Of a DNA stretch of 64,000 nt, positions 1 to 64,000 are shown in pieces. The DNA is from Abditibacterium sp. Its GTDB lineage: Bacteria > Armatimonadota > Abditibacteriia > Abditibacteriales > Abditibacteriaceae. Position 1 is the stretch's first letter, and the number at the start of each line of letters is the position of its first letter. The notes beneath the pieces were generated by a model. The model ran no database searches. It was not told the DNA's origin and saw only the letters and a program-made list of their open reading frames with translations. Both the position numbers and the translations under genes were made by a program. The DNA lies in the NCBI GenBank assembly GCA_965199495.1, contig CBDASK010000003.1:96001-160000 (forward strand), in the 5' to 3' direction.

Positions 1-2
1 AC

Positions 3-296
3 AACACGCTGAGCGTGGCTTCGGGCGAATTGGTTTCGCAATATCTGTTTGGCACCGACACCGATAACGACGCGTTGACGTTCCGTCTGGTCAACAATCC
101 GCAATACGGCACCGGTTCAGTCAAGCGCGATGAACAGGGCAACTGGCGCGTGTATTACCAATCGGTGCCGGGCTATGTCGGCGCGGATCGCATCACGTTT
201 ATCGCGATTGATCCCTTTGGCAAAGAATCGCAGGTCGCGACCGCCAATATTAACGTCGTGCGCGTCGGGCCGCAACCGTCGAGCGGTAATTCGTAA
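3..296 (+). CDS. C-terminal part of an Ig-like (Big_9/cadherin-like) domain surface protein, 5'-truncated by window edge
   Basis: Frame open from window start; DTDNDALTF...NPQYG...Y...PGYVGADRITFIAID pattern typical of Big_9/cadherin-like repeats; followed by terminator. Confidence 0.75.
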   Translation, partial: NTLSVASGELVSQYLFGTDTDNDALTFRLVNNPQYGTGSVKRDEQGNWRVYYQSVPGYVGADRITFIAIDPFGKESQVATANINVVRVGPQPSSGNS

Positions 297-319
297 AAAC
301 TTGAGACGCGATTCAAACG

Positions 320-349
320 GGCGGCGACCCTTTCGGGTCGCCGCCTTTT
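320..349 (+). terminator. Rho-independent terminator
   Basis: GGCGGCGACCC-TTTC-GGGTCGCCGCC followed by TTTT. Confidence 0.8.
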
Positions 350-429
350 GCTGACCCGCAAATCTCACCTTGTCATTAATACGAACTGTAATTGATTTCG
401 GGTACACTTTGCCACTCATCTCCATTCCT

Positions 430-2724
430 ATGAATAAGAGTTATATCCCACAACTTCTCCACAAGACCAGTATTGCTCTGGCGTGCGCGTTACCTTTGCT
501 GTGCGCGCCCGCCGCGCACGCATGGGCGCCCAAAAAGGCGCCGCTGATGACGAAATGGGCCGCGCAAGTTGACCCCAAAGCGCCGCTTCCCGAATATCCG
601 CGCCCGCAATTGGTGCGCAAAAACTGGCAGAACCTCAACGGCATCTGGCAATATCAACCGGGCACCGACGGTGAAGCCACGCCGACTGGTCAAAAGCTGA
701 GCAGCGAGATTTTGGTGCCGTATCCCGTCGAATCGGCGTTATCGGGCGTCATGGAACACCACGACCGCCTGTGGTATAAACGCACTTTCACGGTTCCGGC
801 CAACTGGCACGGCCAGCAAATCAAACTCAACTTTGGCGCGGTGGATTACGAGGCGCAAATCTTCGTCAACGGCCAGAGCGTCGGCACGCACACCGGCGGT
901 TATGAGCAGTTTTCCTACGACATCACGCCCTTTTTGAAGGGCAACGGCCCGCAAGAACTCATTGTGCGCGTCTTTGATGCGACCGACAAAGCGGGCGAGC
1001 CGCGCGGCAAGCAGACGCTCAATCCCGGCGGCATCATGTATACGCCAACGACTGGCATCTGGCAGACCGTCTGGCTCGAACCCGTCGCGAAAAACTCCAT
1101 CGTCGGTTTGCACATGGTGCCCGATATTGACGCGGGCAACGTCAAAATGTTGGTCGCCGCGCCCAGCGCCAATGCCAAGACGGTCGCGACCGTGCGCATC
1201 AAAGACGGCAATCGCGTGATTTCAACCGTGCGCGTGCGGCCCAACGAGGACGTTTCGATTCCGATCAAAAACGCCAAACTGTGGTCGCCCGACAGCCCGT
1301 TTTTATATAACGTGGACGTGGCTCTGAGCGACGGTAAGACCCAAACCGATACGGTTTCGAGTTATTTTGGCATGCGCAAAATCTCAACGGGCATGGTGGG
1401 CGGCTTCCGTCGGTTGTTGCTCAACAACAAATTCGTCTTTCAGATGGGGCCGCTCGATCAGGGTTTCTGGCCCGATGGCATTTACACCGCGCCGACCGAT
1501 GAAGCGCTCGAATCCGACATCAAAGCCGAGAAAGAACTGGGCTTTAACATGGTGCGCAAGCACATCAAAGTCGAACCGGCGCGCTGGTATTATCATGCCG
1601 ACAAACTCGGATTGATGGTCTGGCAGGATATGCCGTCGGCCAACTCTTATACGGGCAACCCGCAACCGCTCGACAAACCAGCCTTCCAGAAACAGTTGAT
1701 TTCCACGATTACTTCGCATTGGAACTCGCCCGCGATTGTGATGTGGGTGATTTTCAACGAAGGTCAGGGTTATCACGACCCGGCGCAATTGGTTGGTTTG
1801 GCCAAAAATCTCGATCCGTCGCGTCTGGTGAGCCGCAATAGCGGCACTGATTTCGGCGATGACTTGAGCATCAGCGACATCCGCGACGCGCATTCCTACC
1901 CGCCGCCCGCCGCCCCGCCTTATAACGCGGCACAAGCCTCGGTTTGCGGCGAATATGGTGGTATCGGTTACATCTACAAAGGCCACTTGTATAAGGGCGA
2001 CGACTACAAATACGGGACTTACACCATCGCCGACACGCCCGCCGCGTTGCAGGACGAATACGGCTTATTCACCGACAAACTGCGCCAACTGCGCGATGAA
2101 AAAGGCTTGAACGCGGCGGTTTATACCGAAATCACCGATGTCGAAACCGAAATCAACGGTTTGCTCACCTACGACCGCGTGATGAAAGTTGACCCAGCGC
2201 AGATTCGTCTGGCCAACGCCTTCAAATATCCGGTTCCGATTTATACCCCAGTCGTGCCAACCTCGGCAAAAGAAAGCCAGACCTACCAATACACCTTCGA
2301 TAACCCCGCGCCGGGCTGGAGCGATGCGGACTTCGCCGACGCCAAAAATTGGAAGACAGGTCTGGGTGGTTTCGGCACTGCATTGACGCCGGGCATCGGC
2401 CAGCTGGGCACGGTGTGGGACACGCCCGACATCTGGGTTCGCCGCACCTTTACCCTGCCCAACCTGACGCCGGAGCAGGTGAAACAGCTGGTCATCACCG
2501 ACTATCACGACGAAGATGTCGAGATTTATCTCAATGGCGTTTTGGCCTATTCCAAAACGGGATTCGTCGGCGACTATGAGAACGTCGCCATCACCGATGC
2601 CGCGCGCAATGCGCTGAAAATCGGCGGCGAAAACGTATTGGTCGCCCATTGTCGCCAAACGCAGGGCGGACAATATTTGGACATCGGATTGTCGCTCAAG
2701 CAAATGCCCAAAGCGATGAATTAG
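430..2724 (+). CDS. Secreted glycoside hydrolase family 2 (beta-galactosidase/beta-glucuronidase-like) with C-terminal beta-sandwich
   Basis: Signal peptide ending AHA-W; EYPRPQL, LNFGAVDYEA, GFNMVRKHIKVEP, WVIFNEG and GEYGG motifs; ATG 430 preferred over TTG 370. Confidence 0.9.
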   Translation: MNKSYIPQLLHKTSIALACALPLLCAPAAHAWAPKKAPLMTKWAAQVDPKAPLPEYPRPQLVRKNWQNLNGIWQYQPGTDGEATPTGQKLSSEILVPYPVESALSGVMEHHDRLWYKRTFTVPANWHGQQIKLNFGAVDYEAQIFVNGQSVGTHTGGYEQFSYDITPFLKGNGPQELIVRVFDATDKAGEPRGKQTLNPGGIMYTPTTGIWQTVWLEPVAKNSIVGLHMVPDIDAGNVKMLVAAPSANAKTVATVRIKDGNRVISTVRVRPNEDVSIPIKNAKLWSPDSPFLYNVDVALSDGKTQTDTVSSYFGMRKISTGMVGGFRRLLLNNKFVFQMGPLDQGFWPDGIYTAPTDEALESDIKAEKELGFNMVRKHIKVEPARWYYHADKLGLMVWQDMPSANSYTGNPQPLDKPAFQKQLISTITSHWNSPAIVMWVIFNEGQGYHDPAQLVGLAKNLDPSRLVSRNSGTDFGDDLSISDIRDAHSYPPPAAPPYNAAQASVCGEYGGIGYIYKGHLYKGDDYKYGTYTIADTPAALQDEYGLFTDKLRQLRDEKGLNAAVYTEITDVETEINGLLTYDRVMKVDPAQIRLANAFKYPVPIYTPVVPTSAKESQTYQYTFDNPAPGWSDADFADAKNWKTGLGGFGTALTPGIGQLGTVWDTPDIWVRRTFTLPNLTPEQVKQLVITDYHDEDVEIYLNGVLAYSKTGFVGDYENVAITDAARNALKIGGENVLVAHCRQTQGGQYLDIGLSLKQMPKAMN

Positions 2725-2738
2725 GGAATTTCGACGTG

Positions 2739-2776
2739 AAAAGGGCCGCAACTGGAAACAGTCGCGGCCCTTTTTT
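2739..2776 (+). terminator. Rho-independent terminator
   Basis: AAAAGGGCCGC...GCGGCCCTTTTTT hairpin right after the GH2 stop. Confidence 0.8.
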
Positions 2777-2818
2777 GGGATGCTCTTTATCATTGATTTG
2801 AGATCCAAAATGTGCCTT

Positions 2819-2983
2819 CATTGTCATTCTGAGCCGGGTGCCCCTTGGGCGGTAGGCACGAACGAAGTCGAAGAATCCATAGGTTGTGATTGAATTTGGC
2901 TTTCGTTGATGCCGTTACGTCATGGATTTTTCGACTTCGTTCGTGCCTACCGCCCAAGGGGCACCCGGCTCAGAATGACAATG
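2819..2983. repeat. Palindromic element family B (GTCATTCTGAGC...GAACGAAGTCGAAGAATCC) carrying the CGGGTGCCCCTTGGGCGG insert
   Basis: 62-bp inverted arms 2819-2880 / 2922-2983 with one mismatch; related copies at 21471, 33651, 52901, 62277. Confidence 0.92.
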
Positions 2984-3016
2984 CGTCCGTGCTGTTACGC
3001 AGCAGGGCGCAAAACC

Positions 3017-5695
3017 TCAATCGTTGGTCTTCGCCGGTTTCATCAAACTTTTGCGCAGTTCGTCCAGCATTTCGCGAATCTCCCCATCGGGAATTTTAAG
3101 TTCTTTGCCGTCCTCGCCGCGTTTGGTCACGTAAAAAGAGTCCTCGGCCTGGCCGCCCCATGTCGTGACTTTGGCGGTGTGAATGTCCAGCTCCAAAGCA
3201 GCCACGGCGCGCGAGGTGTGATAGAGCAAGCCGGGAATGTTGTTGCACACGATGGAAATGACCGTGTGTTCGTCCGACAAATCGTTCTGCGCGCTGATGC
3301 GAACCGGCGTTACGCTCTGCGAAACTTTCTTGCCCGCCGCCTTCAAAACTTCGTCCAATGAGCCGTCGCCGATCAAAACTTCGCGCAGCATCGCGGCCAA
3401 GCGGGCGGTTTGCGAACTGCTCAAATTGCGCCCGCTCGACATAATGTTCAAGCGGTCAACCACGACATCTTTGCCGTTGCCGGGCGCGCCACGGCTCCAC
3501 TTCGAGTTGAGCGCCGCGCCTTCCAAAGTGTAAACCTGCGCCGCCACGATTTCGGCGTTGGCCGCGTGAACCACGCCGCACAAACGACTCAAAAGTCCCG
3601 GTTTTTCGTCGTCGTAAGTCACCACAGTCATTTCGGCGACGTGATGTTCGGGCATCGGATAAAAGTCCACGATGAGCTTTTCTTCGGGCAGTTCGTCCAG
3701 AAACTTGAGATGCGTCGCCATCGTCGGCATCGGCGTGTTGAGAATATACGATGCGGGCAAAGTATCGCTGACTTTTTGTAAGGTGCCGTCGTCCAAATTC
3801 AAGTGGCGCAATTGGCGGCGAAAGCGTTCGCGTTCCTGCTGCACCAAATGCTCGCGCTTTTCGGTGTCGGTCAGAATTTCGGCGCTTTCGGCGCGCGTCA
3901 TCGCCAATAGGCAACGGTCGTAAAGCTCGCGCATCGAACTCAAATCGAGCGGCGAATAAGAGCGCTCGCCGACCGACATCGTGTCGGCCATCGAAAGCAG
4001 ATACAACATTTTGAGCGTCGGAACATCGCGCACGAAACCGATGACGCGCCGAATTGTGGCGGGCGCCGACAAATCGTGCAAACGTGCGCTGCGCGGCATG
4101 ACCAGATGACGCCGAATCAAGATTTTGAGCGTCGCCAAACGTCCCGCCGAAAGGCCCAAGCGTTCGCCGATGCGCGCACCGATTTTTTCGCCCGAAATGC
4201 TGTGGTCGGTGCCCGCCTCGATTTTACCGACATCGTGGAGGAGCGTCGCCAAAACCAGCAATTCGTGATCGTTGACGCCATTCCACAGCGCGGAAAGCGC
4301 GTCGTCTTTGCGGCGTTTCCACCACAGATTATCGAGTTGGCGCACGGCGTAAATCGAGTGTTCGCCCACGCTCAGTTCGTGCGACGGATCGGGCGGCGCC
4401 AGATGCAACATCGCCTGAGTTTCGGGAATCAGCGCCTGCAACACACCGCGCGCGCGCAATTCGGTCAGGATGCCCGCCGCGTTGCCCATATCGCCGATCA
4501 GATCGAAAAACGCGCGCCGCATTTCGGGCGCACGGCGCACCTCGTCGTCAATGTTATGCAGACTATCGTCCAAATCGCGCGACAAATCGGGATCGAGCGT
4601 AAAACCATATTTGCGCGCCAGAGAAAACGGCGTCAGCAAAAGTTCGGGATGATTAACGAGCGTATAGGGATGCGCCGCCGCCAAACTTTGGCGCACCGCG
4701 ACGAAGTGGCTGTCGAGGTTGAGCGGGCCTTCGAGCAACTGTTCCAACACGCGGTCGCAAAAGCGCGCGGCGTTTTCGGCGTGAACATAATAGTCGCCCA
4801 GCAGATTTTGCGCGGCCATGCCGTTGGCGCCGGTATAGTTGAAATCGCGCGCGCATTTATCTTGATAAGGCAAGCGCAAAACGTCGGTTTTGCTTTCGGT
4901 TTGCAAGTGCAGCCACACGCGCAGTTGCAAAAAGAAATCGCGCGCCGCGATGATTTGCTCCGCCGATTTCTGAGTCACGACGCCGCGCAAAACCAGTTCG
5001 GCGAGCGGCGCGTCGGTTTTCAGCAGCGCCGCCGCGCTCCACAACGCGAACTGAATATCGCGGAGCGCCCCGGTGCCATCTTTGAGATTCGGCTCGACGG
5101 CGTATTGCGACAGACCCAAATTCGCCGTGCGCTCGCGGCGCTCGGAGGCTTTTTCCAGAATAAATTCGACGGCGTCCCACGTCGAATAGACGCGCTGGCG
5201 CACGCGGTCGGCCAACTTGCGCGAACCCGAAATGTGGCGCGCCTCCAAGAGCGCCGCCTTGGATTGGTGATCTAAGCGCGCGATGTCCGAGAGCGGACGA
5301 TAGGCGTAGCCGACATCGAGTTTGGCGCCGTCCATCAACACTTCGATAATCAGGCGAAACGCTTCTTTGATAACGGCATCAAGGCACGCATCGTCCTCTT
5401 CGGCGGGCACGAACGCGATGTCGATATCGGAATGCGGACACAATTCGCCGCGCCCATAACCACCAATGGCAATCAAAACCAGATCGTCGGGCGAGGTGTC
5501 GCACGATTCGCGCGTGGACAAAACGTGTTCCCACGCCGCGTCGGTGATGCGCTCCAAAACGCCGTCAATCAAGCGTGAATAGTCGTCCAGCCACGGCGCA
5601 ATCGGCGTGCGCCGCGACGCGCGCTTCCAAAGTTTGGCGCGGCCTTCTTCGATTTGTGCGCGCAATTCCAGCACGAGCGGGGAAACGGGTATCAT
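3017..5695 (-). CDS. glnD: [Protein-PII] uridylyltransferase/uridylyl-removing enzyme
   Basis: GGYGRGELCPHSDID NTase motif, EPNLKDGTGALRD, HD motif LLHDVGK, two C-terminal ACT domains; start set at MIPVSP because the upstream extension is repeat-derived. Confidence 0.88.
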   Translation of the reverse strand: MIPVSPLVLELRAQIEEGRAKLWKRASRRTPIAPWLDDYSRLIDGVLERITDAAWEHVLSTRESCDTSPDDLVLIAIGGYGRGELCPHSDIDIAFVPAEEDDACLDAVIKEAFRLIIEVLMDGAKLDVGYAYRPLSDIARLDHQSKAALLEARHISGSRKLADRVRQRVYSTWDAVEFILEKASERRERTANLGLSQYAVEPNLKDGTGALRDIQFALWSAAALLKTDAPLAELVLRGVVTQKSAEQIIAARDFFLQLRVWLHLQTESKTDVLRLPYQDKCARDFNYTGANGMAAQNLLGDYYVHAENAARFCDRVLEQLLEGPLNLDSHFVAVRQSLAAAHPYTLVNHPELLLTPFSLARKYGFTLDPDLSRDLDDSLHNIDDEVRRAPEMRRAFFDLIGDMGNAAGILTELRARGVLQALIPETQAMLHLAPPDPSHELSVGEHSIYAVRQLDNLWWKRRKDDALSALWNGVNDHELLVLATLLHDVGKIEAGTDHSISGEKIGARIGERLGLSAGRLATLKILIRRHLVMPRSARLHDLSAPATIRRVIGFVRDVPTLKMLYLLSMADTMSVGERSYSPLDLSSMRELYDRCLLAMTRAESAEILTDTEKREHLVQQERERFRRQLRHLNLDDGTLQKVSDTLPASYILNTPMPTMATHLKFLDELPEEKLIVDFYPMPEHHVAEMTVVTYDDEKPGLLSRLCGVVHAANAEIVAAQVYTLEGAALNSKWSRGAPGNGKDVVVDRLNIMSSGRNLSSSQTARLAAMLREVLIGDGSLDEVLKAAGKKVSQSVTPVRISAQNDLSDEHTVISIVCNNIPGLLYHTSRAVAALELDIHTAKVTTWGGQAEDSFYVTKRGEDGKELKIPDGEIREMLDELRKSLMKPAKTND

Positions 5696-5736
5696 GTGAG
5701 GTTTAGTTTGGCTGAAATGCGTTGGAGAGAAATTCG

Positions 5737-5894
5737 TTCGTTTTTGGTTTTGCGTGTCATTTCGAGCGGAGCCGAGAAATCTTGCGGCCCCGCGCCAGCG
5801 GCTTTCACGTTCAGAGTTGTCTGTCATTTCCGCTGGCGCGGGGCCGCAAGATTTCTCGGCTCCGCTCGAAATGACACGCAAAACCAAAAACGAA
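5737..5894. repeat. Palindromic element family A (GTCATTTCGAGCG[G/A]AGCCGAGAAATCT)
   Basis: Perfect 65-bp inverted arms 5737-5801 / 5830-5894; related copies at 13804, 18772, 57617. Confidence 0.93.
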
Positions 5895-5898
5895 ATTT

Positions 5899-6747
5899 CT
5901 ATTTATTCTGTTTCAACGGCTGACATTTACTACAAAAATGATAACTGCGCGCCGTCTTACTCGCGCCCAAAACGCCGCGCTGGATGATGGTGCCGCATTC
6001 GTCACACGCGTCGCCCGTCCGACCATACATCTGCGGGATAAATTCACCATACTCGCCAAACGTATCTTGATAACCGCCGTCTTTGAGCGTGGCGCCGCGC
6101 GCCAAAATCGCGCGTTCGAGCGTCGGGCGCATATAACTGACCAACTCGCGCAACTTCTCAATCGGGATGGACGAAGCCGCCGTGGCTGGATGCAGGCGCG
6201 CCTGATAACAGACTTCGTCGGCGTAAATATTTCCCAATCCGGCGATGAGACTTTGATCTAAAATCGCCGCTTTAATCTTTGAATTACGCTTGCTGAGTTT
6301 TTGCGCGATTTGTTCGGCGGGAAAATCGTCGTCCAAAGGTTCCGGCCCCAATGTTTCCAAAAACGGTAACTCGACCGCGACACCCAATTTGCCGAAAGTG
6401 CGTGGGTCGGTAAAAATCAAACGTTTGCCGCCGCTCAAGCGCAGCACGCCGTGAACGTGTTTGTGCAAACTTTCGATGTCTAAATCGTCGTTGTTACTTT
6501 CGACGTGCAATTTGCCGGTCATGCCCAGATGAACCAGCAAGTTATCGCCGGATTCGAGCGGAAAATAAATCTGTTTGCCGCGCCGTTTGGCGGCGACTAT
6601 TTTTTGCGATTGCGTGCGCTCAACGAACGCTTCGATGTCGGGCGACGTGATGCGCGGCAATCGCGCCCACGTTTGAATAATGGTTTCGCCGACGATTTGC
6701 GGTTCGAGTTGCGCGCGCACGGTTTCGGCTTCGGGAAGTTCTGGCAC
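5899..6747 (-). CDS. mutM: Formamidopyrimidine-DNA glycosylase
   Basis: N-terminal PELPE after GTG start, RRGK, HLGMTG, DPRTFG, GLGNIYADE, C-terminal CxxC...CxxCQ zinc finger. Confidence 0.95.
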   Translation of the reverse strand: MPELPEAETVRAQLEPQIVGETIIQTWARLPRITSPDIEAFVERTQSQKIVAAKRRGKQIYFPLESGDNLLVHLGMTGKLHVESNNDDLDIESLHKHVHGVLRLSGGKRLIFTDPRTFGKLGVAVELPFLETLGPEPLDDDFPAEQIAQKLSKRNSKIKAAILDQSLIAGLGNIYADEVCYQARLHPATAASSIPIEKLRELVSYMRPTLERAILARGATLKDGGYQDTFGEYGEFIPQMYGRTGDACDECGTIIQRGVLGASKTARSYHFCSKCQPLKQNK

Positions 6748-6779
6748 GCCAATGAGTTTATAATGTGCCTCAACCAACC

Positions 6780-6926
6780 GCGTTTTTCTTTCGTAGAGAC
6801 ACCGATTCGGGTGCCCTTTGAGCGGATGTTTAAAATGTCGAAGTCGCTTCATCGGAAAGCAAACCTAATGTTTTAGACATCCGCCCAGAGGGCACCCGAA
6901 TCGGTGTCTCTACCAAAGAAAAACGC
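6780..6926. repeat. GTAG-type REP inverted doublet carrying the CGGGTGCCCTCTGGGCGG insert
   Basis: GTAGAGACACCGATT... / ...AATCGGTGTCTCTAC arms of about 55 bp with few mismatches, between divergent mutM and trmH-like genes. Confidence 0.88.
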
Positions 6927-6935
6927 ATTAGAATT

Positions 6936-7706
6936 ATGATAACTTCTCGCTCCCACGATCTCGTCAAAAAGTGCCGCGCGTTGCAAACCAGCAAAGGGCG
7001 CCGCCAACACAACGCGTTTCTCATCGAAGGTCGCAACGCCGTCGAAGCGGCACTCGACAACAATTGGCCGTTGCACGAAATTTTGGCGTTGCCCGACGAA
7101 ACCGAATTATCCGACCGCGCCCAGAGCAGCAGCCACGTCGTCACGCGCGTCGCCGAAACAGTGATGCAAGCCGCGACCGAAATGCCTGCGCCGCCGCCGA
7201 TTTTGGCGATTGGCGCCCTGCCCGATACGGTTGACAATTTCGACAGCGACGGATTGATTTTGATCATTGACGGCGCGGGCGATCCGGGCAATATCGGCAC
7301 GATGCTGCGCGCCGCCGACGCGGCGGGCGCCAGCCAGATTATTTTAAGTGCGGGCAGCGCCGACGTTTATCAGCCGAAAATCGTGCGTAGCGCGGCGGGC
7401 AGTTTGATGGCGATGCCGCCAATTAATCTGGCGAACCGCGCGCCCGAAAACATCGCGCGAATGTTACGCGAAAAGCAAATCCCGATTGTCACCGCCCAAA
7501 CGCGCGGCGGCGGCGATGCGTTTGAATGGGCGTGGCCGCGCCGTTGCGCCTTGGTATTGGGCCACGAAACGCGCGGCGTTTCGGCGGAGTTTGAAGCGGC
7601 GGGCGCGGGCGTGACAATTCCGATTTACGGGCGCGCCGAATCGCTCAACGTCGCGATGGCGGCGACGGTTTTGTGTTACGCGTGGGCGCAACGTTCGGGC
7701 GAATAA
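6936..7706 (+). CDS. TrmH/SpoU family RNA 2'-O-methyltransferase
   Basis: FLIEG, DPGNIGTMLRAADA, VLGHETRGVS, IPIYGRAESLNVAMA SPOUT motifs. Confidence 0.93.
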   Translation: MITSRSHDLVKKCRALQTSKGRRQHNAFLIEGRNAVEAALDNNWPLHEILALPDETELSDRAQSSSHVVTRVAETVMQAATEMPAPPPILAIGALPDTVDNFDSDGLILIIDGAGDPGNIGTMLRAADAAGASQIILSAGSADVYQPKIVRSAAGSLMAMPPINLANRAPENIARMLREKQIPIVTAQTRGGGDAFEWAWPRRCALVLGHETRGVSAEFEAAGAGVTIPIYGRAESLNVAMAATVLCYAWAQRSGE

Positions 7707-7758
7707 GTTCGCAGCCAAAGAGAAATGTCTGTTTCAAGCCGACAAGGTTTATTGCGCC

Positions 7759-7784
7759 GTGTCAACGGAGGTTGACACTTTTTT
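7759..7784 (+). terminator. Rho-independent terminator
   Basis: GTGTCAAC-GGAG-GTTGACAC followed by T6. Confidence 0.65.
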
Positions 7785-7916
7785 CTGGCTGCGAATTTAC
7801 TCGCCCTGACTCTGACTCGTCCGAGACAGCCACGCCGTCGCCGCATCACTCGCCACCGCTTTCGCGCCCCATGCGATATTTAATATCGTAGTTGATGATG
7901 AAATTCAACTCTTCGT

Positions 7917-10900
7917 CTAATCATCAAACGAAGTCAACACGACTTGATTATAAAGCCGTTGAATATCTGGCCAAACCTCGGTTAATCCCAAATGTGCCGC
8001 GAAAATCGCGTCGCTTTTATCGGTGACAGCGCGGCATTTAGCGAGATTATAATTGCCAACATTCTTTCCGGCGTTGCGTTTGAAACTGACGTTGGTTTGC
8101 ATTGCTGTTTCCAATTCGGCAACTAACGGTTGTAAGCGCGCGTGAACGTCGTTCGGTATCTCCGCAAGATTCAACGGGAAATTGGCAAACATCCATTTGG
8201 TCACATCGAAGTCGTCGCCCACTATTGCCCAGTAAGCAAATTGAATTTTTCCATTTAAAAACAGAAGCGCGGCTTCTTGGGTTTTCTTGTCAACGAAATA
8301 AACAGTTCCAAACTTGGTGTGACTAATGGGTTTATCGTTCGCGTCGTAGCAAGGCGGCAATTGACGACAAAAGCAAAGCCAGTTATACGCCGACTTTTTG
8401 AAGTGCAACGGATAACTTTTCTGCGAACTGGCTAACGAGGCTTCGATAGTCAAAGGTTTAGCGTTAAGCCGTTCAAATTCTTTAGTCAAAGCGGACGTAT
8501 TTGTTTTGGGAATCAAATCATTCCACGCAGTCGGATTGTAAGCGGAAAAGCTCAGGCTTTCGATAAGATGCGGGCGAAAGTCTTCAAACCAACGGTGCAA
8601 ACGCGTGGTATAATTGGCGCTATCGCCGGTTTTGCTGCCCAGCCAAATGACGTTTCGCACACGCACATCGGCGGCGAAAAGCGCGGCGGGAATGCGCGCG
8701 AACGACGAAAACCAATTGCGTTGATAATCGGCAACGAGCATTTTCCGGCAAGTCTCAAATGTTCCCGAAAAGGAAAGGCTCAACGGAACAATCATACCGG
8801 CGCGACAATTCGCATTGCCGATGTTTTTCACGCGTTCCAAAACCCACGCATAAATATCGCTGGCGCGCTCGGTTTGGTAGCCGCGAACCGTATAAACCTT
8901 TTTCGCGTTCGATGCTGCGACATACGGCGGGTTGCCGATGATTACGTCGAAGCCGCCGTTTTGCAGGACGTTGTAAAATTCGGCACACCAGTGAAACGGT
9001 TGGTGGCTTTCTTTCCAATCGGCGTAAAGTGCGGGTTGCGATTTGGGCATCTGGGCGTAGAGGCCGCCCAGAAATTGATCGAAACTTTCGATGAGATGAT
9101 CGTGGCTTTGCTCCAACGCGCGTTTGGTTTGGAGCGGGATTTGACCGTCGCGTTTTTGGGTTTCGCGGAAGCGTTCGAGGTCGGCGCCGTAAGCGCGCGT
9201 TTCGGCAGCCACGTCGTCCCACGCAATGCCCAGCGCCAGTTGTTCGATGGCGGCTTTGTGGGCTTCTTCGAGCGTGGCGAAACCCACGAGCGTGTTGCCC
9301 GCGCGAATGTTGAAATCAATATCGGGCAGCGGTTGAATGCCCAGATTGGGTTTGTCGCCTTGCGGCGTGGCTTGCGAGGCGAGCTTGAGAAACAGCCGCA
9401 ATTTGCAAATCTCGACCGCCTCGCCCATGATGTCCACGCCATAAAGATTGGAGACCATCATTTTCTTGAAGGTCATGTAACCGCGATTGGCTTCGGCGTC
9501 CATTTCGCGCACTTTGTCGCGGAACTCTTCGACGCGCCCCTTCAACAAATGCGAATGTTTGGCGCTGCGTTCATCGAAATCTTCGACGACTTCATCCATG
9601 CGCGCCAACACTTCGCGGTAGAGCGGCTCCAAAATGTTCATCGCCGCGAACAAAAACGCGCCGCTTCCCACCGTCGGATCGAGGATGGTGACGTTTTCGA
9701 GCGCCTGCCACATTCTCCAAACTTCGTCCTGCGTTTCGAGGTTAGCGATAACATCGCTCATCCAAAGTTCGATATCGAGATTATGCGTGATGAGGTCGGC
9801 GACGGAATCGAATTGGACATTTTCGCCGTCACGCCGTAAATCCCCCGTAGGGGCGGGGTTCCCCCGCCCCAAACGTGCGGCGTCATCATCGTCATGGCGT
9901 TCGACATCGGCGCGCCGAATATTTGCGTCGTTACCATCGGCGTTATGTTTTGGGCGGGCGTTATGTTTTGGTCGGGGGAACCCCGCCCCTACGGGGGATT
10001 TACGGTCGTCATAATTGCGTCCCGTAGGGGCGGGGTTCTCCCGCTCAAAACGTCCATTGGTGTCAACGTTTGGCTCCGCGTCATCGCCCATTTCGCCCAC
10101 CAAAGCGAAATAACGCTGTCGGCGCGCGACGACTTCACGCCAGATTTCGGTGGGCAAACCCAAATCGCTGGTCGCGGTTTCGTTCCAGCGCCCGCGAGCA
10201 GCCACGTCGCGCAGGCCTGCGTGAATAAAGTCGGGCAAATCCAATTCGCAGCCGTATTTGACGGCGCTATAAACGTAGCGCGCCGTGTTGTGGCGCACCA
10301 AATCGAGCGCGCGATTGGCATCGGGCGCGGCCTTTTCAAACAGAAACGGCAGAATCGAATTGCGCGCGATGTAGCCGGTAATATCTTCTTTGGTGTAATA
10401 GGCGCCCATCTGTTTCTGGTTGATGAACTTCTCGAAAACGTAGCCTAAAACGTCGGGATTAATCTCGTTCCCGTCGCGCGTGGGCCGGTCGTCCAAGACC
10501 CATTTATAGGTATCGAAAAACTCGAACAATCCTTTGAAAAACGCATCGTCAATGCCGACGTGGCTGGTCTCGAAGTCGCGCCGCGCGAACAATCCGCCGT
10601 TGAGATAAATCAGATCGCCAAAGACGGCGAATCCGCGTTTATCGTCGTCGCCTTTGCCCGCAAAACGGTCGTCGCGCCGTTTGGAAAGAACCTCGAAAAA
10701 GAGCGGACACAAAAAGCCCCGGTAAAAATCGTCGCCGTCTTGGAGGCGCGCATCGGCGTTGTCGAAGTGGTTGCGCAGATACGCGGTATCGCCCAGCAAA
10801 AAACCTTTGGCCTGCATGAAATACAAAAACATCAAGCGCGTCAGCGTGAGCGAGGCGTATTCGTCTTTGACGCGGCCATCCAAACCATCGAGAAAAGTCA

Positions 10901-11411
10901 AAAGTGCGTCGCGTTGTTTTTTGAAGCCGTCGTAGAATTTCTTGGAAACGTTGTCAACGTCAAAATTGCGATTGATGCGCGCCGCGATTTCGATAATGCC
11001 AAAGCCGCCGCGCTCGCCCGCCTTGATTTCTTCGTCGAGCGAAATGCCCAAACCTTTGAGCCGCGAAATTAAATCGTCGAACGAATGCGAATTGGGATAA
11101 GGCCCGAAGCGATTAAATTTGTTGGCTTTGCCGATTTCGCGTTTGGAAAATTGCCAGAGTTGCGAATTTTCGTCGTGCCAGACGATGAGGTGTTCGGCGG
11201 CAAATTTGGCGAGTTGGTTATCGAGATCGAGCGCAGTTACGCGCGATAATTCGTTTAAATCGGGAAGTTGGCAAACGAAAACGGGCAGTCCGCCTTTGCT
11301 GGCGATGGCTTTAAATTGGTGTCCGTCAATGATTTGGGTTTTGTCGAAATTGTCCCAACCAAGTTGGATAAAAAGTTCTTTAAATTTGTGAGAACAAAGC
11401 AATTCGCGCAT
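7917..11411 (-). CDS. Eco57I/type IIG-like N6-adenine DNA methyltransferase with in-frame REP insertion
   Basis: YLNGGLF, GAYYT, DPTVGSGAFL (SAM binding), YGVDI, FDVIIGNPPY (catalytic) motifs; C-terminal putative target-recognition region. Confidence 0.88.
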   Translation of the reverse strand: MRELLCSHKFKELFIQLGWDNFDKTQIIDGHQFKAIASKGGLPVFVCQLPDLNELSRVTALDLDNQLAKFAAEHLIVWHDENSQLWQFSKREIGKANKFNRFGPYPNSHSFDDLISRLKGLGISLDEEIKAGERGGFGIIEIAARINRNFDVDNVSKKFYDGFKKQRDALLTFLDGLDGRVKDEYASLTLTRLMFLYFMQAKGFLLGDTAYLRNHFDNADARLQDGDDFYRGFLCPLFFEVLSKRRDDRFAGKGDDDKRGFAVFGDLIYLNGGLFARRDFETSHVGIDDAFFKGLFEFFDTYKWVLDDRPTRDGNEINPDVLGYVFEKFINQKQMGAYYTKEDITGYIARNSILPFLFEKAAPDANRALDLVRHNTARYVYSAVKYGCELDLPDFIHAGLRDVAARGRWNETATSDLGLPTEIWREVVARRQRYFALVGEMGDDAEPNVDTNGRFERENPAPTGRNYDDRKSPVGAGFPRPKHNARPKHNADGNDANIRRADVERHDDDDAARLGRGNPAPTGDLRRDGENVQFDSVADLITHNLDIELWMSDVIANLETQDEVWRMWQALENVTILDPTVGSGAFLFAAMNILEPLYREVLARMDEVVEDFDERSAKHSHLLKGRVEEFRDKVREMDAEANRGYMTFKKMMVSNLYGVDIMGEAVEICKLRLFLKLASQATPQGDKPNLGIQPLPDIDFNIRAGNTLVGFATLEEAHKAAIEQLALGIAWDDVAAETRAYGADLERFRETQKRDGQIPLQTKRALEQSHDHLIESFDQFLGGLYAQMPKSQPALYADWKESHQPFHWCAEFYNVLQNGGFDVIIGNPPYVAASNAKKVYTVRGYQTERASDIYAWVLERVKNIGNANCRAGMIVPLSLSFSGTFETCRKMLVADYQRNWFSSFARIPAALFAADVRVRNVIWLGSKTGDSANYTTRLHRWFEDFRPHLIESLSFSAYNPTAWNDLIPKTNTSALTKEFERLNAKPLTIEASLASSQKSYPLHFKKSAYNWLCFCRQLPPCYDANDKPISHTKFGTVYFVDKKTQEAALLFLNGKIQFAYWAIVGDDFDVTKWMFANFPLNLAEIPNDVHARLQPLVAELETAMQTNVSFKRNAGKNVGNYNLAKCRAVTDKSDAIFAAHLGLTEVWPDIQRLYNQVVLTSFDD
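9835..10046. repeat. Cluster of three GTAG-type REPs (CCCGTAGGGGCGGGGTTCCCCCGCCC) inside the methyltransferase ORF
   Basis: Units at about 9844-9870 (+), 9970-9996 (-) and 10021-10046 (+); the first two share a mirrored CGTAAATCCC flank. Confidence 0.9.
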
Positions 11412-11441
11412 AGGGCGTCAAGTTTACGTTTTTTCTTTTGT

Positions 11442-11458
11442 CCACAAAGAACACAAAG
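11442..11458 (+). repeat. Solitary arm of family C repeat (CCACAAAGAACACAAAG)
   Basis: Near-identical to the arm start at 14955. Confidence 0.45.
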
Positions 11459-11518
11459 GATCAGAGTTCTAAATCACGCCACGTCAATTTAACTTGACAA
11501 TTGGCGGGCGCGCCAAAC

Positions 11519-11527
11519 TGTTACACT
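11519..11527 (+). promoter_or_regulatory. Possible extended -10 element (TGtTACACT) upstream of the NYN gene
   Basis: TGn-TACACT; the TTGACA at 11494 is 22 nt away, too far for a canonical -35. Confidence 0.35.
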
Positions 11528-11810
11528 TGCAACCGAAAACGGTGTTTTCGCGTGTGGCTGGCCTTTTTGGGAGAAACGACAAACGTTCTCCTCCCAATTT
11601 TTTAGCGCACCGGACGCCGCGCGGCAGGTTTTTCTTCTTTATTCCCGTTGTCAAAGAGGCTCGTCACACGAGCGCACATAGAAAAACTTCAACGCGCGGC
11701 GCCCTTCATTTTGCGGCAGATAACACAATTTATTTGTTTCCGGTGCGCGACTTTGGCTCTTTCCCCTTCGATCATCCCGTTTTCCATTTAACCGAATAAG
11801 GAAAGAAATT

Positions 11811-13769
11811 TTGGAAAATTCCAACAGTCTGGGCGGCGCGCGCATCGCGCTGCTCATCGACTTCGACAACGTGATTCTGGGCATTGACGAACCCGGATTT
11901 GACATCGAACTCGTGGTCAACGCTCTGCGCGAACGTGGCACAATTACCGTTTCGCGCGTTTACGGCGATTGGTATCGCCACTCTCGTCATCGCCGCCGCC
12001 TCATGGAACACGGCGTCGAACTGGTCGAAGCTCCGGCTTTCGGGCCGGTCATCAAAAACTCCGCCGACATCAAAATCGCCCTCGACGGCTACGAAATCGG
12101 CATGACAATGCCGCACATCAACACGTTTTGTCTGGTGTCGGGCGACTCCGATTTTTTGCCGCTCATCAAGAAATTGCAGGGTCTGGGCAAAAACGTTTTG
12201 GTCATCTGCGGCAACCGCTTCACCTCGGATATGTTGCGGCGCAACTGCAACGAGTTCATCTCGTATGAGAATTTATTGGCCGCCTCTTACGGCGCCGACG
12301 AAGACGCCACAACTTTGGAAGGCGCGTTTGCGCTTTTGCATCGCGCGATGGCGGCGCTGCGCGAACGCGGCTCAGAAATTCGGACTTCGACGCTAAAACA
12401 GATGATGATTCAGCTCAACCCGGTGTTTTCGGAGAAAACGTTTGGCTACAACCAATTTCGCGGATTTTTGGATAAAGCCGGGCGCGAAAATCTGATCAAA
12501 CTTGGCCCGCGCGACCGCGTTTCGGGTGAGTTTTACGTTTTGTTGCCCGAAGAAGACGAAGCGCAGGTCATCGAGCAAATCGAGCGCGCCGAACCCGCGC
12601 AGGTCGTCGAAGAAATCGTCGAGGCGCGCCGTGGCAATAATAATCGCAATCGCCGCGAAGACAAAACGCGCGACGAAAAAGAGGAGCGCCCCAATCGGCG
12701 TGCCAAAGAACCACGCGCCGACGAAGAGCCACCGCGCCCACGTTCGCGTCGCGAAGCGCGATTGTTGGCGCATCAGGAACTGGAACAACAGGAAGTCGCC
12801 GAGCCACAAGATACGACGGCTCCAGCAGTTCCGCTCGCCTCGCCGTTGACGCCCGCGACCGATTTTTCGCCCGCCGATGCGAGCGAAACGCGGCAGATGT
12901 CTATCTCGCGCGGCGAACTCTTGTCGCGCGGTTTGCGCGTCGGCAAATTCAAGTTTTCCGGCGCCAAAGGCATCGAGAAAATCGAAGCGCGCGTTGAATC
13001 GGCGGAAGAATCGAGGATCGAACCCGACATCGCGCTGACGCCGCAAGATATGGAAGCGCAAATGACGGAAACGCCAGAGGTGGAAACGGAAGTTGCCGCA
13101 ACGCCCGCAACTGAAATGGCGGAAAAATCGAAACGTTCGCGCTCACGCCGTCGCAAGAAAACGATGGAAGCTGTGGAAAGCCCGGCAACTGAAGCACCGG
13201 CAGATGAAGTGGAAACCATTGAAGTCGAAGCGGCAAACGTCGGGGCGCAACCCGTCGAAACTGACGTAGCGACCGAAAGCGTCACAACAGCAGCCACGCC
13301 GGAGAGCGAAGTTGCGCCCGCCGAAAAAAAGCCGCGTCGCCGTTCGCGCTCGAAAGCCAAAACCAAGACCGAAGAAGCTGAAGCTACGCCAACCGAAACG
13401 GCAACCGACGAAACGTCAGTTGCCGAAGTCGAAGCGACGCCCGAAGCGACAACGCCAGAAAAGCCCAAGCGCACGCGGCGCCGCAAGAAAACCGAAAGCC
13501 AAGAGGAGACTCAACCGATGAACGAATCCGAAAAAGCCGTCGAAGCCGATGGAACCGAACACACCATTTCGACCGAAGCGCTAATCGCGGCCAGCGCCGA
13601 CACGCCCGCCGCGCAAAAGCCGAAACCGCGTAGCCGTCGCACCGCGCGCAAAGCCACCGATGAAGCCGCCGGAGTTAGAACTGCGATTGACGAAAAAATC
13701 GTGACGACCGACGAAACGACGGATAAAATGACGCAAATCCCCGTTCCAGTCAGCGAAGACGAAATGTAA
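11811..13769 (+). CDS. NYN (LabA/DUF88 PIN-like) ribonuclease with OST-HTH/LOTUS domain and long disordered C-terminus
   Basis: IALLIDFDN, KNSADIKIALD, LVSGDSDFLPL, FSEKTFGYNQFRGFL; TTG start preceded by AAGGAAAG. Confidence 0.87.
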   Translation: MENSNSLGGARIALLIDFDNVILGIDEPGFDIELVVNALRERGTITVSRVYGDWYRHSRHRRRLMEHGVELVEAPAFGPVIKNSADIKIALDGYEIGMTMPHINTFCLVSGDSDFLPLIKKLQGLGKNVLVICGNRFTSDMLRRNCNEFISYENLLAASYGADEDATTLEGAFALLHRAMAALRERGSEIRTSTLKQMMIQLNPVFSEKTFGYNQFRGFLDKAGRENLIKLGPRDRVSGEFYVLLPEEDEAQVIEQIERAEPAQVVEEIVEARRGNNNRNRREDKTRDEKEERPNRRAKEPRADEEPPRPRSRREARLLAHQELEQQEVAEPQDTTAPAVPLASPLTPATDFSPADASETRQMSISRGELLSRGLRVGKFKFSGAKGIEKIEARVESAEESRIEPDIALTPQDMEAQMTETPEVETEVAATPATEMAEKSKRSRSRRRKKTMEAVESPATEAPADEVETIEVEAANVGAQPVETDVATESVTTAATPESEVAPAEKKPRRRSRSKAKTKTEEAEATPTETATDETSVAEVEATPEATTPEKPKRTRRRKKTESQEETQPMNESEKAVEADGTEHTISTEALIAASADTPAAQKPKPRSRRTARKATDEAAGVRTAIDEKIVTTDETTDKMTQIPVPVSEDEM

Positions 13770-13803
13770 AAAATGGATAAAGGCGAGAAGCACAACAGTC
13801 GGT

Positions 13804-13949
13804 CTCGCCTGTCATTTCGAGCGGAGCCGAGAAATCTTGTGCCCGCGCGGCAGCGCAAGTTCAAGCGATTTTTACGTTTAAGCTCGCGCATCTTTTCCGC
13901 TGGCGCGGGGCCGACAGATTTCTCGGCTTCGCTCGAAATGACAGGCGAG
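13804..13949. repeat. Palindromic element family A (reverse orientation)
   Basis: CTCGCCT-GTCATTTCGAGCGG...CTCGAAATGAC-AGGCGAG. Confidence 0.9.
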
Positions 13950-13986
13950 GTCAGAAGCTCACTCCTTACCTTTTTACCCATTCCAC

Positions 13987-14940
13987 ATGTCTCCCGCCGA
14001 ACTCAAAACCCAACTCGTCGCGCGCGCGCAGGAATTGGGTTTTGTCGCGTGTGGCGTCGCGCAGGCCGCGCCCTCGCAGACAGCTTCACAATTAGAAAAG
14101 TGGCTGGGCAGCAGTTATCACGCGGGCATGGCGTGGATGAACAAGCCGGAATCGAGGGAAAAACGCGCCGACATTCGCCAAATGTTGCCCAACGCGCAAT
14201 CGGTCGTCGCTGTGGCGATGTTGTATCGCACCGACGCCGAGTGGGACGCCGAAACGATGGGCGAAATCGCGCGTTACGCACGCGGCGACGATTATCACGA
14301 TTGGATGAAAGCACGTTTGCACGAACTGCTGGCGTGGGTTAAAGACGCAAGCGGTTGCCAAGGTTTGGCGTGTGTAGATACGGCGCCGGTTTTAGAACGC
14401 GAATGGGCGCAACGGGCGGGCATCGGTTGGATCGGCAAAAATTCGCTGTTGATGAGCCGCGCGTTCGGCTCCTACGTTTTGCTGGGCGAACTGGTTCTCG
14501 ACATCGAATTGCCGCCCGACGAACCGCACATCGAAGAGTTTTGCGGCACCTGCACGCGCTGCATTGACGCGTGTCCGACCGACGCGCTGATCGAGCCACG
14601 CGTGCTGGATTCCAACAAATGTATCGCGTATCACACGATTGAAAATCGCGAATTGGCGACGATTGTGTTGCGCGAAAATTTCGGCGACCAAGTTTTCGGT
14701 TGCGATATTTGCCAACAAGTTTGTCCGTGGAACCAAAAAGCCGAGCGCGATGAAGTTTTTTCCGATGAACCAGAAAAATGGACGCGCCCGCAAATGCCCG
14801 CTTTGCACGAATGGATTGATATTCCACAAGACGAGTTTTCGGCGCGCTTGAAAAATAGTCCGATTAAACGCGCCAAACGGCGCGGCATGCGGCGCAACGC
14901 GGCGCGGGCGTTAAAGAATCGGCGAGAAAGCCAAATTTAA
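13987..14940 (+). CDS. queG: Epoxyqueuosine reductase
   Basis: RYARGDDYH, VDTAPVLER, GWIGKN, CGTCTRCIDACPT, FGCDICQQVCPWN. Confidence 0.95.
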   Translation: MSPAELKTQLVARAQELGFVACGVAQAAPSQTASQLEKWLGSSYHAGMAWMNKPESREKRADIRQMLPNAQSVVAVAMLYRTDAEWDAETMGEIARYARGDDYHDWMKARLHELLAWVKDASGCQGLACVDTAPVLEREWAQRAGIGWIGKNSLLMSRAFGSYVLLGELVLDIELPPDEPHIEEFCGTCTRCIDACPTDALIEPRVLDSNKCIAYHTIENRELATIVLRENFGDQVFGCDICQQVCPWNQKAERDEVFSDEPEKWTRPQMPALHEWIDIPQDEFSARLKNSPIKRAKRRGMRRNAARALKNRRESQI

Positions 14941-14950
14941 ACTTTTGTTT

Positions 14951-15152
14951 TTAACCACAAAGAGCACAAAGAGTGTTTGATGCCGCTTGAGTTGAGGCGT
15001 AAATTAGAAGTTGGCGGGCCGTTTTTCTTTTTAGTTGGTGACTCGAAACTTCTTCTTGACCAACTAAAAACAAAAAATCAACGGCCCACCAACTTCTAAT
15101 TTACGCCTCAACTCAAGCGGCATCAAACACTCTTTGTGCTCTTTGTGGTTAA
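14951..15152. repeat. Long palindromic element family C (TTAACCACAAAGAGCACAAAG ends)
   Basis: About 89-bp arms, first 64 bp perfect, about 20-nt loop, between convergent genes. Confidence 0.92.
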
Positions 15153-15178
15153 TTTAAGTCGTTCATTCAGCTTACAAG

Positions 15179-15520
15179 TTAGCTTTCGTCGCGGGCGTGA
15201 ACGTGCGCGGGCGGGGCCGTGGCTTCGACGGCGGAGAAGGCTTCGATGATTTTATAAGTATGGCTGGCGCCCTGCGGCACGACCCACGAATCGCCGGTTT
15301 CGAGCGTCACCATTTGGCCTTCGAGATGCAATTCGGCTTTGCCGCTCAACACGTAGCCAACGGTTTCGTATTCGCGCGACTCGGCGGGTTTGGGTTCGCC
15401 GGGTTGTTCGTTTTCCCACAAACGCATCGCAACGGATTTGCCCGACGCGAGATATTTCTGTCCCATCTGACCCTGCGGCGAGTTTTGGGAATCCACTTTA
15501 GTAACAGTTGTATCGCTCAT
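15179..15520 (-). CDS. Cupin domain protein
   Basis: YETVGYVLSGKAEL...GDSWVVPQGASHTY cupin motifs; GGAGA RBS before MSDTT. Confidence 0.88.
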   Translation of the reverse strand: MSDTTVTKVDSQNSPQGQMGQKYLASGKSVAMRLWENEQPGEPKPAESREYETVGYVLSGKAELHLEGQMVTLETGDSWVVPQGASHTYKIIEAFSAVEATAPPAHVHARDES

Positions 15521-15630
15521 GATGTTTTGTCTCCGATATTTTTCGGGAGAATCGAAGTTAGCCCTTGCAAAGAATGTTCCGAGCGGGTAAAATTTCCCCT
15601 TGTTCGCAAACGCAAGTTTGTGACACGCGG

Positions 15631-15714
15631 GCCTCTGTGGCGGAATTGGCAGACGCGCTGGACTCAAAATCCAGTTCCCGTGAGGGAGTGTCGGTTCGAT
15701 TCCGACCGGAGGTA
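15631..15714 (+). tRNA. tRNA-Leu(CAA), CCA not encoded
   Basis: Acceptor GCCTCTG/CGGAGGT, anticodon arm CTGGA-CTCAAAA-TCCAG, long variable arm, T arm GTCGG-TTCGATT-CCGAC. Confidence 0.96.
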
Positions 15715-15739
15715 GTTTCAAATTCATATAGGCCCAAAC

Positions 15740-15782
15740 AAAACCCGCGCACTTTTTACAAAGTGCGCGGGTTTTTGTTTTT
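15740..15782. terminator. Bidirectional Rho-independent terminator
   Basis: AAAACCCGCGCACTTT...AAAGTGCGCGGGTTTT between the convergent tRNA and Rrf2 gene. Confidence 0.85.
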
Positions 15783-15794
15783 CTGCGTCCGATT

Positions 15795-16232
15795 CTAAGG
15801 CTCCGCTTTTACGGTGTCACCAATTTTCTCGGCGACATCGGCGAGCGTGATAGCGGAAAATTCGCGTTCGACGGCGGCGGCGGCGGTTCGCGAAATGTCG
15901 CGCAAAACGCCTTCGATTTCGCGTCCGACGCAACAGGCCTGAGCGGGCGGATTGGGATGACTGCCAAAGGTCTCGATGTCACCAGCCACGGCGTGATGGA
16001 TTTCGGCGAGCGTGATCTGATGCGCTGGCTTTTTCAAACGCGTGCCGCCGCCGGGGCCACGCTGCGTCTCGACCAAACCGGCGGTTTTGAGGTCGAGCAA
16101 CATGCGCCGGATGACCACCGCGTTGGTGTTGATGGTGAAAGCCAGCTTTTCCGACGAGAGATTCTCGTCGGGAGAAAGCGCCAACACACTGAGTAAATGG
16201 ACGCCAAAAGCGAACCGACAGTTTGCAGCCAT
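15795..16232 (-). CDS. Rrf2 family transcriptional regulator
   Basis: RFAFGVHLL, SSEKLA, TNAVVIRR, GLVETQRGPGGG, ITLAEI. Confidence 0.9.
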   Translation of the reverse strand: MAANCRFAFGVHLLSVLALSPDENLSSEKLAFTINTNAVVIRRMLLDLKTAGLVETQRGPGGGTRLKKPAHQITLAEIHHAVAGDIETFGSHPNPPAQACCVGREIEGVLRDISRTAAAAVEREFSAITLADVAEKIGDTVKAEP

Positions 16233-16276
16233 AGCGATAATTTGGGACGCTTTTAGTTAAGACAACAAATGTAAAG

Positions 16277-17353
16277 TTAACAAGAGCGTTTTAAGTCGCG
16301 ACTTTGATTTCGGTTAATGGGTGGAAGTTGCGCGCGCCCCCGACATTTTGCTGCGCCTAACGCCACAACGATCAAAACCAGCGGCAAATACGTTGACCAG
16401 CACAAAGGCGCGCACCACGCGGCGGCAACGGTAAGGAGCGCCACCCGCCAACGTATTTCCAAACGTTTCGTCGCCAGCAACGTTGCCAATGGCCCGCCGA
16501 TGGAAGCGCCGCTCAGCCACAATTTTGGCAAACCCACGAGCGGCCCACCCGCATAGTGCCAACCCAACAACGCAGCCACGCGCAAGACGCCCATCGAAAA
16601 CGAATAATTATCGGGATTAAAAGTGCCCTGCCCGGCAATCGGCAAAACCGCGTGCGCCCATTGCGCATACGAATCGGGGCCGCAAACGAGGGCGCCCAGC
16701 ACCAGACCCAACGCGCCGACGACGATGGCGCCGCCCCAAATCTGCGCGCGACCTTCGTCTTTGCCGACCGAAAATAATGGCCACGCCGCGTAAATTTTGA
16801 TTAGGCTCGCGACGCCCAAAACGGCGCCACTGCCCGCGCGTGGCTCCTTGGCACGCAAAGCAATCGCCCACACGCCCCATGCGCTGAGAAACCATAACAA
16901 CGGATCGATTTGGCCCAGCGCAAGCGCGCGCGCTGAGCCGGGAAACACGCGAATCAGCGCCAGCCAGCCGATAAAGCTCCAAAAGCCAAATCGTTCGCTC
17001 AATAAGCTCAGGCAAAGAGCGAAGCCCACAAATGACGCGACTAAACCGAGCGTCCAAATTTTGGCAAAAGTCAGCCACGGCAAGCGACCCATCGGCGCGA
17101 TGGCGGCGGCGAACGGCGGTGGATACAAATACTCGAACGGTTTGGAATCGGGGCCGTAATGGGGGCGCGGCGTATAGAGCGGACGACCCGCATTGACGTT
17201 ACGCGCGGCGCGAAAATAAAGCACCATGTCGCGCCTTTGGTCGGCGCGATAAAACGTCGGAATCGCCGCGTGTTGAATCCATAACGCGATTAAAGCCAGC
17301 GCCAGAAGGCGCGCGAGCCAGACGAGAATGAGGCGCGGCAGGAGAGATTGCAT
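16277..17353 (-). CDS. Glycosyltransferase family 87 (DUF2029) membrane protein
   Basis: YLYPPPFA, LGQID, IKIY motifs; multiple TM helices; start uncertain. Confidence 0.8.
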   Translation of the reverse strand: MQSLLPRLILVWLARLLALALIALWIQHAAIPTFYRADQRRDMVLYFRAARNVNAGRPLYTPRPHYGPDSKPFEYLYPPPFAAAIAPMGRLPWLTFAKIWTLGLVASFVGFALCLSLLSERFGFWSFIGWLALIRVFPGSARALALGQIDPLLWFLSAWGVWAIALRAKEPRAGSGAVLGVASLIKIYAAWPLFSVGKDEGRAQIWGGAIVVGALGLVLGALVCGPDSYAQWAHAVLPIAGQGTFNPDNYSFSMGVLRVAALLGWHYAGGPLVGLPKLWLSGASIGGPLATLLATKRLEIRWRVALLTVAAAWCAPLCWSTYLPLVLIVVALGAAKCRGRAQLPPINRNQSRDLKRSC

Positions 17354-17485
17354 TGGAATTTCGCTGGAGATTCGCACGATGTTCGCCCGAATCTCCAGCG
17401 CGCATTTAAGTCAATTTAGCTTGCCATCCCAAGCGAACTTTGCAAAGCGAACTCTGGCGCGTTTATCGCTCATGCGCGCGGCTCT

Positions 17486-18736
17486 ATGTCCGCCACCAAC
17501 GCCTGGATTAACGCACTGGAACAGCTCGATAACGTCGCCACGCGCATTAACCTCGAACCCAATTTGCACGCGCGTTTGCGCCAACCGCAACGCGCCCTCG
17601 AAGTTGCGATTCCCGTGGCGATGGACAATGGCAGCGAGCAGATTTTTACCGGTTATCGCGTGCAGCACAACTTGGCGCGCGGCCCGGCCAAGGGCGGCAT
17701 GCGCTATTCGTTGGCCGTTGACCAAGACGAAGTCAAGGCTCTGGCGATGTGGATGACGTGGAAATGTGCCGTCGTTTCGATTCCCTACGGCGGCGCCAAA
17801 GGCGGAGTGACGGTGGATACCAAAGCTTTGTCGCCCGCCGAGTTGGAGCGTTTGACGCGCCGTTTTGTCGCCGAATTGTTGCCGATTATCGGGCCGGAAA
17901 AAGATATTCCCGCGCCCGATGTCGGCACCAACGCGCAGGTCATGGCGTGGATGATGGACGCTTATTCGAGCTATTTGGGTTATAGCGTGCCGAGCGTGGT
18001 GACCGGCAAACCGCTCTCGATTGGCGGCAGCGCGGGCCGCGAAGAAGCCACCGGGCGCGGCGTGGCTATCGTCGCGCGCGAGATGGCGCGTCGCACCGGT
18101 CTGACTTTGTCGGGCGCCAGCGTCGTGGTTCAAGGCTTTGGTAACGTCGGCGGCGCGACGGCACAAATTCTCAGCAAAGAATTCGGTTGCCGCATCGTCG
18201 GTATTTCCGATGCGAGCGGCGCGTTTTACCATCCCAAAGGTTTCGACATCGCCGATTTGCTGCAACGCGCGCCCAGCCACGGCAGCTTGCCCGCGCCCAT
18301 GCCCGGCGACAAAGTCAACGCGGACGAGTTTTTGAGTTTGCCCTGCGACATCTTGATTCCCGCCGCGCTGGAAAACCAGATCACGCGCGACAACGCCGCG
18401 CAAATTCGCCCAAAAATGATCGTCGAAGCCGCCAACGGCCCGACGACGCCCGCCGCCGACATCATTCTGCGCGAGAACGGCGTGACGGTCGTGCCCGACA
18501 TTTTGGCCAACGCGGGCGGCGTGACCGTGAGTTATTTCGAGTGGGTGCAGGGCCGCGACGAATATTTTTGGAGCGCCGAAGAAGTCAATTTGCGTCTGGA
18601 GAAAATTATGGTCAACGCGTGCAACGAAGTCTGGACAATCGCGCAACGAGAAAACGCCGATTTGCGCATGGCGGCCTATATTTCGGGCGTGGGCCGCGTC
18701 GCCGAAGCGATTCGCACGCGCGGAATTTATCGTTAG
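17486..18736 (+). CDS. gdhA: Glu/Leu/Phe/Val dehydrogenase (glutamate dehydrogenase)
   Basis: GPAKGGMRY, PYGGAKGGV, DIPAPDVGT, QGFGNVG, EAANGP, NAGGVTVSYFEW. Confidence 0.93.
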   Translation: MSATNAWINALEQLDNVATRINLEPNLHARLRQPQRALEVAIPVAMDNGSEQIFTGYRVQHNLARGPAKGGMRYSLAVDQDEVKALAMWMTWKCAVVSIPYGGAKGGVTVDTKALSPAELERLTRRFVAELLPIIGPEKDIPAPDVGTNAQVMAWMMDAYSSYLGYSVPSVVTGKPLSIGGSAGREEATGRGVAIVAREMARRTGLTLSGASVVVQGFGNVGGATAQILSKEFGCRIVGISDASGAFYHPKGFDIADLLQRAPSHGSLPAPMPGDKVNADEFLSLPCDILIPAALENQITRDNAAQIRPKMIVEAANGPTTPAADIILRENGVTVVPDILANAGGVTVSYFEWVQGRDEYFWSAEEVNLRLEKIMVNACNEVWTIAQRENADLRMAAYISGVGRVAEAIRTRGIYR

Positions 18737-18771
18737 AAAGTTGTTGTTTTTAGAAGTCACGCATCTATCTC

Positions 18772-18905
18772 CGCCCGTCATTTCGAGCGAAGCCGAGAAA
18801 TCTTGCGGCCCCGCGCCAGCGGAAATGCTGCGATAGCCTGATTGCTCTGAACTTGCGCTACCGCGCGGGCAAAAGATTTCTCGGCTTCGCTCGAAATGAC
18901 GGGCG
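18772..18905. repeat. Palindromic element family A
   Basis: CGCCC-GTCATTTCGAGCGAAGCCGAGAAATCT...AGATTTCTCGGCTTCGCTCGAAATGAC-GGGCG. Confidence 0.9.
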
Positions 18906-18943
18906 AGGCCAATTGCGTAACTCCAACTAAACTGACTTGCACC

Positions 18944-19423
18944 TCAATACGTCCGGCTGCCCGCCGTTGCGCGCCAGAAATGGAGCAAATCCAAACATTC
19001 GTCGCGCAGAAAATCGGGCGCGATTTCGACTTTGCTGCCGCCCAACTCTTTCATCTGAAAATTAGAAATCGTCAGTTCGTTAAAACCCAGCGCCTGCACA
19101 TCGGCGATAGACGTGCCGTAATAAATCTTGGCGACGCGCGCCCAGTTGAGCGCGGCGAAACACATCGGGCACGGCTCGGTCGTGGTATAAACATCGGCGC
19201 CTTCGAGCAGATGCGTTTCCAATTGCGCGCACGCCGCGCGAATCGCCTCGACTTCGGCGTGCGCCGTCGGATCGTGATGCGCCAGAACGTGATTGCTGGC
19301 AACCGCTAAAATTTCGCCGTCGCGCACGATGCACGCGCCAAAAGGCCCGCCCGCGCCGCGTGCGACGCTTTCGCGCGCGGCGTCTATCGCGGCGCGCATC
19401 CAGATTTCGGGAGAATTGTTCAT
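18944..19423 (-). CDS. Zinc-dependent nucleoside/guanine deaminase
   Basis: GGPFGA, DPTAHAE, EPCPMC. Confidence 0.9.
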   Translation of the reverse strand: MNNSPEIWMRAAIDAARESVARGAGGPFGACIVRDGEILAVASNHVLAHHDPTAHAEVEAIRAACAQLETHLLEGADVYTTTEPCPMCFAALNWARVAKIYYGTSIADVQALGFNELTISNFQMKELGGSKVEIAPDFLRDECLDLLHFWRATAGSRTY

Positions 19424-19474
19424 AGTCCAATTGAAGTAAAATTAAGAGGCGCCACCGCCCGCTCAGATTTTTTC

Positions 19475-21433
19475 ATGGCCACTTTATCTTTCGAGTCCAA
19501 TCCCGTTTTGATCCGCGAATTGCGCGCCAACCTGCGCAACGCGCGCGCCTTTGGCCTGTTGGCGCTTTATGTCGCGCTTTTGGGCGCCGTCGTGACGGCC
19601 AACTTTCCCGGCGATACCGCAATTGACCTGCAATCCGATGGCGGCGCGCGCGGGCGCGAATTGTTCTCGTGGTTGTTTGGTGGCCAAATCGCGCTCATCT
19701 TGGCAATTTTGCCCGCGCTTTCGACCGGCGCGTTAGCCCAAGAACGCGAGCGACAAACGTTGCAACCGCTGATTCTGACGCCGCTCTCGCCGCTGCAAAT
19801 CGTGTGGGGCAAAGCGGGCGGCGTATTGTCTTTGGTCGGTTTGATGTTGCTGGCGACTTTGCCGTTGACTTCGCTCTGTTTTTTGCTGGGCGGCGTGGAT
19901 ACCGGCATGCTCGTCGCGGCTTATTCGGCGATTCTGGGGTTGGCGGTTTTTACCACAGGTTTTGGGCTTTACTGCTCGGCGCGCTGGCAAACGGCGACGC
20001 GCGCGCTGATGACCTGCTACGCTCTTTTACCCATCGTCATCGCTTTGGTTATGGTGGCGTTGCCGTTGGGCGCGCTGTTTTCGGGATTATTCTGTCTGTT
20101 TTTGCTGTTTTACGGATTGGTGCAACTGTTCCAGAAAGGCCGCGAAGCGCCGCTCGCCCAGCGGTTCGGGCGCGTTTACGGCAGCGCGATTTATGGGGCG
20201 ACGCCGCTCATTTTTCTCGGATTATTGTGGCTGATGTGGGCCGACCGCAACATCGGTTTGATCGTGATCGGCATCGGTTTCGTGCTGTCGTATTTCGTGA
20301 TGGTGACGCAGTGGGGTTTGCTGCAAACCGCGCGCGAACTGATGACGCGCGTTGACCCCGAAGCCTCGGCGCGCCAGAAAGTTGAGGAGTTCAAAGAAGA
20401 TTGGCGCGCCGCCATCGCCCCACCGGTCTACCTGCCGGGCGATGCAGCCACGTCGCCCTCGTCCGCAACGCCAACGGGCGAATGGGCGCCAATTGATACC
20501 GCTCCCAAACCCGCGCCCCACCCGACAATCGCGCCCGCTCCGGCGCCGGTTGTTGCCAAAAAAGCGGCGGCGACTTATGGCGTGACGCCATTTTTGTCGG
20601 ACAACATGAACCCGATTTACGCGCGCGAATTGCGTTCGGGTTTGCTGGGCAAGTTTCAATATCTGTTTAAATTTGGCTACGGAGTCACGCTTTTGAGCGA
20701 AGTTGGGCTGTTGCTGTTTTTGCTGGCTGGATTGTGGAATCCCGATTGGCTGGTCGTTGATTTGGCCGGGCCGTTTGTGTTGTGGGGCCGCTTGCACTTG
20801 GCGCTCTTGATGATTTTCGCGGCATGGTTTGGCGCGCGCGCCATCGCGCCCGAACGCGAGGGCCAAACGTTGGCGCAGCTTTTCACGATTCCCCTGCCCG
20901 CGTCCAAAATCGTCGGTGGCAAAATGGGCGCGGTCTTGACGTTCACGCTCTACGTGTGGATTTTGGCGGTGCCGCTCGCTTTGCTGTGCGGAATGTTGGA
21001 CTTGGTGCCGTGGAAATTGGCGCTTCGATTTATCTGCGCCGAAGTCGTGCTGGGGCTGGCGGCGGCGGCTTGGGGTTTGTATTGTTCGTTCCACTCGGAG
21101 ACCGTGCGCCGCGCTCTGGCGATGAGTCTGGGCGGCGTGGCTGCTTTGCTGGTGGCGCATACCCTCGTTTCTCCGTTGTGGAGTTTGTTGGCTACCCTCA
21201 AAGTCGTGAGCGGCACGGTGGGCGCGCAATTCTGGCGTGGGCTGTTTCCGACTTCGTTGGTATTCGGGCCAAATGCCACCAATCTGGGCAGTGGTTTAAG
21301 CGTGGTGTACGCTCCCAATAGCGCGATTGCCTACCCGCTGTTGCCGTGGCCGTTGGCGATTTATCTGGTTTTAGCGATCGTTTTGCTGGCGCTGACGGCG
21401 CGCGATTTTCAAAAGCTGGCGCGCGAATCGTAG
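19475..21433 (+). CDS. ABC-2 type transporter permease with internally duplicated domains
   Basis: Two homologous halves (NPVLIRELR...ERERQTL...GK and NPIYARELR...EREGQTL...GK) separated by a Pro-rich linker. Confidence 0.8.
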   Translation: MATLSFESNPVLIRELRANLRNARAFGLLALYVALLGAVVTANFPGDTAIDLQSDGGARGRELFSWLFGGQIALILAILPALSTGALAQERERQTLQPLILTPLSPLQIVWGKAGGVLSLVGLMLLATLPLTSLCFLLGGVDTGMLVAAYSAILGLAVFTTGFGLYCSARWQTATRALMTCYALLPIVIALVMVALPLGALFSGLFCLFLLFYGLVQLFQKGREAPLAQRFGRVYGSAIYGATPLIFLGLLWLMWADRNIGLIVIGIGFVLSYFVMVTQWGLLQTARELMTRVDPEASARQKVEEFKEDWRAAIAPPVYLPGDAATSPSSATPTGEWAPIDTAPKPAPHPTIAPAPAPVVAKKAAATYGVTPFLSDNMNPIYARELRSGLLGKFQYLFKFGYGVTLLSEVGLLLFLLAGLWNPDWLVVDLAGPFVLWGRLHLALLMIFAAWFGARAIAPEREGQTLAQLFTIPLPASKIVGGKMGAVLTFTLYVWILAVPLALLCGMLDLVPWKLALRFICAEVVLGLAAAAWGLYCSFHSETVRRALAMSLGGVAALLVAHTLVSPLWSLLATLKVVSGTVGAQFWRGLFPTSLVFGPNATNLGSGLSVVYAPNSAIAYPLLPWPLAIYLVLAIVLLALTARDFQKLARES

Positions 21434-21470
21434 CGGAGAAGTCGCCTTCACGCTCAGCATAGACGCTCTC

Positions 21471-21618
21471 ATTGTCAAGGGTGCGGCGTGAAGAATGAAC
21501 GAAGTCGAAAAATCCACGACTCTGGATGAGACCAAAGCGAAGTCAACGCGCGACCACTGTATTTTTCGACTTCGTCCCTTCGACTTCGTTCGTTCCTCGC
21601 GCCGCTCCGAATGATAAT
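21471..21618. repeat. Degenerate palindromic element family B
   Basis: GAACGAAGTCGAAAAATCCAC arm, spacer homologous to the 33651 and 62277 copies, internal TTCGACTTCGT duplication. Confidence 0.8.
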
Positions 21619-21702
21619 AAAGCGCGATTCAGCATTTGCACACAGCGTTAATTAACGACGGATTTGCCTCACGTTGGCCAAAAATCTGGCGCTCTCAGTT
21701 TC

Positions 21703-24700
21703 ATGAAATTCTCTTTGCCCCTCGTCAACAATTCGCCGCAGGCTTCGGCGTGGCACGGGCGCGCGACTTGGGGCATGACGCTGGGGCTGATTATCGCGCT
21801 GACGTTGCTGTTGCTGCTGCGCCCCGGATTTCTGGGCGGTGTAACGGGCGCGCTCGAATATGACACGCTCGATTTTTGGTTTCGTTTGCGCGCCGAGCGG
21901 CCTTCGGAAGCAGTCGCGGTGCTGGCCGTGGACGAAGCGACGGTGCGTCGCTGGCAGGGCCGCACATTCGATGGTCACGACCTCGCCACGCTGGTGCGCG
22001 CGTTGGATAAAGCGGGCGTGCGCGCCATCGCGCTTAACTTTCCGCAACTGGGCGACTTGAAATTACAGGTCAATGGACAAGACGAATTGGCCGCCGCCAT
22101 GCGCGCCCAGGGCGCGGTGACGTTGCCGCTCCAGTTCGGGTCGGAAGAGTGGCGGATTCCGGCGATACCGCGCGGCAAAAGCGAAATTTGGACGCCCGCC
22201 AACAACAATTATCAGCAAAGACCCGGCGTGCAACGCTTTGCCCTCGCGCCCGCAAAGAACGAGGAATTGGCGACGCTCGCGCCGCAGATGAACGGAAAAT
22301 GGGATTTGCGAGCCGCCTCGGACAAATTACTCAATGCGGCGGCGGGCGCGGGACACCTCAACTTCACCTTCGACCGCTTCGGACGCGCGCGCCAGTTGCC
22401 GATGTATATGGGACATAACGGCCTGTTTTATCCGGCATTTGCGATGGAAACGGTGCGCGTCGCGACCAAGGGCAAAGTCTCCAACGAGGGCACATTCCTG
22501 CTCAACTATCCGTATGGCCGCGATTCCACGATGACGCAGGACGGCGCCGAAACGGTGGATCAGTCGCCGATCAATCAGCCGTTTTCCATCGTTTCGATAG
22601 ACGATGCGCTCCGCGATCCGCGTTTGCTCAAACCGATGAAAAATCGTGTGGTTGTCGTGGGCGTGACGGCGCCGGGCTTGTCGTCGCGCTATCCGACACC
22701 CGATGGCGCGCGCATCTCCTCGACCGAACTGCACGCCATCGCGATGGAAAACCTGCTGTCGGGCGCCATGCTGCACCGCGCGCCCGAAATCATGCTGTGG
22801 ATATTCACGCTTTTGCCCGCCATCGTCGTGGGCGGGTTGGCCTCGTCGCGCCCGCCCGCGTGGAGCGGCATCGTCGCGCTCATCTGCATCGTCACCATCG
22901 CTTTGGCTTCGCTGGGATTGTTTACCCAAAATTTGTGGCTCGACACCACGGTGCCGTGGCTGACTATCGCGTTGACGTTCGTGGTTGGCGTTATCGGGCG
23001 CGCGCGGCGCCAGGAACGTGAGACGACGCACATCCATTCGACCGTTGAGGCGCTGACCAACGTGTCGGACATCGTGGCGGCTCAGACGCGCGGGGACGAT
23101 CTACTCGACCGCGTTTTGCATTTCGCCGCGCAGGTCTTGAACGCCCAAGGCGCCTCGGCGCTGTTGCTCGACGAGGCGGGCGAAGAGCTGACGTTTTGCG
23201 CGGCGTTGGGCACACACTCCGACCGGTTGCTGGGATTGCGCGTCAAAATGGGCGAGGGCGTTGTGGGCCGCGTCGCGCAGAGCGGACAAGTCGCTATCGT
23301 CAACGACGTGTTGGAAGACGAGCGCTTCACCAAGCGCATTGACGCGCGCACCGGCTTCAACACGCAAAGTTTGCTGTGTGTGCCGCTTAAAGCGCAGGAG
23401 CGGATTTTGGGCGTCATCGAAGTCGTCAATCGCACCGATGGCTCGACTTTTTCGCGCGCCGACGCCGAAGTTTTGCAGGCCGTGGCCAATCAGGCGGCGA
23501 TTGCCCTCGATAACGCGCGTTTATACGACCGCTTGGAACAGCGCGTCGAAGAATCGCAGGACGCCTTGGCCGTTGCCAACCGGCAGTTGCAGGCCGATAA
23601 AACGTTGTTGCAAACCGTGTTGCATTCGATGACCGATGGCGTCGTCGTGACCGATGGCGAGGGGCAAATTCAATTGATCAATCCCGCCGCGCAGATGCTG
23701 GTGCCCGAACTGGAGCGCGATGTTCTGGGAGAAAAACTTTCGCTGGTTTTGCAAGATTTTCCTCTGGGCGCTACTCAGATAAATAGCCTCTATTTAACCG
23801 GCGACGACACAGCCACCGGCAGCAACCCGGTGACGATTTATCGCGGCGGGGCCGAAGCGGTGCGTTCGATTGAGGGACGAGTGGCGCCGTTGCAAACGCC
23901 CGATGGCGATTTCGGCGGTTTGGTCGCGGTCTTTGCCGACATTACCCAACGTAAGCAAGTCGAACAGGCCAAAAGCGATTTCGTCTCGTTCGTCGCGCAC
24001 GAAATGCGCTCGCCGTTGACTTCGATTTCAGGATTTTCGGCGATGCTGCAACGCTCTGAAACCGGTTCTGCCGAAAGTAAATCGGCCCTGCCTGCCGCCT
24101 CGCGCGGTCGGTTTCTGGGCCTGATTCACAGCGAAGCCGAACGATTGACGCGCCTGATTAACAACTTGCTCGATGTCGCGCGTTTGGAAGCCGGACGCGC
24201 CATCGAAATCAATCTCGACGAGTTCGATTTCGCGCCGCTCGCCCGCCTCGCGTTGGAATCGCAGCGCGCCTATTCGAGCCGCCACACGCTCGTGGCTGAC
24301 TTGCCGCCCGACCTGCCGCCGCTCTCTGCCGATGCCGACAAGGTCACGCAAATCTTGATCAATCTGACTTCCAACGCGCTGAAATATTCGCCTGGCGGCA
24401 CGGTGACTTTGCGCGCGCACGTTTTGGAAGGGGAAACAGAAGAGCAAAAGTGGCTCGAAGTTTCCATCAGCGATCAAGGCCCCGGCATCGCGCCCGAACA
24501 ACGCGAGACATTATTTTCGCGATTCGGTCGCACGCCCGCCGTAGCCACCGGCACGGGCGCCCGTTCTAAACCGACCGGCACGGGGCTGGGTTTGTTTCTC
24601 ACTAAATATTTGGTCGAGGCGCACGGTGGCAAAATTTGGGTCAAAAGCGAAACCGGCGAAGGCGCGACTTTCGTTTTCACTCTGCCCATAGCCCACAAAA

Positions 24701-24714
24701 TAGAAAACGCGTAA
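21703..24714 (+). CDS. CHASE2-GAF-PAS sensor histidine kinase
   Basis: CHASE2-like N-terminus plus 3 TM, GAF (LLCVPL...GVIEVVN), PAS, HisKA AHEMRSPL, NALKY, DQGPG, GTGLGL. Confidence 0.9.
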   Translation: MKFSLPLVNNSPQASAWHGRATWGMTLGLIIALTLLLLLRPGFLGGVTGALEYDTLDFWFRLRAERPSEAVAVLAVDEATVRRWQGRTFDGHDLATLVRALDKAGVRAIALNFPQLGDLKLQVNGQDELAAAMRAQGAVTLPLQFGSEEWRIPAIPRGKSEIWTPANNNYQQRPGVQRFALAPAKNEELATLAPQMNGKWDLRAASDKLLNAAAGAGHLNFTFDRFGRARQLPMYMGHNGLFYPAFAMETVRVATKGKVSNEGTFLLNYPYGRDSTMTQDGAETVDQSPINQPFSIVSIDDALRDPRLLKPMKNRVVVVGVTAPGLSSRYPTPDGARISSTELHAIAMENLLSGAMLHRAPEIMLWIFTLLPAIVVGGLASSRPPAWSGIVALICIVTIALASLGLFTQNLWLDTTVPWLTIALTFVVGVIGRARRQERETTHIHSTVEALTNVSDIVAAQTRGDDLLDRVLHFAAQVLNAQGASALLLDEAGEELTFCAALGTHSDRLLGLRVKMGEGVVGRVAQSGQVAIVNDVLEDERFTKRIDARTGFNTQSLLCVPLKAQERILGVIEVVNRTDGSTFSRADAEVLQAVANQAAIALDNARLYDRLEQRVEESQDALAVANRQLQADKTLLQTVLHSMTDGVVVTDGEGQIQLINPAAQMLVPELERDVLGEKLSLVLQDFPLGATQINSLYLTGDDTATGSNPVTIYRGGAEAVRSIEGRVAPLQTPDGDFGGLVAVFADITQRKQVEQAKSDFVSFVAHEMRSPLTSISGFSAMLQRSETGSAESKSALPAASRGRFLGLIHSEAERLTRLINNLLDVARLEAGRAIEINLDEFDFAPLARLALESQRAYSSRHTLVADLPPDLPPLSADADKVTQILINLTSNALKYSPGGTVTLRAHVLEGETEEQKWLEVSISDQGPGIAPEQRETLFSRFGRTPAVATGTGARSKPTGTGLGLFLTKYLVEAHGGKIWVKSETGEGATFVFTLPIAHKIENA

Positions 24715-24878
24715 AGTCGAGATTTAGGGATGAATCTTGAGAGAGTCATTATTTTAGTCGCAAATTTTAGGTGTTTCCAGTGTTTTCGGCATCGTATTTG
24801 AAATAACGAGGGCCGAACCGCGCTTTGAAAAATAACTTTTGAAATTTCAATCGCCCCAACTTTCGGAGGAACACAAAA

Positions 24879-25841
24879 ATGGCTGATACAATGAACGATA
24901 TGAACGATGACAATGTGCAACATGGGATTGACGACAACCCGCACGATGACGGTAAAAAAGGTTTGGAACTGGGCGCCTTAGGCGGCGGCACCGTCGGTGC
25001 AATTGCTGGCATGGCCGCAGGGCCGATTGGCGCGATTGTGGGCGCCATCGTCGGCGGCACGGCTGGCTCATTGGCTTCGGGCGCGGCGGTTGACGCCGTT
25101 GACGCAATTGACAACGACAACACCGTAACCGGCATCGGCATCGGCAGCGGCGCCACCCGCGATGTGGAAAACACCAGCGGCGTGACCAGCGAGCAGTTGC
25201 ACACTCACGGAAGCGGCGTGACGAGCGAGCGTTTGCATGCTGGCAACGATGTGCCCGGTGTTCAGACCGGCGGTGTAACCACAGCGGGTGCCGACACGCG
25301 CGGCATCATGGAAAAAACCGCCGATGCCATCACTGGCGACCGCACCGACGACAAAACCGGCGGCCAAGTGCTCGGCGATGACACTTTATCTGGCACAACC
25401 GGAGCTATGGGCGCAACTGGAATTATGGGCGCAACTGGAACTATGGGCGACACCATTCGCGACGGCGCGACCAAAGTCCAATTGGCCGCCGAAGAGTTGC
25501 ACGTAGACAAAGCCCGTCAGCAAGCGGGCGAAGTCGAAATTCACAAAGAAGTCGTGGAAGAACAGGTCGAAATCCCGGTCACTTTGCAGCACGAGGAAGT
25601 CGTCATTACTCGTCACGCCGTGAACCGCGATCTGGCGCCCGGCGAACGTGTAGCTGATATGAACGAAGATGAAGTCGTGCGCATTCCCGTTACGCAAGAA
25701 GTCGCCAACGTTACCAAAACCGCGCACGTTGTCGAAGAGGTCGAAGTCGGCAAGCGTGTTGTCAGCGAAGATCAAACCGTGTCGGGCACCGTCCGCCACG
25801 AAGAGATTGACATCAACGACACCACCAAACATAACCGCTAA
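24879..25841 (+). CDS. YsnF/AvaK (DUF2382) domain stress protein with N-terminal glycine zipper
   Basis: AAEELHVDK...GEVEIHKEVVEE...IPV...VRHEEIDI; GGAGG RBS. Confidence 0.85.
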   Translation: MADTMNDMNDDNVQHGIDDNPHDDGKKGLELGALGGGTVGAIAGMAAGPIGAIVGAIVGGTAGSLASGAAVDAVDAIDNDNTVTGIGIGSGATRDVENTSGVTSEQLHTHGSGVTSERLHAGNDVPGVQTGGVTTAGADTRGIMEKTADAITGDRTDDKTGGQVLGDDTLSGTTGAMGATGIMGATGTMGDTIRDGATKVQLAAEELHVDKARQQAGEVEIHKEVVEEQVEIPVTLQHEEVVITRHAVNRDLAPGERVADMNEDEVVRIPVTQEVANVTKTAHVVEEVEVGKRVVSEDQTVSGTVRHEEIDINDTTKHNR

Positions 25842-25856
25842 TATTTTAGCGCGAAT

Positions 25857-25889
25857 AAAAAGGCACTCGCGAAAGCGGGTGCCTTTTTT
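25857..25889 (+). terminator. Rho-independent terminator
   Basis: AAAAAGGCACTCGC-GAAA-GCGGGTGCCTTTTTT. Confidence 0.85.
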
Positions 25890-26010
25890 GTTTGTGGAAT
25901 TGGTTTGATAGAGAGCCTGTGCCCGCTTTCGCGGACAGGTTGCCTAACCAATTTGTCATTAGCTAAATTTCAAGCGTAATAGAGGCGCGAGCGCTTAACT
26001 AAGAAGCGCT

Positions 26011-26694
26011 TTGAAATTACCTTCTCTTTTCGCTTTCGTAGCGGCTTCCACACTTATCGCCGGACTTGGCGCGCAGGCCCAACAATCTGACGCTCCTACT
26101 CCGAGTGCCGTGCCAGTGGCTGTTATGCCCAACGCGTCGAATTACGCTTTTGATGCGACCGCGCCGTCCGATGTATCATCTCTCAATCGCACGAGCGGTC
26201 GCGATTCTTCGTTGGCCAAGTTCGCGTCGGGCGCGGGCACTTATCTCTTTTTGGGCGCGGGCACGTTGCTTCCCTTGGTCGAAGACGGCAAAGACGGTCA
26301 ACAACACGCGATTCGCACGGCGGACGCGTTGATTTCTTCGACGATAATCGCCGAAGGTTTGAAGCGCGTTGTCCACAAAAAGCGTCCCGACGGCAGCGAT
26401 TATCAATCGTTTCCATCGGGCCACGCGACGGCAGTTTTCGCCGTCGCCACCATGCAAGCGCACTATCATCCCAAACAGGCCATTCTTTGGTATGCCGGAG
26501 CGACCGCCATTTCCGCCTCGCGCGTCACGTTGCGCAAACATGACACATTCGATGTTTTGGCCGGAGCCGCGCTGGGATATGCGGGCGCGCGTCTCGAACT
26601 GGGCCAGAATCGCGGTTTGATTTTGCGACCATTCGTTCATCAAGGCGCGCCCGATAATCGCGTGACAGGCGTGAGCGTTTCCAAATCGTTTTAG
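26011..26694 (+). CDS. PAP2 family phosphatase, exported
   Basis: KxxxxxxRP, SFPSGHA, SRVxxxxHxxxDV. Confidence 0.88.
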   Translation: MKLPSLFAFVAASTLIAGLGAQAQQSDAPTPSAVPVAVMPNASNYAFDATAPSDVSSLNRTSGRDSSLAKFASGAGTYLFLGAGTLLPLVEDGKDGQQHAIRTADALISSTIIAEGLKRVVHKKRPDGSDYQSFPSGHATAVFAVATMQAHYHPKQAILWYAGATAISASRVTLRKHDTFDVLAGAALGYAGARLELGQNRGLILRPFVHQGAPDNRVTGVSVSKSF

Positions 26695-26862
26695 GATTCG
26701 TCAACTTGGCAGTTCGCAGGCTTTTAAGCTACGAAAAGGGGAGGGAGCCAACTGCACAACTACTATAAATTTATAACAGCTTTAATAGCGGGTCACACGC
26801 GTAAAGTTGATGTAGACAACGCAAACTCAGAGTTACGTCTGCTCTACTCATCCACTTTTCGT

Positions 26863-27690
26863 TTACTCGAACTCTTTGAGCGCCTCTTCGCCGACTTCGT
26901 CCGTCCACACTTTGAAGCCGGTTAAGAGCGCGCTGCCGTAACTCGTCGTCAGCGCGCAATCGGTGGCGTCGCGGCCATAGGCCATCACGATGCGACCGAT
27001 GCGGCGCTTGTTGTGGCGCGCGTCCATCGTCCACCAACGGTCGCCCAGATAAACCTGAAACCAGCCGCTAAAATCCATCGGCGCCGTGCTTTTGGGCACG
27101 CCGATGTCGCCCAGATAACCCGTCGTATAACGCGCCGGAATGTTCATGCAGCGACACAAAGTCAGAGCCGTATGCGCGAAATCGCGACACACGCCGACGC
27201 GCTCGGCGGTCACGTCGAACGCCGATTTGGTCGGGCGCGCGAAGGCGTAACCGAAGGTGACTTTTTCGTGAACCCAATTGCAAATCGCTTTGACGCGGCC
27301 CCAACCCGGCTCGGTATCGCCGAACAAATCCCAGGCGAGCGGCACCATCTTGTCCACTTCGCAGTAGCGCGAGTTGAGCAGAAATTGCAGGCACTCGTCG
27401 GGCAAATCTTCGACGGGATGCTGAATTTCGCCCTCGCCGTCAGGGCCGGGCAAACCGCTATCTTCAACAATGCCGTCGGCCCACAGGCGCAACCGTCCGG
27501 CGGGCGCTTTGATGCGCGTGCAGATATTACCGAACGAATCGGTGAATTGATGAACCGGAATTTCTGGTTCGATAAGAGAACGATAGGCCTTTACGTCGCC
27601 TTGACGGTCGGGCTGAATATCGAGCAAAAGGGTCATGGCGACCGGCTCTTTGAGGTCGAATGTGAGATCGTAACCAACGCGAATAAGCAT
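26863..27690 (-). CDS. Transglutaminase-like family protein
   Basis: SRYCEVD, GVCRDFAH, IPARYTTGYLGD, GRDATD. Confidence 0.9.
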   Translation of the reverse strand: MLIRVGYDLTFDLKEPVAMTLLLDIQPDRQGDVKAYRSLIEPEIPVHQFTDSFGNICTRIKAPAGRLRLWADGIVEDSGLPGPDGEGEIQHPVEDLPDECLQFLLNSRYCEVDKMVPLAWDLFGDTEPGWGRVKAICNWVHEKVTFGYAFARPTKSAFDVTAERVGVCRDFAHTALTLCRCMNIPARYTTGYLGDIGVPKSTAPMDFSGWFQVYLGDRWWTMDARHNKRRIGRIVMAYGRDATDCALTTSYGSALLTGFKVWTDEVGEEALKEFE

Positions 27691-27973
27691 GAATTTTCCA
27701 GTGTGAGGCTTGACAGCAGCCACCAGTAACCACCTTTAGAAATAAGTGGCATCCCGCGCGGCATTAAATTTCCTGTCAAGCAAAGTCTATTGCGCCAATC
27801 GCGGTTTAGAAGCCGCGAATTGAACGCGTTGGCGAGTATACTTTCGCCTTGTTAAATCGGTGTTTCGGGAAAATAAGGAACTTATAGCGGGGAACGAGAA
27901 GTTATGGCGAGCGAAGTGTTGACGCCTTGGTTCGCCCGTTCTCCTGCTCCCTTATTCTTGCCTCTATAAAAAT

Positions 27974-28726
27974 ATGTCATATTGTTTAGGAATCAAAACG
28001 CACGAGGGCATCGTGATGGCTTCGGACTCGCGCACGTCGGCGGGCGATCAAGTTTCGGTCTGCCAGAAGATGTATGTTTTCGAGAAGCCCGGCGAACGCG
28101 TTTTCACGCTCGTCACGTCGGGTTCGCTGTCGCTTTCGCAATCGGTGATTACGCTACTTCGTCGCGATTTCGAGGACGGCAAAGGCTTGGCCGCGTGCGA
28201 AGAGATGTATGACGCCGCGCGCGTGGTGGGCGATGTGATTCGCAAAGTGGACGAAATTGACCGCGAGAATTTGGAGCGCGACAAACTGCGCTTCAATGTG
28301 CATTTCATTCTGGGCGGCCAAATTCGGGGCGACGGCCACGAACTTTATCTGATTTATCCGCAGGGCAACCCGCTTTGCTCTTCGACCGACGCGCCCTTTT
28401 TGCAAATCGGCGAAACCAAATATGGCCGCCCAATCTTGGATCGCGGCATCAAATACGAATCCACGACTTTGGAATCCGCGACTAAATACGCTTTAATTTC
28501 GATTGATTCGACCATGCGCTCCAACATGACCGTTGGCCCGCCAGTTGATTTGCTGATTTATCGCAAAGATAGTTTCAAAGTCAGCGCGCAACGCCGTTTT
28601 ACGGCATCCGATCCTGAACTCAAAGATATTCATCTGAAGTGGGAACAATCGCTGCGCAAAGCGATTATCGAACTGCCGCCGATTCATTTCGACGGTTTGG
28701 ATAGCGTGAACGAAAACTCTTTTTAG
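27974..28726 (+). CDS. Anbu-type proteasome-like protease (Ntn hydrolase)
   Basis: ASDSRT, LGGQI, LYLIYPQGN, QIGETKYGRPILDR, STMRSNMTVGPP. Confidence 0.9.
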   Translation: MSYCLGIKTHEGIVMASDSRTSAGDQVSVCQKMYVFEKPGERVFTLVTSGSLSLSQSVITLLRRDFEDGKGLAACEEMYDAARVVGDVIRKVDEIDRENLERDKLRFNVHFILGGQIRGDGHELYLIYPQGNPLCSSTDAPFLQIGETKYGRPILDRGIKYESTTLESATKYALISIDSTMRSNMTVGPPVDLLIYRKDSFKVSAQRRFTASDPELKDIHLKWEQSLRKAIIELPPIHFDGLDSVNENSF

Positions 28727-28731
28727 AACGG

Positions 28732-29691
28732 TCAAAACAACAGTTCCGCGATGAGTTCGTCGGACAAACCGGCGCGATTGCGCAGCCAATCGCGGAGCGG
28801 CAAGCGCAGTTCGAGTTGATCGTGAAACGAGGGATGGACGACAAATTGCCGCTCTGTGGGCGAGTCGAGATGCAAACAAAAAAGCCGCGTGCCCGCCCTG
28901 ATGTCGGCTTCGTGGCGAACCGGGTCGGGCGTGGGTTCAAAGTAACGCAAGAACTCTTCCCACAGCGCGCTGCGCGGATGGTCGAAGCCGTTGAACCCCC
29001 AGTTATTTTTGTAACCGTAATAGCCAAAATCAATGCGCGCCGCCTCATCGGGCCGCGCGATGACTTTGGCGCCCGCGCCCTTCACGTTGGAGCGTTTCCA
29101 GATGGTATCTAACCATTGCGGGTCTAATTTCCAGGCCAACTGGCTGAGGTTTTCGAGTTCTTGCATATCGCCGCGAGCGCATTTCAAGTGCAACGGGCGA
29201 ACGCCCGGCCCCAGTTCGCCTTCGGGATTAAACGCGAAAGGAATCTGCGCCTGATGCAGTTCCCAACCGAAATCGCCTTCGTAGCATTTCAACGCGGCTA
29301 ATTCCAAAGAGCGTTTGATGGTGTCGTGTTCGCGCTCCAAACAGCCGAAATAATAACAACGGGTCGGCGTTTCCACTTGCTGATCGGGGCCACGAAAGCG
29401 CGCCAGTCCCATGTCGCTTTCGCGCAAAAATACCGCCAACTCGTCCGACATTTCGATGCGTCGCCCGACGTTATCGCGCGTAAGCGCATCGCGCCACAGA
29501 TGTTCCAACGCCGGGCGCGTCCATGCAGCCACGTCGCCCGCATCCATCGAAGGCCACACGGCGAAACGCCATTGCTGTGGCTCATCAAGCGTCGCGTCCC
29601 AGAATTCGAGCGTGTCGTCGCGCACTTCGAGCGTCCACTCGCGCGTTTGCCCCAGAAACGTGCCAGTCGCGGTAAAAGTCGGGAACATCAC
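28732..29691 (-). CDS. Hypothetical protein
   Basis: 319-aa ORF filling the space between Anbu and trpS; -10-like hexamer just upstream. Confidence 0.7.
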   Translation of the reverse strand: MMFPTFTATGTFLGQTREWTLEVRDDTLEFWDATLDEPQQWRFAVWPSMDAGDVAAWTRPALEHLWRDALTRDNVGRRIEMSDELAVFLRESDMGLARFRGPDQQVETPTRCYYFGCLEREHDTIKRSLELAALKCYEGDFGWELHQAQIPFAFNPEGELGPGVRPLHLKCARGDMQELENLSQLAWKLDPQWLDTIWKRSNVKGAGAKVIARPDEAARIDFGYYGYKNNWGFNGFDHPRSALWEEFLRYFEPTPDPVRHEADIRAGTRLFCLHLDSPTERQFVVHPSFHDQLELRLPLRDWLRNRAGLSDELIAELLF

Positions 29692-29731
29692 GTCAAAGTT
29701 TAAGCAACACAGCCAAATTCGCTAACCTTAA

Positions 29732-30760
<1,029 letters not shown>

Positions 30761-30761
30761 A

Positions 30762-31024
30762 ATGAGTTTAAAAGGACAAAGCCTTCGTTCTCTGGAACAA
30801 GATAAAAATTCGGTTGTAACGACAATCCGCGCCCAACTAATTTTGGGTTTACCAGCAATACTCGTTTTGTTGCTGTCGGTTACCTTCTGTCGGGATTCAA
30901 CAGCGATGTGCGCTTGTTGGCGAAATTGGCAGCAGTCGCTTCTTGTGTTTGGCTGTTAATCAATTTCCGCTATTTCTACCGACTGTGGCGCATCCGTCGC
31001 GAATTGGCGAGTAGACCCTCCTAA
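30762..31024 (+). pseudogene. Possible frameshifted small two-TM membrane protein
   Basis: Hydrophobic N-half in one frame continues in the -1 frame after a T4 run at about 30865 (FVAVGYLLSGFNSDVRLLAKLAAVASCVWLLINFRYFYRLWRIRRELASRPS). Confidence 0.35.
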
Positions 31025-31033
31025 CAATGCCAT

Positions 31034-31744
31034 TCAGTCCATACGCAAATCGCGGATGAAATCGGCTTCGCGCGTCACTTCATCGGGATCGGCGCTAATT
31101 TCGTCCACGACAATCGCTTTGAGCTTTTCCCAAACTTCGTCTTTACCGTCGGATTTTTCCCAGCCCTCGTTGATTCCGTAATTGATTTTCATCACGGCTT
31201 TCGTTGTTTCGCCAACTGAAACGCAATCGGCGGGCAGTTCGACCGCCTGATTTTTACTCCATTTGTATGTCAAATAACAAAGTACAAAGACTACAGCGTA
31301 ATAGAGATAGCTCAGTTCCTGCGTATAATTAAAGAAGAAAGGCCCAGCAGCCAACGATACAGCCACGGCGAGCCAGCACACATTGGCGAGCCAGCACACA
31401 TTGCGCACCCAACGCGGTTTTTCTAATGCGGGCAAATTAACTTGTGCTTTCTCGCCCCATTCCTTCCACATTTGAGGCCGATTGGATGCGGGCAATAATA
31501 CGGCAATCGGCGTCGCGGGCGCGATGGATTGGCGCGGCGCGACCGCCAAGTCAACGAGCGCGCGACGCAGTTGGTAAAACGTCGCGCTACTGGCGCAACG
31601 ACTGGGTTTCAATACGCCGGTTTTAGCGAGAATCAGCGTGTGAAGCTGGCCAACTGTGCTGATATACGAAGCCTCTTCGTCTTCGATTGTGATGGCGAAT
31701 TCTTCTTCGACACGCATCATTAATTCAACAATTTCAAGTCCCAT
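31034..31744 (-). CDS. Circularly permuted acyl-carrier-protein-like membrane protein
   Basis: N-term MGLEIVELMMRVEEEFAITIEDEEA matches ACP helix II onward; C-term VWEKLKAIVVDEI...VTREADFIRDL matches ACP helix I/loop; TM hairpin between. Confidence 0.75.
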   Translation of the reverse strand: MGLEIVELMMRVEEEFAITIEDEEASYISTVGQLHTLILAKTGVLKPSRCASSATFYQLRRALVDLAVAPRQSIAPATPIAVLLPASNRPQMWKEWGEKAQVNLPALEKPRWVRNVCWLANVCWLAVAVSLAAGPFFFNYTQELSYLYYAVVFVLCYLTYKWSKNQAVELPADCVSVGETTKAVMKINYGINEGWEKSDGKDEVWEKLKAIVVDEISADPDEVTREADFIRDLRMD

Positions 31745-31760
31745 ACGATTATTTTAATCG

Positions 31761-31906
31761 AAAAGTAAAATCATTAACCACAAAAACGCAGAATTCACAA
31801 AAGGCACAAAAAGAATAAAGAAATGGCTTTATATTCAACCAGTATTTCCAAACTATTTGTGCCTTTTGTGAATTCTGCGTTTTTGTGGTTAATGATTTTG
31901 ACTTTT
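31761..31906. repeat. Palindromic element family C
   Basis: Perfect 44-bp arms AAAATCATTAACCACAAAAACGCAGAATTCACAAAAGGCACAAA (31767-31810 / 31856-31899). Confidence 0.9.
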
Positions 31907-32047
31907 GGGTTTTGTGGATTACGCCAACTCAATCGAAAACACTTCGACGGCGCGCGATTCGACATCGAACAACGCAAACCGAGCGTAGTTTCATCGCGCG
32001 GCTGACCGACCGAGCCTCATTTTACTCCGACACGTTGCCCCAGACAA

Positions 32048-32080
32048 CAAAAAAGCCCCGCACAAACCGCGCGAGACTTC
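32048..32080 (-). terminator. Probable terminator of the ECF sigma operon
   Basis: Imperfect GU-containing hairpin followed by T6 on the minus strand. Confidence 0.45.
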
Positions 32081-32095
32081 TTGATTTTCCAATTT

Positions 32096-32998
32096 TCACT
32101 TCAAACTCGAAGCCAGACTTTTGGCCGTGCCCGCCGAAACGCCGCTCGCCAGATAGCGGATGCCGCCGGTTTTCCAGAAGTAGCCGCCATCCACTTTGGT
32201 CGGCGCAATCGTTCCGGTTTCGGCTTTTTGCTCGAATAATGAAAACCGGTTTTTGCCGTTGGAATAGCGCAACCACACTTCGTTGGGAGCAGCCACGGCG
32301 CTTTCGAGGGCGTAACCGGCGGGCACCTGCGCGGGCGCTTTGAGCCAATTCACGCTGGCGCGCGCGCTGGCAATATCCACGAACAGTTTGCCGTTCGAGC
32401 GCGTGACTTTGGCTTTCGCGGGCGTTACAAAGCTAAATCTGCTCGCGGGTTGCGCGCCGAATTTCACGTCTTGTAACGCGTAAATCGAACCACCGTTTTG
32501 GAAGCGCAACAAGTTTTTGCGCGTGCCATCAAGAGTCAGCTTTTGCGCACCGCGCGACAAAACGAAATTGCCGCCGCTTTTGCTCGCGTTCCAACCGTTG
32601 CCCAGATTGGAGAGCGCGGGCGTGGATTGCGTCTGCGTCACGTTGTTTTCCGCGCGGTGATACAAGTATAAATTCGTGCCGTTATCCACCAAAACATCGC
32701 CTTTTTTGAAGGCGGGCGCTGTCCATTCCCAGCGGCGTTTGGCGCCGTCGCGCCAGACGCGCGCGGTTTCGCGTTGGCCGTTGCGCACGATGGTGAGCGT
32801 GCCGCTATATTGCGTTTTCGCTTCAGCGGCGCGCATTTGCGCGATTAAAGTCGCGGCGTTCTGCGCGTGCGCGGACGGCGTGGTTGTCAGGGCCGTCAGA
32901 GTGAAGGCGCCCAACAAAAAAGCGGAGATTGCCAACGGTTTGACCGCCGGAATCTCCGCTTTCGGGTTGCGACGCGCGTGGAATTTAAGGAATCGCAT
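32096..32998 (-). CDS. MucB/RseB-like (LolA-fold) extracytoplasmic sigma regulator
   Basis: Signal peptide, YSG...RVWRDG, F.F..P and P.GY.LE patterns, LRYSNG...FSLFEQ; ATG overlaps the anti-sigma end. Confidence 0.72.
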   Translation of the reverse strand: MRFLKFHARRNPKAEIPAVKPLAISAFLLGAFTLTALTTTPSAHAQNAATLIAQMRAAEAKTQYSGTLTIVRNGQRETARVWRDGAKRRWEWTAPAFKKGDVLVDNGTNLYLYHRAENNVTQTQSTPALSNLGNGWNASKSGGNFVLSRGAQKLTLDGTRKNLLRFQNGGSIYALQDVKFGAQPASRFSFVTPAKAKVTRSNGKLFVDIASARASVNWLKAPAQVPAGYALESAVAAPNEVWLRYSNGKNRFSLFEQKAETGTIAPTKVDGGYFWKTGGIRYLASGVSAGTAKSLASSLK

Positions 32999-33530
32999 CT
33001 TCGGTATTGTCCTCGTCGGCGCCGTTGTCGCGCACGTTGGTGTCGCCGGGCGTGGCCTGACTGGTGACGTAGGCTTCGTGCTTTTGCACCGACTGCTGAA
33101 TAAACGCTTGGTCGGCGCTGGTGATGTCGGTGGCAACCGCCGGGTTGGTCGCGCTTTGCGGCGCGAACAGCATCGCGCCCATCGCAATCGCCAGAGCAAT
33201 CGCGGCAAAAGCCGCGCCCATGCCCCATTTGGCGCGCGGCGCACTAATCGCAATCGGCGCGGGGCTGGCGCTTTTGAGCAAGCTGCTCCACCACGAACGT
33301 TTGGGCGCTGGGCCGAGGTTATCGCGCAGGTTGGGCCAAAAATTCTCGCTGACGCGCAGTTCATCGGTCGCGTGCCAATCTTTGGTGGCACCGATGGCGA
33401 ACTGCAATTCGCGCACGGTCGCGGCGTCTTCGGCGTTGTCCCGCAGGTGCGCTTCGACATCGGAACGCTCGGCGACACTCAAAGTGCCATCGAGGTAATC
33501 CATGATCTGTTCGTTAGAAAGTCTTTTCAT
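32985..33530 (-). CDS. Membrane anti-sigma factor (zf-HC2-like N-terminus lacking Cys)
   Basis: DYLDGTLS...VEAHL, single TM, downstream of ECF sigma; AAGGA RBS. Confidence 0.82.
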   Translation of the reverse strand: MKRLSNEQIMDYLDGTLSVAERSDVEAHLRDNAEDAATVRELQFAIGATKDWHATDELRVSENFWPNLRDNLGPAPKRSWWSSLLKSASPAPIAISAPRAKWGMGAAFAAIALAIAMGAMLFAPQSATNPAVATDITSADQAFIQQSVQKHEAYVTSQATPGDTNVRDNGADEDNTEDAIP

Positions 33531-33650
33531 CGTGGTGGCCTCCTTCTCATCGGAACGAGGAGTAATTTCGCTGGTGTTTTAAGTCGGACGCCGAGAATTG
33601 TGGAAAAGTTTTAATTTATTTGCGCAAGATTTTAATTGTTGCAATTGCAC

Positions 33651-33791
33651 TCGCCTTGTCATGGGTGCGCAGAGAGGAACGAACGTAGTCGAAGAATCCA
33701 CCGGTTGATTGGAGACTTCGCTTTGGTCTCGTCCAGAGTTGTGGATTCTTCGACTATGTTCGTTCCTCTCTGCGCACCCATGACAAGGCGA
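33651..33791. repeat. Palindromic element family B with GGGT substitution in both arms
   Basis: TCGCCTTGTCATGGGTGCGC...GCGCACCCATGACAAGGCGA, about 60-bp arms. Confidence 0.9.
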
Positions 33792-33809
33792 ACACGAAAA
33801 CGATCAAAC

Positions 33810-34508
33810 TCACTTCGCGCCCATCATGTAAGGCCGCAATCGCCTCGCCAAATCGGCGCGCGCGTGGAACAAGCGGCTTTTGACGGTTCCCAGCGGCACG
33901 TCCAAAACGCGGGCGATGTCTTCGTAAGGCATGCCCTGCAAGTCACACATGATCAAAACGCTGCGCATCTTTTCGGGCATCTCCATCACGGTTTCGCGCA
34001 CCATCTGGCGCATCTCGTCGCGCTCGACGCCTTTACTTGGCTCATAGCGCAAATCGGGCAGTTCGCGCCCGCCGCCCTCTTCGTCTTTGTCGAACGGTTC
34101 GTCCAGAGAATACGCCTGTTGCGGGCGCCGCTTTTTAGTGCGCGCGCGGTCAATGCACAGGTTGGTCGCGATTTTATAGAGCCAAGTCGAGAAGCTGGCC
34201 TGACCGCGAAACGAATCCAATGAGCGATAGGCTTTGATAAACGCTTCCTGCGTGATGTCTTCGGCCTCGTCGCGGTCGCCATTGGTCATGCGGGCGACGT
34301 AGCCCAGAATCTTGTTTTGGTAGCGGGTGACGAGTTTTTCAAACGCGACGATTTCCCCGTCGAGAGCTTTCTCGACGAGATACGAATCGTTTTCCAACTC
34401 TTCGCCCGAACTCCACGCGTTGGGTAAAGCCATTGATGCAATTGTCATGGTTGAACTCGCTTTCGGTTTACGTCTCCCTTTGGACGCAACCACAATTGCC
34501 GAGTTCAA
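33810..34508 (-). CDS. ECF RNA polymerase sigma-70 factor (RpoE/SigW-like)
   Basis: AEDITQEAFIKAY, FSTWLYKIATN, YEDIA...GTVKSRL; start uncertain. Confidence 0.93.
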   Translation of the reverse strand: MNSAIVVASKGRRKPKASSTMTIASMALPNAWSSGEELENDSYLVEKALDGEIVAFEKLVTRYQNKILGYVARMTNGDRDEAEDITQEAFIKAYRSLDSFRGQASFSTWLYKIATNLCIDRARTKKRRPQQAYSLDEPFDKDEEGGGRELPDLRYEPSKGVERDEMRQMVRETVMEMPEKMRSVLIMCDLQGMPYEDIARVLDVPLGTVKSRLFHARADLARRLRPYMMGAK

Positions 34509-34705
34509 AACGACTTATAAGATTATCTCAGATAACGCGGGTCGAGTGCCGCATTTCGATTGACATTTTAATTTTCGAGAAAGTAAAAAGCCGGTATGCC
34601 ACGAATTTGCCGTGGGATATTATTGGCCTTGGCAAGCATTGTATTAGAGCCGAGGCCAAACGCAAGAAGAAATTTTGTATGCAAGCAGTCAAACGGCTCT
34701 AAATT

Positions 34706-35251
34706 TCACTCGACTTTTGAGTCTGCTCTCGCATAATATTCACCAGCTCCAGTATCGCCTATCATAATTACTTGATCTTTATAAATTGTGGCGTTAAATC
34801 CATGTTCTGGATCCCAAGCGGCATTGAAATTAAAAAGTATGTAGGAAAATTCTCTTTTGGTGGTTCCAAGCAAATATACACTTGCCAAACCAATTAGCAT
34901 TTTGAACTGTTCGGAATTGTCAATGTAAGGCATAGCCTCATCTTCGTCTTGATAACCTTCCAATCCATAGTCATAGGCTCGTCGGCGTTCTGGATACTCT
35001 TTGAGTATCGCTTGAATGATGTTATTAAAGAGCAAGTCTTCATTACTGACGAGATATTGATAAGCATTAATCTGTTCCGATGAGGGTGACGATGCTTGGT
35101 TAGCTGGAATAGCGAGTTCTAATGGAACTATACCATCGGAAACTTTTTGCATCCTATCAAAATTCCAAAAATCTGGGTCAGCGCGGAAGCCTTCCCAAGT
35201 CTTCAAATGTATAAGATTAGGAAGAAAGACATCGTTCAAAGATAAATTCAT
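34706..35251 (-). CDS. AT-rich hypothetical protein (DUF6985-like, possible immunity protein)
   Basis: Q...Y.YL..N...L...I and WDPEHG motifs; markedly AT-rich compared with neighbours. Confidence 0.65.
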   Translation of the reverse strand: MNLSLNDVFLPNLIHLKTWEGFRADPDFWNFDRMQKVSDGIVPLELAIPANQASSPSSEQINAYQYLVSNEDLLFNNIIQAILKEYPERRRAYDYGLEGYQDEDEAMPYIDNSEQFKMLIGLASVYLLGTTKREFSYILFNFNAAWDPEHGFNATIYKDQVIMIGDTGAGEYYARADSKVE

Positions 35252-35354
35252 ATCCAGAGAATTTTATAGCAACTCAATTCGATTAACACCCCACGCTTTT
35301 ATATTTTTCGTCCACTCCCTCAAACTCTACCTTTCAGGTAGACTATCGCACGCG

Positions 35355-35807
35355 ATGCCGCTCCCCGAATCGCCGCCGCGCGGAATTCTGCCCTGCCCGC
35401 CGCCGCTTGAATATCCGCCAGACATGGCGGAGTTCTGGCGACTCTGGCAAAACGAACAGTTTTGGGCGTGTCACGAAGCTCTGGAAGAAATCTGGCTCGA
35501 AGCCGCAGAACCACGCAAGCGATTCCTTAACGGACTGATTCACGGCGCGGCGGCGACGTTTCAAGTCAGACGCAGCCACGTCGTCGGGGCGGCGCGGCAA
35601 TTGGTTCGGGCGCGCGTCAAATTGGAGCCGTTTTGTCCGGTTTATGAACAACTGGATGTCGCACAATTTCTCGACGGCGTGGCTGGAGAAGTCACGCCTT
35701 TGATACTTCAATTAACAATTCAACAGCGTCAAAACTTGCGAGTTTTGGAAACTCGCTTGCGCTCGGAACTTCCTTTAACCCTCGACTTACCCACATCATG
35801 TCCGTAG
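35355..35807 (+). CDS. DUF309 domain protein
   Basis: FWACHEALEEIW...GLI motif. Confidence 0.85.
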   Translation: MPLPESPPRGILPCPPPLEYPPDMAEFWRLWQNEQFWACHEALEEIWLEAAEPRKRFLNGLIHGAAATFQVRRSHVVGAARQLVRARVKLEPFCPVYEQLDVAQFLDGVAGEVTPLILQLTIQQRQNLRVLETRLRSELPLTLDLPTSCP

Positions 35808-37465
35808 ATACTTTAGATCGCGCCTCGCTGCGCACTGCCAAGCTCAAACTCACCGAAGATGGCCGACCGGCCACGCTCGCCGAAGTCGGCGACGGTCGCG
35901 CCGAATTCTCGCGCAACGAACGCCTCAAACTCGAAAAGGCCGCGCCGCTCGTCTGGCAGGATGTCGTCGAGAAATACTCGAAGACTGGCTTCGATTCCAT
36001 TGACGAAGACGACATGGAGCGCTTCAAATGGTTGGGCGTTTACCAGCAGAAACCCAAAGACGGCCATTTTATGATGCGCCTCAAAATCGTCGGCGGACTG
36101 GTTTCCAACCAGCAGTTGCGCGTGATTTCTAAAGTCGCACGCGACTTCGCCGATGGCATCGCCGACATTACCACGCGCCAGACATATCAGATTCACTGGC
36201 TCACCATCGAGAATATTCCCAATGTCATGGACGCGTTGCAGCCGATTGGTCTGGGCGTCAAAAACGGGTTGTTCGGCGCGTGCGGCGATATTTGTCGCAA
36301 CATTCTCACCTCGCCGCTCATCAACATTGACCCGCAGCAGATTATCGATCCGACGCCGTTTTTCGAGGAAGCGCAAGCGTATTTCTCTTCGACGCCTGAA
36401 TATGCCGATCTGCCGCGCAAGTTTAAAGTCGCCATCGTCGGACATCGCGGCGGCGGGCAATGCGAAATTAACGATCTGTCGTTTTACGGCGTTAAGCGCG
36501 CCGACGGTCAAGTCGGTTATGGCGTGATGGTCGGCGGTGGCTTGTCAACCGAGCCGCATCTGGCGCAGGATTTGGGCGTTTTTGTGGCGCCCGAACAGGC
36601 GATGGATGTGATTAAAGCGATGGTTTCGGTTTACCGCGATCATGGTTATCGCAAGAGCCGTAAGCACGCGCGCGTCAAATATTTGGTCGCCGATTGGGGC
36701 GCGCAGAAATACCGTGAGGAAGCCGAAAAATACACCGGTTTTCGTATGACCGACGCCGAAAGCGCGCCGCCCGTTGTTAAAGGTTACGAAGATCATTACG
36801 GCATTCACCCGCAGATTCAAGAAGGTTTGAGCTATGTCGGCGTGCCCGTGGCTGGTGGCCGCGTCAACTCCGATCAGTGGGACGCCATCGCCGATATTGC
36901 CGAGCAATACGGTTCGGGCGACATTCGCCTGACCATTATGCAATCGTTCTACATTCCCAACGTGAAGAACGAAGACGCGCAAACTGTCGTCGAGAAAGTC
37001 GAAGCTATCGGTTTGCCGATTAATGTCTCGCCGATTCGTTCGGGCATGGTTTCCTGCACCGGCATTCAATATTGCAACTTGGCGGTGACCGAAACCAAAA
37101 ACCGCGCCATCGAAACGGTGAAATGGTTGGACGAGAACACCAAGTTCGACGCCGCCGAACATCTGCGCGTCAACTTCAACGGTTGCCCGAACTCGTGCGG
37201 CCAGCACTGGATCGCCGACATCGGTTTGCAGGGTTGCCAGAAGAAAGTGGACGGCGTTTTGAAAGAACACTTCGACGTGTTTTTAGGCGGCAAACTGGGC
37301 ACCGATGCGCGTTTCAATCGCCGCATCAAACGCATTGACGCCGACGACGTTCCAGCGACAATCAAGAAATTGACCGAGACTTATCAAGAGCGCCGCGCCG
37401 AAGGCGAAGCGTTCGCCGAGTGGGTCGAAAAGCAGACCGACGAAGAGTTGGAATTGCTGTTTTAA
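35798..37465 (+). CDS. Ferredoxin-dependent sulfite/nitrite reductase (siroheme, 4Fe-4S)
   Basis: FMMRLK, DITTRQ, LPRKFK, CTGIQYC...NGCPNSCGQH. Confidence 0.92.
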   Translation: MSVDTLDRASLRTAKLKLTEDGRPATLAEVGDGRAEFSRNERLKLEKAAPLVWQDVVEKYSKTGFDSIDEDDMERFKWLGVYQQKPKDGHFMMRLKIVGGLVSNQQLRVISKVARDFADGIADITTRQTYQIHWLTIENIPNVMDALQPIGLGVKNGLFGACGDICRNILTSPLINIDPQQIIDPTPFFEEAQAYFSSTPEYADLPRKFKVAIVGHRGGGQCEINDLSFYGVKRADGQVGYGVMVGGGLSTEPHLAQDLGVFVAPEQAMDVIKAMVSVYRDHGYRKSRKHARVKYLVADWGAQKYREEAEKYTGFRMTDAESAPPVVKGYEDHYGIHPQIQEGLSYVGVPVAGGRVNSDQWDAIADIAEQYGSGDIRLTIMQSFYIPNVKNEDAQTVVEKVEAIGLPINVSPIRSGMVSCTGIQYCNLAVTETKNRAIETVKWLDENTKFDAAEHLRVNFNGCPNSCGQHWIADIGLQGCQKKVDGVLKEHFDVFLGGKLGTDARFNRRIKRIDADDVPATIKKLTETYQERRAEGEAFAEWVEKQTDEELELLF

Positions 37466-37481
37466 TCGTTGGAGATTGGGG

Positions 37482-37518
37482 AAAGGCGCGGCTCATGCGA
37501 GTCGCGCCTTTTATTTTC
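37482..37518 (+). terminator. Rho-independent terminator
   Basis: AAAGGCGCGGCTC...GAGTCGCGCCTTTT. Confidence 0.75.
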
Positions 37519-37593
37519 TTGCATCCACACTCTTCATTTGATAATATGTATTTCAGAATAATCGTTATCTCGCAGTCAAGCGGCGAAAATCAC

Positions 37594-38400
37594 ATGAAGA
37601 CTCAATTTGAATATGGCGTTACAACAGTAGGCGCGATCTTTTTAGCTCTCGGACTTTTTGGATGCGGCGTTAGAAATCAATCGCCAAATTTGTCTTCCGC
37701 TACGCCGGTGACAGCCAAAACGCCAAAGCCAATGGCGGCTCCAGTGGTAATCAAGCATCAAGCCGCTATTGATGTTGTCGAGTCTAAATCTATCCCGAAA
37801 GCGGTGCGCTCAAGAATGCCAAAAAACGGCAAAAGTGAGTTTTATGGGACGTTCAGCCTTCATCCCAAAGGCGACCACTACGCGCTCCATTTTTATTCGT
37901 TAGGCGCAAAAAAGCCTAACTTCTCATTGGACTTTTTCAGATTCAAGAGCGCATTGCCATCTGCGCGACTTCATTTTCTGAACAAACTCAATTTCAAAGG
38001 TAAAGATACCAATTATAATCTTGATCCTACTCCTACATTGACGGAATTTGAGGGCGTTAAAGCACAAATTTTCTGGGTCAATCCGAAAACCAAGGTTACG
38101 CCTGTTTTAAGGCTCAACTGTTTCGTAGATGGTTTTTATGGAACTATTACAAATAATTATCTTATGGCGTTTTCATCGGACTTTTCTGGAAAAACCATCG
38201 TGCAACAGTTTGGTGATTCTTGGGATCATAATGTGGCGAACAAGTCTTCTTATAATGAGTTGGATAGTCGTGGCCTGATGATGGTAAATCTCACGACCAA
38301 TTTCAACGGTGGCCTGTCTCAATATCGAAAGCTGAAATGGAACGGCAAGATGTTCAAGCAGAAGATTTCACGCACGGCGCCAAGCGGCACCTCCCATTGA
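37594..38400 (+). CDS. Hypothetical lipoprotein, AT-rich
   Basis: Hydrophobic segment ending in lipobox LFGC. Confidence 0.65.
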   Translation: MKTQFEYGVTTVGAIFLALGLFGCGVRNQSPNLSSATPVTAKTPKPMAAPVVIKHQAAIDVVESKSIPKAVRSRMPKNGKSEFYGTFSLHPKGDHYALHFYSLGAKKPNFSLDFFRFKSALPSARLHFLNKLNFKGKDTNYNLDPTPTLTEFEGVKAQIFWVNPKTKVTPVLRLNCFVDGFYGTITNNYLMAFSSDFSGKTIVQQFGDSWDHNVANKSSYNELDSRGLMMVNLTTNFNGGLSQYRKLKWNGKMFKQKISRTAPSGTSH

Positions 38401-38521
38401 ATCGGCAACGCTCAAATCTTTGTCCGATTCGCCTCTTGCAACAAGCCACGCCCGCCCGCGTTAATCGGATAACGCGCGTGTTATTTCGGATTGGCTTGCG
38501 AAAGACGCGTGAGTTCCAAAG

Positions 38522-38554
38522 AAAAAGGCATCCACAATTTGTGGATGCCTTTTT
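38522..38554 (-). terminator. Bidirectional Rho-independent terminator
   Basis: AAAAAGGCATCCACA-ATT-TGTGGATGCCTTTTT. Confidence 0.85.
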
Positions 38555-38567
38555 GTTTGTCCAAATT

Positions 38568-38852
38568 TTATTTTCCGGCTTGATACTCTTCTTCGGGCGT
38601 TTGATCGGGTTCGGGCACATCGGTCGGAACAGCGCTGGCGACTTCACGCGGAGTCTGGTCGGCGTTTTTCACGCCATCCCAAAACTCGTCTTGGGAGACA
38701 ATATGCGCGCCTTCCGGGCCGCCTTCGGTGAACTGGATTTCGTCCGATTTATCGAAACTGGTGGTTAAACCGGCTTCGTCGGCGGAGAATTTGGCGTTGT
38801 CTAAATCGTCTTTTTCGACGACTTCGGGGATTTCATTTTGATTTTGGTTCAT
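38568..38852 (-). CDS. Small acidic hypothetical protein
   Basis: GGAG RBS, terminator directly after the stop. Confidence 0.65.
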   Translation of the reverse strand: MNQNQNEIPEVVEKDDLDNAKFSADEAGLTTSFDKSDEIQFTEGGPEGAHIVSQDEFWDGVKNADQTPREVASAVPTDVPEPDQTPEEEYQAGK

Positions 38853-38897
38853 TAGGTTGCTCCGCGATGAAACGAAGCAAATCGTGAACCTCAGAAC

Positions 38898-39269
38898 CTA
38901 ATCAGCCACCGGCTCGCGCGACAATTGATCGCCGATTTGGACGCCGCAACGATTGATGGTGCCCGCCGCGACTTCGAGGGCGGCGAACGGTTTGCCCGCG
39001 CCATCTTTGGCGACGTGCATTTTGCCGGGGCCGATGTCGGCGACCAAATCGGTCACAATGTCGTCTTTGGTCAGGAAAATCACGTCAATGGCGAACTTCA
39101 TTCCGAACATGTGAATCGAGTTGCCCGGCGTCAGCAAAATGCCTTCGCTTTCGTCCAGACCTTTGCGGCCCAACAAACCTTTGCCGCGCGTCCACAGATT
39201 ATCGGCCAACTGGCAACGCGGGCAAACGACGTTATCACGCGCGGAATTGAGAATGCGGAGCAGTTTCAT
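38898..39269 (-). CDS. DUF192 domain protein
   Basis: AD...R.KGLLGR, SIHMFGMKFAIDVIFL, LEVAAG. Confidence 0.9.
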   Translation of the reverse strand: MKLLRILNSARDNVVCPRCQLADNLWTRGKGLLGRKGLDESEGILLTPGNSIHMFGMKFAIDVIFLTKDDIVTDLVADIGPGKMHVAKDGAGKPFAALEVAAGTINRCGVQIGDQLSREPVAD

Positions 39270-39300
39270 AAGTCGGGACGTAGTGGCATCAAATTAACCA

Positions 39301-39480
39301 CCGGGATAGGCGGACAAAATATTAACCACAAAAACACAGAAATCACAAAGGGCACAAAAAGGACAGAAGGTTTTGAAGAACACTTTTCTATAAAGCAAGT
39401 TCGACTGACTATATCTGAATTTTTTGTGCCCTTTGTGATTTCTGTGTTTTTGTGGTTAATATTTTGTCCGCCTATCCCGG
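39301..39480. repeat. Palindromic element family C with perfect 60-bp arms overlapping a stop codon
   Basis: 39301-39360 is the exact reverse complement of 39421-39480. Confidence 0.95.
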
Positions 39481-40767
39481 CACAACTACAGTCGCCATCG
39501 CGCCCGTCGCGGTAATAGTCACGTCAACTGGCGTGGCTTCGGGCGGGATTTGGCCGGGTTCTTTGATTTGTGGCGAGGCGAAAATGCGGTAATGGCCCGC
39601 TTTGACGGGAAATAGCGCGACGCGGCCCTGGTCATCGGGCAACGCGCGGCGACCGCCGGGGCCAGAGGGGAAAAACGGCAGATCGTCGGCATCGTCGGGA
39701 TTGGGCGGCGGGTCGCCACCCAACTGCCCGTTAGCAGCCACCGGCAACACGCGCAGCGAAACTTCGCCTTTGGTGTAGGGCTGGCCATCGGGCGAACGCA
39801 GTTGCAGATTGAGCGTGCGCGCGCGGCGCGAAGGCGCTTCGACTTTGAGTTCGACCGGCGCGTTCGGCGCGATTGTTATCGGTTGCGAATCGGCGAAATC
39901 GTAGCCCGGCAGCGATAGGCGCGGAATGTAAACGCCGGGTGGCAGACCGTCGAGGGCAATCGTGCCGTCGCCATCGCGCGAGACCAGCAGGCCACGATTG
40001 TTGCTGGCGGCCAGCAGGGCGAAATCTTCGGTGACATCGCGCATCTTTTGCGCCTCGCTCGCGCCAGCGACAGACGACGGCATCAGCGACAAACTGGCGC
40101 CGCCCAATGCGCGGCCCAGACTATCATTCACGGTCATTTTGAGCGCGCCGCCCGCTTGCAACGCGACATCGCGCGGCGCCGTGGCTGGTTCGACGACAGC
40201 GAAATTTTCAATTTGCGCGAAACCCATTGGTGCGCGCAGATAAACCGAGTAATTGCCGGGCTTAATGCCCGGCACCAAAACTTCGCCTTTATCGTTAGAG
40301 CGCGCGTTAATCATCATTTGGCCATCGATGTCGGCGGGCCGCAGACGCACAAAAACCGGCGCATTGACCACGGGCGAGCCGTCGGGCGCGCGCAGGTTGA
40401 GCGTGAAATCTATCAAGCGATCCAGCGTGACGCGTAGTATCGCGTTGCCCGCGCGCCATTTGCTGATCTCAAAATAGGGCAACGTCGCGTAACCGGGCGC
40501 CTCGACGGTCATTCCATAATCGCCCTCTTCGGCGTCGGGAAAGCGGAAGTTGCCCGCCGCATCCGATTGCGCGGTCGCCCCCCAGAACGCGACGTTTGAG
40601 CGTGATTCAGAGCGTCGCAGAGAAAGCAACGCCCCCGCAATCGGGTCGCCCTTGACGGTCGAAACCACGCCAATAATTGGCGCGCGGTCGGGCAACGGCT
40701 GACAAAACGCGGGACGGGCCAAAACGATAAATAGGACGAAGGTTGAGACGCGAAAAATGGGTTTCAT
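39472..40767 (-). CDS. Secreted protein with carboxypeptidase-regulatory-like (transthyretin-like) repeats
   Basis: Signal peptide; repeated G.PI.GA...D..G.F....G.Y...V.APGY pattern. Confidence 0.78.
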   Translation of the reverse strand: MKPIFRVSTFVLFIVLARPAFCQPLPDRAPIIGVVSTVKGDPIAGALLSLRRSESRSNVAFWGATAQSDAAGNFRFPDAEEGDYGMTVEAPGYATLPYFEISKWRAGNAILRVTLDRLIDFTLNLRAPDGSPVVNAPVFVRLRPADIDGQMMINARSNDKGEVLVPGIKPGNYSVYLRAPMGFAQIENFAVVEPATAPRDVALQAGGALKMTVNDSLGRALGGASLSLMPSSVAGASEAQKMRDVTEDFALLAASNNRGLLVSRDGDGTIALDGLPPGVYIPRLSLPGYDFADSQPITIAPNAPVELKVEAPSRRARTLNLQLRSPDGQPYTKGEVSLRVLPVAANGQLGGDPPPNPDDADDLPFFPSGPGGRRALPDDQGRVALFPVKAGHYRIFASPQIKEPGQIPPEATPVDVTITATGAMATVVVPG

Positions 40768-40940
40768 ATTATCTATGCCGAACGGGAAGTTTCGATTCGC
40801 TAACGCTTCTCAAAAAACCTCGCGACAGTTCTGCGCCAATCATAGACAACTGCGGCGCGCGCCGGTTGTCTATGCAACACTGCTTGACACGTTTCGCCGC
40901 CGCTCCCCCGCGCCCGACGAATCAGAGTTCCCCGGTTTTG

Positions 40941-43900
40941 ATGTCCAAATCTTCGTTTTCGTCTTCGCGCAATTTGGCCCGTCGCGTGCGCGACGGGCGT
41001 TTGGGCGCGCTCGATGCACGGATTCCGCGCCGCCGTTTGAATCTCGGTAAGAAACGCGGCGCGCCCGGCAAAAACGCGGTGCGCGGTCTTGGGGCGGTCG
41101 CGTTGTTGGCGGTGGCTGGTCTGAGCGTGCGCGGATTGTTCGGGCAACGTTTGGACATCGCCAGCCAGATCGAACGCGCGGTGCGCGCCAAATATATTCC
41201 GCAACTCGAAAAACAGTTGGGCCAAAAAGTCGAAGTCGGCGAGTTTTCGACCGATTTGCTGGGCCGCTTGACGATTAGCGATGTCGTCATCGGGCGCAAC
41301 GCCAAACTGCCGACGGGCGCGCTGATTCGCGCCAAAAGTTTGACCATCGGCCTCGACATCATCGGTCTGGCGCTGGGCCGCGAGCAACCGCTCGATGCGG
41401 TCAACCGCGTGACGATTCAGTCGCCGCAGGTTTATGTCGAGCGTTTTCCCAACGGCAAATTCAACCTCGAATCGCTGTTACCGCCGCGCAAGCCGAACGC
41501 GCCCAAAACGGTGTGGACGGGCACGGTCATCGTCAACGACGGGCGCGCGTTTTACTTCGACCGCGCCTTGAAATCGCATTCGGGGCGCGGGTTCAAAGCC
41601 GACCTGACTGGCATCGAAGCGACAGTCGAGGCGCGCGGCGACGATCCGTATCTCGCCAACGTCAAAATCGGCCAAACACTGTTGCCCGATGGCAGCATCG
41701 TGCGCGACGTGAGCGCGCAGGGCACGATAGGACTTCAGCCCAATCGCGGTTGGGTCAAAGCGAAATTCCCGCAAATCCCGGCGGCGATTTTGACCGATTT
41801 CGGCTTGCCCAAAGGCGAGGCCGTCGCGCAAAGCGGCGGCGTGAGCGGCGAAGTTCAAGTCGCCATTGACGGCAAAAATTTCACGCCGCGCGGCAATTTG
41901 CAATTGAGTAATATCAATCTCGTCAGCGACGCCGCGCGCGAACCGCTGGGCGGCGTTGTCAAAGCCGGGCCGCCGATTCGCGTGCAAAATTTGAACGGGC
42001 CGCTGCGATTCTCCAATCGCGCCATCGAAACCGGCGCATTGTCGGCGCGCGTTTTAGATGTGCCGTGGACAGTGCGCGGTTCGGCCTCAATTGAAAAAGA
42101 CGAGACACCGCTTTTTGACTTTCAAATCGCCACGCCCAACTTGCCAGTGAATCGCCTAAAAAGCTGGGCCAAACCCGGCGCGGTTCCGGTCAACTGGCGC
42201 AGCGGCAACGTCGGTTTGAGCGCGCATCTGAGCGGTTCGCCCGATGACGCGCGCATTAGCGGCGCCATCGAAGCGCGCGATGTGCGCGTGCAATCCACGA
42301 ATGAAGGCGCGCTGAAAAACATCGGCTTCGATGCAGCCACGCCGAGTCTGCGCGCGACGTTTGTGGCGCTGGCGCGCAAGGGCGAGCCGGTAAAATTCGC
42401 CGCGCGCGCCCAATCGCCGCGCTTGCAAGGCGCGGGCAATGCCGCTGGACAAAGCGGTTCGGGCGTTTTGTCGAATCTCGAAATCACCGCGCGCGGCGGC
42501 GGCGGGCCGAATTCGCCGCTCGAAATCAGCGCGCGCGCTGCGACATGGAACGCATCTTCGCCGCGTTATGGCGCGACGAATGGGCGCGCTTTAAACGTCG
42601 TGGCTTCGACCAAAGCGATTGGCGCTCCGGCATTTCAGGGCAAATTAACCGTCGCCGACGCCGATTTGAACGGCGTTAATCTCAACGCCATCGCGCCCGA
42701 CGCGGCGCGTTTGGTGCGCGAAGTCGGGCGCGCTTCGGCGAGCGTGACGTTTGCCGATGTGGGCCGCGACCTCAAAGCGGCGCGCGCGACGGCGGATGTG
42801 ACATTGTCGCGCGTCGCCATCGCGCCCGCCGCGCTGCCGGTCGAGTTTCGCGACAGCGTGCCCGCGTCGGCCCTCGCGTTCGATAATCTGCGCGCGCGCA
42901 TCGGCGTACGCGACGGCGTAATCGTGGTGCCAAACGCAACAGCGCGCGGCGGATTTGGCGGACTAAGGGCGACGAGCGCGGGCGGCGGTTTCGCCGTCGA
43001 ATTGCCCGACGTTCGATTAACGGCGGCGCAGATCAATCCGTTTTTGCGCGCGCGCGGTCTGGCGATTGGCGGCGATTGGCGCGGGCGCGTGGCTGTTGTT
43101 GGCGCCGGGCCGAAAACGTTCGATGCGACGTTTTCATTAAGTAGCAATTCGGTCACGGTGCGCGACCGCCGCGCTCAGGCGGCGGGCTTGCGTTTGGACG
43201 GGCCTTCGATTGTTGGGCGCGTCAACGTCCAGCCGGGCGGCGCTTACAAAGGCGAGGCGGTTGTCGCGGCGCGCGAAGTGACGGCGCGCGGTGGCTCGCT
43301 TGGGCCGGGCGTCGCGATTCCCGTTCAATTGGCTGGCGCGCGCGCGGTCGGGTTGCGCGTCAACGCTAACTTCGCTCCGCGCCAGTGGGCGGCGCGCGTG
43401 GACGTAACGCGCGCCGCCGTGCCAGTTCCGGGCGCGATTGCGACCGTGAACGATGCGAGCGGTTTGGCGCAAAGCGATGGCGATAACATTCGTTTGACGC
43501 GCTTGAACGCCAAATTCGCGGGCGGGCAATTCGACGGAACCGGCGAATTGAACAAGGGCAAAATTAGCGCGAAAGTTTTGGCGCGCGATGTCGAGGCGGG
43601 CGCGCTGCAACGCTTGTTGGCGGACAAAAGTCTGCGCGAGGCGCGGCTCAAAGGCCGGGTCAGCGCGTTGGTTTCGATTGAGAACGGCGGCGCTCCGCGC
43701 GTCGAGGCGCAGTTGGCGGGCGGCAGCGCGACGCTCGTGCGGTCAGGCGTCGTCGTGCCGATTGATGTCGCCAAAACGCGTTTGACCGTGACGGGCCAGA
43801 CCGCCACGATTCAAGGGGCGACGCTGTGGAGCGACGGCGCGCGTTTTAGCGCGACGGGTCAAGTGGATTTAGGGAGCATCGGCAAGAATAAAAACGGTTT

Positions 43901-46900
43901 GCCCGCCGCCAGCGGCACGTTGCGGGTGGACGCGTTGCGATTGGCGAATTGGACTGCACGCTTGCAGCAATTGGGCGTGGCTGGTCTCAACAATGCGGCT
44001 TTTAAGCAAGCGGCGTTGGATGGCATCGTGAGCGGCGATTTTCAGTTGCAGGGTGGAATTGCGCCGCGCGTCGAGGGCACCGTCGAACTGCGCGCGGGCA
44101 CAGCGTTTGGCGGCGAAATCCAGAGTTCGTCGGCGAAATTAGTCGCGGCGCAAAGCGGCGGCGGTTTGCGTTTGGCGGTTTCCGATTGGACGGGCCGCAT
44201 CGAAGGCGCGCCGTTTGAGGGCGCCCTGGCGCTCGATACCGTGGGCAATACGTGGAACGTGAGTTTAAAAACCGACGATTTAGACGCGGGACGCGCCGCG
44301 CGATTGCGGGCTTTGAGCGCGCGAAGCGGCGAGAACGCCAAAATCAAACTGTTGCCCATCGAAGGCGATTTGAGCGCTGACATCAATGTTGCGGGCGTGT
44401 TGAAACCGGTGGCCAAAGGCGACCAACCGTTTTTCGTGCCGCGCTCCGGTTACGCGCGTTTGGTGGCCAATAATGTCGCGTGGCGCGGGCGTCCGGTTGG
44501 GACGTTGCGAGCTAATTTGGAAGTGGACGGGCAATTGGCGCGCATTCAGACTTTGGAATTGGAGCCGACCAAAAGCGGTCTCAACAATGCAGCCACGCCG
44601 CGCCTGAGCGCGTCGGGCACGATTCCCCTGGCGCCCGATGCGCCCGGTTTGAACGTGAATTTGGAAGTCGGCGAGGCGCCGCTGCAATTCTTCGCCGACG
44701 CCACGCGCGACGCGCGCGATGCGCTGTTGGATACGGGCATCCAACAAACGGCTTTGGATCAAGTCGTGAGATACGCCGACGCGTTGCCCGTTGGCACACG
44801 CGGCAACGTCGCGATGCGCGCTTCGATTGGCGGCACTTTGCGCCGCCCGACTTTCACTGTGCCTTCGCTGACTTTGCGCGATGGACGCGCGCCGTTGCCC
44901 TACGGCGGTTTCAGCCCGCCCGCGACTTTGGATGCCGCGTTTTCCTATGGCAACGGCATCGCGACGATCAGCCAGGGCGAGTTTCGGTTGCAAAAAACCG
45001 CCGCCGAACGCGCCGACGATGCCGACGCCGACGATACGCTGCTGCGCATCGAGCCGGGCGCGACGGTTGATATTAACGGAGACATCGCACTGGCGGCGGA
45101 TGTTTTCAACGCCAACTTGTCGCAGTTGGCGACATGGGTGCCCGCGCTGCGTGGCGACAACAACGCGCCCGCGATTCGCGGCGAGTTGACCGAATTTTCG
45201 CTGCGATTAAGCGGCCAGACGCGCAATCCCGATGTCGTCGGCTCGATTCAGACCGAGAACTTGTTGTATAAAAACTATACAATTGACCGTTTGCGATTGT
45301 CACGATTCGACATCCGCGACGGTAAATTGGAAATCGCGCCCGGCAACTTCACCGTCGCCAAGGGCGCCTATCAATCGTCGGCGGCTTCGGGCGTCATCGG
45401 CTGGGATTGGGCGAGCGGCGGGCCTTTGTTAAATGGGCCGATTAACGTGAATTTTCCGGTTCAGACCGGCGATTTCGCGGCGTTGGCGGGATTGTTCGTG
45501 CCGCAATTGACGCAGGTCGCCGCCGACGATTTTTCGGGCGGCGTGCAGGTCGTCGGCACGCTGGCTAACCCGAAGTTGAGCGGAAGCGTTACGCTCAAAG
45601 ACGCGCGTTTTAGTCTGGCCGGGCCGCAAATGACTGTGCCCGTCGGCATGAAAAACGTGAGCGGCACGCTGCGATTTACGCCCGACGAGCGCATCGAAAT
45701 TGACGCCGATGATCCGTTGCGCGGCAGTTTTGTCAGCGCGGCTTCGATCCAAGCGCCCTCAACCGAAAAGCCGCAACCCAAAAGCAAAAAGAAGGCGAAA
45801 ATCGCCGGGCCGCCGCCGTTTGTTTTGGCGGGCGACTGGAAACTGCGCGGCGGCATCGGACTGGATTTGAGCGCCGATTCGATCAGTAATCCGGCGCGCG
45901 CCCTTGGGCGTCAGAAATACGATCTGGCGTTTTCCCTCGATAACGCCAGCATCGGTTCGCCGATGTTGGCGGGCGCGCGCGATGGCGATGCGGCAATTTT
46001 ATTCAAAACCGGCGACGACGGCGCGCAGCACTTGCGGTGGATGGTCGCCGCGCGTGGCCGCCGCAAGGACAAACAGAGCAAAGGCGGTGGCGAAATGGTT
46101 TCGATTGGCTCGTTTCAATTGCGCGACGACTTCGCGAGCGGAACGGATGCGCTCCTGCGTTCGACGGCGCAGGATTTCGGAACGACGGACGATTTCCAGG
46201 ATTTCGCCGTCGCCAAACGCATTAATTTGGAATCGCTGCCCGACCGGCGCCCGCAGATCAAGATCAATAATTTCGAGTGGAGTTACACCGGCGTCGGCAG
46301 TGGCGAAGTGGACGGGCGTCTGGTTTTGGACAACCGCGACGCGATTCAACAGGCGCCCAAAGCCGCCGTCGAACTGCGCAACGCCAAAGCTAAAACGCCT
46401 TCGTTGCAGGACGATTTAAAAAATCGCCGCACTTCGCAGCTGCCGTCGCCACTGCCCACGCGCATTCTCAGCGCGGCGCAATTGCGCCCGATCCAAATCG
46501 AAGCGCCCAACGCCAATCCCGATTTGCCGCTACGCGTGGGCGGGCAAATCACGTTGCAAAACACCACAATCGTCGGCGCGCCCGCGAGCGGCGATGGCGT
46601 GGTGACGCGGCTTTCGCTGTTTCCCAGCGCGCCGCGATTCGATGTGCGCTTGATTCTGGGCGATAAAGTCGAGTTCGTCACTTCAGCGTTTCGCACCGGT
46701 TTGGAGGGCGAACTGGTCGCTTCGGGCGTGCCGAGTAATCCGCAGATTTTGGGCACGGTGCAGACGCGCAACGGGCAGGTGCGCTTTCCCAACGCGCGCG
46801 CCCGCGTGACGCAGGGCCGCGTCACGGTCGCCATCACGCGCGATCCCTCGACTGATTTGTTGCGCACGCGCGTGGACATTGACGCCACAGCCACGGGCCG

Positions 46901-47435
46901 CGCCGGGCGCTATCTGATTACACTCGGATTAAGTGGCCCGCTCGATTTGGACGGCGCCGGACAGAACCTGCAAAACCTGCGCGTGGACGTAACTTCCGAT
47001 CCGCCCTTATCGCAAAACGAAGCGTTCGCGCAATTGCTTGGCACGGCGCCGCGCACTGATGCCAACGGCAACGTCACCGCCGCCGAAATGAATCAGGCGT
47101 ATGCGGGCGCGGTTTTGCAGGTGTTGTCAGCGCCGCTCTTTTCGGGCGTCGAACGTTCGGTCGCGCAGGCGCTGGGACTCGATAGCGTGAGCTTTGAATA
47201 TCGCTTCGATGAACCGCTCTCGGTTCAGTTTTCCAAGTCGCTGACCGACCGCGTTTTCGTGAGTTATCGCCGCTCGTTTGGCGCTTCGGAAAATACCAGC
47301 GGCGGCCTCAGTTCGGGCCGCACGCCGTTTGAACTCAGCATCGAATATCTGCTCAAAGGCAATTTGCGCTTGGGCCTCAAAACCGACGAAAGCCGCGTCA
47401 CCACGCTCACGCTGGGCCAAACCTACCGGTTTTAG
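40941..47435 (+). CDS. Giant TamB/AsmA-like envelope protein (C-terminal DUF490-like)
   Basis: N-terminal TM anchor, beta-strand-rich body, C-terminal SDPPLSQNE and LGLD...RF ending; start uncertain. Confidence 0.78.
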   Translation: MSKSSFSSSRNLARRVRDGRLGALDARIPRRRLNLGKKRGAPGKNAVRGLGAVALLAVAGLSVRGLFGQRLDIASQIERAVRAKYIPQLEKQLGQKVEVGEFSTDLLGRLTISDVVIGRNAKLPTGALIRAKSLTIGLDIIGLALGREQPLDAVNRVTIQSPQVYVERFPNGKFNLESLLPPRKPNAPKTVWTGTVIVNDGRAFYFDRALKSHSGRGFKADLTGIEATVEARGDDPYLANVKIGQTLLPDGSIVRDVSAQGTIGLQPNRGWVKAKFPQIPAAILTDFGLPKGEAVAQSGGVSGEVQVAIDGKNFTPRGNLQLSNINLVSDAAREPLGGVVKAGPPIRVQNLNGPLRFSNRAIETGALSARVLDVPWTVRGSASIEKDETPLFDFQIATPNLPVNRLKSWAKPGAVPVNWRSGNVGLSAHLSGSPDDARISGAIEARDVRVQSTNEGALKNIGFDAATPSLRATFVALARKGEPVKFAARAQSPRLQGAGNAAGQSGSGVLSNLEITARGGGGPNSPLEISARAATWNASSPRYGATNGRALNVVASTKAIGAPAFQGKLTVADADLNGVNLNAIAPDAARLVREVGRASASVTFADVGRDLKAARATADVTLSRVAIAPAALPVEFRDSVPASALAFDNLRARIGVRDGVIVVPNATARGGFGGLRATSAGGGFAVELPDVRLTAAQINPFLRARGLAIGGDWRGRVAVVGAGPKTFDATFSLSSNSVTVRDRRAQAAGLRLDGPSIVGRVNVQPGGAYKGEAVVAAREVTARGGSLGPGVAIPVQLAGARAVGLRVNANFAPRQWAARVDVTRAAVPVPGAIATVNDASGLAQSDGDNIRLTRLNAKFAGGQFDGTGELNKGKISAKVLARDVEAGALQRLLADKSLREARLKGRVSALVSIENGGAPRVEAQLAGGSATLVRSGVVVPIDVAKTRLTVTGQTATIQGATLWSDGARFSATGQVDLGSIGKNKNGLPAASGTLRVDALRLANWTARLQQLGVAGLNNAAFKQAALDGIVSGDFQLQGGIAPRVEGTVELRAGTAFGGEIQSSSAKLVAAQSGGGLRLAVSDWTGRIEGAPFEGALALDTVGNTWNVSLKTDDLDAGRAARLRALSARSGENAKIKLLPIEGDLSADINVAGVLKPVAKGDQPFFVPRSGYARLVANNVAWRGRPVGTLRANLEVDGQLARIQTLELEPTKSGLNNAATPRLSASGTIPLAPDAPGLNVNLEVGEAPLQFFADATRDARDALLDTGIQQTALDQVVRYADALPVGTRGNVAMRASIGGTLRRPTFTVPSLTLRDGRAPLPYGGFSPPATLDAAFSYGNGIATISQGEFRLQKTAAERADDADADDTLLRIEPGATVDINGDIALAADVFNANLSQLATWVPALRGDNNAPAIRGELTEFSLRLSGQTRNPDVVGSIQTENLLYKNYTIDRLRLSRFDIRDGKLEIAPGNFTVAKGAYQSSAASGVIGWDWASGGPLLNGPINVNFPVQTGDFAALAGLFVPQLTQVAADDFSGGVQVVGTLANPKLSGSVTLKDARFSLAGPQMTVPVGMKNVSGTLRFTPDERIEIDADDPLRGSFVSAASIQAPSTEKPQPKSKKKAKIAGPPPFVLAGDWKLRGGIGLDLSADSISNPARALGRQKYDLAFSLDNASIGSPMLAGARDGDAAILFKTGDDGAQHLRWMVAARGRRKDKQSKGGGEMVSIGSFQLRDDFASGTDALLRSTAQDFGTTDDFQDFAVAKRINLESLPDRRPQIKINNFEWSYTGVGSGEVDGRLVLDNRDAIQQAPKAAVELRNAKAKTPSLQDDLKNRRTSQLPSPLPTRILSAAQLRPIQIEAPNANPDLPLRVGGQITLQNTTIVGAPASGDGVVTRLSLFPSAPRFDVRLILGDKVEFVTSAFRTGLEGELVASGVPSNPQILGTVQTRNGQVRFPNARARVTQGRVTVAITRDPSTDLLRTRVDIDATATGRAGRYLITLGLSGPLDLDGAGQNLQNLRVDVTSDPPLSQNEAFAQLLGTAPRTDANGNVTAAEMNQAYAGAVLQVLSAPLFSGVERSVAQALGLDSVSFEYRFDEPLSVQFSKSLTDRVFVSYRRSFGASENTSGGLSSGRTPFELSIEYLLKGNLRLGLKTDESRVTTLTLGQTYRF

Positions 47436-47451
47436 CGCGCAAAAACTGCGC

Positions 47452-48519
47452 TTATTCCATGATTTCGCCGCCGTCGGTGACGCGGATATACAAATCGCCG
47501 CTTTCGCTTTTGCGGTCGCCTTTGATGATGAACTCGCGCTTGCTTTCCATGATTTTCGTCAGGTCAATGGATTGGCTGGCGTTCCACATCATATCCGGGG
47601 CCGAGGCTTTATCTTGATCAGAAATCGAGCCGCTGACCTGACAATAATGGAAGTTGGGATCGTCATAACGCAGACTCAGCGTCAGGCTTTTCAAGTCAAA
47701 AGAGTTGCCCGCGTTCGCCGATTTATTGTCCAGCGAAAGCACGCTGTTTTTGCCAATCGAAACGTATCCGTTCATCTCGACGCTATTATCGGCGTTGCCA
47801 AAGATGCCGCCGACGCCATCTTCCGAGTTGGTCACCAGAAAGCGGCCCGTCACGATAAAAGTGCGACCAACAGCTTTTTTCGCCGGTTTAATTTTAATCG
47901 GCGTCATGATAATAATCGGCGGTTTTTTGTCCTTATCTTCTTTTTTCTGAGGAATTGGAAAAGTTTGGCCACCCGGTTTGCGATCGGGATCGGGGCGTTT
48001 GAGCGTGTTTTCCAGCGTCGCTGTCAATAGCCAATCGGCGCCGTTCCAGTTGATTTTGGCGGTCAACGCATCCGGCGTGGCTGTGGAATCGAAGGCTTTG
48101 AGCGACGCATAATTGAGCGGTTTATCATCAATGAGCCACTGCAACCCCACGCGATTGGCGCGCGAAACATTGAACAAAAGTTGGTTTTTGCCGGGCTTGG
48201 CTTTGGTCGCGTCATCGAAAGTTAAGTTGAAAGTGCCCTGCAATAAATCGCCTTCCATGCGCACGAGACCCCGCCCAATCAAAACTCTGGGCAAACCGTT
48301 GGTTTTGCCGATGGCCGTCAGCGTGACAGTCGCCGTCGTGGTTTTGAAGGGATTTGGTTTTTCCTGAAAACTAAATGCCGCTTCCACGGCAGTTGGCGCG
48401 GTGGATTGCGCTGGTTCGCTCGGTGCGACATCCGCCAGAGCGAGGGGCATGAGCAAAAGTGAAGGCGCAATCAGAGCGCAAAGGATGCCGATTTTCGTTG
48501 GACTTTGAGGGTTGAACAT
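47452..48519 (-). CDS. Secreted hypothetical protein
   Basis: GAGGA RBS, signal peptide ending ALA-D, Pro/Lys linker. Confidence 0.72.
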   Translation of the reverse strand: MFNPQSPTKIGILCALIAPSLLLMPLALADVAPSEPAQSTAPTAVEAAFSFQEKPNPFKTTTATVTLTAIGKTNGLPRVLIGRGLVRMEGDLLQGTFNLTFDDATKAKPGKNQLLFNVSRANRVGLQWLIDDKPLNYASLKAFDSTATPDALTAKINWNGADWLLTATLENTLKRPDPDRKPGGQTFPIPQKKEDKDKKPPIIIMTPIKIKPAKKAVGRTFIVTGRFLVTNSEDGVGGIFGNADNSVEMNGYVSIGKNSVLSLDNKSANAGNSFDLKSLTLSLRYDDPNFHYCQVSGSISDQDKASAPDMMWNASQSIDLTKIMESKREFIIKGDRKSESGDLYIRVTDGGEIME

Positions 48520-48530
48520 GGGTTTTTCCT

Positions 48531-49397
48531 CTATCGAGTTTGGGCGGGCGCCGTTTTTTTGATGGCCGACGGAGCAGCCACCGGGCCGGGGCCGACGGGT
48601 TTGCCGGGCAACTTCTTGTCGATGATTTTCGGCTCTATAACCGGCGGGCGTCGTGATTCCGTGCCGTAAATCGTTTTGACGTGCTGGACAAACAAATAAA
48701 GATTGGTGCCGACTTTGTTGCCGCCTTCGTCGGTGCCGCTCCAAAACCAATAATAGTGACCGTCATGGGCGCCCAACTTGTCCAAATTCAGGTCAATTTT
48801 GTAATCGCCAATCAGATCGTCTTTCTTATCGGCTTGATTGCGGCGGGGATTGTTGACGCGAACGTCGTCGGAATCGGGATCATCTTTATCGGTCAGTTTC
48901 AACGTAATGTGCGCGATGGATTGCGTATCGGTGTTGAAAACAATTGGATGCTCGTCCATGAAAACCGTCGGCGATTCGTTGAGCGAAAAGCCCTGTTTGC
49001 GCGGGTCAACTTCCAGCGGTTTGGGCAAATCGAGATGGCGAATCCGAAATTGATGAGCGAATTGGCGCTCCGATTTCCATTGCGATTGGCCGTTGATTTT
49101 CAATTCGCCATACGCCTCGAACGCGTGATCGTCGCTGGCGGCATCGCCGGGAAAAATCGGATCGTTGCAGTCGCTCGCGCTCACGCAAAACCATAGGTTG
49201 AACTGTTCGCCCACGACGATCTGTTTCGGTTTTTCGATGTTCGGCTTTGTAATATCGCCCGCTTTAACGGGCGACTTAATTTTGATTTGCGCCGTCTCCG
49301 CTTTCTTATCGGGTTTGGCTGAGGCGTGCGGCGCGCCTATAAAAATGGCGGGCGCGATGAGCAAAAATGCGCATCGAAACGTTCGATTGGTGTGCAT
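48531..49397 (-). CDS. Secreted hypothetical protein with acidic (C2-like) motif
   Basis: GGAGGG RBS, signal peptide ending ASA-K, LTDKD...DDLIG motif. Confidence 0.72.
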   Translation of the reverse strand: MHTNRTFRCAFLLIAPAIFIGAPHASAKPDKKAETAQIKIKSPVKAGDITKPNIEKPKQIVVGEQFNLWFCVSASDCNDPIFPGDAASDDHAFEAYGELKINGQSQWKSERQFAHQFRIRHLDLPKPLEVDPRKQGFSLNESPTVFMDEHPIVFNTDTQSIAHITLKLTDKDDPDSDDVRVNNPRRNQADKKDDLIGDYKIDLNLDKLGAHDGHYYWFWSGTDEGGNKVGTNLYLFVQHVKTIYGTESRRPPVIEPKIIDKKLPGKPVGPGPVAAPSAIKKTAPAQTR

Positions 49398-49423
49398 GGT
49401 TTCCCTCCTCATTGCCAGTCTTG

Positions 49424-49496
49424 GGAGTGAACAATGGGCAATGACAAAACTTCCGCGCTCTCCTTCGCGTTGTTTGGTCATTGCCCAACGCTCTCC
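49424..49496. repeat. Short inverted repeat (TGGGCAATGAC...GTCATTGCCCA)
   Basis: About 16-bp arms at 49435-49450 and 49472-49487. Confidence 0.55.
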
Positions 49497-49545
49497 AGCC
49501 ATTGCGGCAGGCGGTAACAAAGCCGCTTGCGCCTTGGCATACTTC

Positions 49546-49577
49546 AGGTTAGACCTCTACCGTCACAGCAGCGTCAC
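49546..49577 (-). promoter_or_regulatory. Putative SARP-dependent promoter: GTGACG x2 with 11-bp period, followed by -10 TAACCT
   Basis: CGTCAC at 49561 and 49572; AGGTTA (TAACCT on minus) at 49546-49551; adjacent SARP gene. Confidence 0.5.
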
Positions 49578-49627
49578 GGGACGATTTTTTTGTTGAGCGC
49601 GAAAATGCACAAACGGAGGCATTCGAG

Positions 49628-52600
49628 ATGAAACCCACCCGCATTTTTCTATTTGGAGGACTAAAATTTCAGAGCGGCCCAGACATTACCACGCGTTTTC
49701 GCACCCAAAAAACGGCGACTTTACTGGCTTATCTGGCGCTGCATCCCGGCCCGCAACCGCGCGAAATTTTGGCCGACTTGCTCTGGCCCGACGACGCGCC
49801 CGAAGCGGCGCGTCACAGTTTGCGCATGGCGCTTTCGTCGTTGCGCACTCAACTGGAAAAGCCCGATCAGCCGCCGCTTTTTGAGTCCAACCGTTTCGCC
49901 CTTGGCTTGCGCGCCGATGCCATTTCGACCGATATCGCCGAATTTCATGAGGCCATCAAAAACGCCCGCCGCGCCTTCGATCTTAACCAGCGCGCGCTTC
50001 ATTATGGCGCCGCCGTCGCGTTGGCCAGCGAGCCGTTTTTGCCCGGTTTTTATGACGATTGGTGCGTCGAAGAAGCCGGTCGCATCGAAAACGCGTTGGG
50101 GCTGGCGCAGCAATTTCTGGAAAAAGTAACGCGGCGAGAAATCGCGCCGCCAACTCCCGCGCCGCCCGGCCCAACGAAAATCGCGTTTAGAGTCAACGAC
50201 GCTCCCCTCGCCACGATTTTGGTTTGCGATGGAGCGGACATCACGCGCGCGCAAAAAATTCGGGTTAAAGCGGCAGGCGGCACCCGTTTTTCAACCGATG
50301 ACGCGGCGCTTTGCGCGTGGTATTTCGCCAATCCGCGCACGGCGCTGCAATGCGCGCTGACTTTGAACAACGCGGCGCTCCGCATGGCGCTTTGCACTGG
50401 CGAAATGAGTTCGCATTCTCAAAGCGACTTGTGGAAGCGCGCGCGGGGCTTGCTCGAAAGCGCGCATATCGGTCAGACGGTTTGCTGCGAGGCCACGGCT
50501 TTGTTCCAGCGCGGCCACGAGGACGCGTGGTGTCGCGATCTGGGCCTGTTTCATCTGCCCGGCGCCCGGCCCGGCGCGGCGCCCGAACGCGTATTTCAAC
50601 TGTCGGAAGCAACAGCCACGCCGCCGGTGTTCGCGCCGCTCCAAGCGCGCGCGGCTCGTGGCGCGAGCGTGCCGCGCCCGCTCGATGGATTTTTCGGGCG
50701 CGCGCACGAGTTAGCCGAACTGCGCACGCGCGTTGCGCGCGACCGACTGACGACGCTTTTGGGCGCGGGCGGCGCGGGCAAAACGCGGGTGGCGTTGCAG
50801 TTGGCGGCGACAATTGAAATTGAGCGTGTCGCGCCGTTTTATGGCGCGGTTTTCTGGGTCGCGCTCGCCGACGTGCCCGATGCCAAAGGCATCGCTTCGG
50901 CGCTTTGCCATGCGCTCCATCTCGAACATTCGAGCCAAAGCGAGGCGCTTGATATCGCGATTGCGGCGCTCAATCTGGCTCCGGCGACGTTGTTGGTCAT
51001 GGACAATTTCGAGCATTTGGTCGAGGGCGGCGCCGCGCTCATCGAAGAGCTTTTGCAGCGCGCGCCCAACGTTCATGCCCTCGTGACTTCGCGCCGTCTG
51101 TTGGGCGTGCGCGGCGAAACCGAGTGCGAACTCGCGCCCCTGCAAGTTCCCCAGAACGACTCAATTTCGCTTGAACGCTTAAACGACGAACCGAGCGTGC
51201 AACTGTTTTGCGACCGCGCGCGCGGCGCGCGGCCCGATTTCGCGCTTACCACGCGCAACGCCGGGATTGTCGTGGCATTGTGTCGCCAGTTGGAAGGCAT
51301 TCCGCTCGCGCTCGAATTGGCGGCGGCGCGCGTGGGACATCTCTCGCCCGCGCGCATTTTGGGGCATCTGCAAGCCCGCGCGCAAGACGACGAAACGCCC
51401 GCGTTCGAGAATCTCGATTTTCTGCACAACCCCGCGCGTAACGCGGCGGCGCGCCATCGCACGCTGCGCACGGCCTTGAGTTGGAGCGCCAGCGAACTGA
51501 CTCCGGCACATCAAAAACTGTTGGCGCGCCTGTGCGTTTTTCGTGGCGGCTGCACGGCGCCCGCCGCAAGCCACGTTTGTCGGGCGCACGATGCCAGTCA
51601 TCAGTTGGAAGAGTTGCGCGCGCGTTCGCTGCTGGTGCGCACTTATTACGAGGACGAGCCGCGCTATGCGATGTTGGAAACCGTGCGCCAATACGCGCAG
51701 GAATTGGCCGCAGGTCACGGCGAAATCGAAGAATTACGGCGCCGTCACGCCCACTATTTTTTGGGTTGGGCGCGCACCGAAGCGCCCATCGCCGTGGCGC
51801 CCGACGCGCAGGCGCGCGTGCGAAGTTGGGGGCGCGTGCGCGCCAACGCCGACAATTTGCGCGCCGCCTTGCGTTGGTCGCGCCAACACGAACCCGCGAC
51901 GGCGATTCAACTGATCTTGGCCTGTCACGATTTCAGCGGCTCGCATCTTTCGCGCGACGAACTCGACATCGCGGCGCCATTGAAAATTGTCGAAGCGCAA
52001 GCCATTGAAGCGCAAAATATCGAGCGCGGAATTTGGGCCGAAGCGCTCAAGTTGGCTTCGGTGCAAGCGGCGCATCACGGTGATATTGAAGCGCAAAACG
52101 ACTTCGCGTTGCGCCATCTCGAATGGATTCGCGACGAACCAAACGTGAGTTCGCAAGCTCTGGGCTGGGCCTATTTTCATTGGGGCAGCGCGCGTCATCG
52201 CAGTGGCCACACTATAATCGCGCGCGCGGCGCTGCAACAGAGCCTCGAACTTTTCGCGCAATTGGAGCCGCCGCATTGCCACCAATGTCGCGGGTGGACG
52301 CTGATAGAAATGGGAAACACGGCTTTCGACGCGGGCGATTTAGGCGCCGCCACCGCCGACTTCGAGCAGTGCGATTTGGCGTTCGGTCAGAGCGGCGACC
52401 GCGACGGCCAAGCGTCGGCGCGCGCGCAATTGGCCGATGTCTGTTTTCATAGCGGCGACCATGCGCGCGCCGCGCAGTTGTGGCCGCAAGTCGCCGCGAT
52501 TATGGCCGAACTGGGCGACGAACGCGAACACGAATGGCGCCTTCACGGGCGCGGCAAGCACGCCGTGGCTGTTGGCGAGCTGGACGAAGGTCACGAACTG

Positions 52601-52879
52601 TTATTGCGAGCGTTGCGCTCGTTTGGGAGCGACGGCCAAAAATTGGGGATGTTGCGCTCGCTATTGGCGCTGAGCCATTTTTGGCTCAGGCGCGAAAATT
52701 TGGTGCGCGCCCGCGTGCTGTTGCAAGTCGAATGCGCCGAGCGCAAACAGTTGAAATGGCCCGTTGACGGTTGCTGGGAGCCGCTACGGCAACAATTATG
52801 GAACAACGCGCGCGCCGACGAATGCGACGATGATTGGCCCGATTTAGCAACGGCGGTTGAGGCGGAATTGTCTGTCTGA
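49628..52879 (+). CDS. AfsR/SARP-family regulator: wHTH-BTAD, degenerate class III cyclase domain, STAND/NB-ARC ATPase, TPR-like region
   Basis: LLAYLAL...RE.LADLLWP, GAGGAGKT, LLVMDNFEHL, LVTSR, LEGIPLALELAAAR, MLETVRQYA. Confidence 0.88.
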   Translation: MKPTRIFLFGGLKFQSGPDITTRFRTQKTATLLAYLALHPGPQPREILADLLWPDDAPEAARHSLRMALSSLRTQLEKPDQPPLFESNRFALGLRADAISTDIAEFHEAIKNARRAFDLNQRALHYGAAVALASEPFLPGFYDDWCVEEAGRIENALGLAQQFLEKVTRREIAPPTPAPPGPTKIAFRVNDAPLATILVCDGADITRAQKIRVKAAGGTRFSTDDAALCAWYFANPRTALQCALTLNNAALRMALCTGEMSSHSQSDLWKRARGLLESAHIGQTVCCEATALFQRGHEDAWCRDLGLFHLPGARPGAAPERVFQLSEATATPPVFAPLQARAARGASVPRPLDGFFGRAHELAELRTRVARDRLTTLLGAGGAGKTRVALQLAATIEIERVAPFYGAVFWVALADVPDAKGIASALCHALHLEHSSQSEALDIAIAALNLAPATLLVMDNFEHLVEGGAALIEELLQRAPNVHALVTSRRLLGVRGETECELAPLQVPQNDSISLERLNDEPSVQLFCDRARGARPDFALTTRNAGIVVALCRQLEGIPLALELAAARVGHLSPARILGHLQARAQDDETPAFENLDFLHNPARNAAARHRTLRTALSWSASELTPAHQKLLARLCVFRGGCTAPAASHVCRAHDASHQLEELRARSLLVRTYYEDEPRYAMLETVRQYAQELAAGHGEIEELRRRHAHYFLGWARTEAPIAVAPDAQARVRSWGRVRANADNLRAALRWSRQHEPATAIQLILACHDFSGSHLSRDELDIAAPLKIVEAQAIEAQNIERGIWAEALKLASVQAAHHGDIEAQNDFALRHLEWIRDEPNVSSQALGWAYFHWGSARHRSGHTIIARAALQQSLELFAQLEPPHCHQCRGWTLIEMGNTAFDAGDLGAATADFEQCDLAFGQSGDRDGQASARAQLADVCFHSGDHARAAQLWPQVAAIMAELGDEREHEWRLHGRGKHAVAVGELDEGHELLLRALRSFGSDGQKLGMLRSLLALSHFWLRRENLVRARVLLQVECAERKQLKWPVDGCWEPLRQQLWNNARADECDDDWPDLATAVEAELSV

Positions 52880-52900
52880 GAATAAGAATGGGGGAGCCGC

Positions 52901-53037
52901 TTTGTCATTCTGAGCGCAGAGGGGAACGAACGAAGTCGAAGAATCCATGACTTAACGGTGCTGACGAAAGTGAAATTAAATCGCAACCTGTGGATTCTTC
53001 GACTTCGTTCGTTCCTCTCTGCGCTCAGAATGACAAA
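52901..53037. repeat. Palindromic element family B
   Basis: TTTGTCATTCTGAGCGCAGAG...CTCTGCGCTCAGAATGACAAA; spacer homologous to the 2819 copy. Confidence 0.92.
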
Positions 53038-53063
53038 TGAGACACTACCTAAGATAAATTGTT

Positions 53064-53468
53064 ATGAAAAACCCTGAATCCACGAATAAATTCGCTCATC
53101 TGGGCATAAACCAAACTTTTAAAGAAATGCCCGCAGAAAAATCGGCGTTGAACTTCCATCGAGAGTTTTCTGCACCCGAATATGAAGCGATCCGTGCGGG
53201 CCTGCTGTCTCGCGACATGGACGATAAATGGGATTTTGTTTTTGACCAGAGTTGGCTTTATATTTATCGGAGTTGGACGGGCAATTGCATTTTTCAAATC
53301 CGCTTAGCGACGTGTGAAAACGGTTACCACACAACAGAAACTTGGGTCAATCGAAACCCGCAACAATACAACGCCAGCGATGACACCTTCGATTTGGCTT
53401 TGCTGAGATGTTTAATTGACAGATTTCTGCTCGGCAAAGATACGCCGTTTCCTCGACGAGAAAATTAG
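53064..53468 (+). CDS. Conserved hypothetical protein (MDDKW...RSWTG motif)
   Basis: 134-aa ORF with a compact aromatic-rich motif. Confidence 0.7.
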   Translation: MKNPESTNKFAHLGINQTFKEMPAEKSALNFHREFSAPEYEAIRAGLLSRDMDDKWDFVFDQSWLYIYRSWTGNCIFQIRLATCENGYHTTETWVNRNPQQYNASDDTFDLALLRCLIDRFLLGKDTPFPRREN

Positions 53469-53541
53469 TCCAATTCTTCCATTTGAACCAGCAAGAAGCG
53501 CCAAACTTTTTGGTTCGTCCGATTTTCTCGTGCAGACCCAA

Positions 53542-54759
53542 ATGCTTGATATTTCCGCCATTCGCGCGCAGTTTTCTATTCTCGATACCGACGTTCACGG
53601 CAAACATCTCACTTATCTCGATAACGCCGCGACCACGCAAAAACCGCAGGTCGTCATTGACCGCATCGCGCGATATTACGAGGCTGAAAACGCCAATTCG
53701 CATCGCGCGGTGCATTTCTTGAGCGAAGTCGCCACGCGCCGTTTCGAGGAAGCGCGCGTGAAAATCGCGCGTTTCATCGGCGCGCGCGACGCGCACGAAT
53801 GTATTTGGGTGCGCGGTTGCACCGAAGGCATCAATCTGGTCGCCGCGACGTGGGGCCGCGCCAATCTGGGCGCGGGCGACGAGATCATTCTCACCGAAAT
53901 GGAGCATCACTCCAACATTGTGCCGTGGCAGATGTTGGCGGCGCAAACCGGTTGCGAAATCAAAGTCGTGCCGGTTTTCGATAACGGCGAGTTGGATATG
54001 GATGCCTATCGCGATTTGTTGAGCGAGCGCACCAAATTGGTTTCGTTCGTTCATGTCTCGAACGCGTTGGGCACGATTAATCCGGCGCGCGCAATCATTG
54101 ACCTCGCGCACAGCCACGGCGCCCTGGTGCTGTGCGACGCCGCGCAGTCCATTCCGCATTTTGCGATTGACGTTCAGCAGTTGGACGCCGACTTTCTGGT
54201 GTTTTCGGGCCACAAACTTTACGGGCCGACCGGCATCGGAATTGTGTGGGCGCGGCGCGAGTTGTTGGACGAAATGCCGCCCTATCAAGGCGGCGGCAAC
54301 ATGATTGACCGCGTCAGTTGGGAAGAGACGACGTGGAACACGGTGCCTTATAAGTTCGAGGCCGGAACCTCGAATATCGCGGGCGCCATCGGTCTGGGCG
54401 CGGCGATTGATTGGGTCGAGCAAATCGGTTTGGACGAAATCGCTCATCACGAAGCCGAGCTTTTGGCTTACGCGACCGAGAAATTAGTTGCGATTCCCGG
54501 TTTTCGCATCATCGGCACGGCGCCCGAAAAGGCGTCGGTTCTGTCGTTTTTGATCGACGGCACGCATCCCAACGATGTCGCGCATTTAATTGACTCGCAG
54601 GGCGTGGCTGTTCGTAGCGGTCATCACTGCTGTATGCCACTGATGAATCGTTACGGCATTCCCGGCACCTGCCGCGCCAGTTTCGCGGTTTATAATACGA
54701 GGGAAGAAGTGGACGCGCTTTACGATGCACTCGGTTTCGCGCGCGAAATGTTGGTTTAG
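53542..54759 (+). CDS. sufS: Cysteine desulfurase, SufS family
   Basis: YLDNAATTQKP, EHHSNIVPW, FSGHK, FEAGT, RSGHHC. Confidence 0.93.
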   Translation: MLDISAIRAQFSILDTDVHGKHLTYLDNAATTQKPQVVIDRIARYYEAENANSHRAVHFLSEVATRRFEEARVKIARFIGARDAHECIWVRGCTEGINLVAATWGRANLGAGDEIILTEMEHHSNIVPWQMLAAQTGCEIKVVPVFDNGELDMDAYRDLLSERTKLVSFVHVSNALGTINPARAIIDLAHSHGALVLCDAAQSIPHFAIDVQQLDADFLVFSGHKLYGPTGIGIVWARRELLDEMPPYQGGGNMIDRVSWEETTWNTVPYKFEAGTSNIAGAIGLGAAIDWVEQIGLDEIAHHEAELLAYATEKLVAIPGFRIIGTAPEKASVLSFLIDGTHPNDVAHLIDSQGVAVRSGHHCCMPLMNRYGIPGTCRASFAVYNTREEVDALYDALGFAREMLV

Positions 54760-54764
54760 TTCAT

Positions 54765-54859
54765 GGAACTCACATCCAAACGCAACCCGGAACGATGCGG
54801 CCAAAGCGTCATATTAGCCGCGTCGCTTGCGATTCGGGTTTCTTTTGGATGTGAGTTCC
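54765..54859. repeat. MITE-like 95-bp element with 16-bp terminal inverted repeats
   Basis: GGAACTCACATCCAAA...TTTGGATGTGAGTTCC plus inner pairing. Confidence 0.75.
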
Positions 54860-54866
54860 GACTCAT

Positions 54867-56024
54867 TTAAAAAGTTGTGCCGATACTAAAACCAACTCTC
54901 ACTTTGCCATCCATTATTCCAATTTGGTGTCGTATGCCATCGCCATCCTCATAACCAAAATTGCCCATCTCACTGCCGGGTACCGTGGGCTGTTGATCGA
55001 GCGCGGCGCCCATCGGCACGAGATTGTTCGAGGCGACGAGCGGCACGCTTTGCGGCGGCGCCTGCGGTGCGACGAAAATGTTTTGGCTGCCCAGAAAAAC
55101 GTTGTTACGCATTTCCGCGCGTGCGCCGGGCGCGTCGAGTTTGACGAATTGATTGCGCGCATCGCGGGCGATAAAGCTGTTGCGAAACAGATAAAGTGTG
55201 CCCTGATGTGCGGCGCCCGATTCGCTGCCAAAAAGCAGAAATTTGACGTGATTGCCGCCTCGATCCGCGCGGCTGATGAGCGTGTTGCCGAAAAGCAGCG
55301 CGTTGCTATTGGGCTTATCGGTCGCGCCCGGCGCGTCCACAAAACCGACTTCGCCCTCGTTGGAATCGGCGATGAGGTTGAACCATAATTCGTTAAAATG
55401 GGCGCGACTCTTGAAGTTTTGGCCGTGTAGACTGTCGTGAATCGAGCAGCCGCGCACCACAACGCGATTGCCGCTCATATAAAAATTGTGCGAGGTGCCC
55501 TCGAATGAAGCCGTGCCGTTGAAGGCGACTTCGCAACCTTCGATGCGCGCGGTTTGGCGGTCGCCGCCGAAAATCCCCATGTCGCACTGCGTCACCACGC
55601 AATCGCGAATAAGCGCGTTTGTCGAGTCGAGCAGACGAATCCCGGCGGCGTTTTCGCCATTGCGCGCGTTTTTAAATTCGAGGTGTTCGACGCGAATATA
55701 GGCGCCCTCGATTTGCAAAGCGGCGCGCGGGACGGCGCCCCGCCCCGAAAGCGCGAGACCTTGCGCATCGAAAAGCGGGCGTGCCGCGCCCACGCCACGT
55801 AGGATAATGGGCGCAGCAGCGTTGCCGTCGCGCTGGATTTTCACCGCTTCATGGTAAGTGCCCGCGTCAATTTCCACGATGTCGCCCGGCTCCAGCCGCC
55901 CCACAACCGCGCCCAGAGTAGAAATCGCGCGCCCCGGCCCGACCTGATAAACGGTCGCATTCGCTTGTTTGGCCGTCACCATCACAAGACAAAACAGGAA
56001 TCCGAGAAATATTTTAAGTTTCAT
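54867..56024 (-). CDS. Secreted right-handed parallel beta-helix (pectin lyase-like) protein
   Basis: Signal peptide, PGD.V.I..GTY.E, N/G/I ladder repeats, HNFY...GQNFKSRA. Confidence 0.82.
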   Translation of the reverse strand: MKLKIFLGFLFCLVMVTAKQANATVYQVGPGRAISTLGAVVGRLEPGDIVEIDAGTYHEAVKIQRDGNAAAPIILRGVGAARPLFDAQGLALSGRGAVPRAALQIEGAYIRVEHLEFKNARNGENAAGIRLLDSTNALIRDCVVTQCDMGIFGGDRQTARIEGCEVAFNGTASFEGTSHNFYMSGNRVVVRGCSIHDSLHGQNFKSRAHFNELWFNLIADSNEGEVGFVDAPGATDKPNSNALLFGNTLISRADRGGNHVKFLLFGSESGAAHQGTLYLFRNSFIARDARNQFVKLDAPGARAEMRNNVFLGSQNIFVAPQAPPQSVPLVASNNLVPMGAALDQQPTVPGSEMGNFGYEDGDGIRHQIGIMDGKVRVGFSIGTTF

Positions 56025-56058
56025 TTTCTTTGCCGGAAAAAGTGACGCAGTTGCGCCT

Positions 56059-57510
56059 TTATGGAATTAAACGCTCTATCACCAACGGAAGGGCCATAAC
56101 GAAAGCGGTCAAGCTCTCGTTTAACATCGTTGGGTAGTTTCCACGCGCGGTCGAAAAATGCGCCGAACCGGCGGTTCCATCAACAGTGCCTTCGATCCAA
56201 AGTTCGCCGCCGTGGGCTTCGATAATTTTCTGCGCCGACAGCAATCCAAAGCCCGTGCCTTCGATAGATTTGTGCGTTTTTAAACGGCCAAAAGCCACGA
56301 AGAGTTGATCGGCCTGTTCGCGCGTAATGCCCTGCCCGCCTTGCCCACTATCAGCCACGGCGACCAAGACATCGTCTTTTTCGGCGCGCCAAAAAACTCT
56401 GACTTTGCCATCGCTATATTTCAGCGCATTGCCGATGAGGTTCATAAACACGGTAATCATCCGCATTTTGTCGAGATGGATTTCGATGTCGCCGTCGGCC
56501 AAAACGACTTCGCGCCCATTGGCGAAACGCGGCTTTTGATAATGAATTCCGGCTTCGATAACTTCGCGCAGCGAAGTCGGCTGAGGCTCAATCGGAACGG
56601 GTTGGCCTTCCAAAACGCGCAACTGTTCCATTAAAGAAAGCCGCAGAAAGTTGAGCAACTGCGCGCCATTTTTGATAAATCCGGTGATGCGGTGCAGATT
56701 TTCGCGGTCATCGCGGCCCTTTTCGATGGAGAGTTCCAGCGTGTCGGCACCCAATTGAATCGAAGTTAATGGCGTGCCCAAATCGTGGACGATGATACCG
56801 ATGGCTTGACTCAACACCTGAAGCGAAGACTCGGTCTGTTCGCGCCTGCGCTTTTGTTCGTCGCGTTCGATTTGCAGCAAATGGTTCGCAACAAAAGTTT
56901 GGCGCGCGTAAAGTTCGAGCGAGTAACAGGCGCCCATGCCCGCGACGTTGGCGGCCAAAATGAAAAATATCGAGTTGAGAAACGTAGTTTTGCCCTGCGG
57001 AATTTGCAAAATGCCCTGCGAGAAAACCGCCGAAAACACATAAACCGCGACGACGATCCAGTTGGCGAGGGTCGCGTTCCAGAACCGCATGCGCGCGAAC
57101 GAATACGAAATGAGCGGAATCAACATCAAACCGGCGTAGTAAAAGCTGTATCCCGGCTCGTTGGGCTGCGCCGTGGCTGATATGAGGATTAAGCCAAAAC
57201 CGCCGACCAAAACGTCCACGAACAATCCGAATTGCATGAGGCGCCGAAAATAACGGGTGAAACTCAGCAGAAAAACGCCCAGCAAAACCGGCGAAATAAT
57301 AAAGAAGCGCACGAACCAGACTTGCGGGCGCGAGACCGGCAAAACGAAATAATCGAGCACGCCAAACGCCATCCACAGCAACAAAGTCATCGCCATCGCG
57401 ACGCGACAAATCGCCAGCGAGTTATCGAAGTAGACGCCCCTGAACTGCCGTTCGAGCGCGACCGGAAACCGCAAACGGCGGGCGTCACGGTCGAGTTGGT
57501 CGTGTTCCAT
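56059..57510 (-). CDS. Multi-TM sensor histidine kinase (orphan)
   Basis: About 6 TM helices, HDLGTPL, NLIGNALKY, DSGQG, GTGFGL. Confidence 0.88.
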   Translation of the reverse strand: MEHDQLDRDARRLRFPVALERQFRGVYFDNSLAICRVAMAMTLLLWMAFGVLDYFVLPVSRPQVWFVRFFIISPVLLGVFLLSFTRYFRRLMQFGLFVDVLVGGFGLILISATAQPNEPGYSFYYAGLMLIPLISYSFARMRFWNATLANWIVVAVYVFSAVFSQGILQIPQGKTTFLNSIFFILAANVAGMGACYSLELYARQTFVANHLLQIERDEQKRRREQTESSLQVLSQAIGIIVHDLGTPLTSIQLGADTLELSIEKGRDDRENLHRITGFIKNGAQLLNFLRLSLMEQLRVLEGQPVPIEPQPTSLREVIEAGIHYQKPRFANGREVVLADGDIEIHLDKMRMITVFMNLIGNALKYSDGKVRVFWRAEKDDVLVAVADSGQGGQGITREQADQLFVAFGRLKTHKSIEGTGFGLLSAQKIIEAHGGELWIEGTVDGTAGSAHFSTARGNYPTMLNESLTAFVMALPLVIERLIP

Positions 57511-57582
57511 AAATAATCGAGCCACACAGTTTGACAGCGCGAGCCAGCAGTTTTGTGCGCTTTAATTTATATCGCAATCATC

Positions 57583-57614
57583 AAAAAGCGCCGAAGGGTT
57601 CTTCGGCGCTTTTT
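57583..57614 (-). terminator. Rho-independent terminator
   Basis: AAAAAGCGCCGAAG...CTTCGGCGCTTTTT. Confidence 0.8.
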
Positions 57615-57616
57615 AA

Positions 57617-57820
57617 CAACGAGTAGAGAATTTATGCAGTTGGCTTACGATTGTCATTTCGAGCGAAGCCGAGAAATCTTGCGGCCCCGCGCCAGCGGAG
57701 ACAATGCGATAGATAGAAAGTGAAAGTCTTTTCAGCCTGCGCTGCCGCGCGGGCGTAAGATTTCTCGGCTTCGCTCGAAATGACAATCGTAAGCCAACTG
57801 CATAAATTCTCTACTCGTTG
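57617..57820. repeat. Palindromic element family A with 36-bp mirrored unique flanks
   Basis: Perfect 64-bp arms 57617-57680 / 57757-57820. Confidence 0.95.
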
Positions 57821-57832
57821 GAACGAAATCTA

Positions 57833-60118
57833 TTACTTCTTCCCAGTCAAAGCCGGTTTGTTCTCGTCCAAAGTCTCGGTTTCCGCCGTGCTTTCATCGA
57901 AATAGTGGCCGTAAGTTCGGTAAGTATCGTAACCGCCAATGGCATTCGTCGGGACTTTGGTCAAAACCACGCCCAAAACTTCGTTGCCCGTCGAGTTGAG
58001 CAAATCACCGGCACGCGCGACTTCGCGGCGCCCGGTTTCCTGCATCGCCACGACCATGATGGTGCCGTCAACCAGCGACGAAATCAAACGCGCATCGGCC
58101 AATCCGAGCATCGGCGGCGTATCAATCACGACGAAATCGGCCAGCGCCAAGATGTCGGTAATCGCCTGACGCGCGGTCTGCGAGTTGAGCAGTTTGAACG
58201 GGTTGGGCGGCACCGGCCCACTGGTGATAATCTGCAAATCGGGAATATCGGTGGCGCGCAACACTTCTTCCAAGCTGTTTTGCCCGGAAACCACGCTGGT
58301 GAAACCGGGGCCGAGCGTTAGGCCCAAAAACGTGTGTTGCGTCGGGCGGCGCAAATCCAAATCGAGCAAAATTGTGCGCTCTCCGCCCAGCGCGGCGGCA
58401 ATCGCGAGGTTGAGTGCCGCCGACGATTTGCCTTCGTTGGGCACGCTCGAAGTCACCACGAGAGATTTGATCGGTCGGTCGGTCGCGCAAAACGAGATGT
58501 TGGCGCGCAGCATCCGAAAACTTTCCAAGAGCGGCGTGATTTTGTCGCCCGTCGCCAATAATGTTTGCTGCGCGGTGTGTTTGAGTTGCGGCACCTGCGC
58601 CAAAACCGGAAAGTTGGTGACGCGCTGCACTTCGTCTTCGGAATATAAGCGGTCGTCCATCGCGTCCCACAACAGCGCCAGAGCAATCGCGGCCAAAATG
58701 CCCAGCACGATGCCCGACATCAAAACCTTTTTCTTATCGGGAGCCACCGGCGTGTTGTTGGGCTTGGCGGGCACGATGATTTGTGCGTCCGGCTCGCGCG
58801 CCTGTTGACCGAGTTCGAGTCCTTGCAAAGTCGCGCTCATCGAAAGATAACGCTCGTCCTGCTTTTTGGCCTCCGATTCGAGTTTGAACAATTGCAACTG
58901 CTGCTTTGGCAAAGTCGCCAATTCGCCGTTGGCGCTTTGCAGTTGGCTTTGCAGCGCTTTGATGCGCGCGTCCAATGCCCAGATGTTGCTCTGCGCCTCG
59001 CTGCGTTTGCCGACAATCGGGTTGGGTTGCCAGCTCGTCACCACGCGTTGCGCCTCGCGCGCAAGGCTCTGTTTAATCGCGTTGATTTTGGCGTTCAACT
59101 GCTGAACGCGATAGGAAGTGCTGGTGTATTCGCCCGCAATCGAGGCTTTTTCGTTTTCCAGTTCGGTCAAGTCGGCCTGCAACTTTGTCACGACATCGCT
59201 TTTTTGCACGCTCGTCGGCACCAGATCGTCGCCGGGAAAGCGCTTGAGCGTCTCGTCGGCTTTGGAAATCGTGCCCTGCGCGGCGCGGCGGTCGGCGGTG
59301 GCTTGCGCCAAACCCGCTTCGATGGCGGCCAGACGCGTCGAAAGCCCCGCCGATTTGTCGTCAATCGAAATCGTGCCGGTGCGTTGCTTGAAATTGCGCA
59401 CCTTATCCAAAGCGTCGTCGCGTTCGCCGCCAATTTCGCGCAGTTTGTCTTTGACGTAACCGATGCGTTTTTCGTCGTTCGCCTGATTCTGCTTGAGCGT
59501 GGCTTTCTCGTATTGGCGCCCAACGGCATTGGCAAACGCCGCCGCCGCTTCGGGCTTGTAGGCGCGCGCTGAAATTTCCATCAAGGTGGTGCGTCCGACC
59601 GGATCAACGGTGATTTCGCCGGGCGATTTCAAGCCTTTCAAGTTTTGCGGACTCAAACTTTTGACGGCGGCGGCACGAATGTCGGGGCCGCCCAAAAGCT
59701 GAATTTGCGTTTCAATCGTGGTATCGGTTTTGTCGCTGAGCAAATCTTCCAGGCCGGGCAAAGTCGCCGCCGAGGCCGAATTTTCGACGATTTGCATGGT
59801 CGTCACCGATTGATAAATCGGTTTGGCCAGTCTCAGATAAACGACCGACAACGCCACAATCGCCAGAAAAACGAACACCATCGCTTTCCAGCGCCGCTGG
59901 AAAATCCGCAGCATCTGCGCCAGATCAACGCCCTCGGTGGCGTCCATTTGATAACGCCCGGTCGCCGAAACGGCGTTTGGCCCGCCATTTTGCCAATCGG
60001 GCGTTGGGGCGTGGCTGCCGTTGGGTTGCGGCACGATTTCGGTCGAGGATGGCCGGTTTTTGTCGTCCTGAAAATGAAATTGGGAGTTGTTCAAATGATC
60101 TCCGTTGAAGTCGCGCAC
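57833..60118 (-). CDS. wzc: Polysaccharide co-polymerase/BY-kinase (Wzc/GumC)
   Basis: Two TM with coiled coil, ESFRMLRANI, TSSVPNEGKS, DLDLRRP, VIDTPP, Tyr-rich tail. Confidence 0.9.
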   Translation of the reverse strand: MRDFNGDHLNNSQFHFQDDKNRPSSTEIVPQPNGSHAPTPDWQNGGPNAVSATGRYQMDATEGVDLAQMLRIFQRRWKAMVFVFLAIVALSVVYLRLAKPIYQSVTTMQIVENSASAATLPGLEDLLSDKTDTTIETQIQLLGGPDIRAAAVKSLSPQNLKGLKSPGEITVDPVGRTTLMEISARAYKPEAAAAFANAVGRQYEKATLKQNQANDEKRIGYVKDKLREIGGERDDALDKVRNFKQRTGTISIDDKSAGLSTRLAAIEAGLAQATADRRAAQGTISKADETLKRFPGDDLVPTSVQKSDVVTKLQADLTELENEKASIAGEYTSTSYRVQQLNAKINAIKQSLAREAQRVVTSWQPNPIVGKRSEAQSNIWALDARIKALQSQLQSANGELATLPKQQLQLFKLESEAKKQDERYLSMSATLQGLELGQQAREPDAQIIVPAKPNNTPVAPDKKKVLMSGIVLGILAAIALALLWDAMDDRLYSEDEVQRVTNFPVLAQVPQLKHTAQQTLLATGDKITPLLESFRMLRANISFCATDRPIKSLVVTSSVPNEGKSSAALNLAIAAALGGERTILLDLDLRRPTQHTFLGLTLGPGFTSVVSGQNSLEEVLRATDIPDLQIITSGPVPPNPFKLLNSQTARQAITDILALADFVVIDTPPMLGLADARLISSLVDGTIMVVAMQETGRREVARAGDLLNSTGNEVLGVVLTKVPTNAIGGYDTYRTYGHYFDESTAETETLDENKPALTGKK

Positions 60119-60166
60119 CCTAACGATTCATAAAATTCGCTCGAACGAATTCGGGCGAATTTCAGC

Positions 60167-62170
60167 TTAAAATCCCTGCAAAATCCGAAAGATGCCCAAT
60201 GCCGCTGTCGCCGTTTCCAATCCTGATTTGGTTACTTTTCCCTGCGGCACAAACACGACATCGCCCGATTGCAGCGGTAAATTGAGTGTTTTTGCGACGT
60301 CCCCAGAGCGAGTGCTGCTATCCAGTTTGACGCGGATCGCATCATAACCATCGGGATTTTTCTGCGTTTTTGGAACGGCGCGAACGACGGCGATTTCGTT
60401 GGTTTTGGCGCCCTCAATGGAGCCACCGGCCAAGTTGAGCGCCTCGCCCAAATTCAAACCTTTGTTGCTGGGAATTCCATAATAGTTCGGCTTGGTGACG
60501 GCTCCCATCACCATCACCTTATTGGAATTTTCCGGCACGCGCACGGTATCGCCGTCTTGCAGCGCCAGATTTTTGACCTGACCTTTGCCCAATCCCGAAT
60601 AATCCACGATGTTGCTGGTGCCGTCGCGATGGTCAACCGCGATTTGATCTAATGCCGCCAGATTGCTGGGGCCGCCAGCGCGAAAGAGCGCTTCGGTCAA
60701 CCCTTCGCCCGGCTTGAGTTCGTAGGTGCCCGGCGTGGTAACCGCGCCAATCACCGCAATCGAGGGCGAACCTTTGGGATTGACCAAAATCGTGTCGCCG
60801 TCCTGCAAAGTCACGTTTTGGCTCAGGTCTTTGCCGCCCCACAAACGCCCGGCGTCCACTTGAAGCGGAATCTGGCGACCATCGGGCAAATTGCGCAAAA
60901 TCGTGATGCGCGTGGCTTCGGGCGTCAAATCGTTCAAATCGCCCGCTTCCAAAACGGCGGCCAAAACTTTGGTGCCATCGTTGAAACTATATTGACCGGG
61001 ATTTTTCACCGCGCCCGCCAACAGCACGCGCGGGCCAAGGAGCGGATTGATAAACACGATGTCGTTGTTTTGCAGCGGCACATCGGCCTTGGGATCTACC
61101 AGCGCGCGCTTCACATCTACGGGAATAATCTCGTTGCCGCGCCGCACCGAAGCGGTCAGTTTGTCAACCGGAACTGTGGGGCCACCCGCCGCCGAAAGCG
61201 CGCGCACAAAACCACTGCGCCCCTCCAACTGATAGTTGCCGGGACTTTTGACCAAATTTTTATCCGAAATCACGTTGACGTTGATGCGCACGCCCTGCAC
61301 CGACAACAAATCGCCATCTTGCAACGCTATATTGGCGGGGCTGTCCGGGTTCTGCGCGGCAGCAGCCACGTCGAGCCGCATGATATTTCCGCCGCGCAAT
61401 AACGTGATGTCGGTATCGGCGGGCGCGAACTTCAAAGCGCCCACTTTGCCAAGCGCGTTCAAAAGCGTCGGTGCTTTGCGCGCCGAAACCTGCCCCGGTG
61501 TGCCGACATCGCCATTCACGGTGACGGTGACAAGCGGAATCGGCACGATGCTCAAAACGTCGCCGACGTTGACGCGCGGGTTGGCCGCGTTTTCGGGCGA
61601 GCGCGTAATCGTCTCCAAGTCAAGCGGAATCGGCGCGCCGTTGACGCGCTTGAGCGTGGCTTTGACATCTTCGGGCGCGACTTCGTTCAAACTGCCCACC
61701 GCCGCCAGCACTTCCGAAACGCGCCAACCGGGCTGCAAATCCACCGCGCCGGGTTTATTGACCGCGCCCAAAACCGTCGCCTGTCGGGGCCGCGCGCGCA
61801 CGAGCGTGACGGAAACTTTGGGGTCTTTGAGCTGCGATTTATAAGCGTTGGCAATCGCCACGCGCGCCTGTTCTAACGTTTTTCCTTTGATGGTGAGCGG
61901 CCCCAGAATCGGCAACGCGACGCGCCCGGTCGAGGAAAGCGTGAGCGCTTCGGCGCTCATTTCGGGATGGTTGGCGACATCCAAACCGATCACGTCGTCG
62001 GGGCCGAGTATCAACTGTTCGCCGCGCGGCCCGCTCGTCAACAGCGACGTGGCTGATGCGGGCGGCGGAACCGTTGTGGGCGGCGCCGGTTTGGCGCCGG
62101 GTTTGGGCTGAGCCAACGCGGGCGCGCCAAAAGCCAGCACTATTAACAGGGAACGGGAATTCAGTTGCAT
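60167..62170 (-). CDS. wza: Polysaccharide export protein with multiple SLBB domains (Wza/KpsD-like)
   Basis: Signal peptide, LGPDD...G.V.LP.LG, repeated V.GAV..PG...LQDGD. Confidence 0.85.
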   Translation of the reverse strand: MQLNSRSLLIVLAFGAPALAQPKPGAKPAPPTTVPPPASATSLLTSGPRGEQLILGPDDVIGLDVANHPEMSAEALTLSSTGRVALPILGPLTIKGKTLEQARVAIANAYKSQLKDPKVSVTLVRARPRQATVLGAVNKPGAVDLQPGWRVSEVLAAVGSLNEVAPEDVKATLKRVNGAPIPLDLETITRSPENAANPRVNVGDVLSIVPIPLVTVTVNGDVGTPGQVSARKAPTLLNALGKVGALKFAPADTDITLLRGGNIMRLDVAAAAQNPDSPANIALQDGDLLSVQGVRINVNVISDKNLVKSPGNYQLEGRSGFVRALSAAGGPTVPVDKLTASVRRGNEIIPVDVKRALVDPKADVPLQNNDIVFINPLLGPRVLLAGAVKNPGQYSFNDGTKVLAAVLEAGDLNDLTPEATRITILRNLPDGRQIPLQVDAGRLWGGKDLSQNVTLQDGDTILVNPKGSPSIAVIGAVTTPGTYELKPGEGLTEALFRAGGPSNLAALDQIAVDHRDGTSNIVDYSGLGKGQVKNLALQDGDTVRVPENSNKVMVMGAVTKPNYYGIPSNKGLNLGEALNLAGGSIEGAKTNEIAVVRAVPKTQKNPDGYDAIRVKLDSSTRSGDVAKTLNLPLQSGDVVFVPQGKVTKSGLETATAALGIFRILQGF

Positions 62171-62276
62171 AAAAAACGACGGTGTCGCGCGGAAAGTTCG
62201 CAACCCCAAAAAGACAGTTGAAACGCGGCAGAGTTGTGATGGCTTGTCAATATTCGACTTTCTCCATTTGGGTTGC

Positions 62277-62424
62277 GCCTGCGTTGTCATTCTGAGCGGA
62301 GTGAGGCACGAACGAAGTCGAAGAATCCATCGCTTGCGTGATGACTTTCGCTTTTGCCTTGTCCAGAGTCGTGGATTCTTCGACTACGTTCGTGCCTCAC
62401 TCCGCTCAGAATGACAACGCAGGC
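62277..62424. repeat. Palindromic element family B
   Basis: GCCTGCGTTGTCATTCTGAGCGGAGTGAGGCAC...GTGCCTCACTCCGCTCAGAATGACAACGCAGGC. Confidence 0.92.
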
Positions 62425-62456
62425 CGTAAATAGAACGCAAAGCGGAATTCATTTTC

Positions 62457-63065
62457 CTAAACCAACGCCGGTTTCCACGCCGGACGGCTCGACTCAAACG
62501 ACGTAATATCGCCTTCGTTTTGCAGCGTCATGCCGATGTCATCCAAACCGTTGAGCAGACGATGTTTGCGAAATTCATCGATCTCGAATTCAGCGTCGAA
62601 GCCGTCGCCCGAAATGCGCTGGCCCGGCAAATCAATGGTCAGTTCCATGCCCAAGTTGTTTTGCAACAGTTTCAGCAAAACGATGACGGAATCTTCGCTC
62701 AAGACGATGGGCAGGAGGCCGTTTTGAAAACAGTTATTGTAAAAAATATCCGCGAAGCTGGGCGCAATGACGCAACGAAAGCCATAATCGTCCAAACTCC
62801 ACGGCGCGTGTTCGCGGCTGGAGCCGGAACCGAAATTGCGTTGAGCGACCAAAATCTGCGCGCCCTGCAATTTGGGGTCGTTGAGTTCAAAAGTCGGATC
62901 GGGCGTGATACCATCGGCCTGATAACGCCAGTCGAAGAACAAAAACTGGCCGAAACCGGTGCGCTCGATGCGTTTGAGAAACTGTTTGGGAATGATTTGA
63001 TCGGTATCTACGTTGGCGCGGTCGAGCGGCGCGGCGATACCGGTTAAAGTTGTGAATGGCTGCAT
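62457..63065 (-). CDS. leuD: 3-isopropylmalate dehydratase small subunit
   Basis: MQPF start, [32 protein letters not shown]. Confidence 0.96.
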
Positions 63066-63066
63066 A

Positions 63067-63627
63067 ATGAACCCTTTAAGTTTGACAAAAACCCCGCTTT
63101 TCAAGACACGGCCCCAAGGGCCACTGCCCGGCGACATCCTTTTATTCACCGATGCGCCCGGATTAACCAAGGTTATTCCGTGGTTTACCAACTCGCGCTA
63201 TTACCATGTCGGGCTATACGAAGGTGGCCCATTTTCGCTGGAAGCGCGCGTGCCCGGCGTGCTGCGCCGCGACATTTCGCGCGACAAACATTTGGTTTTT
63301 CGCTTTATTCCGATGCCGCGTGAAGGCGCGCAAATCGCGCTCGATTTCGCGCGCAAAAATCTGGGCGCCAACTACGATCCAATTGACATCGCGGCGATTA
63401 TCATCAACCACACTTTCCCGAAACTGCGCATCAACTATTCCAATCCATCGAGTTTTACCTGCGGCGAACTGGTCGCCGAAGCGTGGCAAGCGGCGGGCGT
63501 CGAATTGTTCCCCGACATCGAATCCGAGTTGGTCGTGCCCGGCGATTTCGGTCGGTTTCTGCCCGTTGACGCGCGCGACCGCATGTATCGTCAGGGCAAA
63601 TGGATTTACGAACCGATGGACGCGTAA
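63067..63627 (+). CDS. YiiX/YebB-like permuted papain-like (N1pC/P60) protein
   Basis: PGDILL, YYHVGL, G.NYD, FTCGELV; start ATG 63067 or TTG 63082. Confidence 0.8.
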
Positions 63628-63637
63628 ATTATCCGTT

Positions 63638-64000
63638 TCAATCGCGCATCAAATGCGGCACGAAGCGGCTGCCGTTGCTGGTAATTAATCCGTCATCTTC
63701 GCGAATGCCCAAACCGCACGCCCAGCCGTTGACCAGCCACGAGCCGCACACCGGATAATGCCCATCGAATTCGGGGAGCGGACACAATTCCTGATAAATC
63801 ACCGGCCCATCGTAAGGCCCGCCGTTGGAGCCGATTTCGCGATTGTCGCGCATCAACAACGTGTTGGCGCCCTCGCGGCCCAGACGCGGTTTGCGCGCGT
63901 AACTGTCGCTCCATGGTTTGAACTGCGTGCGTAACAACAACGGATGATCGGGAAATAATTCCCACAACACCGCCAAAATCGTTTTGTTGGAAAGCAGCAT
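63638..64000 (-). CDS. Glutathionylspermidine synthase-like ATP-grasp protein, C-terminal part (truncated by window)
   Basis: LLSNK.IL..LWELFPDHP, RKP.LGREGAN, GLGIRED...FVPH. Confidence 0.9.
   Translation of the reverse strand: MLLSNKTILAVLWELFPDHPLLLRTQFKPWSDSYARKPRLGREGANTLLMRDNREIGSNGGPYDGPVIYQELCPLPEFDGHYPVCGSWLVNGWACGLGIREDDGLITSNGSRFVPHLMRD

Follow-up and report, generated by a model that had tools for sequence, protein, structure and literature searches.

The window, a 64,000-nt stretch of an Abditibacterium sp. contig, contains two REP-type doublets of unrelated families, each of which holds the same short tag in both of its arms. The first, a CGTC-type doublet of family B at 2819..2983, lies between glnD and a gene of glycoside hydrolase family 2, which are transcribed convergently, and its arms (2819-2880 and 2922-2983) are 98% complementary. 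The left arm carries the tag at 2835..2853 on the plus strand, as an 18-nt core plus an extra T, and the right arm carries the mirror tag at 2949..2967 on the minus strand. Relative to the commonest matching empty allele (23 empty copies), the tag at 2835..2853 replaced the bases GCAGTG, for a net gain of 13. The second, a GTAG-type doublet of family A at 6780..6926 with its GTAG at 6793, lies between divergent genes for an Fpg/MutM glycosylase and a SpoU methylase, and folds as a single long hairpin (z = -11.4). Here, the left-arm tag at 6808..6826 (plus strand) consists of a core carrying a single G>A substitution and an extra A; it replaced TATCG, for a net gain of 14 (24 empty copies), and the mirror tag at 6880..6898 (minus strand) has the loop TCT where the left arm has TTT. 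The orthologous site in a relative, G004, holds a family A doublet without the tag, and one contig of public run X1, which may be the source sample, covers 6697-7361 with 0 differences.

We found all four tag copies where the original prediction had located them (2835-2852, 2950-2967, 6808-6825 and 6881-6898), and we confirmed that the family B sisters that it placed at 52901 and 62277 are empty alleles (doublets at 52899..53037 and 62277..62424). The spacer that the 52901 copy was said to share with the 2835 copy proved to be related rather than identical, as it is inverted and matches at 37/49 bases. A family C doublet at 5737..5894 is also untagged, although this family is tagged at 6/136 arms elsewhere in the genome.

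The tag core is CGGGYGCCCYYTGGGCRG, with a length of 18 nt, and the insert as a whole measures 19-20 nt. The tag starts with CGGGY and is laid out as a leader of 5 bases, a 4-bp GCCC/GGGC hairpin, the stem of which was set in advance by our search pattern, and a tail of 2 bases; the GTAG and CGTC ends are those of the host repeats and not of the tag. The pair formed by positions 5 and 17, which flanks the stem, was mostly mismatched across 241 contexts (T/G in 96, C/A in 79, T/A in 49 and C/G in 13). The CGG predicted to bound the tag was seen in one variant only, the other ending in CAG. REP arms bear the tag in both orientations, and tags nest at their own loop up to threefold; one form, in family E, has a loop that is 7 bases longer. 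A shuffle test confined to the window, allowing 2 mismatches, reached 4 copies in 6/100 shuffles, which was not significant. Genome-wide, the Abditibacterium sequence holds 44 exact copies of the core against 0.14 expected (0.136 for exact GGGTGCCCYYTGRG under an order-5 Markov model), and the backward-read tag pattern, used as a genome-wide control, gave 0 matches. Together, these genome-wide counts exclude chance and dispose of background frequency as an explanation.

Seven repeat families carry the tag, with tagged arms amounting to 28/160 in family A, 20/119 in B, 6/136 in C, 1/14 in D, 12/57 in E (of which 6 have the loop-expanded form), 1/26 in F and 1/9 in H. Since most arms are untagged in every family, and empty-site alleles occur in all 7, the tag is not a fixed part of any family consensus. 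Both arms were tagged at 26/41 loci, usually with the same loop, in keeping with the prediction that a defined oligonucleotide enters unrelated palindrome families in separate events and is mirrored afterwards. Its targets are not only palindromes, since transposase and phage genes are among them, and the expectation that it would sit in internal hairpins did not hold genome-wide. Decayed tags and tags amplified as subfamilies were also present; tag counts overstate independence, because amplification has produced many of the copies from few events.

To describe the junctions, we compared empty and filled pairs in 57 junction records, not fully independent of one another, that came out of 231 tag contexts in 15 genomes, with family copies or homologs standing in as empty alleles for the true pre-insertion molecule. 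In these pairs, about 4 target bases give way to the core, the target base after them is kept, and one extra base follows. The kept base is mostly G, or C/T in Chloroflexota, and the extra base is mostly A. The net gain was +13, +14 or +15 in 9, 17 and 26 records, respectively (52/57 in all), and the deleted block measured 5 nt in 31 of the 57 and fell between 4 and 6 nt in 48, within a range of 3-7 nt, which is also the range that our script allowed. G was the last deleted base in 38/57 records. The extra base was a purine in 24/25 records before a pyrimidine vs 13/27 before a purine (Fisher p = 1.4e-4). We observed no fixed target word in the left flanks or deleted blocks and no flanking homology at the junctions, and many right junctions adjoin a T.

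The same boundaries and net length were found in transposase and phage genes as in the repeats. An IS5 gene contains two in-frame tags, with ends CAG-C-A and CAG-G-A, and untagged IS5 homologs (79-83% identity) have CGATC and GGACG at the two tag sites, with no target duplication at either. The kept C and G at these sites had been forecast from the junction rule before they were looked up, and the forecast was correct. The tnpA gene of an IS200/605 element is frameshifted by a +14 tag in the Abditibacterium genome and by a +13 tag in G012. Tags that frameshift transposases or lengthen proteins by five residues therefore shape REP diversity and the decay of mobile elements.

Among relatives in the same family, 21/24 had the tag. 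The tag-rich genome G016 (97% complete) held 288. Counting beyond the genome, as had been proposed, showed that the tag is also present in other phyla: it occurred patchily in Chloroflexota (8/251), and also in Acidobacteriota, other phyla and tailed-phage contigs. G007 had 39 CGTC-type REP arms and 0 tags, and REPs alone therefore do not produce the tag. No tag signal was detected in PLSDB plasmids, where the 17 weak matches were at chance level and included no cyanobacterial row, and matches to a TA-tailed variant in viral contigs were mostly chance-like. We rejected targeting of inoviruses (single-stranded phages), because the viral contigs that were checked carry tailed-phage head genes. 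No RNA datasets were listed among the sequencing runs holding the tag. In G020, single tags fell 17:10 on the replication strands, which was not significant and rests on an origin guessed from 20 skew samples.

The common master template that had been proposed was not seen: in the Abditibacterium genome, no master copy was found within 2 substitutions, the 13 other matches being decayed tags or chance-like, and none of 46 weak matches within 3 edits in non-coding DNA was convincing. A search for a writer gene likewise yielded none. The genes beside tags, where a search for a source or partner had been proposed, included no recurrent protein family beyond common ones (kinases, ABC ATPases), and none stood out among 104 listed small repeat-flanked genes of the Abditibacterium genome (G000). 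Ku was absent from 5/5 genomes tested. NucS/EndoMS, which was tried because of its 5-nt stagger, was found in 0/24 family relatives, with one weak partial match in G000. A Thg1-like gene was present in 12/19 family genomes with at least 3 tags vs 0/6 with 2 or fewer; it was not found in tag-rich G008, G019, G021, G023, G043, G045 and G046. As it tracks the tag partly, and the kin are not independent, we regard it as only a weak lead.

We put at about even the chance that a dedicated enzyme copies the tag, as an 18-base unit, into nicks or breaks, with about 4 bases replaced at each of many unrelated sites. A polymerase-type step would copy the core, with either a tag already present or a short-lived template as its source, return to the target for one base, add one sloppy base and be sealed; turnover of REP doublets would then copy the tag to the opposite arm and to new loci, with survival mainly in dispensable or mobile DNA. 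The ragged ends and the A-biased extra base seem to fit synthesis better than clean strand transfer, and the enrichment in mobile DNA may be partly survival bias. In a bolder version, held more tentatively and somewhat doubtful, a horizontally spreading, gene-encoded writer stamps the fixed 18 bases wherever REPs, transposase genes or prophages are broken, by an undescribed chemistry that removes four bases, puts in the patch, keeps one base and adds one.

We judged it unlikely that the tag instead serves an HUH Y1 enzyme (RAYT or IS200/605 TnpA type) as a minimal hairpin substrate and is joined by strand transfer to a nicked single-stranded target with host repair making the small deletion. 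HUH enzymes are not known to leave split junctions in which one target base is retained and another base is added, and there is no fixed target word. The leader-plus-hairpin layout is nonetheless REP-like, Y1 genes occur in 22/24 family relatives, and family H repeats lie on the flanks of a Y1 gene of the RAYT type; moreover, many right junctions lie next to a T, the base of C|T sites to which TnpA-REP links a free oligonucleotide through its 3'-OH in vitro (PMC8266576). Y1 genes are, however, also present in tagless G009 and G015 and gave no match in tag-bearing G017 and G025, and tags were absent around the 6 Y1 loci inspected (5 of 8 G000 matches and 1 in G020). A reverse transcriptase that reads a fixed RNA template and writes the tag at a nick, in the manner of a retron, DGR or telomerase, would account for the precise 5' start, ragged 3' end and A-biased extra base, and one tagged element of the Abditibacterium genome has an RT gene about 60 bases downstream. 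We consider it improbable, since RVT_1 does not track the tag, being missing from tag-rich G016, G019 and G021 and present in tagless G007, G009 and G015, which also argues against an ordinary RT as the agent of the RNA-templated addition suggested earlier. Neither was a collinear RNA source found: the best tRNA match was 11 nt, a length reached by 32/200 shuffled tags, the rRNA region yielded nothing, and Rfam returned nothing at gathering level and only sub-threshold generic hairpins.

That no dedicated enzyme is involved, and the tag spread from one REP family by template switching or recombination among repeats, seems improbable as well. One REP arm of G002 (L001) that holds a related segment whose loop is GAA, together with some recombinant-like singly tagged arms and fused double tags, points this way, but the junctions lack flanking homology, transposase and phage genes show the same boundaries and net length, and the REP-rich G007 is tagless. 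Still less probable is a scar left by excision of a larger insertion element, as in the excision footprint of the original prediction. The fixed sequence with a target deletion and the longer-loop form (7 bases) of family E would suit it; the target loses bases, no long parent element with tag ends was seen among the matches listed for the Abditibacterium genome, and three rounds of insertion and excision would be required for the triple nesting seen at one position. A library or assembly artefact (adapter or primer) would be consistent with carriers that are nearly all metagenome-assembled genomes and with the lack of signal in PLSDB, yet tags are mirrored in both arms, decayed after insertion and amplified as subfamilies, the diverged homologous phage sites L359 and L369 have a tag in common, and in contigs from three runs the tag is continuous with family C arms, so we give this explanation almost no weight.

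An 18-base patch that repeatedly replaces about 4 bases in repeats, transposase genes and phage genes therefore behaves as a very small mobile element, among the smallest mobile DNAs. If the gene-encoded writer were real, bacteria would possess a natural system for inserting oligonucleotides, one that either parasitises mobile DNA or disables it, and an enzyme able to write a short fixed patch with neither homology nor target duplication would represent new DNA chemistry. The movement of elements of about 20 bases has been a standing puzzle since the small dispersed repeats (SDRs) of Nostoc. Because the junction rule, presence/absence pattern and reading-frame insertions of the tag are known, its mover can be searched for by comparative genomics and assayed by reporter.

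The host elements of the tag are GTAG- and CGTC-type doublets of the kind treated in the REP, REPIN and RAYT literature, which also reports alternative loops within REP families (PMC3733652, PMC3116915, PMC8266576, PMC6006769). The tag shares their leader-plus-hairpin layout, but is a passenger common to several families, with no GTAG/CGTC end and no doublet unit of its own; it also enters non-REP genes, and none of the 6 inspected Y1 loci was tag-flanked. Insertion sequences such as IS1397 and members of the IS110 family reportedly target REPs too, as Tobes and Pareja are said to have described in 2006. Such elements are kilobases long, encode a transposase and insert at a defined site, whereas the tag is 18 nt, non-coding and found in either orientation at many positions. 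MITEs and IS200/605 derivatives are, like the tag, non-autonomous and hairpin-bearing; the tag differs from MITEs in lacking terminal inverted repeats and target duplication, from IS200/IS605 in lacking a fixed target tetranucleotide or pentanucleotide, and from both in that the target loses bases. Unlike retrons and DGRs, it does not co-occur with an RT gene and template RNA.

The nearest likeness is to SDR1-8 of Nostocaceae, which Elhai and colleagues reportedly described in 2008 as dispersed, mobile-looking repeats of 21-27 nt with no known mover, and which are said to nest in themselves and in other repeats, to enter genes and to have a conserved structure backed by compensatory changes. 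The tag, at about 20 nt, is similarly dispersed, has empty-site alleles, nests in itself and other repeats and enters genes; its 18-nt core is shorter than the size reported for SDRs, and it occurs in other phyla. It also replaces target bases with a split junction, in contrast to SDR5, which inserts precisely within HIP1 according to PMC4390886, an article that, together with PMC3116915, cites the SDRs. Literature searches did not find the motif strings, and concept searches gave nothing relevant beyond works citing Elhai 2008. The kind of system proposed is not wholly undescribed, since it resembles the Nostoc SDRs, and the tag is probably best read as a mobile element of very small size and of their type.

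We re-read the window and found the 18-base tag at all four places where it had been reported (2835-2852, 2950-2967, 6808-6825 and 6881-6898), and the family B sisters at 52901 and 62277 were without it, as claimed. The tagged element with copies 2835/2950 is flanked by a GH2 gene and glnD, and the one at 6780-6926 by Fpg/MutM and SpoU methylase genes. Across the source genome (G000; 4.8 Mb in 3 contigs, with the window at C3:96001-160000), GGGTGCCCYYTGRG was observed 44 times vs 0.136 expected, placing its frequency above background. When one mismatch was tolerated, the count rose to 67 copies across 41 loci; 26 of these loci carry the tag in both arms and 15 carry a single copy, one of which looks like a chance match. 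The window tags were reproduced in contigs of public sequencing runs, the best of which may be the source sample, and contigs from three public runs linked the tag to family C arms.

Seven repeat families of G000 carried the tag, always as a minority allele: GTAG-type families A (28/160 arms tagged) and D (1/14), CGTC-type families B (20/119) and C (6/136), C-rich hairpin families E (12/57) and F (1/26), and family H (1/9), which flanks a Y1 nuclease gene. Empty alleles thus predominate in all seven, and the tag is not a fixed part of any family consensus. These families held at least 11 distinct tag junctions, and both orientations occurred within one REP family. All non-coding junctions of G000 lay within repeats, which make up ~109 kb of ~829 kb of non-coding DNA by a crude gene call; how large this enrichment is stays uncertain, given the amplification of REP-borne tags and the roughness of the gene call. 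Relatives differed at the orthologous site of window 6780-6926: G004 had a family A doublet without the tag, G011 a different repeat, and G001 (locus L433, G001:C79:7285-7560) another doublet with each arm tagged at a different position; several relatives had no such doublet there.

The repeats of G000 showed other modular features. A second cross-family module, GAGGCACGAAC, occurred in families B and C (window 2854-2870 and 62300-62316), with 23 filled vs 8 empty elements in family C, and a module containing GGAGCTTGCGA was found in a C-type family plus one other. In six family E arms, a GNA-type small hairpin (GGYGRARCCA) replaced the tag's 3-base loop (G000:C3:1417175-1417300, 3316581-3316710 and 4056658-4056790), probably as a second micro-insertion, into the tag itself. 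The genome held 744 long inverted-repeat elements of many families (~99 kb), and small genes that we take, from motifs or by eye, to be RAYT-, GIY-YIG-, DUF559-, GxxExxY- and four-helix-bundle-like.

We sought empty/filled pairs automatically for 231 tag contexts from 15 genomes. In all, 57 junction records, which include variants of one event, could be paired with an empty allele; the rest had no such partner in the DNA compared. Net gain was +12 in 2 records, +13 in 9, +14 in 17, +15 in 26, and +16, +17 and +18 in one each. With lengths of 3-7 nt permitted in the comparison, the deleted target block measured 5 nt in 31 records and 4-6 nt in 48; it ended in G in 38 records, in C in 10, in A in 6 and in T in 3. 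On these alignments, the simplest parse is that ~4 target bases are swapped for a 17-18-nt core, after which come the next target base, retained, and a single extra base. The extra base was a purine in 24/25 records before a pyrimidine vs 13/27 before a purine (p = 1.4e-4). For two in-frame tags in an IS5 gene of the Chloroflexota genome G043, the parse predicted that C would be kept at the first and G at the second; homologs without the tag read CGATC and GGACG there, matching the prediction. A tag in an IS200 gene of G012 (net +13) agreed with the parse but without the extra base, and some junctions depart from it (GCGCA in G020, for one). Tags also nested within the tag loop itself, to a depth of three. 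The core varied at positions 5, 10, 11 and 17, always by transitions; the remaining positions were fixed by the search patterns, and one-mismatch searches gave few other changes. Positions 5/17 were mismatched in most contexts. In G020 (L031, L041 and L338), a further tag-like unit, its loop TAC or TAT, came after the tag, which suggests sister modules that differ in loop sequence.

Genes were also entered. An IS200/605 tnpA of G000 (L214, G000:C3:2810400-2810830) was frameshifted by the tag, +14 relative to its homolog, with a second frameshift ~45 bases upstream and an overlapping ORF after. Among 97 translated flanks from hand-picked loci not resembling REPs, most had no family match, four loci gave transposase families (Tn3, integrase core, IS630-type DDE_3 and IS5), and others matched ribonucleotide reductase, Calx-beta repeats, a trypsin-like protease, DUF1810 and several single hits, some of them probably chance or neighbour genes. 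Coding sites, the two IS200/605 cases included, tend to fall in mobile or tolerant DNA. By eye, the other strand at L078:350-470 reads as a degenerate tRNA-like sequence that contains a tag.

A 14-mer of the tag was present in 30/41 genomes searched (reversed control, 0-2 per genome), including 21/24 family relatives, with at most 288 copies per genome; G007 had 39 CGTC-type arms and no tags. At least 123 stretches matched in a GTDB-wide scan, and among the matches listed Abditibacteriaceae and Chloroflexota dominated, alongside Acidobacteriota, Gemmatimonadota, Verrucomicrobiota and Poribacteria; some, such as Streptomyces, look like chance. We counted 76 copies in G043, 72 in G045, 33 in G046, 4 in G047 and 92 in G061; loci of G044 (101 copies; flagged as unpublished) entered several of the surveys and were left out of the junction table, and our conclusions do not rest on this genome. 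An 18-mer match occurred in only 8/251 Chloroflexota genomes; the tag is thus the same in different phyla but patchily distributed. Forty stretches matched in viral contigs, many of them duplicates or chance-like, and about ten had the same tag junction inside or adjoining tailed-phage head and other genes. In the contigs of L359/L369, one tag site was common to diverged homologous phage head regions, and a further tag lay in frame inside a 495-codon prohead-protease ORF.

The original prediction had supposed a common template and advised looking for a source locus. Genome-wide near-match, non-coding, tRNA/rRNA and Rfam searches returned no master copy, and no gene family recurred among the neighbours of tagged loci. 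Of the candidate writers, RVT_1, NucS and Ku were either ruled out or failed to follow the tag's distribution. Y1 genes were near-ubiquitous among the genomes examined. A Thg1-like gene (G000:C3:767720-768031), of the 3'-5' polymerase family, tracked the tag in part only, being present in 12/25 family genomes, all tag-bearing. A 475-aa RT gene (G000:C3:1618095-1619780, minus strand), which we take from its N-terminus to be retron-like, has a tagged family F doublet at the position expected for a retron ncRNA.

The tag has a fixed core, makes a measured replacement, enters repeatedly and independently, nests in itself, and is then mirrored and amplified with REPs; it is very probably a real mobile-like unit. 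A dedicated polymerase-type activity would copy the core in at a nick or break, a reading that we consider plausible because of the ragged ends, the target base kept inside the insert tail and the A-biased added base. Its main rival, HUH strand transfer, seems to us rather unlikely; in its favour, free oligos are joined by TnpA-REP at C|T (PMC8266576). Writing from an RT template is less probable again: G000 has a tag immediately before an RT gene, but RVT_1 is absent from tag-rich relatives. Plain recombination between repeats we hold to be equally improbable, an excision scar is very improbable, and an artefact is scarcely credible.

The original prediction knew of no description of such a tag. 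The motif strings were indeed absent from the literature full texts searched, and concept-level searches gave nothing relevant; the kind, however, is known from the small dispersed repeats (SDRs) of Nostoc, reportedly the subject of Elhai's 2008 study, and we liken the tag to these repeats. Alternative loops inside REP families are described in PMC3733652 and Y1 classes in PMC6006769, and the accessible sections of the two contain no module common to several REP families. The tag fails the defining tests of a REP, a MITE, an IS200/605 derivative and a retron product, and behaves like the Nostoc SDRs as portrayed in excerpts of citing papers (PMC4390886, PMC3116915). The tag is real and of an SDR-like kind already known yet unexplained.

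Follow-up and report, generated by a model that had tools for sequence, protein, structure and literature searches.

The window analysed here, a stretch of 64,000 nucleotides from Abditibacterium sp., contains palindromic doublets of several repeat families, and at some of them perfect mirror symmetry runs past the end of the repeat into the DNA alongside. How does sequence that lies outside a repeat come to be present, inverted, on its other side? To our knowledge, it has long been an open question how REP and REPIN doublets spread, stay symmetric and diversify, and one without an in vivo assay. The first-pass annotation of the window had proposed that hairpins of any family undergo a copying process that carries unique flanking chromosome with it, in tracts of similar length. 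We find that the mirroring is real and genome-wide, and narrower than first claimed.

Mirrored flanks in the window and across the genome

Scanning the 4.72-Mb contig turned up 711 inverted repeats that do not overlap and whose arms are at least 25 nt long; they cluster into 19 groups with at least five members each. We took 16 head motifs from these groups, and pairing arms solely by these motifs yielded 465 doublets; anchors of this kind overlook some elements, the window doublet at 2819 among them. Each doublet consists of two inverted arms with the tagged head facing outward, and the doublets are mostly extragenic, only 5 of 465 lying mainly inside called genes. Perfect symmetry continues beyond the head for at least 5 nt in 227 of the 465, at least 10 nt in 145 and at least 20 nt in 78, where the number expected when flanks are paired between separate loci within a family is 22 doublets at 5 nt and 1.8 at 10 nt. 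The mirrored tracts are broad in length, reaching about 10-80 nt beyond the core, and the common length of 60-65 nt proposed at first does not hold, since the total perfect arm falls in that range in only 24 of the 145 extended doublets (5-95% range 25-91 nt). Mirroring shows no trend with age (rho 0.06), and gene context is without effect, the extended fraction being 26-35% in all four gene orientations.

Within the window (Table 1), the long arms first described at 5737, 14951, 39301 and 57617 are perfect over the lengths given, and that at 2819 carries its one mismatch; at 14951 and 2819 nearly all of the symmetry belongs to the repeat and the mirrored flank amounts to 2 and 4 nt, so that flank copying at these two elements falls away. 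The 19-36 nt of symmetry past the core at 5737, 39301 and 57617 stand, as do the smaller mirrored flanks at 6780, 9834, 13804, 18772, 33651 and 62277.

Read data were available from a public run, X2, that contains this genome and may be its source sample. At 39301 the X2 unitigs have depths of 29 for the left flank, 55 for the shared arm, 28 for the loop and 29 for the right flank, with no alternative joints among them, and at 5737 and 9834 the unitigs stop exactly 29 nt after the arm start, where the first twice-occurring 31-mer begins. Both arms are thus present at full depth.

Table 1. Doublets in the window and the donor and recipient tracts at 39301 (positions counted from the first nucleotide of the 64,000-nt stretch)
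Feature	Positions	Strand	Description
GTCATTCTG-type doublet	2819..2983		62-nt arms, one mismatch; mirrored flank only 4 nt
GTCATTTCG-type doublet, A/A homodimer	5737..5894		65-nt perfect arms; mirrored flank 19 nt
GTAG-type doublet	6780..6926		mirrored flank 12 nt, then one core-adjacent mismatch
GTAGGGGCG-type doublet	9834..10005		mirrored flank 13 nt; inside open frame 7917-11411 (methyltransferase-like)
GTCATTTCG-type B/A heterodimer	13804..13949		mirrored flank 7 nt
AACCAC-type long doublet	14951..15152		64-nt perfect arm = family core; flank 2 nt
GTCATTTCG-type A/B heterodimer	18772..18905		mirrored flank 5 nt; decayed helper-repeat arms outside
AACCAC-type doublet	31767..31899		mirrored flank 9 nt
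GTCATG variant doublet	33651..33791		mirrored flank 7 nt; G011 site empty
Recipient copy	39301..39323	+	23-nt mirror of right flank, 3-nt microhomology to native left DNA
AACCAC-type doublet core	39324..39457		perfect run with flank 60 nt
Donor flank	39458..39480	-	end of gene 39472-40767: its final two codons plus stop (39472-39474); G011 conserves them
GTCATTCTG-type doublet	52901..53037		mirrored flank 3 nt
GTCATTTCG-type A/B heterodimer	57617..57820		64-nt perfect run; mirrored flank 36 nt
GTCATTCTG-type doublet	62277..62424		mirrored flank 9 nt

Origin of the mirrored DNA

The mirrored flanks have two sources, native DNA and other repeats. We refer to the genome under study as G000 and to related genomes as G004, G007, G011, G013, G016 and G020. 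Comparison of 39301 with its orthologous locus in G011 shows that one flank can indeed be native, in this case including the stop codon of the neighbouring gene, while the opposite side is a 3-nt microhomology junction. There are 49 orthologous sites with tracts of at least 8 nt, and only 18 of their 98 sides can be aligned up to the tract in G011; the alignment enters the tract by at least 4 nt on 13 of these 18 sides (null 7%) and by at least 12 nt on four (null 0.9%). At four sites the G011 sequence reaches 3-8 nt into the tract from both sides, as a microhomology junction would. Stop codons lie inside the tracts at 19 of 465 sites, conserved C-termini are confirmed at four of them, and at two sites the tract is bounded by two convergent stop codons. 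We also considered C3:806206 as the rewritten C-terminus of a convergent gene and rejected it, the gene end being on the left side only.

The second source is other repeats. Of the 124 extensions that are at least 12 nt long, no fewer than 46 match the flank of another element (at a conservative cut-off), a helper repeat family lies directly outside many GTCATT doublets, and 39 of its 67 copies are within 60 nt outside a doublet. The 57617 flank is without a close copy elsewhere and resembles a decayed helper-repeat arm, with a match score that is not significant. The view that symmetry crosses the core in many families therefore stands, and the view that the flanks are always unique chromosome does not, many being nested repeat arms. 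Recurrence of flanks at other loci, which the first-pass annotation had named as grounds for rejecting its proposal, is thus partly borne out by the 46, but nesting leaves their perfect symmetry unexplained.

Copying between arms

Several observations support conversion from arm to arm that crosses the core. Identical arms seen at no other locus occur in 76 of 460 doublets, and private alleles, 110 cases in all, sit in both arms 38 times and in one arm 72 times. In the oriented A/B heterodimer family, that of the GTCATTTCG-type elements, there are five homodimers; one is the 5737 doublet, an A/A element in a normally A/B family, situated between glnD and fpg. The A/A or B/B homodimers arose from the A/B heterodimer family, and a flank of at least 8 nt is mirrored in all five of them vs 25 of 55 heterodimers (p=0.052). 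A 15-nt hairpin module shared across six families is found in both arms of 18 doublets and in one arm of eight, and this loop module is carried by both arms of the 2819 doublet. The G011 site orthologous to 14951 carries a doublet of the same family; a count by eye gives about 10 differences between the two, every one of them present in both arms. Together with the native gene ends found in tracts, the private both-arm alleles and the homodimers support the arm-to-arm conversion that had been proposed. Near-identical paralogues bear differing mirrored flanks and there is no age trend, which suggests that the copying is either fast or coupled to insertion.

Distribution among relatives and other bacteria

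Mirroring by at least 10 nt is seen in 13 of 48 doublets of G011 (in 1.97 of about 4.6 Mb), and mirrored doublets make up 5 of 11 selected doublets in G007 and 5 of 25 in G020, which belongs to another genus. None was found among 14 doublets in G013 or 10 in G016, and a single 12-nt mirrored case in G016 adjoins its GIY-YIG gene. None of 10 E. coli doublets was mirrored (10 from 30 loci, some near-duplicates), nor any of 26 paired matches in other phyla among the matches listed (125 in 123 loci), a weak control given their short shared arms. Presence in independent assemblies and absence from others argue that the trait is real and varies between lineages. Metagenome contigs held no closer relatives (best 88% protein identity), and only diverged relatives are present in runs X1 and X3. 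Loss of a repair gene does not separate the two groups, SbcD, ExoVII and MutS occurring in mirroring and non-mirroring genomes alike; the SbcD match in G013 is below cut-off, G011 gave no xseA match, and Ku was not found in any of 12 genomes.

Orthologous sites are often occupied by unlike elements. Among 120 G000/G011 orthologous sites the family is the same at only two, and a palindrome of at least 20 bp is present in G011 at 37 of 104 sites occupied in G000 vs 32 of 335 free sites. This excess suggests that families likely replace each other at shared, favoured sites. In the window, the 39301 site in G011 holds a doublet of a different family, the sites orthologous to 6780 carry mirrored doublets of the GTAG family in G004 and the AACCAC family in G011, and the 9834 doublet is absent at the orthologous G011 site. 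Flank sequences show no conservation between species. At 16 near-empty G011 sites we saw ragged ends and no consistent direct duplication, where a DDE-mobilised MITE would have fixed ends and a direct target-site duplication; the genomes are too diverged for base-level certainty.

Nuclease genes among the repeats

The window itself yielded no nuclease gene, in agreement with the first-pass annotation. The genes that it pointed to, for RAYT, small GIY-YIG and GxxExxY proteins, are present elsewhere in the genome, flanked by repeats, as are DUF559 genes. Four unrelated nuclease types, RAYT, Ssn-like GIY-YIG, GxxExxY and DUF559, are thus repeat-flanked. Four RAYT-like genes have flanking repeats: the Y1/HUH RAYT gene at C3:3721491 lies between GCGAATAAATTCGC doublets and that at C3:1873871 among GTAG repeats, and a cognate RAYT gene is recorded for these families only, several abundant families, GTAGAGAC among them, being without an assigned gene. 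Two GxxExxY genes (C3:3511095 and 730046) lie inside CAC-rich repeats and three DUF559 genes (C3:332212, 227890 and 3626092) each adjoin a CCCC-type doublet; two broken IS200-type genes and one longer DUF559 protein have no listed doublet adjacent.

The small GIY-YIG gene G000:C3:3607831-3608115 is located between two GTCATT doublets. Small single-domain proteins of this kind are 95-117 aa long and score over the cut-off for PF01541, with no NCBIfam match and a weak match to PDB 1zg2. At homologous loci hairpins lie on both sides in G020 (L431) and on one side in several relatives; at 4 of 14 such loci flanking hairpins were not found. Homologues occur in 12 of 27 genomes of the family, and their presence does not track mirroring: this query did not find the gene in mirroring G011 (87% complete), and it is present in G016, which mostly does not mirror.

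A C-poor halo around the doublets

Using rough gene calls of our own, we measured strand skew at the 4-fold sites of the 15 codons closest to each doublet. On the coding strand C/(C+G) is 0.41 at 3' ends near doublets vs 0.50 at element-free gaps, and 0.69 vs 0.59 at 5' ends, where the halo fades past about 60 nt. On the strand entering the element G exceeds C in all 16 families, and there is no halo beside terminator-like hairpins. The halo is equally strong at extended and unextended doublets, and is also seen around the unmirrored doublets of G013 and G016 (without a matched control). It fits single-stranded exposure of the strand that enters the element, and does not favour either of the two triggers weighed below over the other; a target preference may also be its cause.

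Mechanism of mirroring

We think it very probable that template switching by a host polymerase between the arms, closed by a microhomology junction, explains all of the products. As for what sets it off, we tentatively favour, with a confidence that falls somewhat short of even, a nick by the predicted cognate nuclease, after which polymerase copies the arm and flank of REPIN-like doublets of about 16 families onto the opposite side. These doublets have inverted, head-out arms, and members of several families lie on either side of a gene of the RAYT, Ssn-like GIY-YIG, GxxExxY or DUF559 type. The nuclease would cut the folded single-stranded element near its outer 5' edge, leaving a 3'-OH in the flank. 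Such cutting is known in vitro for Neisseria SsnA (PMC11893778) and E. coli TnpA-REP (PMC3333891); in the accessible text of these reports SsnA cuts a few nucleotides upstream of its hairpin, and TnpA-REP leaves a 3'-OH that is proposed as a primer for host polymerase, and the predicted outer-edge nick would fit both. The frayed 3' end could then anneal at microhomology in the opposite flank, like that present at the four 3-8 nt junctions, extend inward and rejoin via arm homology. The outcome would be what we observe as products: mirrored flanks that vary in length, arms made alike, and now and then an A/A or B/B homodimer. Selection likely eliminates tracts that enter coding sequence, so that tracts would end at stop codons, and captured flanks and nested older repeats might in time become longer terminal repeats that spread as composite elements.

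In favour of the nick we count the repeat-bracketed nuclease genes, the C-poor entering strand, the missing age trend and the presence of SbcD, ExoVII and MutS. Against it, tract ends carry no cut-site signature (for example, no preference for a break between C and T), and TnpA-REP, in the accessible text of PMC8266576, cuts both sides of a REP. The halo at unextended and unmirrored doublets also counts against it, as a polymerase stalled at a long hairpin would be expected to affect that strand too, and so does the occurrence of the small GIY-YIG gene among relatives, which does not follow mirroring. That four unrelated nuclease folds go with one outcome suggests a host process common to them all.

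It is quite possible, if in our judgement not probable, that this process is replication itself: in quasi-palindrome correction a nascent strand, by folding back or by crossing the fork, copies the other arm with its flank and returns via microhomology, while the nucleases merely spread the elements. Identical products would be expected. Polymerase switching is, in the accessible text of the studies concerned, an established route to arm homogenisation (PMC5941160) and to arm expansion of inverted repeats in yeast (PMC13100816). It is independent of family, as is the mirroring observed here, it leaves no cut-site signature, and the polarity of the halo fits a stalled polymerase. From work in E. 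coli, quasi-palindrome switching is expected to show a strand bias set by replication direction. Of the 17 donors inferred here 7 lie origin-proximal, which gives no sign of a replichore bias (a count of low power based on our own gene calls), and arm A is origin-proximal in 26 of 55 heterodimers. Nor does loss of SbcD, ExoVII or MutS set mirroring genomes apart, terminator-like hairpins lack the halo, and terminator stems reach 26 bp in only 9 of 410 cases, although their starting arms are shorter.

That doublets merely insert in the middle of palindromes of older families, or travel with longer terminal repeats, seems unlikely as a full account, for all that many long extensions match another element's flank, helper-repeat copies crowd around doublets, palindromes are in excess in G011 at sites occupied in G000 and REP dimers inside longer palindromes are noted in the accessible text of Di Nocera 2013 (PMC3733652). 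Nesting cannot place conserved stop codons within the mirror, and as sole explanation it is contradicted by 39301; it also leaves unexplained the perfect symmetry at differing loci, the private both-arm alleles and the homodimers. It accounts for the make-up of many flanks and not for their perfection. That the arms undergo RecA-type gene conversion while selection favours a long RNA stem is very unlikely: the arms offer 30-60 nt of homology and few doublets lie mainly within genes, but conversion could not create symmetry in non-homologous flank, the extended fraction is alike whatever the gene orientation, and flanks are unconserved between species. An assembly, polishing or amplification fold-back artefact is largely refuted and scarcely credible, even if X2, whose library type is off record, may be the sample from which the genome came, by the X2 depths and joints, by recurrence of the pattern in three independently assembled genomes, and by tracts that respect stop codons and arms that retain family-specific A/B differences.

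A broader form of the nuclease-nick account, which we regard as rather doubtful, is that one nick-anneal-copy cycle, triggered by unrelated small ssDNA nucleases (HUH, GIY-YIG and two of PD-(D/E)XK type), maintains and perhaps inserts the doublets. If so, the cycle would leave an inverted and not a direct target duplication, families would overwrite each other at shared sites, host DNA would seed new terminal repeats, and one strand would be exposed enough for the C-poor halo. Like Ssn, the GxxExxY and DUF559 proteins would in that case act as nickases directed to hairpins.

Relation to known systems

The system is well supported as a variant of REPIN-type biology that uses a known class of copying mechanism. 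With REPINs and RAYT/TnpA-REP it has in common inverted extragenic doublets in hundreds of copies and single-copy RAYT genes flanked by the repeat, as described in the accessible text of PMC3116915, PMC3337134 and PMC3333891. Compensatory changes within the REPIN hairpin are noted there too (Bertels and Rainey 2011, PMC3116915, PMC3337134; Ton-Hoang 2012, PMC3333891), and the symmetry those texts describe is inside the doublet, whereas here it also extends into the flank. In a further difference from REPIN/RAYT, most families here have other nuclease partners, and the E. coli doublets were not mirrored. A small single-domain GIY-YIG protein bracketed by GTCATT hairpins is shared with Ssn (SsnA) and its NTS/SRM repeats (Chenal 2025, PMC11893778); the accessible part of that paper concerns cutting and an effect on transformation, whereas here we find arm conversion, flank copying and long A/B doublets. 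GTAG/CGTC palindromes likewise form head-out homo- and heterodimers near gene 3' ends, some in longer palindromes (Di Nocera 2013, PMC3733652), but the outer palindromes in the text available are consensus targets, whereas ours can be locus-specific mirrored native DNA. In the literature covered, mostly the main text of open-access papers, we found neither a report of native flank being copied by REP doublets nor one that names GxxExxY or DUF559 genes as partners of repeats.

At well over 100 sites, in families tied to four nuclease types, the products reveal which side was the donor, the microhomology at the junction and the length of the tract, and mirrored barcodes could serve as a simple sequencing read-out for RAYT, Ssn, GxxExxY and DUF559 proteins in a laboratory host. 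The products also record a mutational process that acts locally and, in some lineages and not others, rewrites the ends of genes and the DNA between them. Arm homogenisation and outward growth of inverted repeats are shared with quasi-palindrome switching (Lavi 2018, PMC5941160; PMC13100816), which in the accessible text of these papers is known for short repeats (E. coli arms below 20 bp) and as rare events. Here it is about a third of mobile doublets that are affected, with tracts of up to 80 nt and differences between lineages, and one-arm changes are templated by the other arm, as in quasi-palindrome correction.

Palindromic sites shared between genomes and the surrounding strand skew

At orthologous intergenic sites, the genome studied here and the related genome G011 share positions that carry palindromes of differing families. 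The G011 counterpart held a palindrome at 37 of 104 sites occupied in our genome, as against 32 of 335 free sites, and the family was identical at both in only 2 of 120 orthologous sites. Throughout the 4.72-Mb contig C3, C/G skew is mirror-symmetric up to about 60 nt from the doublets (the paired inverted arms), with the strand entering the doublet C-poor, also at 4-fold codon sites; no such skew was found alongside terminator-like hairpins on this contig.

Inserted modules and neighboring genes

C3 carries 62 copies of a 15-nt mini-hairpin module. It has entered loops of repeats that belong to six or more unrelated families, and one copy lies close to the point where the frame of an IS200-type gene breaks. 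The coding sequence of two TnpA genes of the IS200 type is broken across frames. GxxExxY and DUF559 genes each lie inside or adjoin their own palindrome family, a placement resembling that of RAYT and Ssn genes. A helper repeat family with 67 copies on C3 supplies outer arms of composite elements; no cognate gene was identified for this family.

We note that a methyltransferase-like frame of 1164 aa is intact despite an internal GTAG triplet that its G011 orthologue lacks, and the triplet therefore looks like an in-frame insertion. A separate open frame of 2230 aa has a GC content of about 62%.

Coordinates of repeats, modules and genes
Feature	Sequence	Position	Remark
GTAG triplet	window	9834-10051	within open frame 7917-11411
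Helper repeat	window	57617; 18755	decayed; 57617 apparently so
15-nt module	window	2845-2859; 2943-2957
15-nt module	C3	2810671	near frame break
IS200-type TnpA	C3	540387-540747; 2810438-2810816
GxxExxY and DUF559 genes	C3	3511095; 730046; 332212; 227890; 3626092
2230-aa frame	window	40743-47435
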